In this document: piece after piece, positions 1-64,000 of the stretch | How positions within the stretch are numbered: position 1 is the stretch's first letter | Layout: every line of letters begins with the position of its first letter | From: Chiloscyllium plagiosum | Taxonomy: Eukaryota | Length of the DNA: 64,000 nt | Direction: 5' to 3' | Assembly: GCF_004010195.1 (NCBI RefSeq) | Contig: NC_057710.1 | Span: 105,306,338-105,370,337 of the forward strand | Notes under the pieces: generated by a model | Seen by the model: only the letters and a program-made list of their open reading frames with translations | Told to the model about the DNA's origin: nothing | The model's database searches: none | Program-made: the position numbers and the translations under genes

Positions 1-1260
1 CTGTACCTGTCTCAGATTGATCTCTTTCCTCACCATCTCCCTAGGTCCCATCACTACCTCCCTCCCCCATCTTACTAGTTTAAATTCTCCTGAGCTTTTC
101 TAGCAAATTTCCCTGCCAGTATATTAGTCCCCTTCCAATTCAGGTGCAATCCATCCTGCTTGTACAGTTGACTTCTACCCCAGAAGAGATTCCAGTGATC
201 CAAAAATGTAAATCTTACCCCAATACACCAGCTCCTCCGCCATGCATTCATCTACTCTATCCTCCTATTCCTGCCCTCACTAGCTCGTAGCACCAGGGAT
301 AATGCAGATATTACTAATCTCGAGGACCTCCTTTTAAAATTCCTGTCTAACTCTCTATATTCTCCCTTCAGAATCTCAACCTTTTCCCTTCGTATAGCAT
401 TGGTTCCAATATGGACAATGACCTCCTGCTGGTCCCTCTCCCCCTTGAGAACATTCTGCACCCTCTCTGAGACATCCTTGATCCTGGCACCAGGGAAACA
501 ACACACCACTCTGCTTTTTCGCTGCTGATCACAGAAACGTCTATTTGTGCTTCGGACTAGAGAGTTTCCTAGCACAAATTGATCTCTTGGAACCCGACAT
601 ACTCCTCATTGTGTTAGAGCCAGTCTTAATACCAAAAGGTTGACTGTTCATGCAACGTTCCCCTGAGAATCCATCACCTCCTACATTTTATGAAACAGCA
701 TACTCCTGTACTCCTTGTCTATCTCTCTTACCATTCCTGGAGTTAACCCATCTGTGTGACTGTATCTGCTACTTTTCTCCCTTTCTATAACTGTCATCCA
801 TCACACTCTCTTGCTGTTGTAAATTCCTCATTGCCTCTAGATGTCACTCCAACCGATCTATTTGATCTGATAGGATTCACAACCACCGGCATTTTTTGCA
901 GAAAGAATCCTCAGTAACCCTTAAACTGTCCCGAAACTCCCACATCCGACAAGAAGAGCATATCACTCTACTAAGGGCCATTTCTACTTCTTTCAATCTT
1001 AGATCCATAAAATAGCACCATCTTATTCCTCTACAAAAAAATGCTTCAGGCTAACTTAATAATTATGGCTTATATTTTTAAGTCTAACCAAGAGACATAT
1101 CTCAATAAAACATATAATCAAGGAAGAACCCACTGTACTCACTACTGCAGTCTTACAGCAAGGTCACACTTAAATCTATTCACTTATCTCTCTCAAACAG
1201 GTTCCTTCAAGATCAGTTGTGATTTTTACTGTTTGTTAATTTTCCTAGTCGCACTCTGAT
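1..1260 (-). mobile_element. CR1 LINE 5' part (ORF1 with SGNH-esterase-like domain), continues off the window
   Basis: ORF 252..575(-) reads 'GNSLVR...VCCFPGARIKDV...VIVHIGTN', the CR1 ORF1 esterase signature; similar to 11080-11500 and 36230-36680; 5' boundary approximate. Confidence 0.85.
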
Positions 1261-2031
1261 ATCCAGCGATACATGAATTCAACAGCAAAGGCAGGTTCAC
1301 TGCTGTGTCAGGGAGCAGTGTTGGTTTCTTTCTCTCTTGGCTTACTTATAAATGGTCCCAACTCAACCAATCATTCCTCCATCATTATCAAATCCTAACA
1401 CACATTCCTGTCTCTCCTGCAATCTCCAAATCTCTTTCGGTCATGCCTACACTGTGCTCCCAACATTTTCCAGATATCCTAACCCCTCCAATCTCCTCTG
1501 AACATCAATAATACTTCCTAAATCATGATCAGCCCTGGCAAACCTCACCGTGCACTTTCTACACGCTCATTTTGGCTATTTCTGCCCTCAACAGCACAAA
1601 AGCGCGTGATCCATTAGAAGTGCTCTCGTTTGGTGTGTGAGCCACTCCAGAGTCAGCCAGCTTTGGATTCCAGGCTGTGCAAAAGAAACCATGCATGCCT
1701 TGCCATTTGAGAAATAAGCCCTTTCAGGTTTACCAAACATAATAATTACTTCCAGCTCAAAGAACTCATTCTAGGGTCAATGAGTGCAATAAATTTATTA
1801 ACCGAATCTGTTACTATAGCACATGCTGTTTGCTTCAGTTTCCAGGAAAACAGCAAATAATATTTCATTAGATTGGTTAAAGCTAGTCGTCAGATTAACT
1901 GGTAAGAAATATAATATACACCACAAAGGCATGAAATTCATTCCCCCAGGTATTTAGCTTCGGAGGCATAATTCATAATGTGCATATATCTGTTGGGAAT
2001 GAGGTGGTTAAATGCAAACATTTGGCTGGTA

Positions 2032-2356
2032 CAGGTAGACAACCCTTTATTAGAAATCCCGAAATCTGAAAAGCTCCAAAATCTGAAGGTTTTCTCGATT
2101 GCTTGGCATGCAAACAGTTAACTCAAGTCAACACCCATTCGATGTGTGTTACTCAGATGTGACCTGGGTGGGTGTGGCCCAGCACTGGCAGGCCTCACTT
2201 CTGTTTCAGGGCCTGTTATACTCACAGTGAGTCTGCTGTTAAGTAAGATTTTTAAAAATTTCACTATCAAACTGTCACTTATTCTGAAATTCAAAAAATT
2301 CTGAATTCCGAAAGTCAGCTGGTCCTGAGCATTTCGGATACAGGATTGTGTACCTG
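2032..2356. mobile_element. Non-autonomous Tc1/mariner-pogo (Tigger-like) MITE
   Basis: Left end CAGGTAGACAACCCTTTATTAGAAAT vs reverse complement of right end CAGGTACACAATCCTGTATCCGAAAT (26-bp imperfect TIR); TA immediately 5'; subterminal TCCGAAA/TCTGAAA repeats. Confidence 0.8.
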
Positions 2357-2639
2357 GACCTCATTTCCATGCTTGGAGCATGACCATGTGCTGCTGCTGT
2401 ACATCTTGTGTCCATTTGTGTACAGCTGTCCTTTGCACACTGTCAAGGGCTCATGAAGTTTATTTACCTTGCTTCCAATTAACATGGACATGGCCCTCAC
2501 ATGCTAAAATATTAAAGCAAATATTTTTGCACCTAGAATCTGTTGATAATGGAATCAGGAATCACAAGGAATACAGTCCATAACCAGTTTTACAAAATCT
2601 GAAAGAATTTTAAAGAAAGACTTGGAGTAATGCATGACT

Positions 2640-2738
2640 CACAAAGTCCACATGGAACCTTTACACAATTGAACGCACGCTGTTGGTATTACTCTGCATT
2701 GCAAACCAGCCGTCCAGCCCACTAAGTCAACTGACCCC
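2640..2738 (-). mobile_element. tRNA-derived SINE head fragment (same family as 10596-10824)
   Basis: AATTGAACGCACGCTGTTGGTATTACTCTGCATTGCAAACCAGC aligns with 10769-10800. Confidence 0.6.
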
Positions 2739-3439
2739 TCATGGGAGTAAGAAGTAAAATGTAGTGATGCCTGCAGGAGATGTTCTGTTCCAAAATGATG
2801 CCTGCATTTTATGCAAATGCTTTCAGTGCAGGCAGTTCCAGGTGTCAATGTAGATAGGTGCTCATATGGATGCAGGAAGCATGCACCAAAAATATACCGG
2901 GTAGATAGCACCCCATGCTAATTTGAAGCCATTTTGGAGTTCAGTGTTCTTGTGGATATTTTCCTAATCAGCCTGGTCGGGAGATGTGATTTAAAACCTC
3001 TACAGCAAGTGGGGTAAGGACCCAGGTCCCCTGGTTCAAAGGTAGGAGCACTAACATTACACCATGAGATTTCTACTCAATACCTAGTGAAGACCCTCCC
3101 CTAATGGCAAACAGTTGAGTATGCATTAGGATATAGAAAAAGAACGCTTGCCAGTGCATTCTAAAATGATTATCAACAATCTTTACCTTAATTACAAATT
3201 CATTACAACTTGCTGCTACTGATCTGTCAAGATGTTAATATTTCTATTTAAGACTTCTAAAATTTGAAGGGAAGAGATGACAGATGCTGAAGGCCTTGGG
3301 ACTACTTTAAGAGTTTAGAACTTATGGACTTGCATTTGGAGATCTTGATTCCAACAGTGTAGGGCATAAGAGCAGAAGTAACACCCGAACAGGACTAATT
3401 ACTAGAAGAGGGAGCAGGAGAATGAGGACATGATACAGG

Positions 3440-4000
3440 CTATCAGCAGAAGGTCCTATTCACCCAGGATATTCAGGGAGCAATTCCTCTGCTTGAATCT
3501 CATTAAGGGTGTCCATCTGCTGTAGTCATAACTGCATCATAAGAGCAGAACAAAGCGTCATTGCTGGTGGCCATTAGGCTAGCACTGTGCTATGGCCTTA
3601 TCTAGCATCTTCCAGGCAGGGGTAGTTGATAAAACAAAATGCAAGGTGGCATCGACTGTACACATGGTACTCTGTGGGCACACATTATGCAACACACTTT
3701 AACTGGAAGGATTACTATTCTTTGAATGTCTATTTAGTGTAAAACCATAGACAGTATAACATGCATGTCAATCCATGGTACCCTATCAGTCAACACTGTC
3801 ATTCTCTGCACCATCTACATTTCAGCTTTGATGATAAATAAAAATGTGGCTACTTGATGACAAAGCCTATCTGCTAGCCACATGACTCATTACTTTAGTT
3901 AAAAGCCTTTGTACATATGAGTAGAATGAAAGCCATTTTGCTCCAAGAAACATATTTTAGGATGCTTAAACATGGATTCCACTGCCTGGACCCCACTAGA
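3440..4000 (+). pseudogene. Degenerate PIF/Harbinger (HARBI1-like) DDE transposase remnant
   Basis: Colinear motifs: QGGIDCTH (3642-3665; cf. GAIDCTH), NWKDYYSLNV (cf. NRKGxxSxNV), WLLDDKAY (cf. WLLGDxGY), FRMLKHGFHCLD (cf. FGxLKxRFRCL); frameshifts and stops. Confidence 0.75.
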
Positions 4001-4829
4001 CGAATATTACACTTCTTGGCAGAGGAGAAAATCCATTGTGCAGGATCTTATAGGGATCTGAGGAATGAGGGCTATGGCAAAATTTGTGGCAGAACTGGAT
4101 AAGAAATCTGGCAAGAGCTATCTTAATGTCAGGTATATCGCTTGATTTCTTATGTTTCTCATAGCGCCATGGTGAGATTCTGACTAAAGCAATGAGTTGC
4201 CAATTGAAGATAATTAAAGCTTATTAAATACCTTGGTGATGGATCAACTCACCTGATTAATATTCAGCTTCATAGTACACCAAATTCAAACAAGCCAGAA
4301 GTTGAGAAATTTCAGCATGGAGCTCAGAGCAGGTATCTCGAATGAATTCAGTTTGCTGCTTGCACTGAAGGATCTCCATATTGGACATTGGGCACCAACA
4401 TCTTCTCACATGGACACCGTGCACTTTAATGTTACATCTCAAGAAGCTTTGGCAATAATCATTGCAATGCTGCTCCAAGGACTGTGTGCTCAGAGACACA
4501 CCCACATATCAACTGGATCAAGTTGCATCTCTGAGCTAGTTTCATTTTTTCTATTCTCATTTCTGTAGTATCCTGGATCTCTGGAACAGGCAATTTTTTC
4601 TTGACCATGTTCTGACTCTGTGGACATTACTGATCCCACCTCGATGCAGACTGCCAAGAGGTTACATGCAGCCCATCTTCAATCTGTACAAGCAAATCAA
4701 AGTTTGCCTTGCGGTGTAGTACATTCTTCTTTCCTGTTCCAGTCTAATCTGTGTATCTGGGCTTATGGTGTCCTTTCATGTGCAGATTTCAACTTTATTT
4801 CAGGCTTCAAAAGTAGAAAATCCCTACAT

Positions 4830-5120
4830 TTGCAGAAAGAGGCCAGTTGGCCTCTTGAGTCTGCACAGACCCTCCAGAAAGCATCCCACCCAATTCCAGC
4901 CCCTCAAGCTAATTCTGCAGCCTCACCATTCCCATGGTTAATCCACCTAACCTGCACATTCTTGGATGCTACAGGGCAATTTAGCATGGCCAATCCACAC
5001 ATCTTTGGACTGTGGGAAACTCATACAGATGCAGGGACAATATGCAAACTTCACAGAGACAGTCATTCAAGACTGAATCTAAACCTGGATCCCTGACACT
5101 GTGAAGTACCAGTGCTAAAC
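4830..5120 (-). mobile_element. Degenerate HE1-type tRNA-derived SINE
   Basis: GGGCAATTTAGCATGGCCAAT...ATCTTTGGACTGTGGG...TGCAAACT matches the young copy at 39346-39667. Confidence 0.8.
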
Positions 5121-5799
5121 AATAAGTCATGTATGATATCAACATCTGTGCTCGTGGCTGCAGCCATGAGATCTAGTAACAACATCTTTTATTTTCACTA
5201 TCTTCTTCCTCTTTCTTCTCTGACTATGAAGTTTCATCTTCCCTTTGGGTTGAAGGAAGAGTCTATAATAACACCATGTTCAGTTTCTAAATTAGAACAG
5301 ATTGAAGGATTACAAAGGAGTCGGATCCAAGAAGGATAGTGAGGAATGCATTACCGATCATCACCAACTCTGCAGGTTCTGACATTGGCCGCAGCCTCAG
5401 TGATGCCCCTTTTCATGAAAACCAGTGCTGTGTCTTCAATGGGGGTGAAAACATGAAAGGGCACTTGTCTTCCTCCAGTTCTTTGATGTTGCATCTTGTT
5501 ATCTTTCACATGTAAAATGCAGGAGGGAAGGACTTTGGCATGTTATATGTTTGAATGATTTTGTTGCCTTACTTGATTGCTTACCAATGAGGGCAAGGTG
5601 TGGGCATAAGGTTTTCACAGTACTAACCCTGGGAGATGTGAGAATACAGCATCAATTTTGGCATACAGTCCACATTCAAAATCTTCCAAAAATTATATTT
5701 GACTTATATACTGAGTTTAATTTGTATCAAAATGCCCCAGGAAATTGATATGATATCACATTTGACAACTAGAAGGATTTCAATGCCCCGTGGTGAATG

Positions 5800-6395
5800 T
5801 AGATGACTGCCAGACTACTCAGACCCCTTGGCATCATGGTAGCCCACAAACCCACCAACACACTAAAACAGCAGCTAATGACCTTGAAAGACCCTATACA
5901 GACAATGAGCAAAACTAACATCATTTATAAAATACCGTGCAAGAACTGTAACAACCACTACACTGAACAAACAGGCAGAAAACTAGCCACCAGGATACAT
6001 GAACACCAACTAGCCACAAAAAGACATGACCCTCTCTCACTAGTATCCTCACATATGGATGAGGAAGGACACCACTTTGACTGGGACAACACATCCATCC
6101 TCAGACAAGCCGAACAAAGACATGCATAAGAATTCCTAGAAGCATGGCATTCAAACCGGAACTTTATCAACAAACACATTGAGTTGGACCCTATCTACCA
6201 CCCCCTGAGAAAAGGAACAGGAAGTGACTTCACCACAGGAAAGAACATCACCACAGAAAATGACATCACCAACCCGAAGAAACCCAAACATATAAGTAGA
6301 AAGCAGGGACTTTCAGCATTGAGGAGGTTACCTAGTAAAGTAACAAAACGTCTGGAAATGAACCTTTGAGCTCAGCGAACAAACCTACATCCAAA
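5800..6395 (+). mobile_element. Penelope-like element (Poseidon-type) 3' fragment: GIY-YIG endonuclease plus pLTR with decayed hammerhead
   Basis: 'IIYKIPCKNCNNHYTEQTGRKLATRIHEH...HHFDWDNTSIL...*EFLEAWHS' is a PLE GIY-YIG domain; hammerhead-like core at 6319-6352. Confidence 0.9.
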
Positions 6396-8964
6396 ATATA
6401 GATCACCATTAGGCAACTGAAATATTGTAAGATGACAGTCCAAATAATTTCATTGAAGCAATAAGTAAACAACATTTTTCATAACAGAAACAATAGCATT
6501 AGTAAATGTTCAATGCTAGAGAGTGCAATTTTTATTGTAGCATTATTGATAATTCATTCTATAACTTTAATTTTTCAGTACTGATGACCAAAACCACACC
6601 CAGAGCAATCAAAACAACTCAGAAGTTTGACTAAATTCATTCCCTGAAGATACCTTGATATCCCTATTCCTTACATGGTTCAATACCTCAATAAAATACT
6701 TCAATAATTAAATTGTTATACATTTTAAATGCTTGTAACTTAAGAACTATCTATTGGCTTATCAGTTCAATATTATTTTTAATTCTGCATTCACTTTTTT
6801 AATATTGCTGATACCAGATAAATCTGTCTTTCTAGTTTTGTTGATAAATGTTTCCTTTTTTTAACTTGATTACTTAATCTAGGTTCAATGTTTTTGGAAT
6901 TTTTGATGTAAGTTGCACTGCAATTCAAGCTTTGGGCTATTAATGTGCATTTTTGAGTAAAACACTTGTTATTAATTTTAAATGCCATTATTTTGACGAA
7001 ATAGGGCCCTGGTCGGCACAGAAGAGTTGGATCAAAGTGTTTGCTTCCATGCTGTATAACTCTGTGACTCTACTATTGCCTTCATTAAACTGGAATATTC
7101 AATGACACTACAATTCCTGGCAACAGAGAGGACAACATGGAAAGGTTTTTTTTGATCTTTGAGAGGTACCTGTGGTCTGTGCTCCAACCAATTTATACAA
7201 TCCTTTTAAATTCCAAACCAAAACATACATCTGTCAAGACAAATTCAAGGAGAGTCCCGAGGCAACCTCAGGAATTATGTGTATCACATTTTCCGCAGTG
7301 TTCAAAATATCTTACACCAGCTGACAGTTGGCATGAACCCTATTTAGAACATTTTATTGAATTTTGATAATTAAGTGCAGCGTCAATCAAATAGCTTTGG
7401 CCTGGAGTGGAAGTGTGGTGCTGAATTTTTGTTTATATTTTCTTTTAATCCTCATTGAGGGCAACAGAACATTATCCTCTGCATATCAGAAGTAACCTGA
7501 CCTCCTCAAAAATAAATTCCGGAGCTATTCAGAGGAGTTTAAAGGGGAACTGCAGTAATAAAAGTTAAGATCTTTTAAAGGACAATCTGGATCTAATTCA
7601 GGTTGTTAAGGGAATGCTATTTTGTTGCTTCTAGTGTTCTGACCAATACCTGATACTTGCACACACATGTTGTAGCCAACATGCCTGTGAGTTGCTGCTA
7701 CCATTATTCTCACTAATTTTCAAAGTTATTGCATTTTTTATCATCACAGCAAAAGGTGGCACTCAAGCATTTTCCATCACCGCACATGCACCGCACCTTG
7801 CCACTTTGCTGGGATTTTGGCATTACCTCTTCTGCTGATACCAGTTCCACAACCTGTCTTCCCTTATTACTGATTGCTGAGGAAGTTAAAATGTCTGAAT
7901 TGAGTACAAGCGTACTGCCATCTCTCAGGATGTCAATATTGTAACTTTGCGACTGCTCTGGGTTAGAAAACTATTAAAGGATAGAATGGCTATCTTTCAG
8001 TCAGTGAGTCCATGTGGCAAGGTTGTGAAGTCAAGATTCAGAGCTGCTCATGGTTATCCCTCAAGACTAAATGTATATTCCCCCAGTGCAAGTCATCTGC
8101 CTTCCAATGTCTATGTAACAGCCACACTAAGATATAGAGCATTGTGTAGGAGTACTGAGAAAGGCATTAATCACTTTCCAAACAGGATGGGCCAACGCTA
8201 ACAAATGGGACGAGGTCAGATTGGGATTTCTGATCAGCACAGATGAGTCGGACCGAAGGATCTGATTCCATGCTGTTTGACTCGATGACTCTATTTATGG
8301 AATGCTCAAGCAGGAATCAAATTTTGCTTTATTTCAATGGAAATGTTGTGGAATGATTCTTTTGATATATCTTTTAATTCAGAATTTTCACCATGAGGCT
8401 GTTCTGGTGGCCTACAGCAGAGGGATGAAAGCTGGGGCATCAGTTGCACATTACATATGACCTATTTAGAGAAGGGGTCCTGGATGCATTCTGCCTTCCT
8501 CCTCCCAAAACCCCCTCTGAAGATCTAATAGTGATGGCTGTGCCCTTATGATAATGGAGGACACGGCAGACAACCAGAAGTGTGGACATACACTCCAATG
8601 AGTAATGGTGTTGTTTGCTGTTGAGGCTCCCCTACCAAGTGCTGTATCCAAAAGCACCATAGTGCTAATGATTACAATGCTGATGAATTGCTCAGATTCT
8701 GTGTGGTCCCACTCTATGCTGCTCCTGGAAGACCAAGTTTTCAGAGCTGTCATATTTCTGTCTCTACCTCCTTAGTGAAGCATTTCCACTACAGGCATGG
8801 CTACTGGGTGTTGTGGACATAAGGGACTTGCTGCCCAAAGGGGTTACAGCCATGTATTGGGAGTTTTCCTGTCTTTCCAGAAAGCTTCTAATCTCTATTT
8901 CTATGTAATGAATTTGATACTTGACAGTTGGATGCCAGCTCACCCCACAGCCATTTAACCATCG

Positions 8965-9680
8965 CCAGGACGTTAGGTAGGAGAATCATTCATGAAAGAA
9001 CCTACGCAAAGGATATGGATAAGTTAACTGAGTACAAAAAAAAAATTAACTGAATGCTGGCAGATTGCAAACTGTGGGACACAGAGCTCTGGGTGTCCAA
9101 GTGCTTAAGTCACAGGTTACAGCAAGTAATCAGCAACACAAATAGACTTAGCTGCTTCATGGCAAGGGGAAACAAATGCAAGACCAGGGAGGTTACATTT
9201 TAGTTATATATGACATTGGTGAGACCAGATAACTGGGGTGCTGTGTACACAACAACAGTTACTGTTACTGTACTCATAGAAGGATGTAAATGCATTGGAA
9301 GCAGTTCAGACAAGGTTACCTAGCCAAGTACCTGGAATGAGCCGACTGCCTTATGAGGAAAACTGGACAGGTCAGGGCTGTATCCTCTGGTATTTAGGAA
9401 AGTCAGAGGTGATTTAATTGAAACAGGTAAGATCCTGAAGGGACTTGACTGGGTAGATGCTGAACGGATATTATTTCTTGAATCTAGAACTAAGGGCCAT
9501 AGTTTAAAAATAAAGAGAACCCATTAAGACAGAGATGAAGAAACATTGTTTTCTCTCAGAATGTTGTGAACCAACGTAATGAAAGATTATCAGGGGAATT
9601 GCAGGAATGTAGTGTTGGGGTTGAAGTCAGATCATCCTGAAGGGCTGAGTGACCAATTTTTGTTCCTTGTTCATTTGTTC
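8965..9680 (+). mobile_element. Old CR1 LINE 3' fragment
   Basis: Degenerate RT C-terminal motifs (LVRP, LEAVQ, RGDLIE, RTRGHS) followed by 3' UTR. Confidence 0.75.
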
Positions 9681-10595
9681 ATATTACATGACTTGAGGTG
9701 GGATTTACACCCGACCTGGGCTGACGGGTCCCTTTATCTGGTGCCGCCAACAGAATCTATGGTCTTTTCTGGAATGATGGCAAGTTCCTGAAGAAGATGT
9801 GCTGTGATAAATGTTGGATGGAAGTAAGTTTGGGCTTTCCTGTGGCAGGTTGGCAGACCCCAGTAATTCAGACAGGATGTGGGGAAGGGAACAGACCAGG
9901 GGGTTGTAACTACTTAGAGAAGGAGCTCTGATCAACATAAGGTGCCAAAGCTAATATCACACACTTTTCTCCAACCACTACCCCTATTTTGGATTAAATC
10001 CTATTTGTGCAGTGAGGGGTCTTTAAGGAGATATTACTTTGATTACCGAAGGGCCCCAAAATTTAATCAGTCAGATTGTCAATGGGAGAGGAGCAAAGCA
10101 GACTAGAGCAAACCTGGGAATAAACAGTGACTGGACTTCCGGATAAAAACCCGAGGAGCAAGGCTTGGAATGAGGTCAGTCAAATGGCAATGGGACCAGA
10201 GCTGACTGGAATGGCAGAATTCCAGAGATGACGTCACGATTCAAAAGGTGGCATAGGATTAGTTGCTGAGAAACCTGATCCAGGGTCTGCATGAGCAGCG
10301 CCTGGAGGGAGCTGGAGTACAAAGTACTTATTTTGTGGTTTGTAGTTTGTAAGGGATAAAGAACAAAAGTGAGAAATCTGCTTTTGGGAGTAGTGGGTAA
10401 GGTTAGATAATTTGTTCCAGGTTTATTGTTTGCAGTTGGTAAGCTTCACAATGGCAGGAAAACTGGGCCCTAGCATCCATGGTAACCATGTGTACAGGAA
10501 ATGTGTTCAGCTGCAGCTTCCTGATTTGCTGCATGGAGGTGCAGATGGACCCAGCCATAAGGCAGAGAATGTCATGGATAGCATTTTTAGTGAGC

Positions 10596-10824
10596 AAATC
10601 AAGTCACTTTAGTCTTACCAGACCATAGGGCTGCTCTCTCATTAGAGAGAGAGAGAGAGAGACAACTGGTGGTAGTTTAATCTGAGAGCCATCATACCTC
10701 AGGTGAGAGGAGAGGTTGAAGAAGGAAAGTCCCCCATGGTAATCCTCACCAGTGCGGGAATTGAACCCACGCTATTGGTATCACACTGCTTTGTAAACCA
10801 ACCAACTGAGCTAAACCAATCCCC
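10596..10824 (-). mobile_element. tRNA-derived SINE with internal (CT)n, inserted in CR1 ORF1
   Basis: Minus strand starts GGGGATTGGTTTAGCTCAGTTGG (A box)...GGTTCAATTCC (B box); AGTGAGC duplicated at 10589-10595 and 10825-10831; uninterrupted site TTTAGTGAGCT seen in paralogous CR1 near 35982. Confidence 0.85.
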
Positions 10825-12991
10825 AGTGAGCTAGTACCCCACCTGTAAGAGCTACACAGATAGAGAAGAGTTGGGTGACCACCAGGAAGTTGAGTAAGCA
10901 TGGGCAGGAAATGTAGGAGTCACCTGTGGCAGCTTTCCTGTCAAACAAATGTACTGTTTTAGATGCTGTTGGAGGGGATGGCATCTCAAGAGAAAGCAGC
11001 TGCATCCAGATCAATGACACTATGACTGTCACTGTTGCGTAGCAGGGAGGATCAAAGTGTAGGCGAGCCGTAGTGATATGGGACTTTATAGTCAAGGGCA
11101 CAGATAAGTGTTTCTGTGGTCGCGTCTGAGATTCCAAACTGGATGTTCTGAAAGGGGAGGTTGAGTAGCCAAAGATCATGGTCCATACTGGTACTAACAG
11201 CATAGGCAGAAAGAATGAAGAGGTTCTGCAGAGGGAATTCAGGGAGTTCAGTAGAAAGTTGAAAAGCAGGACCTCTAGGGTTGTCATCTCAAACGCTAGT
11301 GATGCTAGAAATAAGAAGGCTATGCTGTTGACTGCATGGTGAAGGAGCTGCAGTGGGGGAGGTTATTCAGATATCTGGATTATTGGGATATCTTCTGGAA
11401 GAGGTGGGACCTATACAAAGATAGGCTGCACCTAAACTGGAGGGGCCCCAATATCCTGGTAGGGAGGTTTGCAAGTGCCAATTGGGAGGGTTTGAACTAG
11501 TGTGACAGGAAATCAGAAATGGAACAGTACATCAGTATGTACAGTGATTGAAGAGAAGGTCAATGTTAAGTAAGTCAAATGGGAAGAATGTGCAAAGCAA
11601 GGCAGGACTGACAGTCTGAAGTGCATTTATTTTAGTGCAAGGAGTATAACAGGTAAGGCTGATGGATTAGTACATGGGATTAAAATGTGATAACCGTTAC
11701 AGGGCAGGACTGGCAGCTCAATGTGGCAGGGTTCTGAGATTTCAGGTGAGATAGGCAGGGATGTCAAATGTGGGGGAGTTACATTAAGGAGAATGTCACA
11801 GCTGTACTGAGAAAGGGCGTTGTGGAATGCTCATTCAGTGAGTCCATATAGGTTGAACTTAAGAATAAGAAATGTGCAACCATTATAATGGGTTATACTA
11901 TAGGCCTTTGATGGTCAGTGAGAGATAAAGGAACAGATCTGTGAGCAGATCATGGAAAGATATAAAAACAACAGGGCTGTTGTAGGGGGTGATTTTTACT
12001 TCCACAGTAATAACTAGGATTCCCTTAGTGCCAGGGGCTTAGATGGGGCAGAATTTGGTGGGTGCATCCAGGAGAGTTTATTGAAATAATATATAGATAG
12101 TCCAACTAGGGAAATGGTCTTGGATTGGAGAATAAGCCTGACCAGGTGATTGAAGTTTCATTGGGGGAGCATTTTGGAAACAGTGAGCATAATTCCCTAA
12201 GATTTAAAATATTTATGGATAAGAATAAGACCGGTTCTCGAGTGATAGTGCTAAACTGGGGGAAAATTGATTACAAGAGTATTAAGGAGAAACTGGAGAA
12301 ATTAGACAAAGGGCAGCTGTTTGAGGGTGAATCCATATCTGACATGTTGGAGTCTTCTGAAGGCCAGGTGATCAGAGTTCAGGACCAGCATGTACCTGTG
12401 TGACTAAAAGACAAGGATGGCAAGATTCTGGAACTTTGGATAACAAAAGATATTAAAAGTTTATTCAAACTGATAAAGGAAGCATCCATAAATTTTAGAT
12501 AATTGAAATCAAACAGATCACTTAAGGGATATAATGGAAGGAGAAAATAGCTTAAACAAAAAGCTAGGCGACTGAGAAGAGGACCATGAAATGTCCTGGG
12601 CAAGTAGCATCAAGGAGAATCCCAAGGCACTTTATGCATATATTAGGAGCAGGGGGTAACTAGGTTAGATCTGCTCAAGGACAAAGGAGAGAAATTATGT
12701 GTGGAGCTGGAGGAAGTGGGTGAGATCTTTTCTTAGTACTTCACATTAGAAGTCACCAAGGAGAAGGACATGGATCATGGTAAGATTAGGGAAGGGTATT
12801 TTGATATTCTGATGATATTAAGAAGAAAGAGATGTTGGGTGTCTTGAAAAAAATAAGGTAAATAAGCCCCCAAGGCCTGATGGGATCTAACCCAGGATAG
12901 AGAGGGAGGCAAGGGAGGAAATTGTAGGGACTTTGACAGACCTCTTTAGCCACAGGTGAGATCTTGGAAGACTGGAGAATAGCCAATGTTG

Positions 12992-13244
12992 GGAAAAAGT
13001 GAGGACTGCAGATGCTGGAAACCAGAGTCCAGATTAGAGAGGTGCTGGAAAAGCACAGCAGGTGAGGCAGCATCCGAGCAGCAGGAAAATCGATGTTTCA
13101 GGCAAAAGCCCTTCATCAAGAATACAGCAATCTATTATAGATAGAGCCTCTATTCCTGATGAAGGACTCTTGCCTGAAACGTCCATTTTCCTACTCTTTA
13201 GATGCCTACCTGTTGTGCTATTCCAGCACCACTCTAATCTAGAC
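12992..13244. mobile_element. Fold-back Penelope pLTR mini-insertion with hammerhead motifs on both strands
   Basis: Long inverted repeat; 14-bp TSD AATAGCCAATGTTG at 12978-12991 and 13245-13258. Confidence 0.85.
13151..13190 (+). ncRNA. Minimal type-I hammerhead ribozyme motif (PLE-type)
   Basis: TATTC-CTGATGA-AGGACTCTTGCCT-GAAAC-GTC: CUGAUGA box, stem II, GAAA box, palindromic ACGT stem III, GUC cleavage triplet; activity untested. Confidence 0.7.
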
Positions 13245-13258
13245 AATAGCCAATGTTG

Positions 13259-13380
13259 GAGAAAGTGAGGACTGCAGATGCTGGAGATCAGAGCTGAAAA
13301 ATGTGTTGTTGGAAAAGCGCAGCAGGTCAGGCAGCATCAAAGGAGCAGGAGAATCGACGTTTTGGGCATAAGCCCTTCTT
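13259..13380 (-). mobile_element. Second Penelope pLTR fragment (different subfamily), truncated within the hammerhead
   Basis: GAGAAAGTGAGGACTGCAGATGCTGGAGATCAGAGCTG...GACGTTTTGGGCATAAGCCCTTCTT, followed by another CAATGTTG at 13381-13388. Confidence 0.85.
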
Positions 13381-14409
13381 CAATGTTGTTGTGTTGTTTA
13401 AGGAAGACAATCCAGGAAATGATAAGCCAGTGAACCTTACATCAATAAAATTATTGGAGAAGATTCTTAAGTAGAGAATTTACTCACATTTGGAAAAGAA
13501 AGGACTTATTAGAGATAGTCAGCATGATTTTGTGCTGGGAAGACCTTGTCTCACAAACTCGCTTGAGATTTTTGAGGAAGTGGCACAGATGATTGCTGAG
13601 AGTAGGACAGTGGATGTTGTCTATATGGATTTTACTAGAGCATATGACAAAGTTCCTAATAGTAGGCTGGTCCAGAAGATTAAGTCACATGGATCCATGG
13701 TAGGTTGCTAAGTTGGATGCAAAATTGACTTAGTTAAAGAAGAAAGATGAGTCAATAGTCGTGAAAGGTCTTTTTCTGAATGGATGCCTGTGGCCAATGG
13801 TGTTCGGCAAGGATTCGTGCAGGGACCTTTGTAGTTTGCATTATATATAAATGATTTTTATGGAAATGTAGGTGGTCGGATGAGTATGTTTGCAGTCAAC
13901 CGCAAATTAGTAGAGTTGTGGACAGTGAGAAAGACTATTAAAGGATATAGAAGAATGAAGATCAGTTGGAAATTTGGGTGGAAAAATGGCATACGGAGTT
14001 TAATCGGATAAGTGTGAGGTGAAGTATTTTGGGAGTTTAAATGCAAGAAAAAAATATACAGTGAATGGCAGGATCGTTAGGAGCAGAGATATATAAAGGG
14101 ATCTTTGGGTCCAGAAGTGCTGTTCTGTGAAAGTGGAACTACAAATGGATAAGGTGGTAAAGGTGTATGACATGCCTGTGATCATCAGTCATGGCATTGA
14201 GTGTAAGTATTAGCAAGTCATGGTGCAGCTGAATAAGACTTTAGTTTGTCCACATTTGAAGTATATAGGAGGAATGCAAAGGCTTTGGAGAGGGTGCAAA
14301 AGAGCTTTAGCAGGACATTGCCTAGATCAGAGTGTAACAGCTATAAAGAGAGTTTGGACAAACTTAGATTGTTTTTGCTAAAGCATTGGAAACTGAGGGG
14401 TGACCTGAT

Positions 14410-14730
14410 GGGCGGCACGGTGGCACAGTGGTTAGCACTGCTGCCTCACAGCGCCAGAGACCCGGGTTCAATTCCCGACTCAGGCGACTGACTGTGTGGA
14501 GTTTGCACATTCTCCCCGTGTCTGCGTGGGTTTCCTCCGGGTGCTCCGGTTTCCTCCCACAGTCCAAAGATGTGCAGGTCAGGTGAATTGGCCATGCTAA
14601 ATTGCCCGTAGTGTTAGGTAAGGGGTAAATGTAGGGGTATGGGGTGGGTTGCGCTTCGGCGGGCCGGTGTGGACTTGTTGGGCCGAAGGGCCTGTTTCCA
14701 CACTGTAATGTAATCTAATCTAAAAAAAAA
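14410..14730 (+). mobile_element. Young full-length HE1-type tRNA-derived SINE
   Basis: A box TGGCACAGTGG, B box GGTTCAATTCC, CpG-rich body, (TAATC)n tail; near-identical to 39346-39667. Confidence 0.95.
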
Positions 14731-15609
14731 GTATGCGAGGAATGGATAAGATTGGTAGTCAGAGTCTTTTTCATAGGGTGGAAGTGTCAACAAAGAAGAG
14801 AGCATAATTTTAAGATGAGAATGAACAATTTTAAAGTAAAGGTTTTCACACAGAGGGTAGCTGCTTGGAATGCATTCCAAGGGAAGGTGGTAGAAGCTGA
14901 TACATTAACACAATTTAAGAAGCATTCAGACAGACAAGCAGGGAATACAGGGATACAGACCCAGTGCAGGCAGATTAGTTTAGAATGGCACCATCTTCAA
15001 CACAGTCATAGGGGTCCTGAAGGCCTATTCCTGTGCTGTATTATGTTTGAACTGATCCACAGACAAGGAACCATACAACACCTACCTGACAGGTGGCAAA
15101 ATGGCTTCAGGGTGGGTGTGGGTGTGGATGTGCTGGGAGCAATGTCGCCAGCACGATTCCTAATTTTTACTGTTCACTGCTTGCTGCCATCCCAGACCAT
15201 GACTCTGTCATACTGCCATGTCTGTGCCATGCTGCCACACAAGAAGGAATGCAACTGTAACCCCAGCTACTGAAAGCAGACTTCCTCTCAATAAATGTTT
15301 AAAGTCCTCTGATCTCTGTGTCAGAATGATTGAGTGACAGCATTAACTGGACCCGCAACTCTTAAATAGCACTCGGGTGGTAAATCAGGTTTTGCCCCTG
15401 TTTATCAACACAATTTGCTCACATTGTTTCTAGAACATGCATCTCTACATGTCTCCTTTTAACTAGACAGCTCTGCACTTACTGCACATGATGATAGCCA
15501 ATGTGATTATCATTTTACAAGCACTGGACTTCTACAGCAGCAATAGTTCTACAAATTGATGTTTGTGTCTTTGCTTTTTGATGCAGTATCCAGTGGGTAG
15601 AATCTGTGG

Positions 15610-16130
15610 AATCACAGGATCACAAAATCATAGAGTTGCTGAAGCACCAGAGTAGGCCATTTTACCCATCTTGCACACGATGACTCTTTGAATGATCGAT
15701 TCATTAATGCTATTCTATCTCCCTTCTCCCTATGATCCTGCACATTATTCGTTTCCCAGATAACAGTTTTATTCCCCCTTGAATGTTTGAAAAAACGCTG
15801 CCTCTAGCACACTCCCAGGTAATATATTCCATATCTCAACTATCAGTTTCATGAAAAAGATTTCATCATGAAGCATTTGCTTCTTTTATGAATGACTTTA
15901 AAACTATGCCCTCTCATTCTCAATGTTTGAACAAGTAGGAATTGTTTCTCACAATTGACTCTGTTCAGGTCCCTCATGAATTTGAACGTGTCTATCAAAT
16001 CTGTCAGATGTCTTTTCTCCAAGGAAAAGTCCTAACTTCACAAATTTATCTTCCTAATTAAAGTTCCTCATGCCTGGGAACTATGCTTGTTAATCTTTCC
16101 TGAACCAGCCTTCAATTCCTTTCTAAAATA
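15610..16130 (-). mobile_element. Old CR1 3' fragment
   Basis: Reverse of CR1 RT C-terminus and 3' UTR (CTATGCCCTCT, TATCAAATC, TTCTCCAAGGAAAA). Confidence 0.7.
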
Positions 16131-16398
16131 TCGAGCCCCTTTCTCTGCCAGTTGTCCACCAGTTCCACTAACTTGTCTGTGCCTTTTTGAAATTCAACTG
16201 AATCCTCCTCACAGTTCACAATGCTTCCAAGATCAACTTGTAAAGGTTCAGCTGACATTCAAATTTTTTTGATACATTTTTCTAACTGCTAAGCTTCAGA
16301 ATAATGTCCTAATTAACAACATAGTGGCTTGAGTAATCTTAAAATGTAAACTGCACATTAGAGGGACATCTTTGCTTAAATAGCCAGTGCTTATTCGA

Positions 16399-16718
16399 GA
16401 TTAGATTTGCTACAGTATGGAAACAGGCCCTTCAGCCCAACACCAACCCTCCAAAGAGTAGCCCACCCAGACCCATTCCCCAACCCTACATTTATCCATG
16501 ACTAATGCACTTAACACTATGGGCAATTTAATATGGCCAATTCACCTAACCTGCACATCTTTGGATTGTGGGAGGAAACCAGAGCACCCAGAGGAAACCC
16601 AGGCAGACATGGGGAGAATGTGCCAACTCCACACATTTGAGTCGCTCGAGGCTGAAATCAAACCCGGGTCCCTCCGCTGTGAGGCAGCAGTGCTAACCAC
16701 TGAGGCACCGTGCCGCCC
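16399..16718 (-). mobile_element. HE1-type SINE, moderately diverged
   Basis: Aligns end to end with 39346-39667 including the GATTAGATT tail. Confidence 0.9.
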
Positions 16719-16882
16719 CAAGATTGATGAGTAACTGAAACTCATAGGTGATATTCGTGACAATCATTATTTGCAAAGGATTGAAAAATAAGCTAACAAA
16801 TCTACTACTTGAATATTGCCCTCAATATTCCAATTTAAAAAAGAGTTGTTGGAGCAGAGTAGACAGGAGACTGTGTTGAGAC

Positions 16883-17126
16883 TGAAATAACTTCACAGGG
16901 GCTGGTATGCCCTTACCGAGCCACCCTTTAACCCTTTATTCATATGTGGAGAGTCTTTGACACTGATCCAGCTTCCTCAGAGTCAGCTGTCAGAGTGAAC
17001 AGAACCTCTGACACTTCTGTTCTTATCTGTCAGCCAGGGATCCCTGATTGGAACAGCTTAACAGTCCTAATCAGGGAATTTATATTCTATGATATCCACC
17101 TGGTTGACCTCATTACAATAATTACA
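16883..17126 (-). mobile_element. Solo LTR
   Basis: TG...CA termini (TGAAAT/ATTACA), 5-bp TSD GAGAC at 16878-16882 and 17127-17131, AATAAA on the minus strand near the 3' end. Confidence 0.8.
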
Positions 17127-17379
17127 GAGACCGCGTGGAATCTGACTCCATGGGAATTGCCCAGCAAATGAAAGGTTCCAGTGGACAATGCCCCTGCATT
17201 TAGAACTCTTAAAAAGAATCCCTTAAAGTCACAGAACTCACTGAAGCGAATAGTTACCAGAAAAAAAGTTATGAGATTAAAACTGTATTCTAACTCCTGG
17301 TTAACTATTAAACTGATACAATTCAGCACACCACTGATATTTGCCCACTGGTTTATGTCAGGTATAGACAGAAGGAACT

Positions 17380-17680
17380 GGGTGAATCCCTAGGAAATCA
17401 TAAGGGTAGCAGCAGTATACTCAAGAAGGAAATCAGGACATAGCTTTGGCAGATAGAATTATGAAGAATTGAAAGGGATTCTACAAATAGATTAAGAACA
17501 AAAGAATAACTAGAGAGAGAACAAGGCCCCTTAAAAGTTAGCAAGGCCATCTATGTGTGGAACCGTAGGCGAAGGGGGAGATATTAAACAAGTATTTCAC
17601 ATCAGTGTTTTGCTGTGGAGAAGGCTATGGAAGCTAGAGATTTGGGAAAATACATAGTGATGTCTTGAAAAGTGTCATTT
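17380..17680 (+). mobile_element. CR1 ORF2 internal fragment (between APE and RT)
   Basis: Aligns with 46430-46730 (GGCCCCTTAAA, TGTGTGGAACC, GTATTTCACATCAGTG). Confidence 0.75.
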
Positions 17681-18418
17681 TCTTTCTCTCTTATTTTACT
17701 AACCTCTTGTCGAAGAGCTCAGTCACAGCAATGGCATCAGTGATTCTATCAGTGGCAGCAAGTAGGCCCAATTCATGGCAGTCGGTAAGTGGGCCCAGCG
17801 CAGACTTGAGTGAGTCCAGCAGTATGCATGGTGGCAGCGTCGGAGGAGATTTTGGGTTCCCAGCTGCTTCTGCATCAACAAGGCAGTCCAAGATCCCACT
17901 CATGGCTACGAGGGCAGAAGCAGGTTTGTGTTTCTGAGAGCATCGACATCCAACACGGAGGCAGTGATGGAGGTGGGTTTGATCCCAGTGCGAGACTCAG
18001 TGACATCAGCAGCAGCTATATTGGCGAGGTGGGCCTGAAATGGACTCATGGTGTCGGCCGAGTCAAGCTTGGGCTGGTATGGTACCTGGAGGCATCTACA
18101 TTAGAGAAGGGCAGTGAGGACTCATCGTAGTGAGGGCTTTGGTGGAGGTGAGATGATGCCAAAGAATGGCACTTACATTCCAGCAATGGTGCATGGCAAA
18201 GGGGACTCGGCTAGGCCCATGGCCCATAGCAGACAACTTACCACTAAGGACTGCAAAGCTGAATGCTTCCCTTTATTTCTTTATTTTTCCTCTTTTATAT
18301 TTTGGTTTATTTTTCTGAGTCTTAAGAAGGCACTGGAGAATGGCAACACTGTACAGCCCCTTTTTTCTGTATTTTGTAACAAGATACATATAACAATAAA
18401 TAAATCAAATCAAATAAA
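17681..18418 (+). mobile_element. Putative non-autonomous retroelement with a Rex1-like 3' tail
   Basis: GC-richer, internally repetitive body ending in CTGTATTTTGTAACAAGATACATATAACAATAAA-(TCAAA)n; same tail on the minus strand at 31881-31931. Confidence 0.5.
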
Positions 18419-18420
18419 TG

Positions 18421-19020
18421 CAGTGGCTATATGAGCAGGTCAAAGGCTGGGAACACAGCAGCAAGTAACTCAACTCTTGATTCCTCAAAGCCTGTCCACC
18501 AGACATAAGGCAGGAGTGTAATGGAATACTTCCCACTTGCCTGGATGGCTGCAGCTCCAGCAACACTCAAGAAACTTGATACCATCCAGGACAAAGCAAC
18601 CTACTTGACTGACCACATGCACAAGCATCCATTCCCTCCACCCATACTCAGTGGTAGAAGTGAGCATTATCTTCAAAATACACAGCAGAAATTCACAAAA
18701 AGATTCTTAGACAGTGACTTCCAAACCCATGAACACTTTTATCTGGAAGGACAAAGGCAGCAGATACATGGGAACACCACCGACTGCAAGTTACCCTCCA
18801 AGCCCCTCATTATTCTGACTTGAAAATATATCATCGTTCCTTCACAGTCACTGGTCAAAATTCTGGTATTTCCTCTCTTAAGAGCATTGTGAGTTTACCT
18901 AGACCATACTAACTGTAGGGATACAAGAAGGCAGCTCACCAACATCTTCTCAAGGGCAACTAGGGACAGACAATAAATGCTGGCCAGCCAACAATGCCCA
19001 TGCCCCATGAGTGAATGTGT
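18421..19020 (+). mobile_element. LINE 3' fragment (CR1/L2-group, distinct from the main CR1 family)
   Basis: 'VMEYFPLAWMAAAPATLKKLDTIQDKA' is a non-LTR RT C-terminal motif; related fragment on the minus strand near 31200-31400. Confidence 0.75.
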
Positions 19021-19796
19021 TTTTTCTAAATAGTAGTCTAAGTGCACTATAGTTTCCTGGCTACATGGTAATCTAACCATCTAGCATGCTACCCACTTGG
19101 CACTCTACTTACCTAATGCCTTCACTACTTGGCACCCTAACCACACACTTACCTTCTATACTTACCCTTTCACAAAAGCTGTCAAAGTGACTGGCTACGC
19201 TGCTCGATATTCAATCTCAGAAATTGGCTCATTGACTGCAATAAAAGGAAGAATGGTTTCTGTGGTCATCACCTTTGCAGGATTCATGGGTTCCCTGGAC
19301 AAGTTCTTAACAAAAGGATCCTGTCCAGGAACCTCCAGCAAAATGAAGATACCTGGAAGTAAGTTGGTATGTTTCAATCCAATTGGTTCGGAAATGAGGT
19401 TTGGAAGACTGATTGGAATATCTGAGCCAATGTCGCAGGTAAAGGGTTTGGGAGAATGGACCATTTGCCAAGCATAGATTGAATTGATTCACTACCTGGA
19501 TGATATCATTCAGATAATCAGGGATGGTCAAAACTTTACATTGTGAATGATCAAGTGCAAAGAGTGAAGGTGATTCACCGTCTTCTGTGGGTGAAAATAA
19601 ATGCCTGTTAAAGGACGTTACACCTGTCTAATCAGGAAGACGTTTGGATGCACCAGATGCTGGTTAGAATCTAACATTACCAAACCAAAGATATTGGGCC
19701 TGCCAGGACAGAACACTTTGTTTTACCAGGTAAGACAGTCAATAGAGGCTATAAACCATGGTCATGTGTTGCATTGTATTGATCACAACCATACAA

Positions 19797-20198
19797 GTCA
19801 TAGTCATAGAGTCACAGAGATGTACAACACCGAAACAGACCCTTCGGTCTAACCCGTCCATGCCGACCAGTTATCCCAACCCAATCTAGTCCCACCTGCC
19901 AGCACCCGGCACATATCCCTCCATAACCTTCCTATTCATATACTCATCCAAATGTCTTTTAAATGTTGCAATTGTACCAGCTTCCATCACTTCCTCTGGC
20001 AGCTCATTCCATACATGCACACCCTCTGTGTGAAAAGGTTGCCCCTTAGGTCCCTTTTATATCTTTCCCCTCTCATCCTAAACCTATGCCCTCTAGTTCT
20101 GGACTCCCCCAACCCAGGGAAAAGACTTTGTCTATTTATCCTATCCATGCCCCTCATAATTTTGGAAACCTCTATATGGACACCCCTCAGCCTCCGAG
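19797..20198 (-). mobile_element. CR1 3' fragment, relatively young
   Basis: ORF 19987..20205(-) 'RRLRG..IEV.KIMRGMDR...RTRGHRF..RGNLFTQRV'; (GACTCTAT)-type tail; GTCATA at both flanks. Confidence 0.9.
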
Positions 20199-21699
20199 GG
20201 GTCATAAAGGCCTTCTATCGCTCATTGGTATCAGCTTGGATACCTTACAATCAAAGTGTCTGAAACATTTCATTTTCATCATAACTTGTTGATATTCCAG
20301 GCCTACACCTCAATGCCAATTAACTCATTTTGGTGCAGGGCAAAGTTTGTAGTAATGTAAAAACACTTTTTCCGCTCAGTGCTGTAAATTAAAATTCAAG
20401 TCTTTGTAGCATGTAGCCTGAATGGTTTCTGGGCAGAACCTATATTCTTTTATCTACTAAAGTAGAGGAGATTACATGGTGAGGTGTAATAGAATTTGGT
20501 AAGCTGCAGTTCCATAACAATGGCTCTCTGCTTGATCACAAGCTGCCGTGGAAGTGCAGACAGAGGAGGCTTGTATCTGAATTGAATGGGTTGACCCATC
20601 GATCTGTTCCAAACAATTTGAGTGACTTGTTAAATCCTGTTGGCAGTCATTAATTTTCATCTTTTTTTTGTTGGAGCCAGAAGGAAAGAGTCCATTATAT
20701 GTGGCAGCAGAGTTAAAAAAGCTTCACTATTGTTGCAGCTTCCCATAAATGCAATAGCAGAGGTGTTGTTTTATGGTTGTACTTTTGCATGTTTTTCTAT
20801 ATGTGTGTTATGCAGTGTCCTGCGTTTTAGATCTTGCTCAGCCTAATTCTATTGTGATCTTAATGTGGTACATTACAGATCAATATTGATTTTTCTCTCA
20901 TGGCTATGACAATATTATCCAATTTCTGAGATAAATTCATATCTACTCATTTCTCCATGACCATGATTCAACATAATTCAATTGACCTCAAGGCTATTTC
21001 TCAATAAAATCAGTGTAAGAAGCACTACATTGACCTTTTTAAGTCACTTTACTTGACAGCTTTTATGGCTGATTAATTAAAAGACCTTGAAATTGATGCT
21101 TCAGGATATATTAATTTTGAAAAATATGTGGGTCCAGTTGGTTTATTGACTCCATTTAAAAACTAGCTATTCAAAATTTGCTAAGGCAGGGAATATTATT
21201 TCCCACAGTAATAAAAGTTAATAAAAATGGAATAAGGGTAATAATATCACTTCATAATACAATGAATCCACCCTTTGTGTATGTATGAGAAAGGTTGAAA
21301 TAAATATGTCAAAGTTTCTGTCACCTGCCTAGCTGCTGATTGAATGGCTCCAGGCTGTTTTGATGACATTTCAGTTGTGAGATGCTTCATTTGAAGCTGA
21401 GGAGTTCTACTTTAAAATTTTAGCTTTAATGCATGCCAGTTACCAAATGTCAAATCATAATAGCGAGGCGTTTGGAAATTTATTTTTAACCTTCTTGTAG
21501 TAGAGACTGATGTTGCAGCCTTTTATGCTGTTAACAAATTGCTCTTATCTGAAACATATGGATCTTACTATTCACAGAGACAAAAATCATTGGAGTAAAG
21601 GAATGATGTATTAGCTAATATGTGATTCGACATCAGAGGGAGGGGGATACATCAAATACTGTTTTAACAACAAAATAATTGACACCATTGCTCCTTTCA

Positions 21700-21950
21700 T
21701 GGATCTACTTCTCAGGGCAAGGCTTTAACCAGTTATGATTAACATGCATGTTTTAAATTGTAACACAAGTCCAGCAATTAACTGTCAAGCATCATTAACT
21801 GATGCATTGTCCATAGTAACACCTCAACCAATCAAAGTACATTTGCTAACCAGTCACAACTGTTCATATAAATTAAATATGTTGCTTTTCTTCATAAATT
21901 GATATTCTTGTCCTTGTAAGTACAAGATAAAAAGTTTCAATAAAGTGTGT
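21700..21950 (+). repeat. Old dispersed repeat related to 44480-44706 (candidate PLE pLTR)
   Basis: Shared CAGTTAACT..CATCA.TAACT.GATGCATT and CAATCA.AGT.CATTT..AACCA blocks; hammerhead position decayed. Confidence 0.55.
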
Positions 21951-23184
21951 CCTTTTTGAGCAAGGTTTAAGCTCCGTACTGTCACAGATGAATTCGCTAG
22001 AGACTGTATAAAATTTGAATGCATGGTATGTGAAGTTATCAGACAATTTTCATTTGACAGAGGATTTGGCATTGGTACAGGCAGCCCAATTTATTATGCA
22101 GGCAAAAATTAAAGCCTAACATCAGTCATTCTGCAAGGAAACAAAAAGAATTCTTCTGACATGATCAGATGGGTAGGCCCTGAGATGGCATCGTTGTCCG
22201 CTCAAAATCCTGCCTGACTGCAAGAACAGTGTGAATTAATATAATCAATGTAAGTTGTAAGAGATGTGGTTCCAAACAGAATCAAAGTGCAATGAATGCC
22301 CAACAGGGGAAAACAAGGGCTGTCAGTGTGGCCAGTCAGACTCTTCAGAAAATATTGTAAGTTAACAGAACCTCCTTTGCTTCAAAAACAAAGAAAACTT
22401 CAGGCAAACAAAAAACTTCCAGTGAAGTTGGAATTATGCAGAAATAAGATATATAAAAACATCAAAGTTACTGACCGATAGTTTCTAAAGAACAACGTAC
22501 AGTGTTCCCAGGGGAAGTGAAAGGGAGTTGAAACAGATTCTGGATCATCAGCATAAAAGTACAAATTTTTAAATGAATTTCAACTCCAGAGAGGAATAGG
22601 TTTCTCAATACTGGCAGACAGACTGCCATAGTTAGACATTCTGCAAGTCAGAGCAGAAAACAGAGAACTGCAATGTCCAGGCAACACCAGTCCATGGACA
22701 AACCACAATGAAACTTTGATGAAATGTTAGTGGAAGCTCTTTGGGCTGAATCACCTGGCGTTTTTGCTGAGCCCAAGTCATGTTGGGTTTGGTGGAGTGA
22801 TTCTCACTCTAAGGCTGTGCAGGTTTTCTGGCTGTATCTAACTAAATTCACCATATTAATTGGGTTTTAAGCCATTGATTTCAGCCCCATTTTACTGCAC
22901 AGTGTTTCTAGAACACCATGCCATTCACTGGATATTCCAGAACTCACCACTCACAATGGTATAAAAGACCTACACAATCTTTTAAAGGGCAATGCCAGTT
23001 CAGAACTGCCCTGCATAATTCATCACATTGGCCTGGCCTGAAGTAAAGAAGGTTCTGTTAACTTGCAATATTTTCTGAAGGGTCTGACTGGCCATACTAA
23101 TAGCCCTTGCTTCACCTGTTGGACATTCATTGCACTTGTGATTCTATTTGGAATGACAACTCTTACAACTTACATTGATGGGGG

Positions 23185-23380
23185 AAGCTGAGGTCCTAGA
23201 GATCTTGCAAGATGGGATAGAGCTAAGGTGGCCACCCTCTTCCCCTCGAAAACAGCAATGGAAGTCATGATTCTAGACCAGGCTAGCACACTCCAAGATC
23301 AGTACCCAGCTTAAAGAACTCTCTTTTCATCTGAAGCCGTACAACAAAATTAAATGACTTTCTCCATTCTGCTCGGGTAA
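23185..23380 (+). pseudogene. Harbinger-type Myb/SANT-like ORF remnant
   Basis: 'VLEILQDGIE../TLFP...K.NDFLHSAR' followed by GTAA; parallels 43085-43282. Confidence 0.5.
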
Positions 23381-23489
23381 TTTCAACAAAATTCAATCAG
23401 AAACCTCACACTCACTCAATCTCTGCTACTACATCCATCTCCTTCCAAGGCTCTCGCTCCAACATTCTCACTATTGGAACTTAGGAATG

Positions 23490-24390
23490 TAGGACATTGG
23501 AATATAAGAACAGGAGTAGGCCATTCAACTCTTCGAGCCCATTCTCCCATTTAATGAGATCATAGATGACCTGTGGCCTAACTTCATATACCTGCCTTTG
23601 GCCCATAGCTCTTCATACTTTTGTTTAGCAAAAGCTTATCTATCTCAGATTTAAAATTAACAACTGATACAGCATCCATCAATATTTGTGGCTGAGAGGT
23701 CTAAATATCTACCACCTTTGTGTGTAGATGTGTTTTGTAACATCTCTCTTGAATGGTTGTGCCCTAATTCTCAGACTGTGCCCCTTTGTTTGAGAATCCC
23801 AGACCAGTGGAAATAGTTTACCTTTATCTACCCTGTCTTTACCTATTAAACCCTTGAAATCTTTGATCATATCATCCAATATCCATTTAAATTCTCGTGA
23901 AAACAGGTCTATTTCATATAACCTCCTCACATAACTTAATTCCTGAAATTCAAGTATCATTCCTGTAAACCTACATTGGACTTCCTCCAAGACCAAAACC
24001 TTTCTAAGGTATGGTGCTCAAATCTGCCCGCAACACACCAAATAGAGGAAGGTGAGGACTGCAGATCAGATTCAAACAGTGTGTTGCTGGAAAAACACAG
24101 CATGTCAGGCAGCATCTGAGGAGCTGGAAAGTTGATGTTTCAGGCTGAAGCCCTTCATCACAGTTCCTCGGATGCTGCCTGACATGCTGTACTTTTCCAG
24201 TGCCACACTTATCAACCAAATAAGATCTAACCAGGGTTTTGTAGAACTGTGCCTTCATACTCCAGTCCTCTTGATATAAAGTCTGGCATTTCATTAGCTT
24301 TCGTCATTATTTTTCATGCCTGTTTATGACATTTTAAAGATCTAAACACCCGAATCCCCAAGTTTCTTTCGGCATCCACTCTATTTTGCT
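23490..24390 (-). mobile_element. CR1 3' part (continues at 25380-25945)
   Basis: ORF 23709..23996(-) 'LEEVQCRFTGMI...GHSLRIR..FKRDV...TQR'. Confidence 0.85.
24045..24214. mobile_element. Fold-back Penelope pLTR mini-insertion
   Basis: Same fixed end GGTGAGGACTGCAGAT; minus-strand TGATGAAGGGCTTCAGCCTGAAACATC; inverted arm; TSD ACCAAATA at 24037-24044 and 24215-24222. Confidence 0.85.
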
Positions 24391-24404
24391 TCATGTTTAA
24401 CTGT

Positions 24405-25380
24405 TTATCGGACTGTGGGCCTGTGACCAATGATGTTCCGCAGGGATCAGTGTTATATCCACTGTTTGTTGTACACAAACAATTTAGATAAGAAGATAGG
24501 AAGCATGGTTAGTAAGTTTGGTGGTATATTGGTGGTATAGTCAATAGTGAAGATCGATATTTAAGAGTACGATTGGATCTTAATCAGCCGGGCTAATGGA
24601 CTGAGAAGTGGCAGGTCAAGTTTAATATGAATAAATACTAGGTGTTGTATTTTGGGAAGACAAACCAGGGCAAGACTCACACAGTAAATGGTAAGTTCTC
24701 GGGGAATATTGTCGAACAAAGAGACCTAAGGGTTCAGGTACATAGTTCCTCGGAAGTGGCGCCTCAAGTAGACAGAGTCATGAAGAAGGTGTTTGGCATG
24801 GTTGCCTTCATTGGTCAAAGCATCGAGTACAAGAGTTGGGCTATCATGTTGCGGTCATATTTGATATTGGTAAGGCCACTTTTTTGGAGTCATGCATACA
24901 GTTTTGCTTGCCTTGCTGTGGGAAGGGTATTATGAAATGAATTTACAAGGTTAAAAGGTTTGAGTTATTAGGAAAGGCTGGATAAGCTGGGACACTTTTC
25001 CTTGGAACATAGAAGGTTGAGGGGTGACCCTATGGAGGTTTACAGAATTGTGAGGGACATAAATAAGGTGAAAGCAAAGGTCTTTTCCCTAAATTAGGGG
25101 AGTTCGAAATTCAGAGGCATAGCTTTAAGGTGAGAAGGGAAAGATTTAAAGTGGGCTTCAATGCCACTTTTTCACACAGAGGGTGTTGCATATGTGGAAT
25201 GAACTGCCAGAGGAAATAGTAGATGCAACATTTAAAAGACATTTGGACAGGTACATGATTAGAAAGGGTTCAGAGGGATGTTGGCCAAATGCAGGCAAAT
25301 AAGACATTTAGCTTTGGATTTCTGGTCAACATGGACAAATAGGACCGAAGGGTCCGTTTCCGTGCTATATGTCTCTATGC
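24405..25380 (+). mobile_element. CR1 3' fragment nested in an oppositely oriented CR1
   Basis: VPQGSVL box at ~24435, ORF 24642..24935, 3' UTR ending CTATATGTCTCTATG. Confidence 0.85.
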
Positions 25381-25945
25381 CATCTAGAAAATAACCTCAT
25401 TGAACCTTTTATGTTCAAAATGAACAACCTCACACTTTCTTGCATTGAAATCTATCCATAACAGTTTTACGCATCCACCAAGTCTATCAATATCCTTGTG
25501 TAATGTTAAGATGTCATATGCACTAATGTCTACCATGCTGCCTAACTTTGCATCATCAGCAAATCTGCATCTATGACTTTCAATGCCACTTTAATCCTTC
25601 ACATTAATGAAGAATGTGAATATTTGAGGGCCTTGTGAGACACCATTGGCCAATTTGAGAACCTAACCATTATCCCTACATTCTGTCATCTGCCATTCAA
25701 CCAATTTCTCAGCCATCCGAGTAATTTGCTCTCAACTCCATGGGCTTCACTCTTAATTAATAATCTTTCATGTAGAGCTATATCAAATGCATTCTGGAAG
25801 CGCATGTAAACAGCATCTATAGACATTCCCCCATCCTTAGTCACCTCCTCAAATGATTCAGTGAGGTTTGTCAGGCATGACCTACCAGCCATGAATCCAT
25901 GCTGGCTCTCCATGATTAACTGGAAATATTCATCGTGTTGTTTGC
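25380..25945 (-). mobile_element. CR1 RT fragment
   Basis: ORF 25686..25979(-) 'SQHGFMAGRSCLTNLTESFEEVT...DAVY..FQNAFD'. Confidence 0.85.
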
Positions 25946-26324
25946 AACATCCTCTTTCACCCATCCCAATCCCTGACACTACTCACTCTGTACGGCCTTA
26001 GTACTGCCTACTCACTCACTCAGGGAACTTCCCCATTTGTAGCTGTGTCACCCATGTTCACATCCCATAAAAACACTCTTTTCTCATTTCATGAGGCAAA
26101 CACCGAAAGTAGGGCAGGATGGAGTTCTGCCCTTCATTCAACTCCTCAGCCGTTATGAGGAGGAGACCCTCACTGATTACCCGAAAAGACCCTGGACTGG
26201 TATCAGAGGCTTCCCTCAACTTACCGAGCTGCAAGTCCTGTGTGATGGCTATCCACTTGACTTGACTCAGTTCTGCTAACAGACATGGCAATCGTCTTGC
26301 TATCATTTCTGTGCTGAACGGCCT

Positions 26325-26692
26325 GGAAATGGTTCAGTGGTTAGCGTTGCTGTCTCACAGTGCCAGGGACCCAGGCTCGATTCTGGCCTTAGGCAACTGT
26401 CTGTGTGGAGTTTGTACATTCTCCCTGTATCTGTGAGTTTCCTTCAATTGCTCCAGTTTCCTCCCACAGTCCAAAGATGTATAGGTTAGGTAGATTGTCC
26501 ATGAGAAATGCAGGATTAGGAAATTGGGTAGGGCAGTCGGTCTGGTTGGATGCTCTTCAGAGGACGGGTACTGTGAGGCAGCAATGCTAGCCACTGAGCC
26601 ATTTCCATGCCATTCATCACAGAAACAATGATAAGAGACTTGGTGGGTCAAAAGGCCTGCTTCTGCACTGGAGGGATTCTATGATTCGATGA
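26325..26692 (+). mobile_element. Degenerate HE1-type SINE with an inverted head fragment inside its 3' part
   Basis: TGGTTCAGTGGTTAGC...CAGTCCAAAGATGT; reverse-oriented head piece CTGTGAGGCAGCAATGCTAGCCACTG at 26571-26596. Confidence 0.75.
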
Positions 26693-27489
26693 AAGACAGC
26701 AGTAACGTGACACTGTTTTTTTTCTGACCGAAGGGCAAACACAGCAAAGTAACGCAATTCAGGCAGGGATAGTATGTGCATCCATGTAGGCGCAGAGAGA
26801 ATGAGTGCTCTCACACTGAGTGAACACCAAAGAGATGTAGCATGATCCAGTCAATGAGCTGAGTGCATCATAATGTCCTTGCTGTCGTATTACTAGTCTA
26901 GTTGCTGGTGCAGCCCAAAATCCAGATATGGCCTGTTACTAATTCAGAAACCTTTTGAAAGAATGATTACAGGCAGACATGTTTTGGAAGCCAATGTGGA
27001 AGGATGTGGGGTGCAGTGGATGGTGCCATGGAGTTTACCCTAAGATGTTGGTGCTGAGTGCACAACATGGGGGCCTTTTAGCCAGGAATACACATTGGTT
27101 TCCATGTAGGGATTTTCCGGCCTCTGGTCTGTACAGCAAGTTTGGTAAGATTACATCCTGTGCCAAGCTGGGCTTTTCACAAGTCAATTAGCACACAACA
27201 CTAGTCATCTATTGGGAATGTGTTCTTGCCTCGTGAGAAACTTGTTGCAACATTTGCAATAAATGTACAAGATGGAATGGGGACCATAGTGATGCAGTGA
27301 TAGTTCCCCTATTTCTCAGCCAATACGCCCAAGTTCAAGTCCAACATGCTCCCAAGGTGCCATATTACATCTGAACAGCTGGATTAAAAATATAAAGAAG
27401 ATGCAGCGAGATGATGTTCAATGTTGTCAATGTTAAGATGGGCCTCACTGAATATTTCACCTGAATCTGCCACGTTCCTCATGGAGAAT

Positions 27490-28008
27490 AAGCTGAGGAA
27501 ATTTGGCATGAGGCGAAAGGTGCGCCATCAAGAGCATTCTGTCTGGATGTATCACTACCAGGTATGGCAACTGTAGTATTCAAGATCAGAGACGGTTACA
27601 AAGAGTAGTGAACTCAGCCCAGACAATCACAAAGACCAATCTCCATCTATAGAATCCATCTACCAGGCCCGCTGTCAAGGAAAGGCCGCCAGCATTCGCA
27701 AAGACCCAACCCAACCTGGCAATGCTTTTCTACAGCCTCTCCCATCGGGGAGAAGGTACAGAAACCTGAACACATGCACCAGCCGGTTTCATAACAATTT
27801 CTACCCTACTGTTGTTGGAATACTGAATGGACTGACAAACTCTTAACATTCACCTGTACCTGTGTTTTTGTTTTTGGTGCTGTTAATCTATTATTTATTT
27901 ATCTATGCTACTAACCCTGTGATCTGCTTTTATTGATCACAAGACAAAGCTTTTCACTGTGCCTCGGTACACGTGACAATAAATTAAATTCAATTCAATT
28001 CAATTCAA
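27490..28008 (+). mobile_element. Rex1/Babar LINE 3' fragment
   Basis: 'IKSILSGCITTRYGNCS..DQRRLQRVVNSAQTI...KDPTQPG...LPSGRRYR', 3' UTR with AATAAA and (TTCAA)n tail. Confidence 0.85.
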
Positions 28009-28284
28009 TGATTCAGAATGAAGATGGGAGAGTATTCTAGTTAGATTTAGACAGATTATTCACATTTTTCAGCAAGAAGCCCCATTTGTGGGTATATTCC
28101 CAGGAAACTACTTCTCCGTTTAATGGGGAAAGGAAAATCTCAGACAGACACGGTGATTGAAAGTGGAGTCATATCATCATGGTAGAACTGATGCAATGGT
28201 GCTCAGGAATACTATTTATTTCCAAGGCAAATTGTGTGTGGATTTCATAAGGTAAAAGAAATTAGGAGGGAAGTTCATCATATT

Positions 28285-28700
28285 TCATCTGAAGATCGTA
28301 TGAGGAAAGACTGAGACACTTGGGGCTGTTTTCATTAGAGAAAAGAAGGTTTAGGGGTGACTTGATTGAGGTGTACAAGATGATTAGGGGGTTAGATAGG
28401 GTTGACAGTGTGAACCTTTTCCCGCGTATGGAGTCGGGTATTACAAGGGGGCATAGCTTTAAATTAAGGGGGGGTAGATATAGGACTGATGTTAGGGGTA
28501 GGTTCTTCACTCAGCGAGTCGTTAGTTCATGGAATGCCCTGCCAGTAGCAGTGGTGTACTCTCCCTCTTTATGGGCATTTAAGCGGGCATTGGATAGGTA
28601 TATGGAGGATAGTGGGTTAGTATAGGTTAGGTGGGCTTGGATCGGCGCAACATCGAGGGCCAAAGGGCCTGTACTGCGCTGTATTCTTCTTCTTCTTCTA
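28285..28700 (+). mobile_element. Young CR1 3' fragment with (TTC)n tail
   Basis: Uninterrupted ORF 28320..28625 'GLFSLEKRRFRGDLIEVYK...FFTQRVV..WNALP', CpGs retained. Confidence 0.92.
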
Positions 28701-30383
28701 AAGCTAATTTGGCAAAATTGGTTACAAAGAAATTATTTAATAACTGGATGTGAACAGTGGGTTCTAGTCAATATCTTAACCAATAGGCAAGATTGTTGAT
28801 CACTTTTATTGCAAATGTTTAGCATTATTGCTTCAAACATTTCATATCTAAGATCAGCTGAGATTTTCCAAAGGGCAATGAATCCTGGAAGGGATACAGG
28901 GCTCAAATTGACATGTGGATGACATCCAAGGACACGATCAATCAAAAAAAAGATAGCCAGGACAGAATGCAAACCTTACACAAAATGAACAAAACCACTT
29001 TTCCAGAACAATGGTTACAGTTTTGGGGCTAGATATCTCAGAAAAATTCATCACACTGGATCCAACGCAGACAAGAGCCAGCAGTGAATTTCTGAATCTT
29101 ACGTATGTAAATAATGTTGAGCAAGGCATGGTGAATCAAGTGAATCAATTATAATAGCTTGCAATTAAGACCAAAATTGACTGTGAATGCTGTTTTTCAA
29201 ACAGGCATGCCGTATTAACACTGCTTTTAAACTTTCACTAAAATAATCCTTGTTGATTCTTGACTGCCCACTGAAGTAGCCACGCAAACTATTCAGTTAT
29301 ATTAAGCCTCTGGACTACATCAGTTCAAGAAGGTGGCTCATCACAATGAGGAAATTAAAGATGGGCGAGTATGATATCTTTATATATGTGAATACAGACC
29401 AGTCATACAACGTACTAAAACAACATTTTTGGTATGCACAAAATTGAAAATCAAATATTTATTGCCCAAATTTGCTTAAAAGTTTTCAAAAACAATACAC
29501 AGTCCGAGATTGAAATAATTTGTGCTACTACTAAGTATGGAAAGGGAGATACAGGTGGAAAATGTTACTGAATCAGTTTGGCAGTCAAAAGTGACAATGA
29601 TCCAGCTTTTATTGTAATCTTTTATGATAGTCCATAAAATACCATGAAAACTAAATTCAGTTATCACAGCTTCTTCTGGTGGAATTTGAACTAAGGTGAT
29701 TAATGGCAGGTATGTCAACAACAGACTGATGGAGACATTGAAGGGTGGACTTTTGAAGAACCCCCCTGAAGGTTATTGCAGCTAGAGTGGGAAGAGCCTC
29801 TCCTTGTTGTCCAAACAGACAAACTGGGGATCTGTTGGCCAAAACCATGAAAATGGTTCTGCCATGGTTAATCTTTCCATTTCATTGAGTTTCAGGCATT
29901 GAAGTGAATTTGTGCAGCCTAATGCTGTACACAATTTCTGTGAGCATCCTACCTGCAGATAACTGGATACATTAGCAGAGTGTCCAAAATGTTTTGAGGA
30001 TGTAACTCTGAAGATGGACGAGGGAGATCCAGTAGATGTAATGAACCTGGACTTTCAGAAAGCTTTTGATAAAGGAGGTTAATGAGTAAAATTAGGGCAC
30101 ATGGTATTGGGGGCAAAGTACTAGATTGGATTGAAAATTGGTGGCTGATAGGAAACAAAGGGTAGTGATAAACGGCTCCATTTCGGAATGGCAGGCAGTG
30201 ACCAGTGGCGTACCGCAGGGATCCGTGCTGGGACCACAGCTTTTTACAATATATGTTAATGATATAGAAGATGGTATCAGCAATAACATTAGCAAATTTG
30301 CTGATGATACAAAGCTGGATGGCAGGGTGAAATGTGATGAGGATGTTAGGAGATTACAGGGTGACCTGGACAAATTAGGTGAG

Positions 30384-30443
30384 NNNNNNNNNNNNNNNNN
30401 NNNNNNNNNNNNNNNNNNNNNNNNNNNNNNNNNNNNNNNNNNN
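30384..30443. other. Assembly gap
   Basis: Run of N. Confidence 1.
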
Positions 30444-30487
30444 AGCTGCCTGACCTGCTGTGCTTTTCCAGCACCACAGTCTCAACT
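30444..30487 (+). mobile_element. Penelope pLTR fragment abutting the gap
   Basis: GCTGCCTGACCTGCTGTGCTTTTCCAGCACCAC matches 39863-39895. Confidence 0.8.
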
Positions 30488-31681
30488 GATAGAATTATCA
30501 GGTGTTTTTGTGTGTTGGTCCAAGCAGTGCAGCGTAGGTTCACGAGGTCAATTCCTGGATTACGCTGAAAGACTGGACTGACTGGACTTGTGTACCCTTG
30601 AGTTTAGAAGACTGAGAGGGGATCTGATTGAGACATGTAAGATTATTAAAGGATTGGACACTCTGGAGGCAGGAAACATGTTTCCGCTGATGGGTGAGTG
30701 CCGAACCAGAGGACACAGCTTAAAAATACGGGGTAGACCATTTAGGACAGAGCTCAGGAGAAACTTCTTCACCCAGAGAGTGGTGACTGTGTGGAATGCT
30801 CTGCCTCAGAGGGCAGTGGAGGCCCAGTCTCTGGATTCATTTAAGAAAGACAAAGATAGTGGAATCAAGGGTTATGGAAATAAGGCAGGAAGAGGATACT
30901 AATTAGGAATGATCAGCCATGATCATATTAAATGGCGGTGCAGGCTCGAGAGGCTGAATGGCCTACTCCTGCACCTATTGTCTATTGTCTATTGTCTAAA
31001 ATTATAAAGGTTAGCATAACTTTGAGGCACCTTGCACCTCTTAATGTAGAGATGAATTGTAGTTGCAAGACGTGCCTGGAGGCCAATTCCAAGCTGTGCT
31101 ACTTTTGAACAGAGGCTGAGCATGTGATAGACAGAGAGAAAGAGAGCATCACAGTTCTCATATGCTGTCCTGGTGTGTAAGTGGTGAAATGAGTGACTGT
31201 TGAAAGTGATGAATATGGTGCAATCAAGTGGGCTGCTATTTCCTGGGAGCTAAGCCTCTTGAATGTTATTGAAGCAGTACCATCCAAACATGTGCACTGC
31301 ATCATATTTTTGACCTATGGCTTTTAGATAAACTGGCATTGAAGGAAATAGAAGTTACGTCACTCATCACAAAATTCTAAGCCTCTGATCAGCTCTTGCA
31401 ATCAATCACCCTGTCAACAATTACCCTAACATCAGTCGAATATAAGAACACTGAGTACTCTGTCATTACTTGTACGTAGTGATGTTCTGAAAAAATGACT
31501 GCAAATATGTATAACGTTACACATTCAATGGATGTAAATCATTAAAATCGGCCTTGTCCAGTACTTTTGGTAGACATTCCTCTGAGCACCAAAGGGAGCT
31601 GATGACTGAACCAGCCAATGAAATTCATCAGTGGGCTGCCTCATGAAGACATTTTTGGCTCTGCCAAGGTATTTGTGTACT

Positions 31682-31740
31682 TTGATTTGATTTAATATAT
31701 TGTGGTCACATGTACCTAAGTACAGTGAAAAGTTGTTTGC
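31682..31740 (-). mobile_element. Rex1-like 3' tail
   Basis: Reverse reads TTTTCACTGTACTTAGGTACATGTGAC...(AATCA)n; compare 27951-27990. Confidence 0.6.
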
Positions 31741-34700
31741 AGGCAGTATAGGCAGATCACATTAAGCAAGAACACACAGCGTATAGGCTGTTTAAGTGTT
31801 TAGTAGTGTTAGAACCATCACTGATTATTCATTACTTTTATTTTCATTCTTCTCCGATTTTGATTTGGAGCTGAGGATGATTTTATTTATTTATTTATCA
31901 TCATGTGTATCTAGTTACAAAATACAGTGAACGGTATTTTATTAGCTTGTGGACTTCATGAAACGGCTTGTGGTAAAACGAAAGGAACAGACCAAGTCGG
32001 CTTTTGTTTGGGAGGCTAACTTCAGGCTGATTCTTGATCAAAATGGTTCCTGAAGAGATAATAATCTCAGGAAGAGCAGACCTTGTGTTTAAAAAGATAG
32101 CAGAAGTGGGAAATGATGGATCATGCAAAACATTCCTGTAACCTGGCCAGTTTTGTTACTTTTTAAATGTATCACTTAAGTTTGCATGTCCTTTTTTGTG
32201 TGACTGGTGGCTGAAAACAAATAGTTTGAGTTCAAAGCATAGACATATCCTGTTTATCTTGTTTAAGTTTTCCGCTGCTGAAGTTATTGTGTATTTAATA
32301 AATTATTAAGTCTTTGTTTGATATACAAGACCAGTGTCTGGAATTAATTATTCACAAAGTCTGAGTTTGGATCATTCAAAATCTGGTTAGGCACCACTGA
32401 AATAATTATTGAGGGTCCTTGAGGGATTTAATTTTACCATGTTGCAAATACAGAGGTAGAATTCATAACAACAGCTCGAAAAGAAAATTGAGGTCCCATA
32501 CTCTGCTGGGACTTCTTGGGTCTTTTACAACTTGTTGAGGCCAGTTGTGGCTCGTTAATAACAATAAATGTTTGACTGGATCTGCCACCCAATGATTTCT
32601 ACCTCAGTATTTTTAGTATTATTAGTCCCAATTAAAACTGGAGTAAAAAATAAACACAGGGCAGCAACTGTACAGCATTGACAGTGCTTGTCCTAAATGC
32701 ATAATCTTCTCAATCTTTAAACTGAGGATTGTTATTTTAACTTTGATTGTTCCTTGAAGTCATGACCCAAGTCACCCAGAGCAGTTGTTTGTGAAGGTGC
32801 TAAACTGTCACAAACCATACCCGTGGATGGAGGGATTGTAGACTAATGTGCTTTATGTCATCAGCCTGCAGGTCATTCAGGGAATGACAGCTCTATGATT
32901 TTAGTCTGCTTAACTGGAATAATGGTGATCTGGACCATGCATTCCTTTACGAAATCTAAATTTACATTGAAACCATGTATGGAGAATGAAAAGAAAGTGG
33001 CAACATTAAACTGACAAAGAAACAATGATGTGAGTGGCAGGTTGTGAGAGACACGAACTGGGAAATGATAGGCAGAAGTCTAGTGAGACAAAAGAAAAAG
33101 GAGTAAAGAGAAGGTGGGAGGGGGGGAGAAAATTAGAAGAGTAAGAGAATTGCATTTAAAATTGAGTAAGAGACAGGAAAGGACACAAGGAAGACAGAAA
33201 GGAAGAAAACAAGACAAGCAAACAAGTTAGAAATAAATAGAAATGGAGGAAGTGGAAAGAAAAGCAAAAGGTGGAGAAAAAAGAGAAAGATTGGCTTGGA
33301 AGAAGAAGAGAAGTCCAGATGGATGAAGTGTTGTGATATAAGAGTGAACAGCCAGACAAAAATAATGGTGAACATCCTCAACTCGAGAGAGGAGCACTGA
33401 TTGTAGGTGAGAAAGATAACAAATGAATTTCTCAATTGAGTTGGGACATACATAACTATTGAAAAAAAGATTAAAATGTCAAGTTGCTGCTTTTGGTATG
33501 AATAATAGTACAAAAGAAACTAGTTTTGCGTAAAGGTAAGCTCAGCATCACTAAATAGGTTGTCATTCACACTGTATCTATTTAGCAGTTAGTTTACATA
33601 AAAATTGTGCCAATCTGCTGCTTGTGTAGTTGAATCCTGGTGAAGACATACATTAAACAACAATCTTTTAATCTTTTGCTGGGCTTTGTCAGAAATAACT
33701 TTTAAAAGCATGCTCTTACAATTGTGTTCACACATACTGTCGTAGTAGCACAGATCACAGTTAGTTTTGAACATTTTAACCCAGAAAATAATGCACATTT
33801 AGCTCCAACAAGCTGTCAAGCTATCATTAAGTATTTTAACTTTTAAATTGATTATAATCGTCTATCATTTCCCTGAACTCAATTGCATTTTCCTGCTATC
33901 ATGTGATTACCGGAATACAGCAGAGAAAAATTAGGTAATTACTTATATATGTGGTACTTACTGAATGCCTTTTTTAGAGTATTGAGATATTAACACGCTC
34001 TCACTCTGTTATAACTTCACTAGATGCTTGGCGGAATCCCCATTTATTTGTGTAAGCATGTCCTGACATACTTCTGATCAGGTTATGCAGGTCATGGTAG
34101 AGGTTTTGGAGAAATTCCCAGCCAAGGTCAAATAACGTGGTTCTCAGTGGTTGAGTCAAATTGTGAGGAAGGTATTAGTCTCATGTACGAGATGACCTTG
34201 AATAGTTTCTCGACAGTGGAAATTGGTGGAATGAAATAGGAGAGAAACTAAAAACGGGATGGAGTTTGTGAGTGAAAGAATAGGAAGAGGATTAGGATGT
34301 GGTTTGACTTAACCGGAAGTGGGAGAAGCAGCAAAAGCAGCCGAACAATGAAAACACCTTAATGCTTAGGAGTTGAAATCTTAGGGTGACATATTATAAG
34401 GTGCACCTCAAACTCCTGAGTGTTGTACAGCTGGTTACAATTTTTTTCATGTTTTGATACTGCTGCCTTTTTGTGTTACATTTAATATATTTCATTATAC
34501 TCTGTGACACATGCAGACAACTTGATGGTTGATCAATGAAGTGTTCAGAGAGAGCTTGGACTTGGAGCATATACAGTACTGAGGAACATGCCCCAGAGAA
34601 CAGCATGCATAATATGTATGAAGCCTTTTAAACAGAAGCAAATCACTCTTCCCTTCAACAATTTTTGACTCCCTACATGTAACAAGTCCATTCATTCCTT

Positions 34701-35232
34701 GAAACACTATTTCTCTTCAGAACTCTTTTGCAATACTTGACAACATACACAAAATCATTTGATAAAAAATGACTGAACTCCTTCAATTTTAGATTGCAAT
34801 GGGCAAAGACATCCCAATTGTTTAAATATACAATTTGTTTCCTGTTGGCTTCAAACAATATTAAGGCCTGTGCCCTTGTAGTGAATTTTCGATTCTGTTT
34901 GGGGCAGAAGGCCAATTCTAATATTCTATATTTAAATAAAGGCTGTTGTGAGTGCATGAAAGAAGAATGAAAGTAAAATGGCAAATTTAGTTCAAAAGGA
35001 CATAGAGATGCAGGAGCAGACATTTAAGGAATATTTCATGAATATACAGAATAGTTGCATTCCAATGAGTAAGAAACTTTCAAAAGGACAACTCCAACGT
35101 TCGAGGATAACTAGAAAAAGCATATAATTGTGGAAAGTTGAACAACTGACTGATAAAATAAAGATGGTTGCGATAAGGGAGCATTTTCAGGATGGGAACC
35201 TGTAAAGAGTAAGCGGAACAGCAAATAGAGAC

Positions 35233-35545
35233 AAGCAAATCGAGCTCAGTCAGAAAGGGAGAAGGAAAGGGAGAGGAGCAGATCGAGCTCAGTCAGAGAG
35301 GGAGAGGGAAGAGAGGGAGAGAGGGAGAGAGAGGGAGAGAGGGAGAGAGAGGGAGAGAGAGGGAGAGGAGCAGATTGAGTTCAGTCAGAGAGGGAGAGGG
35401 AGGAGAGGGAGAGGGAGAGGAGCAGATCGAGTTCAGAGAGGGAAAGGGAGAAGGGGAGGGAAAGGGAGAGGAGCAGATCGGGCTCAGTCAGAGAGAGAGA
35501 GGGAGGCAGGCAGGGAAAGGGGAGAAGAACAGATTGAGCTCAGGA
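35233..35545 (+). repeat. Tandem array of about 6 GAGCAGATCGAGCTCAGTCAGAGAG monomers with GA-rich spacers
   Basis: Copies near 35233, 35276, 35368, 35420, 35471 and 35527. Confidence 0.9.
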
Positions 35546-37589
35546 ATGGAGTAGACCTGAACCAAGCAGAGGAGGAACTCTGGAGGTGATGTCACAATTC
35601 CAAAAGTGATGAAAAGTTGGCTGCTTATGAACAGGTTTTAGAAACTGTGAGATTGATATTATAGGGAGAGAAAGTGTGAAGTTCGTACTTGCAGTTCATC
35701 AGCAATAAAGCTAGAGAGAAATCTGATTTGCTGAGTCATAGGTAAAATTGAGAAATTTATTGTTGCATTTGGGCAACCTTCAAAATGGCAGAAGAACTTG
35801 GCCCTGTGGACTAGTCCTCCTGCAATATGAGGGAAATCTAGTACACTTCCGGTCTCCATGGTGACCATGTATACAGGAAGTGTGTTCAACTGCAGCTCCC
35901 AACTGCTGCATGGGGTGCCTGGAACTATGGATGGACTCACCATGGAGCATCCATGAGGTGGAGAATATCATGGATAGCCCGTTTAGTGAGCTGGTCATAC
36001 ACAAGTAAGGGCTACACAGACAGAAAATCATTAGATGACTATCAGGAAGACAGGTAAGCATTGGCAGGCAGTGCAGGAGTCTCTTGTGGCCATCCACCTC
36101 TCAAATAGGTATACCACATTGTATACACTTGGGGAGATGGCTTCGCAGGGAAAAGCAGCAGCAGCCAAGTTTGTGGCGCTATGATTGGCTCTGCTGCACA
36201 GTAGGGGAGGAAAGGAACTAGGAGAGCTTAAGTGATAAGGGACTCAATCGTAAGGGGAATTGACAGTCTGTTCTGTGGCAGCAAATGAGACTCTCGAATG
36301 GTATGTTACCTCCCTGTTTGCCAGGGTTAGGGATGTGTCAGAGTGGCTGGGCATTTTGAAAGGGACAGGTGAGCAGCTAGCAGTCATGGTACCTGTCAGT
36401 ACTAACAACACAGGTACAAAAAGAAATGAGATCCTGCAACAGGAGTTTAGAGAGTTAGGTAATAAATTAAAGAGGAAGACTACAGACGTTAGAATCTCTG
36501 GATTACGTCAGTGCCATGTGCTACTGTGTACGGGAATATGAAGATAGGTGAGATGAACATATGCATAAAGGCTTGGTGGTAGCTGGGGCTTATACAAGCT
36601 GGGCAGGCTGCACCTGAACCAGACTGGGTCCCATACCCATGCTCATGCTGTTGGGGAGGCTTTAAACTGATCTGGCAGGGAGATGGTACACAGAGTAGAT
36701 ATAAAGTCAGGAGGTAAGTCCACAGTTGGAAAGTGGGAGTCTATTAAACGTAGTGTTATGAGAATTCATGGCCATCATGTTCCTCAAAGAGTGAAGCACA
36801 AGAGCACCAATTCCAGGGAACTCTGGATGTTAACGGAGATTGAGAATATGACAAAGAAAAAGAAGGAAGCATTTGCCTGGTACAGCATATTAAAAACAGG
36901 GGAGATCCTTCAGAATTATAGAGAGGGTGGGGGTTGCATAAAAAGAGAATTAGAAGGGTACAAGAGAGGCCACATGATAATTTTGGCAGATGGGATCCAG
37001 CAAAACCCCAAGGCTTTTTATATGAAGTGTAAGAGGATGACCAGGGAAAGAATAGGGCCTATTAGAGACCAAAGGGGCAACCTGTGCATGGAGCTAGTAC
37101 ATGTGGGTGAGGTGTTAAATGAATAATTCTCATCTGTATTCACCCAGGACATACAGATACATAATGTCTTAGGACCCGATGAGATGCATCTCAGGCTGCT
37201 ATGGACGGCAAGGGAAGAGATTGCTATAGCTATGGTGGAGATACGTAATACTTTGCTGACCACAGGTGAAGTGCCAGCTGACATGAAGGATAACTAATTT
37301 GGCTTCTTTGTCCAACAAGAGGAACAGGGAGAGGCCAAGTAATTATAGACCAGTTAGTCTGACAGCAGTAGTAGAAAGATTATTGGAAAAACAATTTTAA
37401 AGGTAAGGATTAATCAATACTTGGAAAATAAGGAACTGATCAGGGATAGTCAACATGGATTTGTCACAGGGAGATTCAGTATGATTAATTTGAGTTTTTT
37501 TGAAAGGTGACTAAATATTATTGATGAGTATAGTACAGTTGACGTGATTTACAGGGGACTTCTGAAAGGCCTTTGACAAGGTCCCACAC

Positions 37590-38488
37590 ACATAAGTACA
37601 TATGAACTAGGAGCAGGAGTAGGCCATCTGGCCAGTCAAGCCTGCTCCACCATTCAACAAGGTCATGGCTGATCTTTTCTTGGCCTCGGCTCCACTTACT
37701 CACCCGCTCACCATAACCCTCAATTCCTTTACTGTTCAAACATTTATCTAAATTTGCCTTAAAACCATCCAACAAGGCAGCCTCAACTGCTTCACTGGGC
37801 AGAGAATTCCATAAATTCACAACCCTTTGGGTGAAGAAGTTCCTCCTCAACTCAGTCCTAAATCTGCTGTCTCTTATTTTTGGGCTATGCCCTCTAGTTC
37901 TAGATTCACGCACCAGTAGAAACAACCGTCCTGCTTCTATCTTTTCCTTCATAATTGTACATGTTTCTGTGAGAATCCCCCTCATTGCAATGAGTATAGT
38001 CCCAGTCTACTCAATCTCTCCTCATAAGCCAACCCTCTCAACTCTAGAATCAACCCAGTGAACCTCGTCTGCACCCCCTCTAGTGCCAGCACATCCTTTC
38101 TCAAGTAAGGAGACCAAAACTGTACACTACTCCAGGTGTCACCTCACCAGCACCCTACGTAGCTGCAACACAGCCTCGCTATTTTTAAACTCTATCCCTT
38201 TAGCAATGACTGACAATATTCTATTTGCCTGCATAATTACCTGGTGCACCTGCAAACCACATTCTGTGATTTATGCATAAGGACACACAGGTCCCTCTGC
38301 ACAGCGGCATGCTGCAATTTTTCACCCCTTATGTAATAGTCTATTTTGTCATTGTTCCGACCAAAATGGATTACTTCACATTGACCAACATTGTACTCCA
38401 TCTGCTCAACCCTTGCCTGCTCCCTTAACCTATCTATAACCCACTGTGGTCTTTCAGTGTCCTCTGAACACTTTGCTCTACCACTCAT
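37590..38488 (-). mobile_element. CR1 3' fragment nested antisense in the long CR1
   Basis: ORFs 37518..37985(-) and 38237..38488(-) give the RT C-terminus; host reading resumes at ~38490. Confidence 0.9.
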
Positions 38489-39345
38489 CAGATAAAAGGT
38501 TGGTCCAAAAGGTAAGAATCAGTGAGATCCGAGGCAAGTTGGCAAATTGACTTGCAAATAGGAAGCAGAGAGTGATGGTGGAGGGTTGTTTTTGTTATTG
38601 GAAGCCTAAGACCAGCAAAGTATCATAGGGTTCCCTGCTAGGACACTTGCGGTTTGTTATTTACATCAATAACTTGGATGGGAATAAAGAACATATAATT
38701 AGCAAGTTTGCAGATGATACAAAGGTTGATGGTGTTGTTGATATTGAGGAAGATGGTCATAGGTTACAATCTGGATTTGATCAGCTGGTAAATTGATCAG
38801 AGCAATGGCAGATGGAATTTAATTGTGGTAAGTGTGAGATGATGCATTTTGAGACGTGTAACAAGGGAAGGATGTACACAATGAATGATAGATGCCTAGG
38901 GAGTGCTGATGAACAAAGGGACCTTGCTGTACAAGTCATAGATCCCTGAAGATGTCAGCACATAGAGTGATGAAGAAGGCAGATGGGAAGCTTGCCTTCG
39001 TTCGCCAGGGTGTAAAATATTGAAGCAAAGAAGTCTTGTTACAACTTTGTAGCAATAACAATATAGAATGTATTGGTTAGGCCACAGCTGGAATACTGTA
39101 TGTATTTCTGGTTGCCTCATGTAACTAAACTGCAGAGGATGCAGAGGAAATTCACCAGATGATGCCTGGTCTGAGTTATAAGGAAAGGCAGTTTAGGCTG
39201 GGTTTCAATTCCCTAGAGCAGGGGAGGCTGAGGAGGGATCCGAATGAAGCATATAAAATTCTGAGAGATATAGGTCATGCAAAAAATTTCCCAATGGCAG
39301 ACATATCTAAGACTAGAGGGCATATGTTTAAGGTGAGGAGCAAGG

Positions 39346-39667
39346 GATTAGATTAGATTAGATTACTTACAGTGTGGAAACAGGCCCTTCGGCCCAACAA
39401 GTCCACACCGACCCGCCGAAGCGCAACCCACCCATACCCCTACACGTACCCCTTTTTACCTAACACTACGGGCAATTTAGCATGGCCAATTCACCTGACC
39501 TGCACATCTTTGGACTGTGGGAGGAAACCGGAGCACCCGGAGGAAACCCACGCAGACACGGGGAGAATGTGCAAACTCCACACAGTCAGTCGCCTGAGTC
39601 GGGAATTGAACCCGGGTCTCTGGCGCTGTGAGGCAGCAGTGCTAACCACTGTGCCACCGTGCCGCCC
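39346..39667 (-). mobile_element. Young full-length HE1-type SINE
   Basis: Near-identical reverse complement of 14410-14722, (GATTA)n tail. Confidence 0.95.
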
Positions 39668-39820
39668 ACCAATCTAAGGATCTAAGGAAGAAATTTTTTT
39701 CACTCAGAGGGTGATAGAAAGATGAACATGCTGCCTGAGAGGGTGGTAGAGACAGATATTATCACACTTAAAAAGCAGCTAGCTGATCACTTAAAACGTC
39801 AGGATGCAGTAGGCTATGGA

Positions 39821-39940
39821 TCGAGAGTGTGTGGTGCTGGAAGATTCTCCTGCTCCTCGGACGCTGCCTGACCTGCTGTGCTTTTCCAGCACCACACTCT
39901 CGACTCTGATCTCCAACATCTGCAGTCCTCACTTTCTCAT
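39821..39940 (+). mobile_element. Penelope pLTR mini-insertion with a short 5' inverted arm
   Basis: TSD AGTAGGCTATGGA/AGTAGGCTCTGGA at 39808-39820 and 39941-39953; fixed end GCAGTCCTCACTTTCTC. Confidence 0.85.
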
Positions 39941-40055
39941 AGTAGGCTCTGGACTAAGGGTGGGTAAATAAGATGAGTATAGTTTAGTGTTTATTGGTCG
40001 GCATTGACATGGTGGGCCAAAGGACCTGTTTGTATCTTGTATGACTGTTTGACTA

Positions 40056-41980
40056 ACTGTTATTTAAATGAAGAAAGACTGCAGTAAGTTTCATCACTGG
40101 GAGATTTGAGAGCACTTGTCTATGAATCAGAAAAACTAACATCCAAGTTCAACTGGTAATACAGAAGGCAAATGGAACATTGTCCTTTATTTCAAAAGGA
40201 ATGAAGAATAAAATTAGGGAGGTTTTGCTGAAATGATACAGAGTGCTGATCAGGCCACAGTTGTAATAGTGTGAACAATTTGGACCCCTATCTGAGGAAA
40301 GATATACTAGCTGTCCAGATTGACTCGGATGTTACCAGGTATAGATTTATTGTCTCATGAGGTTGGGCCTGTGCTCGTTGGAAATTAGAAGACTGAGACA
40401 CAAGATAGATTTTTAATCAGTAAGGAGATCAAGAGTTATGAGAGGAAGGCAAGAAATTGCTGTTAACATACAAACAAGGAACAAGAGAAGACCACTCAGC
40501 CTTTCACGGTCAATTTGATTTTAATCTCAATTCTACATCGCTGTTTATCCCCGTTAGACTTTCTCTAGTAAACGTTCTCAGAACTGCTTCAAGCACATTA
40601 ACATTCTTCCGGAAGTGTGTGGACCAGTACCAGACACAGTACACCAGGTACAGTCTCACAATGCCCTATGTAACTGAAGCATAACTTCCCTATCCTTCCA
40701 TTAATTTCCCCTCGCAATAAACCATTACATTCTACTAGCTTGCTGAGTACTTCTGTAATTGGAGATTAATTTTCTTTGATTCATGCACTAGGACACCCAG
40801 ATCTCTCTACATGTCAGAGCTCTGCAACCTTTCGTCATTGAGATAAAATGCTTTTTTTAGACTTTTCCTGCCAGAAAGCATGGACAATCTCACACTTTTC
40901 CAGATTGTTCTCCACTTGTCAGATCTTTGCCCACTCACTTAACCTTTCTATATCCCTTTGTAAGCTCATTATGTCTTATTAACCTTCTCCAAAATTCTTC
41001 ATACACATTTACAGCCTCCTGTACTCCAGATGTGTTACTATGGAAATGTATACTATGTATAGCTACAGCACTGGCTCTTTACTTTTGAATTTAATTGCCC
41101 TCACAATAAATTTTATGAGTTTTCTAGTTGGCTTGTTGCATCTGTATGCCAACTTTTTGTGATTTGTCCATGAGAAAATAGAGATCCTTTGGATCTCAGA
41201 GTTGCCTTGAAATAGGCAATCTATCTCAGTAGGGCAATTTTGACCTGCTGGAGTTTGGATGAATATGAGATGGCTGGATTGAAATGTGTCCAGGAGAGAT
41301 TTTGACAAGGGTGCATGTGAAAAGGATTCTAAAAGTTTCTTGAATTCAAGATTACTATTTAAAAATAAAAGGTCGCCAATTTAGTCAGAAGTAAGAAGTA
41401 ATATTTTGTCTTAGAGTGTCGTGAACAATACTCCCTGTAATTTTTTGAACAGTGTATGCGGCCTCAAGGTCATTGTATGGCAGTGACTTGTTTCTTGATT
41501 CTGTGATAAACCATAGCCCCCATCTGATTCTGTGATCTCAGCACAGTCAGAAGTGAATGCGTCAGCGCATTGTCAGACCTGTGCAATCCTCACAGAGGGT
41601 CGCTGCTACACAACATTGAGTGAGTCTCTTTTCCTGAAAAGGCAGTAGAAGCAGAGTCATAGAGTCATAGAGATGTACAGCATGGAAACAGACCCTTCGG
41701 TCCAACTTGTCCATGCCGACCAGATGTCCCAACCTAATCTAGTCCCACTTGCCAGCACTTGGCCCATATCCCTCTAAACCTTCCTACTCATATACCCATC
41801 CAGATGCCATTTAAATGTTGCAACTGTACAAGCCTCCGCCCCTTCCTCTGGCATTAGAGATAAATAGATTCTTCCTCAGCTTCAGATTGAAAGATTATTG
41901 CGGGTAGGCAGGCGATCAAATTCACTATGAACTTATAAAAGGGGGAGCAGGCTCGAGTGGCCAGCTCTGTTTCTATTTTT
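40056..41980. mobile_element. Cluster of old CR1 fragments in both orientations, including a minus-strand 3' UTR at ~41655-41853
   Basis: Repeated RT C-terminal and 3' UTR motifs; (CATAGAGT)n tail at 41655. Confidence 0.7.
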
Positions 41981-42149
41981 GAGATAGTTATATCCATCCT
42001 CAACCTGACTTGAACCTGTTTCTTCTAGTTCAGAGGGAGGGGCACTTCCACTGCCCTACAAGGGTCTTAAGCTTTATACTTATATGCTCATATATGCCCA
42101 GGTGTTAATGTGGCCAATATGTAGTTACTGAGATGTAATAAGTCACATC

Positions 42150-42430
42150 TTCCAATCCATGATAACAGCCTCATCTGCTGAGGCATATTCATGGTCCACC
42201 CTCCACTATAAACTACTGAACAATCCCTTATTCCAGAATGAGAAGGCGGATTGGTGATAAGACTCTACTTAATGTACATGCTACTGAAGATGAGTACCCA
42301 GGTATCGCATCATTTATAACATGGTGACAACAATGAGCTTCTCATCAGTTATGATACTCAGATCTAATATTACCAGGCTTCGACCATTGATGTCGATGAT
42401 GAGATGAATGAAAGAATTGGATAAAATTGT
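42150..42430 (+). mobile_element. Possible old RTE-type LINE RT fragment
   Basis: GATACTCAGATCTAATATT...GTCGATGATGAGATGAATGAAAGAATTGG resembles the YLGS..I....D.EIN.RI motif. Confidence 0.4.
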
Positions 42431-43084
42431 TGCCTTGACTGTGGGATCATCTTCTCACAACTTCTCCAGTTTGTGCAAGTGACATGGGCAAGATTCTCGC
42501 CAGGGTGAAGTGAATTCCCAAATGATGCTCTTTATCGCTTGTTAAATGGTTCATTGACAGCCTGACCCATGATAGGCTGTGAGCTCACCAAACTTGCCTT
42601 ACAAACTAGCCATCAGGAAAACACAGCACGGAAACCAGAGTAAATTCTTGGTGGGTTCCACTTGCTGCTTGTGCCAAAAGACCTCCATGTTGGACACTAG
42701 GCACTAACAGCTTCGAACACAACCCTGCCTTAAATTATCTCATCTTCTCTTTTTGCATTTTTCTCCCCATTAATCAGAAAGACCTGTCTCATAGATACTA
42801 ATATGGTGGTCTGTTTTGCTCCTTAAATAAGAGAGAGATCATTATTATTGAAGATGAAAGTGGGTTGCAGGACTGTAACTGCTGGCCCAGGTAGACAAAG
42901 TTCCAGAGTGAGTAAGCAGGCAGCACAAAGGGCATGCTGGGTTAGTATTATCATGGTTTAGTCTGGGTGAGTTGAATGGGGAAGAAGTTATATGTATCAC
43001 TTAAAGTGAAAGCATGAGCCTTGATGAGAGGGAGATGCAGTAACAGAGATAGAAAGAGTGTGAAGAACAGGAAAGGAATGGTAG

Positions 43085-43282
43085 CACTTACATACCGGAG
43101 TGGACAAGGACATTGACATTCTTCCGACAGCGCTTGGCATTCCTTCAGATGGCTGAAACACAGGTAGCAACCTAGAACTAGGCTACCATGACTTGGTATT
43201 GTGGTCTGCAGTGTTGGTCCTGAGGGAAGAGTAAGCCCAGTCTTTACACTACCACATCCAGCAGGATCTCCAGGATCATTCC
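43085..43282 (-). pseudogene. Harbinger-type Myb/SANT-like DNA-binding ORF remnant
   Basis: 'LEILLDVVV*RLGLLFPQD...VA*F*VATCVSAI*RNAKRCRKNVNVL' matches the Myb-like pattern LEVLL...LFP...AW..VA..VS...RT..QCRKK.NDL. Confidence 0.6.
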
Positions 43283-43429
43283 CATAAAGTAGGGCACGGA
43301 TTTATTTCTATCTGTGAAATCTGGAGTAAAGGTGCAGGGCAACTCCGGACTGACAGCGATTGTACAGCTGCACAGTAACATTTTAAAGAGATGCCAGTCA
43401 ATTCTGCTTGTGCACAGACCAGAGGGTGT

Positions 43430-43892
43430 TCATGGGAAGGTGCCGGGGTTTTTATTGGTGGTTGTGGAATAGACTAGGGTGTCCTGGAGGGAATGATCCC
43501 TGTAAAATGCAGACAGGGGAAGCTGCAGAAGGTGCACCACCTGCCCCTTCACCTCCTCCCTGCCCACCATCCAAAGGCTGAATAAGCCTTTCCAGGTGGA
43601 GTAACATTTCACCTGTACCTCTTCCAATCTTGTGTAATGCATTCACTGCATCCAATGTGGCCTTTGGAAAAACCAAACACAGACTGGCTGACCATTTCAC
43701 GGAACTCAGTGCGTAAGCAGGACCCTAGCCTTCCCATTGCTGGTCATTTTAACACAGCGTCCTGCTCACAAGCTCACATGTCTGTCCTCGGCATGCTGCA
43801 GTGTTCCAGTGAATCGCAGCACAAACTGTAGGAACATCTCATCTTCAGACGAGGCACTTCACATCCTTCTGGACTTAATATTAAATTCAACA
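43430..43892 (+). mobile_element. Penelope-like (Neptune-type) GIY-YIG fragment with an inverted 5' segment
   Basis: Plus strand 'CRRCTTCP...FTCTSSNLV*CIHC..C...IAGHFN...HLIFR..T..PSGLN'; the upstream peptide 'PLSAFYRDHSLQDTLV...PGTFP' is on the minus strand at 43430-43520. Confidence 0.8.
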
Positions 43893-44479
43893 TGTTTGCT
43901 AAATGTTCTTTTACCAAAAGATTCATCAGTAGCCATTTCTCCTTGTATAATACTGGATGAAAATAGGGTTGTGGCAATCTGGAACTCCCTGTCCAAAAGG
44001 GTGTTAGAGGCAGAAACCTTCATAATGTTTAAGAAGTATTTAGATATGCACTTGCAATGCCAATGAATACAAGGTTAAGGACGAAGTACTGGAAAGTAGA
44101 AATGGAATAGGTAGGAGGTTGTTTTTGACCAGCAAAACCCATTGGGCTGAAGGGCCTTTTCTGTGCTGTAAGGTTCTATGACTGTACATGCAACCCTTAG
44201 ACAAATAGTAGTTTAGAGTATACTGGGGCATCATATCAGGGCACCTGCAAACATATTGATTGTACACCAGAAATATGCAAGGTGTAGAAAGCTAAGTGCC
44301 ATTCTATCAAAGACATGTCTAATACAAACCTACCTTAACTGATCAATATAGTGTTAGGGATTTTACAATTCTAAATGCAATAAAATTGGCCTTATTGGCA
44401 ACCTCAGAAATAAGGTCTGAACCATTTGTTCACTACAATTAACGTGCTGAAACAGAACCATTAAGCAGAGTCAATCTGC

Positions 44480-44706
44480 CTGCGCTAAAACTCAGGTAAA
44501 AAGCTTGGCAGTTAACTATCATTCATCAATAACTGGATGCATTCTTCATGAGAATTCCACTCCCCAAACAAATCAGAGTCCATTTCTCAACCAATTGGCA
44601 TTCTTCTCTCATATGATGTAAGTGTTGTTTGCACTTGACATTGGTATTATTTGTGAATCGTCCTGATGAATGCAAGATTGAAAGCTACAAAACATATTTT
44701 TTTCAG
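44480..44706 (+). repeat. Dispersed repeat ending in a hammerhead-like core
   Basis: TCGTC-CTGATGA-ATGCAAGATT-GAAA-GCTA at 44658-44687; related to 21700-21950. Confidence 0.5.
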
Positions 44707-45294
44707 TTGTAATCCTTATTACTATGTCCAGACACTATTCAAATAAAATTATTTAAGGCAATTGACAATGTTTCACATGCAACGGGATTTTTTTAGGAAA
44801 TGCATTTGTAAAAAGAAGTTCTGGTATGAGTTGACAATGTACACTAATGGTTGCTTGGCCAAGTGCATAGCTGTGGAATGGATGATGTGAAGCGCATTGG
44901 CTGTGATGCTTGGATCTTTTAATATTGCACATGAGCAATGTATTAAATTGTTTGCCCATGTTGATTATTGCTGCACAAAAGTTAAACTAACATCGCAACA
45001 AGAAGTCATTGTAGACTGATGAATGCTTACATTTTTGAAATCACTGGTAAGGCTAATTTTCATACTAATCTCTCCTGTCATATTCAAATTGTAACCTGGA
45101 TTTTGAAGTGATTTTTTTGTATTTTTTTGCCATTACAGCACTTAAATGAAACATAACAGAAAAACATGTAAGTTTAATGAAACACAGAAACTTGAACATT
45201 GTACAAAAACAATTATCAGCTGATTAAAACACACATTTGATAATCATCATTTTCTGGTTACAAAATAGCAATGAATTAATTGGCTCCTGTTTGG

Positions 45295-47039
45295 ATTACT
45301 CCCGGTGCTATGAGCTAGTGAGGGCAGGAATAGGAGGTTAGAGCAGATGAATGCATGGCTGAGGAGCTGGTGCACGGGAGAAGGATTCACATTTTTGGAT
45401 CACTGGAATCTCTTTTGGGGCGGAAGTGATCTGTACAAGAAGGATGGATTACATTTAAATTGGAAGGGGACTAATATACTGGCAGGGAGATTAGTAAGAA
45501 CTGGTCAGGAGGATTTAAACTAGCTAGGTGGGGAGGTAGGATCCAGGGAGATAGTGAGAAAAGAGATCAATCTGAGACTGATACAGTTGAGAATAGAAGC
45601 AAATCGAACAGTCAGAGCAGGCAGGCTCAAAGCAGAGAACAAGGTTGGACTGATAAATTAAACTGCACTTATTTCAATGCAAGAGGCCTAACAGGGAAGG
45701 CAGATGAACTCAGGGCATGGTGAGGAAATACATCCAGGGAAGTTGTTTGGGTGGAACTGAGAAATAAGAAAGGGATGATCACCTTATTGGGATTGTATTA
45801 TAGACCCCCTAATAGTCAGGGGGAAATTGAGAAACAAATTTGTAAGGAGATCTCAGTTACCTGTAAGACTAATAGGGTAGTTATGGTAGGGGATTTTAAC
45901 TTTTCAAACATAGATATTGTGTTAAGGATTTAGATGGAATGGAATTTGTTAAGTGTCTACAAGAAAATTTTCTGATTCAGTATGTGGATGTACCTAGTAG
46001 AGAAGGTGCAAAACTTGACCTACTCTTGGGAAATAAGGCAGGGCAGGTGACTGAGGTATCAGTGGGGGAGCACTTTGGGGCCAGCGACCATAATTCTATT
46101 AATTTTTAAAATAGTGATGGAAAAGGATAGACCAGATTTAAAAGTTGAAGTTCTAAATTGGAGGAAGGCCAATTTTGATGGTATTAGGCAAGAACTTTCA
46201 AAAGCTGATTGGGCGCAGATGTTTGCAGGTAAAGGGACAGCTGGAAAATGGAAAGTCTACAGAAATGAGATAACAAGAGTCCAGAGAAAGTATATTCCTG
46301 TTAGGGTGAAAGGAAAGGCTGGTAGGTGTATGGAATGCTGGATGACTAAAGAAATTGAGGGTTTGGTTAAGAAAAAGAAGGAAGCATATGTCGGGTATAG
46401 ACAGGATAGATCAAGTGAATCCTGAGAAGACTATAAAAGTAGATGTATACGTAAGAGAGAAATCAGGAGGGCAAAAAGGGGACATGAGATAGCTTTGGCA
46501 AATACAGTTAAGGAGAATCCAAAGGGTTTTTACAAATACATTAAGGACAAAAGGGTAACGATGGAGAGAATAGGGCCCCTCAAAGATCAACAAGGCAGCC
46601 TTTGTATGGAGCCACAGGAGTTGGGGCAGATACTAAGCGAGTATTTTGCATCAGTATTTATTGTGGAAAAGGACATCGAAGATATAGAATACAGGGAAAT
46701 AGATGGTGACAGATTGAAAAATGTCCATATCACAGAGGAGGAAGTGCTGGATGTCTTGAAACGCATATAAGGGGATAAATACCGAGGACCTAATCAGGTG
46801 TACCCTAGACCTCTGTGGGAAGCTAGGGAAGCTAGGGGCCTCTTACTGAGATATATGTATCATCGATAGTCACAAGTGAGGTGCCAGAAGACTAGAGGTT
46901 GGCTAACGTGGTGCCAGTATTTAAGAAAGGTGGTAAGGACAAGCCAGGGAACTATAGACCAGTGAACCTGACGTCGGTGGTGGGCAAGTTATTGGAGGGA
47001 ATCCTGAGGGACAGGATGTACATGTATTTGGAAAGGCAA
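45295..47039 (+). mobile_element. CR1 LINE: ORF1 end, APE (internal deletion), start of RT
   Basis: 'GLYYRPPN...MVGDFN', ORFs 46075 and 46495, 'ANVVPVFKKG..PGNYRPVNLTS'. Confidence 0.92.
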
Positions 47040-47714
47040 NNNNNNNNNNNNNNNNNNNNNNNNNNNNNNNNNNNNNNNNNNNNNNNNNNNNNNNNNNNNN
47101 NNNNNNNNNNNNNNNNNNNNNNNNNNNNNNNNNNNNNNNNNNNNNNNNNNNNNNNNNNNNNNNNNNNNNNNNNNNNNNNNNNNNNNNNNNNNNNNNNNNN
47201 NNNNNNNNNNNNNNNNNNNNNNNNNNNNNNNNNNNNNNNNNNNNNNNNNNNNNNNNNNNNNNNNNNNNNNNNNNNNNNNNNNNNNNNNNNNNNNNNNNNN
47301 NNNNNNNNNNNNNNNNNNNNNNNNNNNNNNNNNNNNNNNNNNNNNNNNNNNNNNNNNNNNNNNNNNNNNNNNNNNNNNNNNNNNNNNNNNNNNNNNNNNN
47401 NNNNNNNNNNNNNNNNNNNNNNNNNNNNNNNNNNNNNNNNNNNNNNNNNNNNNNNNNNNNNNNNNNNNNNNNNNNNNNNNNNNNNNNNNNNNNNNNNNNN
47501 NNNNNNNNNNNNNNNNNNNNNNNNNNNNNNNNNNNNNNNNNNNNNNNNNNNNNNNNNNNNNNNNNNNNNNNNNNNNNNNNNNNNNNNNNNNNNNNNNNNN
47601 NNNNNNNNNNNNNNNNNNNNNNNNNNNNNNNNNNNNNNNNNNNNNNNNNNNNNNNNNNNNNNNNNNNNNNNNNNNNNNNNNNNNNNNNNNNNNNNNNNNN
47701 NNNNNNNNNNNNNN
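47040..47714. other. Assembly gap
   Basis: Run of N. Confidence 1.
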
Positions 47715-48485
47715 CCTCTCCCTATAGCTCAAATCCTCCAACCTTGGCAACATCCTTGTAAATCTTTTCTGAACCCTTTCAAGTTTCACAACATCTTTCC
47801 GATAGGAAGGAAACCAGAATTGCACGTAATATTCCAACAGTTGCCTAACCAATGTCCTGTACAGCTGCAACATGACCTCCCAACTCCCGTACTCAATACT
47901 CTGACCAATAAAAGAAAGCATACCAAACTTACTAACTGTACCTCTTATGCTCACATCCAAATCTTTTATGTAAATGACAAAAAGTAGTGGACCCAGCACT
48001 GATCTTTGTGGCACTAAATGCGAATTGCTGCATTTTGGGAAAGCAAATATTAGCAGGACTTACACACTTAATGGTAAGCTCCTGGGGAATGTTGCTGAAC
48101 AAAGAGACCTTGGAGTACAGGTTCATTGCTCTTTGAAAGTGGAGTCGCGGGTAGATAGGATAGTGAAGAAGGCGTTTGGTATGCTTTCCAGGCAACCAGC
48201 ATAGGTTTAGGGTGAGAGGGGGAAGATATAAAAGAGACCCAAGAGGCAACATTTTCACTCAGAGGGTGGTAAGTGTATGGAATGAGCTGCCAGAGGAAGC
48301 TGGTGGAGGCTAGTACAACTGCAACATTTAAAAGGCATTTGGATAGATATGAATAAGAAGTGTTTGGAGGGATATGGGCCAGGTGCTGGCAGGTGGGACT
48401 AGATTGGGTTGGGATATCTGGTCGGTATAGATGGGTTGGACTGAAGAGTCTGTTCCTGTGCTGTACATCTCTATGACTCTTGTGA
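47715..48485. mobile_element. Rearranged CR1 3' region (minus 47715-48014, plus 48015-48485)
   Basis: RT C-terminal segments on opposite strands; (GACTCT)-type tail at ~48470. Confidence 0.85.
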
Positions 48486-48853
48486 CTCTAATATTTAGAT
48501 GCAACCTTAGTGCTGCATCCTTCCCAGAATCTATGAGGTTCTTTTCAATTGCATTATTTGGATTACCTGAATTTGAGTCAAGCAAAGCGTGTTTTCTTGT
48601 ATTTGCTATTGGGCATGTCTACACATATTATATGCATTCAGTAAGCTTCACACAATCAGGAAGGAGAGTTCATGTCTGCAGTGAGACACAACCTGAGTGA
48701 GTATACAGTTCAGGGAGTTTAGAGGCAGCGTGGGCTTTCGGTGCAGAGGGAAAGAGATGGGTTTTGCTTGCTTTTTTGGCTCATAGTTTGAGAGTTTTTT
48801 TTTAACAGGATAAATTGAAGTCCAAGATCAGGGGTCCAGCACAAGTGTGATAT

Positions 48854-49532
48854 TATTATGAAGATGTGGGTGTACTGTATCTTTAAGTAAGTTAAACGTT
48901 GGTAGAGCTACTTGACAGCACTAAGTGTTCTCAGTAAGGGAGCAATGCAACACTTGGTTGAAAGCTAAATTAGCTGGTTGCCTAGAAATGACAAAACAGA
49001 GTTGAATTAGGCCAATCAGTTTAAATTATACCCCAAAAAATATCAAACTCCAATCCAGTTTGAATTGAGTATATTGACAATCTTAAAAGCCAATGACAGA
49101 ATCTAATGCTATGGTGGGTATAATACTCAGGAAAATTGAACAGTTGGGAGGAGAACTGCCCAGCTACCAGCATGTAAAAAGACTGCCTGAAAAATAGCTC
49201 TCTTAAAAGTACCTTTATCAATCAGTAACCTGTGAGGCAGAATCCCAAGGAAGAAGAAATGAAGACCCTGGAAGATCTAAATAGAAGAACCGAAAGCTGC
49301 CTGGTTTAGAGATAAGAAGCTTTGTTTTGTAAATCTCAATTGGGAGTTTTATCGGACTAGTATTGTGGAAGGGAAAAGTAAACGATAGGTTAGTGTATGG
49401 AGTTGTAAATAGTTGTTAGTTAATTATTCTCTGTTATACTTTATGAAATAAAGTTGTTAATTTTTACTTTAAATAATTCTTGGTCTCTTGAATTTTCACA
49501 GATTACTGCACAGGATAAATCTTTTCTGTGTT
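48854..49532 (+). repeat. 5' LTR (last ~45 bp missing relative to the 3' LTR)
   Basis: Aligns to 54713 onward up to AATCTTTTCTGTGTT; AATAAA at ~49447. Confidence 0.9.
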
Positions 49533-49558
49533 TGGGGCCTTGGGTCCATGATTTGAAC
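49533..49558 (+). promoter_or_regulatory. Degenerate primer-binding site, tRNA-Pro-like
   Basis: TGGGGCCTTGGGTCCATGATTTGAAC vs tRNA-Pro complement TGGGGGCTCGTCCGGGATTTGAAC. Confidence 0.65.
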
Positions 49559-49689
49559 TGGTTTAGACAGATTTGAATAGATTTGGGGACTGAAAAATCC
49601 TTGCAGATTTAAACACTTGCAGGTTAGTGTCTTAGATGTTGAAATAAAATGTAGGTGAGACAATTTGTTTAATTTTGGTGACTTGTGGT

Positions 49690-50900
49690 TGATTAAATTA
49701 AAAGTGACAGAAATAGCTCTTAAAATTGCAAAAGAGGTTCTGAGATTTGAAGATGATTCTCAATTTTGCCAAGAAAGTTTACAAGGTAAGAAAAAGGCCA
49801 TACTTTTAGAATTAGCAAATAAGTTAGATTTGGGTTTAACCAAGGACAAAATAAAGCTGAAATTGTCAGGGAATTACTAAAACACTTAGGAGTGTCAGAG
49901 AAACAGACAAGTACAATAGAGGTAGAAAAACTTAAATTACAATTGAAGAAAATGGAGTTAGAAGATAAACAAAGGGAGAGAGAAAGGGAGAGAGAAGAGA
50001 GGAAGAGAGAGAAAAAGAGAGAAGGGTCTTGGCTGAACAAAGAGAGAGAAGAAAGGGAAAGAGAAAGAGAGAGAGAGAAGAAAAAGAGAGAAAGTTCTTA
50101 GCTGAGCAAAAAGAGAGAGAATTTGAACTTGAGAAGTTGTGACTTAGTCAGCAAAGTCAAGTTAACAGGATGGAGATTAAAAGAGAAGGTAGTGATATAT
50201 ATATAAATATGTAAAAGCTCTGCCACATTTTGATGGGAAAGATGTTGAAGCTTTCTTTATTAAATTTGAAAAATTGGTTAGGCAGATGGAGTGATCCAAG
50301 GGTTTATGGGTAATGCTAGTTCAGACTAAACTGGTAGGCAGAGCTAGTGAGGTATTTTCCGTGCTGTCAGATGAGGTGTCAAGGGATTATGAAGAGGTTA
50401 AACAGGGTATTTTAAGTGCGTATGAATTGGTACCAGAAGCATTTAGACAGCGGTTCAGAAACACAAAGAAGGAACCAGGTCAGACTTATGTTGAGTTTGA
50501 AAGAATTAAACACAGTCATTTTGATCTCTGGCTGTGTGCGTTGAATATAGATAGGACATTTGAGGCTCTAAGAGAGATTATTCTGCTTGAGGAGTTTAAA
50601 AACTCACTTCCAGAAATGATAAGAATTCACATGGAGGAACAGGAAGTTCAGGAAGTGAGAAGGGCAGCAGAATTAGCAGATGAGTACATGTTGGTGCATG
50701 AGACAAGCTTCTGGCCAGAAGTTAGTCCTGTGAGGGATAGAAGTTGGGAGAAGGGGAGATTGTACATCACTAAACCAAGGGTAGACAGCACTGGTAAGAT
50801 TTTACCACAGGATAAAAAAGAAACTCAAGAGGGTTGAAAGGAGGTGAAAGGCCTCAGGTGTTCCCACTGTGGTAAAGTGGGACATGTAAAAACACAATGC
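49690..50900 (+). pseudogene. gag: gag: E/R/K coiled-coil, SCAN-like capsid domain, CCHC zinc knuckle
   Basis: 'YELVPEAFRQRFR...LREIILLEEFKNSLP...AAELADEY'; CSHCGKVGHVKTQC at 50859-50900. Confidence 0.85.
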
Positions 50901-51059
50901 TGGTCATTAAAGCAAGGCACTGTGGGAAAAGATGGGGTAAAAGAAGCTAAGCCAGTGGCATTAGTGAAGGTAGTGAAGGAGACCCCAAGAAGAGCCGAGG
51001 AGCTGCAGGAGAGTGCACAGCCCAGACAGGGGCTGGGTATGGAGTTAGTACCTGATCTC

Positions 51060-54000
51060 TACAAAGAATTCACCTCTGAGTGTAAAGTTTACTCAGAAAG
51101 AACAGAGGGAAAAGGACAAGAAGTTATATTTTTGAGAGATACAGGATCTAACCAGTCTGTCATAGTAAGGGATGAGCGAGTATGCACTCTTTCTGATCTG
51201 TTACCAGAGAGTGTGGTAATTTGTGGGATAGATGGACAGAAATTTAGCATTCCACTATGTAAAATCAGGTTGGAGTCCAAACTCAAGACTGGGGAAGTTA
51301 CAGTGGGAGTGATTGATAGAATGTCAGTTCCAGGAATTCAGTTTGTTCTTGGGAATGATTTGGCAGGATCCAAGATGGGAGTGATACCCCTTGTTGTGGA
51401 GAAGCCAAGAAAGATCAAGAAACTGAGGAGTTAAAACAGAAATATCCTGGTACTTTCCCAGACTGTATGGTAACCAGGTCCCACTATCATAAGCCACCAC
51501 ACGAAGCAAAAGGTAAAGAGAAAGATGAAGGAGTTGAGGTTCAGTTAGAGGATACCATGCTTGAGGTAATGGTGCAGGAAAATCCTAAACAGGCAGAGGA
51601 TCAGACAGAAGTGTTAAGTCCCGAAAGGTGAAGAGACTTGCAACAGCAAGACAAGATGATAAAAGATATATATGTGGATGCGTACTCTGAAAAGGAGGCA
51701 GAGAATATTCTGGAGGGTCATTATCTGCAAGATAGAATCCTAAGATGGAAATGGAGACCACGGCAGGTTAGTGCAGAGGAGAAATGGGCCAAAGTGCACC
51801 AGATTGTGTTGCTGGTAACATACAGACAGGAGGTATTACAGGTTGCACGTGAACTACCTGTAGGAGGTCACCTCGGGGTACGAAAGACTCAGGCTAAGGT
51901 ACAAAAATATGTTTTATTGGCCTGGAATGCACAAGGATGTGGTTAACTTTTGTCGTACATGTTATTCATGCCAAATGGTAGGTAAGTCACAGGCAGTAAT
52001 AAACCCAGCACCTTTGTTGTCAATTCCTATGTTTGAAGAACCTTTCATGTGGGTTATAATTGATTATGTAGGTCCCCTCACGAGAACTAAAACTGAGAAC
52101 CAGTACTTGTTAACCATATTTCTGGAGGCAATTCCATTACAGAGTATCGAGGCAAAAATGGTGGTTGAGGAGTTAGTAGCTTTCTTCACACGGTATGGGC
52201 TACCCAAAGAGATTCCGTTGAACCAAGGATCAAATTTTACTGCTCGGCTGTTTAAGGAGGTTATGTATAGTTTAGGTATACAGCACTTTAAATCCAGTGC
52301 GTATCATCCTGAATCCCAGGGAGCTTTAGAAAGGTGGCATCAGACCTTGAAGATCATGTTAAGAGCAGGATTACCTGAATAATTGGGATAAAAGTATCCC
52401 ATTCATATTGTTTGCCATTAGAGATGCCCCAAATGAATCTACTTAGTTCATTCCCTTTGAGTTCATATTCGGTCATGAATATTGGCCCTTTAAAATTAAT
52501 TAAAGAAAATTGACAGGACCAAAGTTGGAGATCTCACACTTAGATTATGAATCAGAGGTGTGAGAGAGATTACACCAAGTAAGTGAGTTTGCTAAACAGC
52601 ACCTAAAGAGGGGACAGTGTAGAATGAAGCAGCTGGAAGATAAAAGCTCTGAGACTTGAACATTTTCCTGAGGGGATAACGTGTTAGTACTGTTACCAAT
52701 GATAGGAGATCCCTTCAAAGCCAGTTCATGGTCCCTATTAATTTGGGAAAAAAGTTGAGTCAGGTGAACTTTTTAGTAACGATGCCTGATAGAAAAAAAA
52801 GGCAAAGAGTATGTCATGTGAACATGTTGAAACCAAATTATACTAGAGAAGGAACCTGAGAAATAAGTGTTAGTTACTGCCCTGCAGAGGGAGGAATCAA
52901 ATCCAGATGATGTGGATTTTGAGGTGCCTCAAAATAGATTTAAAAATGAAGAGGTCCTTGAGGAGTGCAGTAGGTTAGTAAGCTATCTGTCTCAGGAGCA
53001 GAGAACACAGTTGAAAGATTTGTTACTGTAGTACAAGGACATATGTAAGAATCAGATGGGGAGGACTAATGCTATTGTACATGGAGTAGACGTAGGGAAT
53101 ACTGCTCCGATAAAACAACACCACTATCAGCTTAATCATTTCAAAGCCAGACAGGTCCAGATGGAGGTGGAGGCCATGCTCGACGAAGACATCATTGAAC
53201 CAAGCCAGAGCAAGTGGAATTCGCCAATCATCTTAATCAGGCGGGATTCAATGATTCTGCGTGGGTTATCGGAAGGTCAACGGCGTTACAAAATCAGACT
53301 CATGTCCAATTCCTAGATTGGAGGACTGTACTCAGAAAGTCGGACAAGCCAGCTACATCACCAAGTTGGACTTCATGTGCAGTTACTGGCAGTTACCTTT
53401 CTCAGAGTCGACAAAATAAATTTCTGTATTTGTAACCCCAAATGGGCTATATCAGTGATGCCATTTGGAATGAAGAATGCACCTGCCACATTCCAAAGAC
53501 TCATGAGCAGAGTTTTGGCTGGGTTAACAAACTCTTTGGAAAATGTAGTGATCTCTGGTAAGTCCTGGAAAGATCACATAGTACAATTGGCAGAGCTCTT
53601 TGAATGACTACAGAAAGCAAAACCAGTGATAACCTTAAATAAAAGTGAATTCACAAAAGCAGAGGTGATGTTCTTGGGACATAACATCGATCATGGAAGG
53701 TTGACTTCACAGAACACAAAGACGAAGATCATCGAGGAATTTCCATGATGAACCTCAAAGAAAGAGGTGCTTCAATTCTTAGGACTCAGCGGATTCTATC
53801 GCAAGTCAGTTCCAAACTTCAGAGCTAAAAATGTGTTACAGGAAAAGCGCAGTAGGTCAGGCAGCATTCAAGGAACAGGAGAATTGACGTTTCGGGCATA
53901 AGCCCTTCTCCTGTTCCTTGGATGCTGCCTGACCTGCTGCGCTTTTTCAGCAACACATTTTCAGCTCTGATCTCCAGCATCTGCAGTCCTCACTTTCTCC

Positions 54001-54523
54001 TGTTCCAAACTTCAGCAATGTAGTGGCACTGTTAACCGATTTGCTGAAGAAGAACACAAAGTTTCAGTGGACAGAACAATGCTAGGAGACATTCGACCAT
54101 TTGAAAGCCATATTGATGACCAAACCAGTTTTAGCTACACTAAACTTTTCAAAACCTTTTAAAGTCACCATCGATGCTAGTGACATTGGAGTTGGAGCTG
54201 TAGTCCTACAGGAAGATGAGGATGGGATTGAACTGACAGTTGGTTATTTTTCAAAGAAGATCAACATCCACCAGAGGAAATACTTCACAATCAAAAAGGG
54301 ACCATTGAGTTTGGTACTGACCTTACAGCATTTTAATGTGTATGTCATGAACAATGTGTCAGAGATGGCTGTTTACATAGATCATATTCTGCTTACATTC
54401 TTCGAACACTTTAAAGACAAGAATATGAGACTATTTCATTGGAGTCTTATGTTACAGATTTTTAATTTTAAAATCATACATTTTGCAGGTCGGAAGAATG
54501 TAATCGCAGATGTGTTATCGTAG
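51060..54523 (+). pseudogene. pol: pol in the order protease-integrase-RT-RNase H
   Basis: PR 'LRDTGS' (D at 51138); INT 'GGHLG..CRTCYSC..IIDYVGPL..QGSNF..PESQGALER' (51860-52380); RT 'PIKQ..IEPSQSKWNSP', 'MPFGMKNAPATFQR' (53056-53750); RH 'TIDASDIGVG' (54101-54523). Confidence 0.9.
53823..54001. mobile_element. Fold-back Penelope pLTR mini-insertion inside Gypsy pol
   Basis: 14-bp TSD GTTCCAAACTTCAG at 53809-53822 and 54002-54015; inverted arms; partial hammerhead on the minus strand. Confidence 0.9.
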
Positions 54524-54701
54524 ATTTAACTGATAGAGTTTAGATAAGATTTGTCTTTATTTAATATTTTATCTAAACAGGTATGTGGAAAGAAGTTAGG
54601 GGGAACTTATATTAAAGTTATCTGTGTGTTAGGGTAATGTATTTAAAAAGTAGATTAAAAAATGAAGCCATCTTTTCATTATGATGGTTCGTTTTTTTCT
54701 T

Positions 54702-54712
54702 GGGGGGGGAGA
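54702..54712 (+). promoter_or_regulatory. Polypurine tract
   Basis: GGGGGGGGAGA immediately before the 3' LTR. Confidence 0.8.
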
Positions 54713-55427
54713 TTTTATGAAGCTGTGGGTGTACTGTACCTTTAAGAGAGTTAAACGCTGGTAGAGCTACCTGACAGCACAAGTGTTCTCAACAAGGAAA
54801 CAATGTAACACTTGGTTGAAAGCTAAATTAACTGTTTACCTGGAAATGACAAAACAAATTTGAATTAGGCCAATCAGTTTAAATTATATCCTGAAAAATA
54901 CCAAACTCCAATCCAGTTTGAATTGAGTATATTGACAATCTTAAAAGCCAATGACACAATCTAATGCTTTGAGATGTTCGACTGGAGAAAATTAAACAGT
55001 TGGGAGGAGAACTACCCAGCTACCAGCATGTAAAAAGACTGCCTGAAAAATAGCTCTTTTAAAAATACCTTTATCAATCAGTAACCTGTGAAGCAGAATC
55101 TCTAAGAAGAAGAAAAAAAAACACAGGAAGATGCAAATAGAAGAATCAAAAGCTGCCTGGTTTTGAGATAAGAAGTTTTGTAAATCTTAACTGGGAGTTT
55201 TATCAGACTGGTATTGTGGAAGGGGAAGGTAAATGATAAGTTCAAGGATGGAGTTGTAAATAGTTGTTGGTTAATTATTCTCTATTATACTTTAAGAAAT
55301 AAAGTTGTTAATTTTTACTTTAAATAGTTCTTGGCCTCTCGAACTTTCACAGATTACTACATGGAATAAATCTTTTCTGTGTTGCTGGTTTTAAATTAAG
55401 CAGGAGGGTTTATCCTGTGTTGTAACA
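54713..55427 (+). repeat. 3' LTR
   Basis: Direct repeat of 48854 onward; ends TGTAACA followed by ATAT. Confidence 0.92.
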
Positions 55428-58400
55428 ATATCACAGGTAACAATTAAGCACATGAGCTGGTAATACTTACTAATTTGACTATCTAATATAGTTTACTTTC
55501 AGATTGAAGGTAAATAGCAGAAATATTGACAGGCTACAGACTAAGAGACCCATACAACATTTTCAAAAAATCAAATTAAGAAATAAGTAATGCCAGGTCA
55601 GTTGATGTACTGTAACTGCATGATATGGGAACTAGTGTTACCTATTGTGGTTCATAGTGACCATATGTGCAGCAAGATGACTGCTTAAGCAACTTCGGTT
55701 CAGAGCTGATGAGCTAGAGACAGCCATGGTCAAATGGCAGAGCAGACTAATAAGCTGAATGGCCTAATTCTGTTACTATGTCTTACAGTCGTATGATCTC
55801 ATTCGCAGTGACTCCATGAAAGTGAAAGTGCTTATCCACTGCAACTTCGATTCTACAAAAAGCCTAGAATATTGCAAGTTTTCCAGAAAATGCAGAAATA
55901 CACATTAGCTTACACAGGAGTACTGAATTAAAAAATAAGTATTTTCTAATCCCCCATTGCTAACGACAATGAAATTGTACTGGTATAAGTGCAACATATT
56001 CACATGAGTTCACAGACTTGCTATTTGAAATTTTCAATATAATCCTTGATCCATATTTTGAATAGGGTACAGATTAGCACATTTGATCTAAAGTACCCTT
56101 GTCTGTGGAATGGAAAAACTTAGGTGAGCCAACTTAAGGGTTGTAATTTGTCAAAAATAGGACAGTTATGATGATGACGACATAATAAGGATTCATTAAT
56201 TGGGATATAATGATTGTGGTGAGTGAAAACAGTTGTAAAGAAATTCCAGAGCATTGGAAAACATAATGAAGTTTGGGAAATTTTATATCAAGGAGTGTTC
56301 AAACACAAAATTGGGGCAGAATGCATTCCTGATTCATATCTCAAATTAAAAAAAAACACCCAAAATATGAATAAAATCTATTCTTGGCTGAGCAAACTTG
56401 CAGTTTCATCCTTCTCCAGGTGCTACTCACTGAATGGTTAGCATAGTAACTCATTCCATCTGCTTTGGATTGATATTTTGCTTTGGAAAAGGAATCAGGT
56501 TGCAGGTGGGTAGAAATACACAGCTAAAATCTGTTGAGCCCACCCAGCAATGAAATGACATCACTGGCATGTTTACGAGACTGTTACAGATTTTATTAAC
56601 TTATTCTTCTATTGGTGATTGTAATGAAGTTAGTAGTACAGATAATGGATATAATTAACTGGACTGGAAAAAAGGGGAATGAAATTGGTCTTTGACAAAA
56701 GCATGTACAGAAAATAGCAAATGAGCAACTCGTTTTACAGAACACCCAGCTTTGTTTCCCAATTAAGTCAATTTGATAAACTGTTCAGACTGCTCATTCC
56801 CTGAAGATCAATTCTATCACACCATGAAAATGCAGTGGGCCAGCAAGTGTATCCATCCATTGTGCTATTATCCATTACAGCTCTTTGGGACTGATAACAT
56901 GGCAACTGTCACATCAGACATCTGCTTTGCAGAAAATGAATAGTAGAAACTAAGGTCCAGTAATGCACCTAAAGCACTCAGTGTGCTCCACTGTTAGTGA
57001 TCACCAGGGAGCTAAAAGCCATGACACAAGTTCAGATACTGATTCAATAAACAAATTGAGCACTGAAGCTGCAAGTGGGCACTGATTGGAGTTTACTTTT
57101 GAGTTTTGAAATTGTTGGTTTGTAGCCTAGAGTAAATGGTATTTGCAGGAGCTTATGTCCACATATGGCAGAACACAAAATTCTTGAGAGAAATCAGCAA
57201 TTCCAATGTGAAACCTTTCTACTTTTGGAATTCAGGATGTAGCTAAATATTCAGCAGGAAAACATTCCCCAACAATAAATTACATTTGAAAACAAAAGCT
57301 GCTTGTGACAGACAATTTCTATAATTTGACCAAACTATGCCTCCCAAATGAACAAGAGTGAATACCTTTCAAGTTAATGCAGCATTTTAATTACAACAAC
57401 ATCAAACCATCCTTGTAAAGTTTTAGTTCAATGGGAAGTCAGGTGAAACTATAAGATGGACCTTGCAGAGAGCATTTTAAAGGAGCTGACATCCTGATGG
57501 AAGGTAAATTGAATTATTGCAAAATGTTATGAAGTGTGTTGAAATAGTTTGGAGATGTTGTGATCAGTTCCAGGATCTGTCAGAGAGTATTACGTTCTCC
57601 TTACTGGAATGACAGGAGTGATTGAGTTTTGCTCATTAAGACTGTGAAATGTATGAGGCAGCCATGGCAATGTCTTGAGGTATGCAGGGAAATAGAACAA
57701 GATCTGTGGAGCAGACAAACTGTGCATCACCTGCCAAATTGGTGCTAGATTACTCTGTTCCTCAACAGTGATCTGAGACTGTCCATCAAGCCAATCAAAG
57801 CAGCAAGCACCTCAGTTTACATCCCATTCAGTCCTCCATATAAATACTCAGTACAAAGGGACTTGCACTGTATCACAACAGTCCAGCATGCTGAACTCCA
57901 ACAGATTTTAAAGACTGTCAGATCTCTTGCGATCAGAGTGCCAACATAGTCTGATGCCACAATTGTCAAAGTGGTACAGGGTGGTGAAGCATAACCTCTA
58001 AGATCTTTGGCTTACATCAACAGGCAGAGTAAAATAACAAGCGCCTTCTTTTTCAACCTAAAGGCCTTATTTATTAAATTGAGAGTGTGGAAAAATTAAA
58101 TGCTTTTGACAGTTCCCTTATCAGCCTGCAATTCCAATTAACTTGTCAATTCTACTGATTTTATCTATTTTCATATATATTCATGTCTACGGTTAGTAAG
58201 CCCAAAGGGCACCTGATATGCCCCTGGATCTAAATAAATGATGCAGTGTATCATGGCATCCTAGAAAACTTCTCCAAATATCACCGGTAGCTTCAGACCT
58301 TCTCTGAACAAACCTTTGATATGTTTGAAGAACGTGTCATATTAACAGATGCAGTTAGTTTAGTGGATCATAGACATGCAAAGTAAATTTGATCCTTTTC

Positions 58401-59299
58401 ACATGATGACAAAAGTAGCGGTTGCGAAAATTTAGGACCAGGACCGATAGAATTGGGTTTCTGGCACAATTTTAGCTAAATTGGATACCCTCTTTGTCTT
58501 CATCAAAATTTTACACAGTCTAGATTCAAAACTGGGTTTGAGAATTCAAGAAATAGTTACTATTCCACTATGACACTCCCCATCATGTTTTCACTCAGCT
58601 TTGATACTTATCATTGTGACTATCTCTCATCTCTATGAACAAACAGAAATTTGAAAGAAATGTAAACAGTCTGTCTTCCTGTACTGATTAAAACGCCAAG
58701 TTAGTTTATAAGAATCATGGTGACATTTAGTGTAAATGACTCACATGAAGAAAAACCTTCTAAATGATCTTTTAATAGTATGGATCATTAACCTTAAATA
58801 CATTCTGATATAATCATAACCCTCAATAAGGACAAAAACGTGGCTAAGGCATAGCAATTACAGAATGAAACATGTTGCTTTATTCAAGTAGCTGAATTTA
58901 ATTATTAAACTTGATAAGTGTTTTTAACTAGCTTGTTTTATAAATTATGTATTTTACTCTTGGTTGTGTTCAGATTGCATCAAAGCAATAAAAATACTTT
59001 ATTTTGCTTTATGATATCACATGGAGCATTAGTTTTGGCTTCCCGTTAAATATCTGAGAAATTAATGAAAAAATGTGGATTCAGCAAAGCAATGGATTTT
59101 AAACCTGAGAGACAAATATGAAGCAAGGTAAACAAGGCAAGAAGGGAAGGCAAGTGATACTGTCTACAGCGATAATAACTATTTCTATTTACACTAATAA
59201 ATCAAAATATAACTGGCATCTGCAAAATTGTGGAGGTGTAATTTTATGGGATTGTTACATTTGTAAACTAACATATTTAAAATGAATTAGAGACAGGAC

Positions 59300-59850
59300 G
59301 TTGCTGTGGGTGATCTTAACATGAACATAAGAAAATAAAGCCAGACTATAAAAATATTTTTACGTATGTGAACAAGAAAATATAATTAGTGAGCCTGTTA
59401 TTGGGGAAGACAGGAGAATTTATAGTCCAGAACAGGAAGGTGGGGGGAAACTACTTTGATTATTAAGCAATTCTCAATGCATCCTCCATTATACTATTAC
59501 CCACACAATGATATTGTGTTGGTTTATTAGTGAAGAGATGGTATTTGAAAAGTTAACAGGATCAAAGATTGATAAATCCCTTGCATCAGATTAATTCTAT
59601 CCTAGTGCAATGTTTACATCCTCAAAAAGCTCCAACAAGTTTATTGAACAGAATTTTCTTTCTTTAAGTCCATCTTGACTCTGCCCAAGTTTACCAATTC
59701 TCTCTAATTGTCTGTTTATCCATTGTAATAGATTCAAACATTTTCCTTAAATGGTAATAATTAACTAACAAGCCTGTATTTCTCAATTCTCCTCTCTCTT
59801 ACACATTTGCTACTTTCCGGTCTATGTGAACTATCCTAGAGACTCTGGAA
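59300..59850. mobile_element. Very old CR1 internal fragments (plus then minus)
   Basis: TTTTACGTATGTGAACAAGAAAA and GATAAATCCC..CAGAT, plus reverse SQHGF-region motifs. Confidence 0.5.
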
Positions 59851-60805
59851 AGCTTGTTGGTGAGTGCATGAGAGCAAAAGGTGGGCGTGGAATTTCAGGT
59901 TGATGAGTGGGAGAGGCTTATCGTGACTAGTCAATGGAAGTGAAATGGACCTTTGAAAATCAAGGTGAGACCCAAGGTGAGACCCACAGGTAATTTCCAT
60001 GTTTCAAAAGTACAGGTCATCCCAGCAGCAGACAAACCAGGGCATGGGACACACTGCTGACATGGGATGGTGCAATAAATGCAGGATAGTTGGTCACCCG
60101 GATTCTTTTGACCTAACTGGATATTTCTTCACATTGGACTCTCTGCTATGTTCTCATTTAACCACTTCACAATTTACATCCCTGTAAATTTTTTTGACAT
60201 CCTCTTGTTTTTCTACCTTTACCTGTAAGAACCCTTGAAAACACAATACCTGGTCTTCTCATTAGCTGATTGAAATGATAAATTGGAACTCCAGTTCTCT
60301 GGGTTGTAAGTTTAGTAATGTAAACACTACTCCCAATTATCAAGATCCTCTCTCTGCCACATTAATGGCTGATGCATTTCTTAATTTAATTCACATTCAG
60401 AACAATGCATAAACAGCCTTCTGATCGAATTATAATAGGCTTGTGATTCCAATTGTGCTAGACCCTGAAGATTTCGTTTTGCAAGATACATTTCCAAAAG
60501 AAGCTCTGTTCTGTAAATAATGTTAATTGGAGTTAATCACACAACTGAAAGAAAATATTACCATCAATCTTGGAGATATTAATTGTGCTATAAATGAGAA
60601 TTATCATTTTCTTCAACGTGCAGATCAGGTGAATTATCACCCATAACTTAAAAACTAATCATGTCATTATGAAATTTTAAAGAATGCTGTGAGACAAATA
60701 TGAGTGTGATAATGAGATATAATCTATATATGCAGCTGTAGTTTGTTTTAAAAAATGTATATTTCTTGTAACTCAAGAAATATAATTCATTGGCTGACTT
60801 GACTG

Positions 60806-61070
60806 GATGTGGGTGGTGGGCGTTTGGAACACGTTGCCAGCAGAGGTGGTAGAGGCAGGCACGGTAGATTCATTTAAGATGCATCTGAAAGAAATAGCCA
60901 GTTAGGTCAAAAGAATCAGGGTGACCAACTATCCTGCAATTATTGGGGAGCAGAGGGATACAAATGCTTAGGAATTGACCGACAGGTTTAGACAGTACAT
61001 TTGGATTGGCTCAGGCTTGGAGGGCCAAAGGGCCTGTCCCTGGGCTGTAAATTTTCTTTGTTCTTTGTAT
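60806..61070 (+). mobile_element. CR1 3' end carrying a 57-bp inverted copy of local DNA
   Basis: 'VVGVWNTLPAEVVEAGTVDSFKMHL', then 3' UTR ending TTCTTTGTTCTTTG; insert at 60889-60945. Confidence 0.85.
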
Positions 61071-64000
61071 TGTCTCTGAGCTAAAGTGGCAAGTAGTGCA
61101 TTAAGGGTACTGCGGAACACCCACAATTGTGAGAGCTTTCATTAATTTAGGGTGGGGCCTCAGGTTTGCCATTTGAAAGATTTGTGTGTATTGTTCTTGC
61201 ATGAAGGAAATAATTGGGCAGGATCCCACTTTAAATGTGTGCCCATGAGGATACAGCATATAGCTGAAGCTCTGCAGTAGCTCGATTGTCAACTGAAAAG
61301 AACAGGAAGAATAGAAGCAAGAACAGGTTGTAGAACTGCAGAAATAACACATCGCAAAATCAGGTCATTTGGCCCATCTTGTCCAACCTGACCCCAAGAC
61401 ACCCAGATGCCCTTTCTAATTCCTGCACACAGCCCATAGCCATTTGGTCCTTAACCCTGCTCCCCATTAGAGAATGATCTAAAGTCATTCATACACAGCT
61501 CTTTAAAAGCATTCTTTTTTTTCTTTTTTTCAGTGGGAGGTTTCAACAACCAAATACAAATGGGACAAAATGAATGTGAATGGCAGAGACAGCAGATAGA
61601 TGTATTAATCCAGTAAAACAACCACCACACCCAATTTAGGCTTGAGGTCTACTATATTAATAACTGATACTTTTGAATGACTAGAGGGATATCAGTTAAT
61701 TCACAATTTGGAACAATCATAAACATGCTCAATATGTGATAACTTCACTCATTTGACCTGTTAATGTTTTGTCTTGAAATGTAGATTTTTAAATTACTAT
61801 CTATTTCATGAAAAGTGGTTATGTTAATTGGAGTTAATCACCACAAAGAAAATATCATCTTCAACCTTGAAGGCACATTCCCAAAATGTCACACTGTTCA
61901 CATGGGTTGTGTTCTTGTAGAACCTAGCAAATGAAAAATTTGCAGTTAGGTTTTTGTAATGGTAACAAATGATATTCGTTAATGCGAGACATTTGGATCG
62001 GTCCTGTCCATCTAAATATCTGATATGTTAGTAGTAAGTCGTGCATAAGTAATATTTTTAATACATATAAAGCTGACTTATTGGAAGAATGTTCAATAGA
62101 ATAAGAAATATCCAATAGTTGTCACATTTGCCCTTAAATGAGGCTCTCCAGGATAAGCAGTTATCATAATAATGAACAGCCATGTGCAAACACTTTCATA
62201 GACAACATGGCAGATTGACAAATGTGCCGTACTCACTTTTTAGTTCAGGCAATACAGTGCAGTGTATCACAGATGCTTTCCATATCATGGAGGTTTACAA
62301 ACATTTACGTTTGTTTGCATTGCTTTTCACACTTCCTCTAAGATTCTTCCATTTTTTTTAAACCAAAGTGAAAATTGGACCTGCAATGTGTCAAATGATG
62401 TACATAAAGTTGTATGGATAAATGAATTCTACAAATGATGGAATTCTGTAATTGTGCTGCAAGTGACTATATATAAATTAAACCTGTGAATCTGTAAATT
62501 ATAAAACTCCACTCTATCATTTAATAATCAATTGTGTTATTATGGAATTAGAGAAAGTGTTAATAGGGACAATTATATTAATGTGTGCGATAATGGGATG
62601 CAATCTTTCTGTACAGCTGAGGTTATTTGAGAAAATATATTCCCTATGACCCAAGGAATATAATTGTGGGACTGATTTTAGTCAAATAGCAACCCCAAAG
62701 TTCAGAGATACCTCCATACATATTTTCAATCAGGCTGGACAGGGTGAGTGGGTGGTGCTGTGCCAAAATCACAGCAGCAATAGACCCTCTACCTGACCAA
62801 GGAAGCCTAGATAGATAAAAAAGGGGAGCTTAGAAGTGATGGGCCTCAGTAATGCTTCTGGGGGCTATCAAAAGGGGATCAATGACTTCCTGTGCAGCAC
62901 TCGGTTGAGTGTAAATGAATGATACTTGTGCATTGGCTGCCAACTGGACAACATGCAATAGATTTTGATGTAGAGGAGAATTGGCCAGACATCTGAAGGA
63001 TCTGTGCAGAGCCGCAGAGCAGCCTCATAAGAGTGTGAGTGAGAGATATGTGCACATTGATGCCAGAGCCTTCCAAGTCTAGTGAGAGGGGTATGGTGTG
63101 ATCAATGGTGAGAAAGGTGGGAAGATACAGTGAGAATGAAAAAAAAAATCAGATTCTCAACATTTCTCGATGTCTTCTGATTTTTTTTTGCCAACGTTTC
63201 AATGGTGACTTCAGAATCTTGTCAATGAGTGGCAACTATTTTATTTCTATACATTTGCATCTCATTGAATTACCAACTTGCCTTTGTTATATGCTACTTC
63301 CCATTCCATCTTCCTCCATAGAGAAACTAGTTCTTGGTGTAGACCAGAGTGGGTACCTGATGGGTGAAGCTCACAAAATACTTGTTCCAGCCATCATCCA
63401 ATGTCTTCTTTACAACTGTATCCCTGCATCCTCCATGACCCCAATCCTCCTGCGCATCTTGTTCACACAAGGCAGCATCTGAAATTAACTAGTCTCAACA
63501 CTTCCTCATACCTGTTCTCAAATTAATTGAGCTCACTTCAGCTCTTTGCCACTTCACCACCAATCCCATCTGTCTCATGAGAGAGTGGGAACATGGTGAC
63601 TTGCTTTAGTCAGGAACCTCCTTTAGACTCAGATTGATGTTCCAATACCTCTACCCACCCAAGTTATTTTCAAAAGCACAATCTTCATCACTGAGGTGAT
63701 GCTCAGGCACACCTATGACTTGGATGCTCTGTCAAGTCGATTTGTATGCTCAGACGTGTATCTGTGGAGGATACATCTTAAAGCTCTTACTATGCTTTCT
63801 CAACACTCATTCATTCACTCTGCATTGATTTGGAAGCTGCCAGCCTCTTTATATTTGACTTTGCTTCCTTGACCCCACACTCACTGACTTCAGCACTTAG
63901 TTACACAGTCAGTCTCTGTGTGGTTCACGTTTCATACTAAAGTGGAGAACTTCACATTTATCCATGTTATACTGCACTTGACATGTAGATGCTCACTCAT

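Follow-up and report, generated by a model that had tools for sequence, protein, structure and literature searches.

As judged from its genomic contexts, the ~130-nt unit that recurs in the window, the whole 64,000-nt stretch of Chiloscyllium plagiosum DNA analyzed here, is the pLTR of an autonomous, protein-coding Penelope-like element (PLE), and we consider it likely that the six repeats are pLTR insertions for which RT started inside the element's mRNA and copied ~130 bases up to its capped 5' end. With less assurance, we lean toward the view that the majority of some 390,000 genomic copies are untruncated, that is, complete run-off cDNAs of the PLE mRNA 5' leader. Run-off to a capped 5' end emerges as the most likely origin because an excess of G immediately precedes position -130 of the unit and is missing one base inward.

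Positions within the unit are counted from 0 at the final T of the common 3' end, with -130 being the A of TCATTCC and the predicted hammerhead cut falling between -99 and -98. All six copies were found where the original prediction had placed them (12992, 13259, 24045, 30444, 39821 and 53823), with 76-97% identity to a young copy, and a BLAST search of the 64,000 nt with the unit family returned no seventh:

Copy A, direct arm: 12992..13123, minus strand, -130..-1 with tail, 81% to young copy
Copy A, inverted arm, tail-less: 13143..13244, plus strand, about -134..-35
Copy A, TSD: 12978-12992 / 13245-13259, 15 bp, exact
Copy B, direct arm only: 13259..13382, minus strand, -125..-1, young, 97%
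Copy B, TSD: 13251-13258 / 13381-13388, 8 bp
Copy C, direct arm: 24045..24160, minus strand, -125..0, 76%
Copy C, inverted arm, tail-less: 24164..24214, plus strand, about -88..-37
Copy C, TSD: 24037-24044 / 24215-24222, 8 bp
Copy D, tail-less piece: 30444..30490, plus strand, about -79..-35, rest not visible
Copy E, short inverted arm: 39821..39842, minus strand, about -57..-36, read directly
Copy E, direct arm: 39843..39940, plus strand, starts at -98, the first base past the predicted cut
Copy E, TSD: 39808-39820 / 39941-39953, 13 bp, 1 mismatch
Copy F, inverted arm, tail-less: 53823..53909, minus strand, about -122..-35
Copy F, direct arm: 53906..54001, plus strand, -96..0, 4-nt overlap with the inverted arm
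Copy F, TSD: 53809-53822 / 54002-54015, 14 bp

Copy A represents an older subfamily of the CTGATGA type, its right TSD being the insertion site of copy B, while copy D adjoins a 60-N assembly gap (N 30384-30443) and is probably an inverted arm. As had been predicted, four copies (12992, 24045, 39821 and 53823) carry an inverted partial arm, which is absent from copy B (13259). None of the six contains a protein-coding frame; the window holds no tandem array of the unit. The TSDs claimed for five copies (A, B, C, E and F) are present, at 8-15 bp, one of them with a mismatch. The description of the copies as hammerhead-bearing, on the other hand, was overstated: none of the six retains an intact hammerhead (core plus helices), and the motif as first written, CTGATGAAGGGC..GCCCGAAACGTC, is complete in none. 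In the direct arm of copy A the core is mutated (C3>T and GTC>ATC), and in its inverted arm the core is retained and helices I and II are damaged; copy B lacks C3 and has G12>A in addition; copy C lacks C3, with GTC>ATC in its direct arm; no hammerhead is visible in copy D (30444); copy E has none, its direct arm beginning at the cut site; and copy F (53823) is devoid of CUGA. An Rfam scan gave no hammerhead family match, only sub-threshold miRNA matches on hairpins. Elsewhere in the family, the 269 cores listed display a conserved core, helix II and palindromic helix III, with loop II differing between subfamilies against an unchanged helix II and core. Helix I has 4 bp in one subfamily and is mismatched in the main one, for which the lowest-energy fold of neither monomer nor dimer was the complete hammerhead.

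Copies joined to an RT and GIY-YIG ORF elsewhere in the genome support the PLE origin proposed earlier and show a Neptune-type linker in the parent. RT or EN sequence lies upstream of the unit at L112, L119, L130, L131, L133 and L134, and at L209 an 893-codon open frame ends ~150 nt before it. The latter frame matches Pfam RVT_1 (E 6e-8, 33 bits; cut-off 29.6) and, just below the cut-off of 22.6 bits, GIY-YIG (E 3.5e-4, 21.2 bits); the linker before its GIY-YIG motif reads CX4CxxC, which fits the CX2-5CxxC pattern of the Neptune clade, a linker shared with Nematis. The locus is not a clean copy, its N-terminal part being tandemly duplicated. At L164 the unit runs beyond 0 into an ATG frame (ATG at +37), and the ORF-start piece past the unit has 913 exact genome matches. 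The unit thus both follows the end of an RT-EN ORF and precedes an ATG frame, the arrangement by which a terminal repeat is recognized, and the ATG and RT frames, seen on separate copies, would belong to one element; no intact single copy spanning ORF start, RT and EN was recovered. Long open frames were also considered as full-length elements and rejected, 11 of the 12 fetched being inflated by assembly gaps, and a PDB search with the parent ORF gave no match.

A 46-nt piece of the unit has 14,276 exact genome matches vs. 0 for its reversed control, which excludes a chance origin. The family is as prolific as had been claimed (~110 loci/Mb) and comprises several subfamilies where at least two had been proposed. 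Stubs consisting of the pLTR alone predominate: of the 86 loci that carry the unit within 0.78 Mb, 71 lack any match >200 nt upstream. Short tandems of the unit occur at loci outside the window, among them three loci that share a 224-bp tandem unit joined identically in each.

We sampled 71 young arms, selected solely by their 3' end; the loci L148 and L149 represent a single insertion that was counted at each of its ends. The expected inverted pLTR adjoins 46 of these 71 copies and is tail-less in 44 of the 46, with arms ending either near 0 or near -36. Among the 46 inversions there are 42 distinct junctions, 19 with microhomology of 1-7 nt, and the inverted arm extends further 5' than the direct one in 26. 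The two arms of one copy agree at diagnostic sites in 73/75 and 71/75 cases, vs. shuffled-pair means of 37.7 and 53.5 (of 75). The fold-back is therefore made anew at each insertion, as 42 of 46 junctions differ, 44 inverted arms are tail-less, and the arms share variants.

Uniformly spread breakpoints had been named as part of what would refute the original prediction, and the 5' ends are instead distinctly non-uniform. Among 65 of the 71 arms (six ending at N gaps were left out, and the lengths of some long copies, recorded at -172, are lower bounds), 32 start at -121..-134, the 5' border of the hammerhead, compared with 22 at -57..-120, 3 of these at the cut site (-95..-100), and 11 beyond -134. 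The stop rate per base is 0.060 at -115..-134 vs. 0.004 downstream and 0.016 upstream. Since the cut site lies ~30 nt downstream of this cluster of ends, most templates would have been uncleaved. The peak is broad, with -129, which coincides with a TTC overlap, as common as -130, and in a sister subfamily stops often fall at -142..-172; scattered starts or a structural stall may contribute to this pattern.

A further mark is found in the base before the Inr-like A(-130): after a pyrimidine, genome matches carry G in 2,778, A in 950 and T in 852 cases, so that G accounts for 61% of 4,580 matches vs. a 22-25% background. One base inward the excess is gone (G 762, T 2,144; odds ratio 9.2, with this control count inflated by T-side microhomology). 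The extra G is missing from the TSD in L293, L295 and L304 and from the inverted arm in L298 and L307, whereas 5 of 30 G junctions inspected are also readable as an inverted arm one base longer and the target itself supplies the G in about 3 others. The local sample, of 25 arms only, has G 10, A 11 and T 4 before the start. What looked like G peaks between -132 and -134 was subfamily or arm sequence and was set aside. Capped full-length L1 insertions are described as marked by an extra G (PMC11702581).

The same ends could be ordinary 5'-truncated PLE termini, for which RT from the 3' pLTR of long transcripts stalls or drops off after the hammerhead and microhomology between arms sharpens the peak. 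We regard this alternative as unlikely yet deserving of serious weight: it accommodates the microhomology at 19 of 46 junctions, the TTC overlap at -129, the 11 of 65 arms that read past -134, and heavy 5' truncation as the PLE norm described in PMC8557442. Stalling, however, predicts no G excess limited to the base before -130, single-arm copies fused directly to target also begin there (L293, L295 and L304), and predicted folding places no strong structure at that position.

Far less probable is a template consisting of non-coding hammerhead-processed RNA, be it retrozyme-like or a fixed fold-back mini-element, moved in trans by a PLE protein. The copy F junction is matched at all 40 loci scored, but that query selected for this one junction, and the matches, which include the 4-nt overlap, comprise at least three sequence variants with matching arms; a fixed mini-element was rejected once sampling anchored at the 3' end had turned up 42 different junctions among 46 inversions. 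The cut site itself, where copy E begins exactly, has a small excess of starts (860 vs. 300 at 3 nt upstream, ~3-fold, many explained by microhomology), and yet most arms retain the 32 nt ahead of the cut, which cleavage would have removed, while cut-site junctions expected from circles were not seen. Animal retrozymes are described as derived from pLTRs (bioRxiv 10.64898/2026.07.22.740005), and the 224-bp tandem would suit such an origin; the copies analyzed here, conversely, are dispersed monomers, and those of the window all lack an intact ribozyme. For the window copies this reading is largely refuted, and the earlier notion of a ribozyme-processed non-coding unit spreading on its own gives way to the parent's own pLTR and 5' leader, inserted as monomers with individual junctions. 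Snap-back self-priming of a single cDNA or antisense template, proposed for rotifer PLEs (PMC3846280) and in line with shared arm variants and common palindromic junctions, is most improbable, as a tailed cDNA cannot supply the further-5' sequence of the tail-less arm (26/46), a tail-less one cannot supply the tail, and the antisense version, compatible with the arm lengths, leaves the G at -131 unexplained.

We thus favor run-off copying of the capped leader. Transcription would start at about -130, so that the hammerhead would occupy the mRNA's initial ~40 nt, and RT-EN would cut both target strands with a stagger of 8-15 bp, with priming at about 0 by one strand and at about -36 by its counterpart. 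Each cDNA would run off at the cap, often with a C added opposite it, and the two ends would be trimmed and joined via microhomology or a few added bases to yield the fold-back, whereas a single priming would yield a single-arm copy. Long copies would arise when RT starts in the downstream pLTR of a longer transcript, and hammerhead cleavage would be dispensable throughout. An anole PLE provides precedent: in vitro, both strands are extended at a pair of neighboring internal positions close to where the ORF begins, and hammerhead mutants of this element insert normally (PMC11167929). In RNA data with coverage, namely single-cell poly(A) reads from a related organism, a library type that would miss circles, the unit appears on both strands within longer host transcripts, 93-95% of unit-bearing reads continue into unlike sequence, and there is no shared start or end and no start pile; these reads speak neither for nor against a start site.

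Should the stubs indeed be run-off copies of the capped leader, they would lend genomic support to internal initiation, so far seen in vitro for one element, and place internal two-site priming in a vertebrate germline. The genome would record the PLE transcription start through the copied cap G, such that starts could be mapped from DNA alone, and the hammerhead would stay uncut at the template's very 5' end; ribozyme cleavage would then not belong to the main insertion path. RT jumps at the 5' end (pLTR + ORF start + pLTR; the 224-bp tandem) would regenerate pLTRs, a process called an open question in PMC2377424, and the same jumps would offer a birth route for retrozyme-like arrays. Earlier work has described elements of this type, their hammerhead and their inverted layout; the explanation for the dominance of pLTR-only stubs may be new in print, as we did not find it in the main texts of the open-access literature.

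Endonuclease-positive PLEs (PMC3846280, PMC8557442) have a 30-40 bp tail, inverted pLTRs and solo pLTRs, and share with the present family an inverted arm without the ~36-nt tail, TSDs of about 8-15 bp, a pLTR leading into the ORF-start region, partial tandems, and RT followed by GIY-YIG. They differ in that here pLTR-only stubs predominate, with TSDs, piled 5' ends and an extra G, and rotifer solo pLTRs without TSD are ascribed to recombination or deletion (PMC3846280). Minimal type I hammerheads of metazoan PLEs (PMC4209133) similarly feature CUGANGA, an unpaired base before helix II, a G-C closing pair, GAAAC-GUC, a short helix I and no loop 3 (requiring a dimer), and are mostly single or in opposite-strand pairs; here, by contrast, helix II has 4 rather than 7-8 bp, helix I of the main subfamily has a U-U mismatch, and the copies in the window have decayed. 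Animal non-LTR retrozymes (PMC7229834, bioRxiv 10.64898/2026.07.22.740005) are likewise short, non-coding and pLTR-related with a type I hammerhead, but are defined by head-to-tail tandems, a hammerhead per unit and linear or circular monomer RNAs, unlike the head-to-head monomers with broken cores in the window. The Poseidon element PAc of the green anole (PMC11167929) resembles our proposal, drawn from genomic copies, in its two adjacent internal RT starts that bound the tail, extension of both strands and dispensable hammerhead; the main text of that paper does not treat the 5' ends of genomic copies, the element's starts lie 111-118 nt inside the ORF rather than upstream of the ATG, and PAc belongs to the Penelope/Poseidon clade, unlike the present parent with its Neptune/Nematis linker. 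Finally, L1 twin priming (PMC11702581) also joins two primings by microhomology and leaves an extra G at complete 5' ends, but there the two cDNAs derive from neighboring stretches of the RNA, whereas here the same ~95 nt would be copied twice from fixed internal sites.

The repeat family is real and is a Penelope-like element (PLE) of the described type, with one mechanistic detail that can be put to the test. The six copies predicted for the window were all found (starting at 12992, 13259, 24045, 30444, 39821 and 53823), and a BLAST of the window with a family member yielded no seventh; five of them carry target-site duplications (TSDs) of 8-15 bp, four an inverted partial arm and none any coding content, and the sixth adjoins an assembly gap. 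The description as hammerhead-bearing, on the other hand, overstates the case for these copies, of which none retains an intact ribozyme: two show none, three lack C3 or more and one has an intact core but damaged helices. The young copy B sits in the duplicated target site of the old copy A in the same orientation (12978-13388), which suggests target preference.

Across the 3.56-Gb genome a 46-nt piece of the ~130-nt unit has 14,276 exact matches (reversed control, 0), and a total of 86 unit loci was counted over the 782,237 non-N bases of eight 100-kb blocks picked blind to family content, or ~110 per Mb, which extrapolates to roughly 390,000 copies. In 15 of these 86 loci the match to family sequence upstream exceeded 200 nt. 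The SINEs and LINEs suggest that the host is probably a cartilaginous fish. Attachment to a PLE reading frame was found: among 30 loci closely related to copy B, six extend upstream into reverse transcriptase (RT) or endonuclease sequence, and at one locus (L209) an 893-codon open frame comprising RVT_1, a CX4CxxC linker and GIY-YIG ends ~150 nt before the unit. A short N-terminal stretch of that frame is tandemly duplicated several times with the frame kept open (L209:1383-4061). According to PMC8557442, such a linker marks both Neptune and Nematis PLEs; the proposed Neptune-type parent is compatible with the L209 sequence. Numbering from 0 at the last T of the common 3′ end, an ATG at +37 opens a frame at a second locus (L164), whose ORF-start piece has 913 exact matches; being found both behind the RT-endonuclease frame and ahead of the ATG frame, the unit is the pLTR of a coding PLE, serving as its 3′ end as well as its 5′ leader. 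No intact copy joining ORF start to RT was recovered among the loci examined, which included 150 scored of 20,827 candidates from an RT-piece search, and of 12 long frames retrieved, 11 proved to be assembly-gap artefacts.

The 5′ breakpoints are far from uniform, in line with the original prediction, but do not lie at the hammerhead cut site, predicted between -99 and -98: among 65 scorable arms, 32 start at -121 to -134, 22 at -57 to -120 and 11 beyond -134, with only three at -95 to -100. Position -130 is the A of TCATTCC, which we take to be an initiator-like motif. In genome-wide matches following a pyrimidine, the base preceding this A is G in 2,778 cases, A in 950 and T in 852, a G share of 61% versus 22-25% expected, whereas arms starting one base inward have G in 762 and T in 2,144. 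Upon inspection of 30 G cases, several had the G in neither target nor arm, five could be read as an inverted arm one base longer and about three took it from the target. A smaller local set of 25 arms was divided among G (10), A (11) and T (4). In L1 an extra G is the mark of a copied cap (PMC11702581), and the Drosophila Penelope start site lies within the pLTR (PMC2377424). We thus infer -130 as the most likely mRNA start, which would make the hammerhead the first ~40 nt of the transcript. Against one sharp start, -129 is as common as -130, a fraction of arms continues past this region and the stops of one subfamily lie further upstream. In the one raw-read RNA run with coverage, the unit appeared on both strands inside host transcripts, with no pile of starts. 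Cut-site starts number 860 versus 300 in the control, but many carry 2-nt microhomology, so that cleaved RNA may or may not act as a minor template.

A fixed fold-back mini-element, suggested when the copy F junction matched 40/40 scored loci, was rejected, as the query had itself selected that junction. Among 71 young arms chosen by 3′ end alone, 46 adjoin an inverted arm, with 42 different junctions, and 44 of the 46 inverted arms lack the last ~36 nt, which is the known PLE tail. Snap-back of a cDNA could likewise produce fold-backs, but from neither cDNA can it yield the 26 of 46 in which the tail-less arm extends further 5′ than the tailed one. At diagnostic sites the arms agree in 73/75 and 71/75 scorable cases (shuffled, 37.7 and 53.5) in a set, not unbiased, of 106 fold-backs from all fetched loci, indicating that a single source supplied both arms of any given insertion. 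We propose that the PLE protein would prime on the capped mRNA at about 0 and -36, and that the cDNAs would run off at the cap, their ends being trimmed and then joined. Where the ORF start is present, the locus often consists of a pLTR, the ORF start to +40 to +330 and a second pLTR from about -120 to -170, a layout that fits an RT jump to another template at that end. The first bases of a TSD often match the continuation of the element, which hints that primer and template pair over a short stretch. Three separate insertions of different structure (L118, L119 and L130) occupy one position of a CR1-like LINE.

Several neighboring features were also seen in the window. Copy F sits in the pol region of a decayed LTR retroelement (48923-55383) with ~600-bp LTRs ~90% alike and Pfam matches to SCAN, zinc knuckle and integrase, presumably akin to SCAN-bearing Gmr1-like Gypsy elements. 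Copies of a tRNA-derived SINE, which we assume to be HE1-like, lie at 14406-14708 and 39367-39671 in opposite orientation; they are 100% identical over 216 nt and by that measure belong to a very young subfamily. A lone CTGATGA...GAAA motif outside the pLTR family (44663-44690) may mark the end of a different PLE family.

The retrozyme reading fails for the window copies, which have neither tandems nor cut-site ends when set against the criteria of PMC7229834 and bioRxiv 10.64898/2026.07.22.740005. Elsewhere in the genome, a 224-bp head-to-tail unit (-142 to +80) with a hammerhead and an identical junction occurs at three loci:

Loci of the 224-bp tandem unit (genome G000)
C1:16163033, tandem locus L259/L260
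C1:26522085, tandem locus L263/L264
C2:128770220, tandem locus L433

The unit belongs to a subfamily whose helix I has 4 bp, with an AATAAA downstream; it may be a young retrozyme-like offshoot or array, the alternative being a shared master copy. Two further loci (L434 and L435) hold other short tandems. Our search of the open-access literature brought up no description of PLE stubs marked by a cap. The layout, tail and TSDs are otherwise those of endonuclease-positive PLEs (PMC3846280 and PMC8557442), and the minimal hammerhead is that of PLEs (PMC4209133). The pLTR fold-backs, in turn, match what is described for the anole element: its protein starts synthesis on each of the two target strands from a pair of neighboring internal sites, and hammerhead cleavage is dispensable (PMC11167929).
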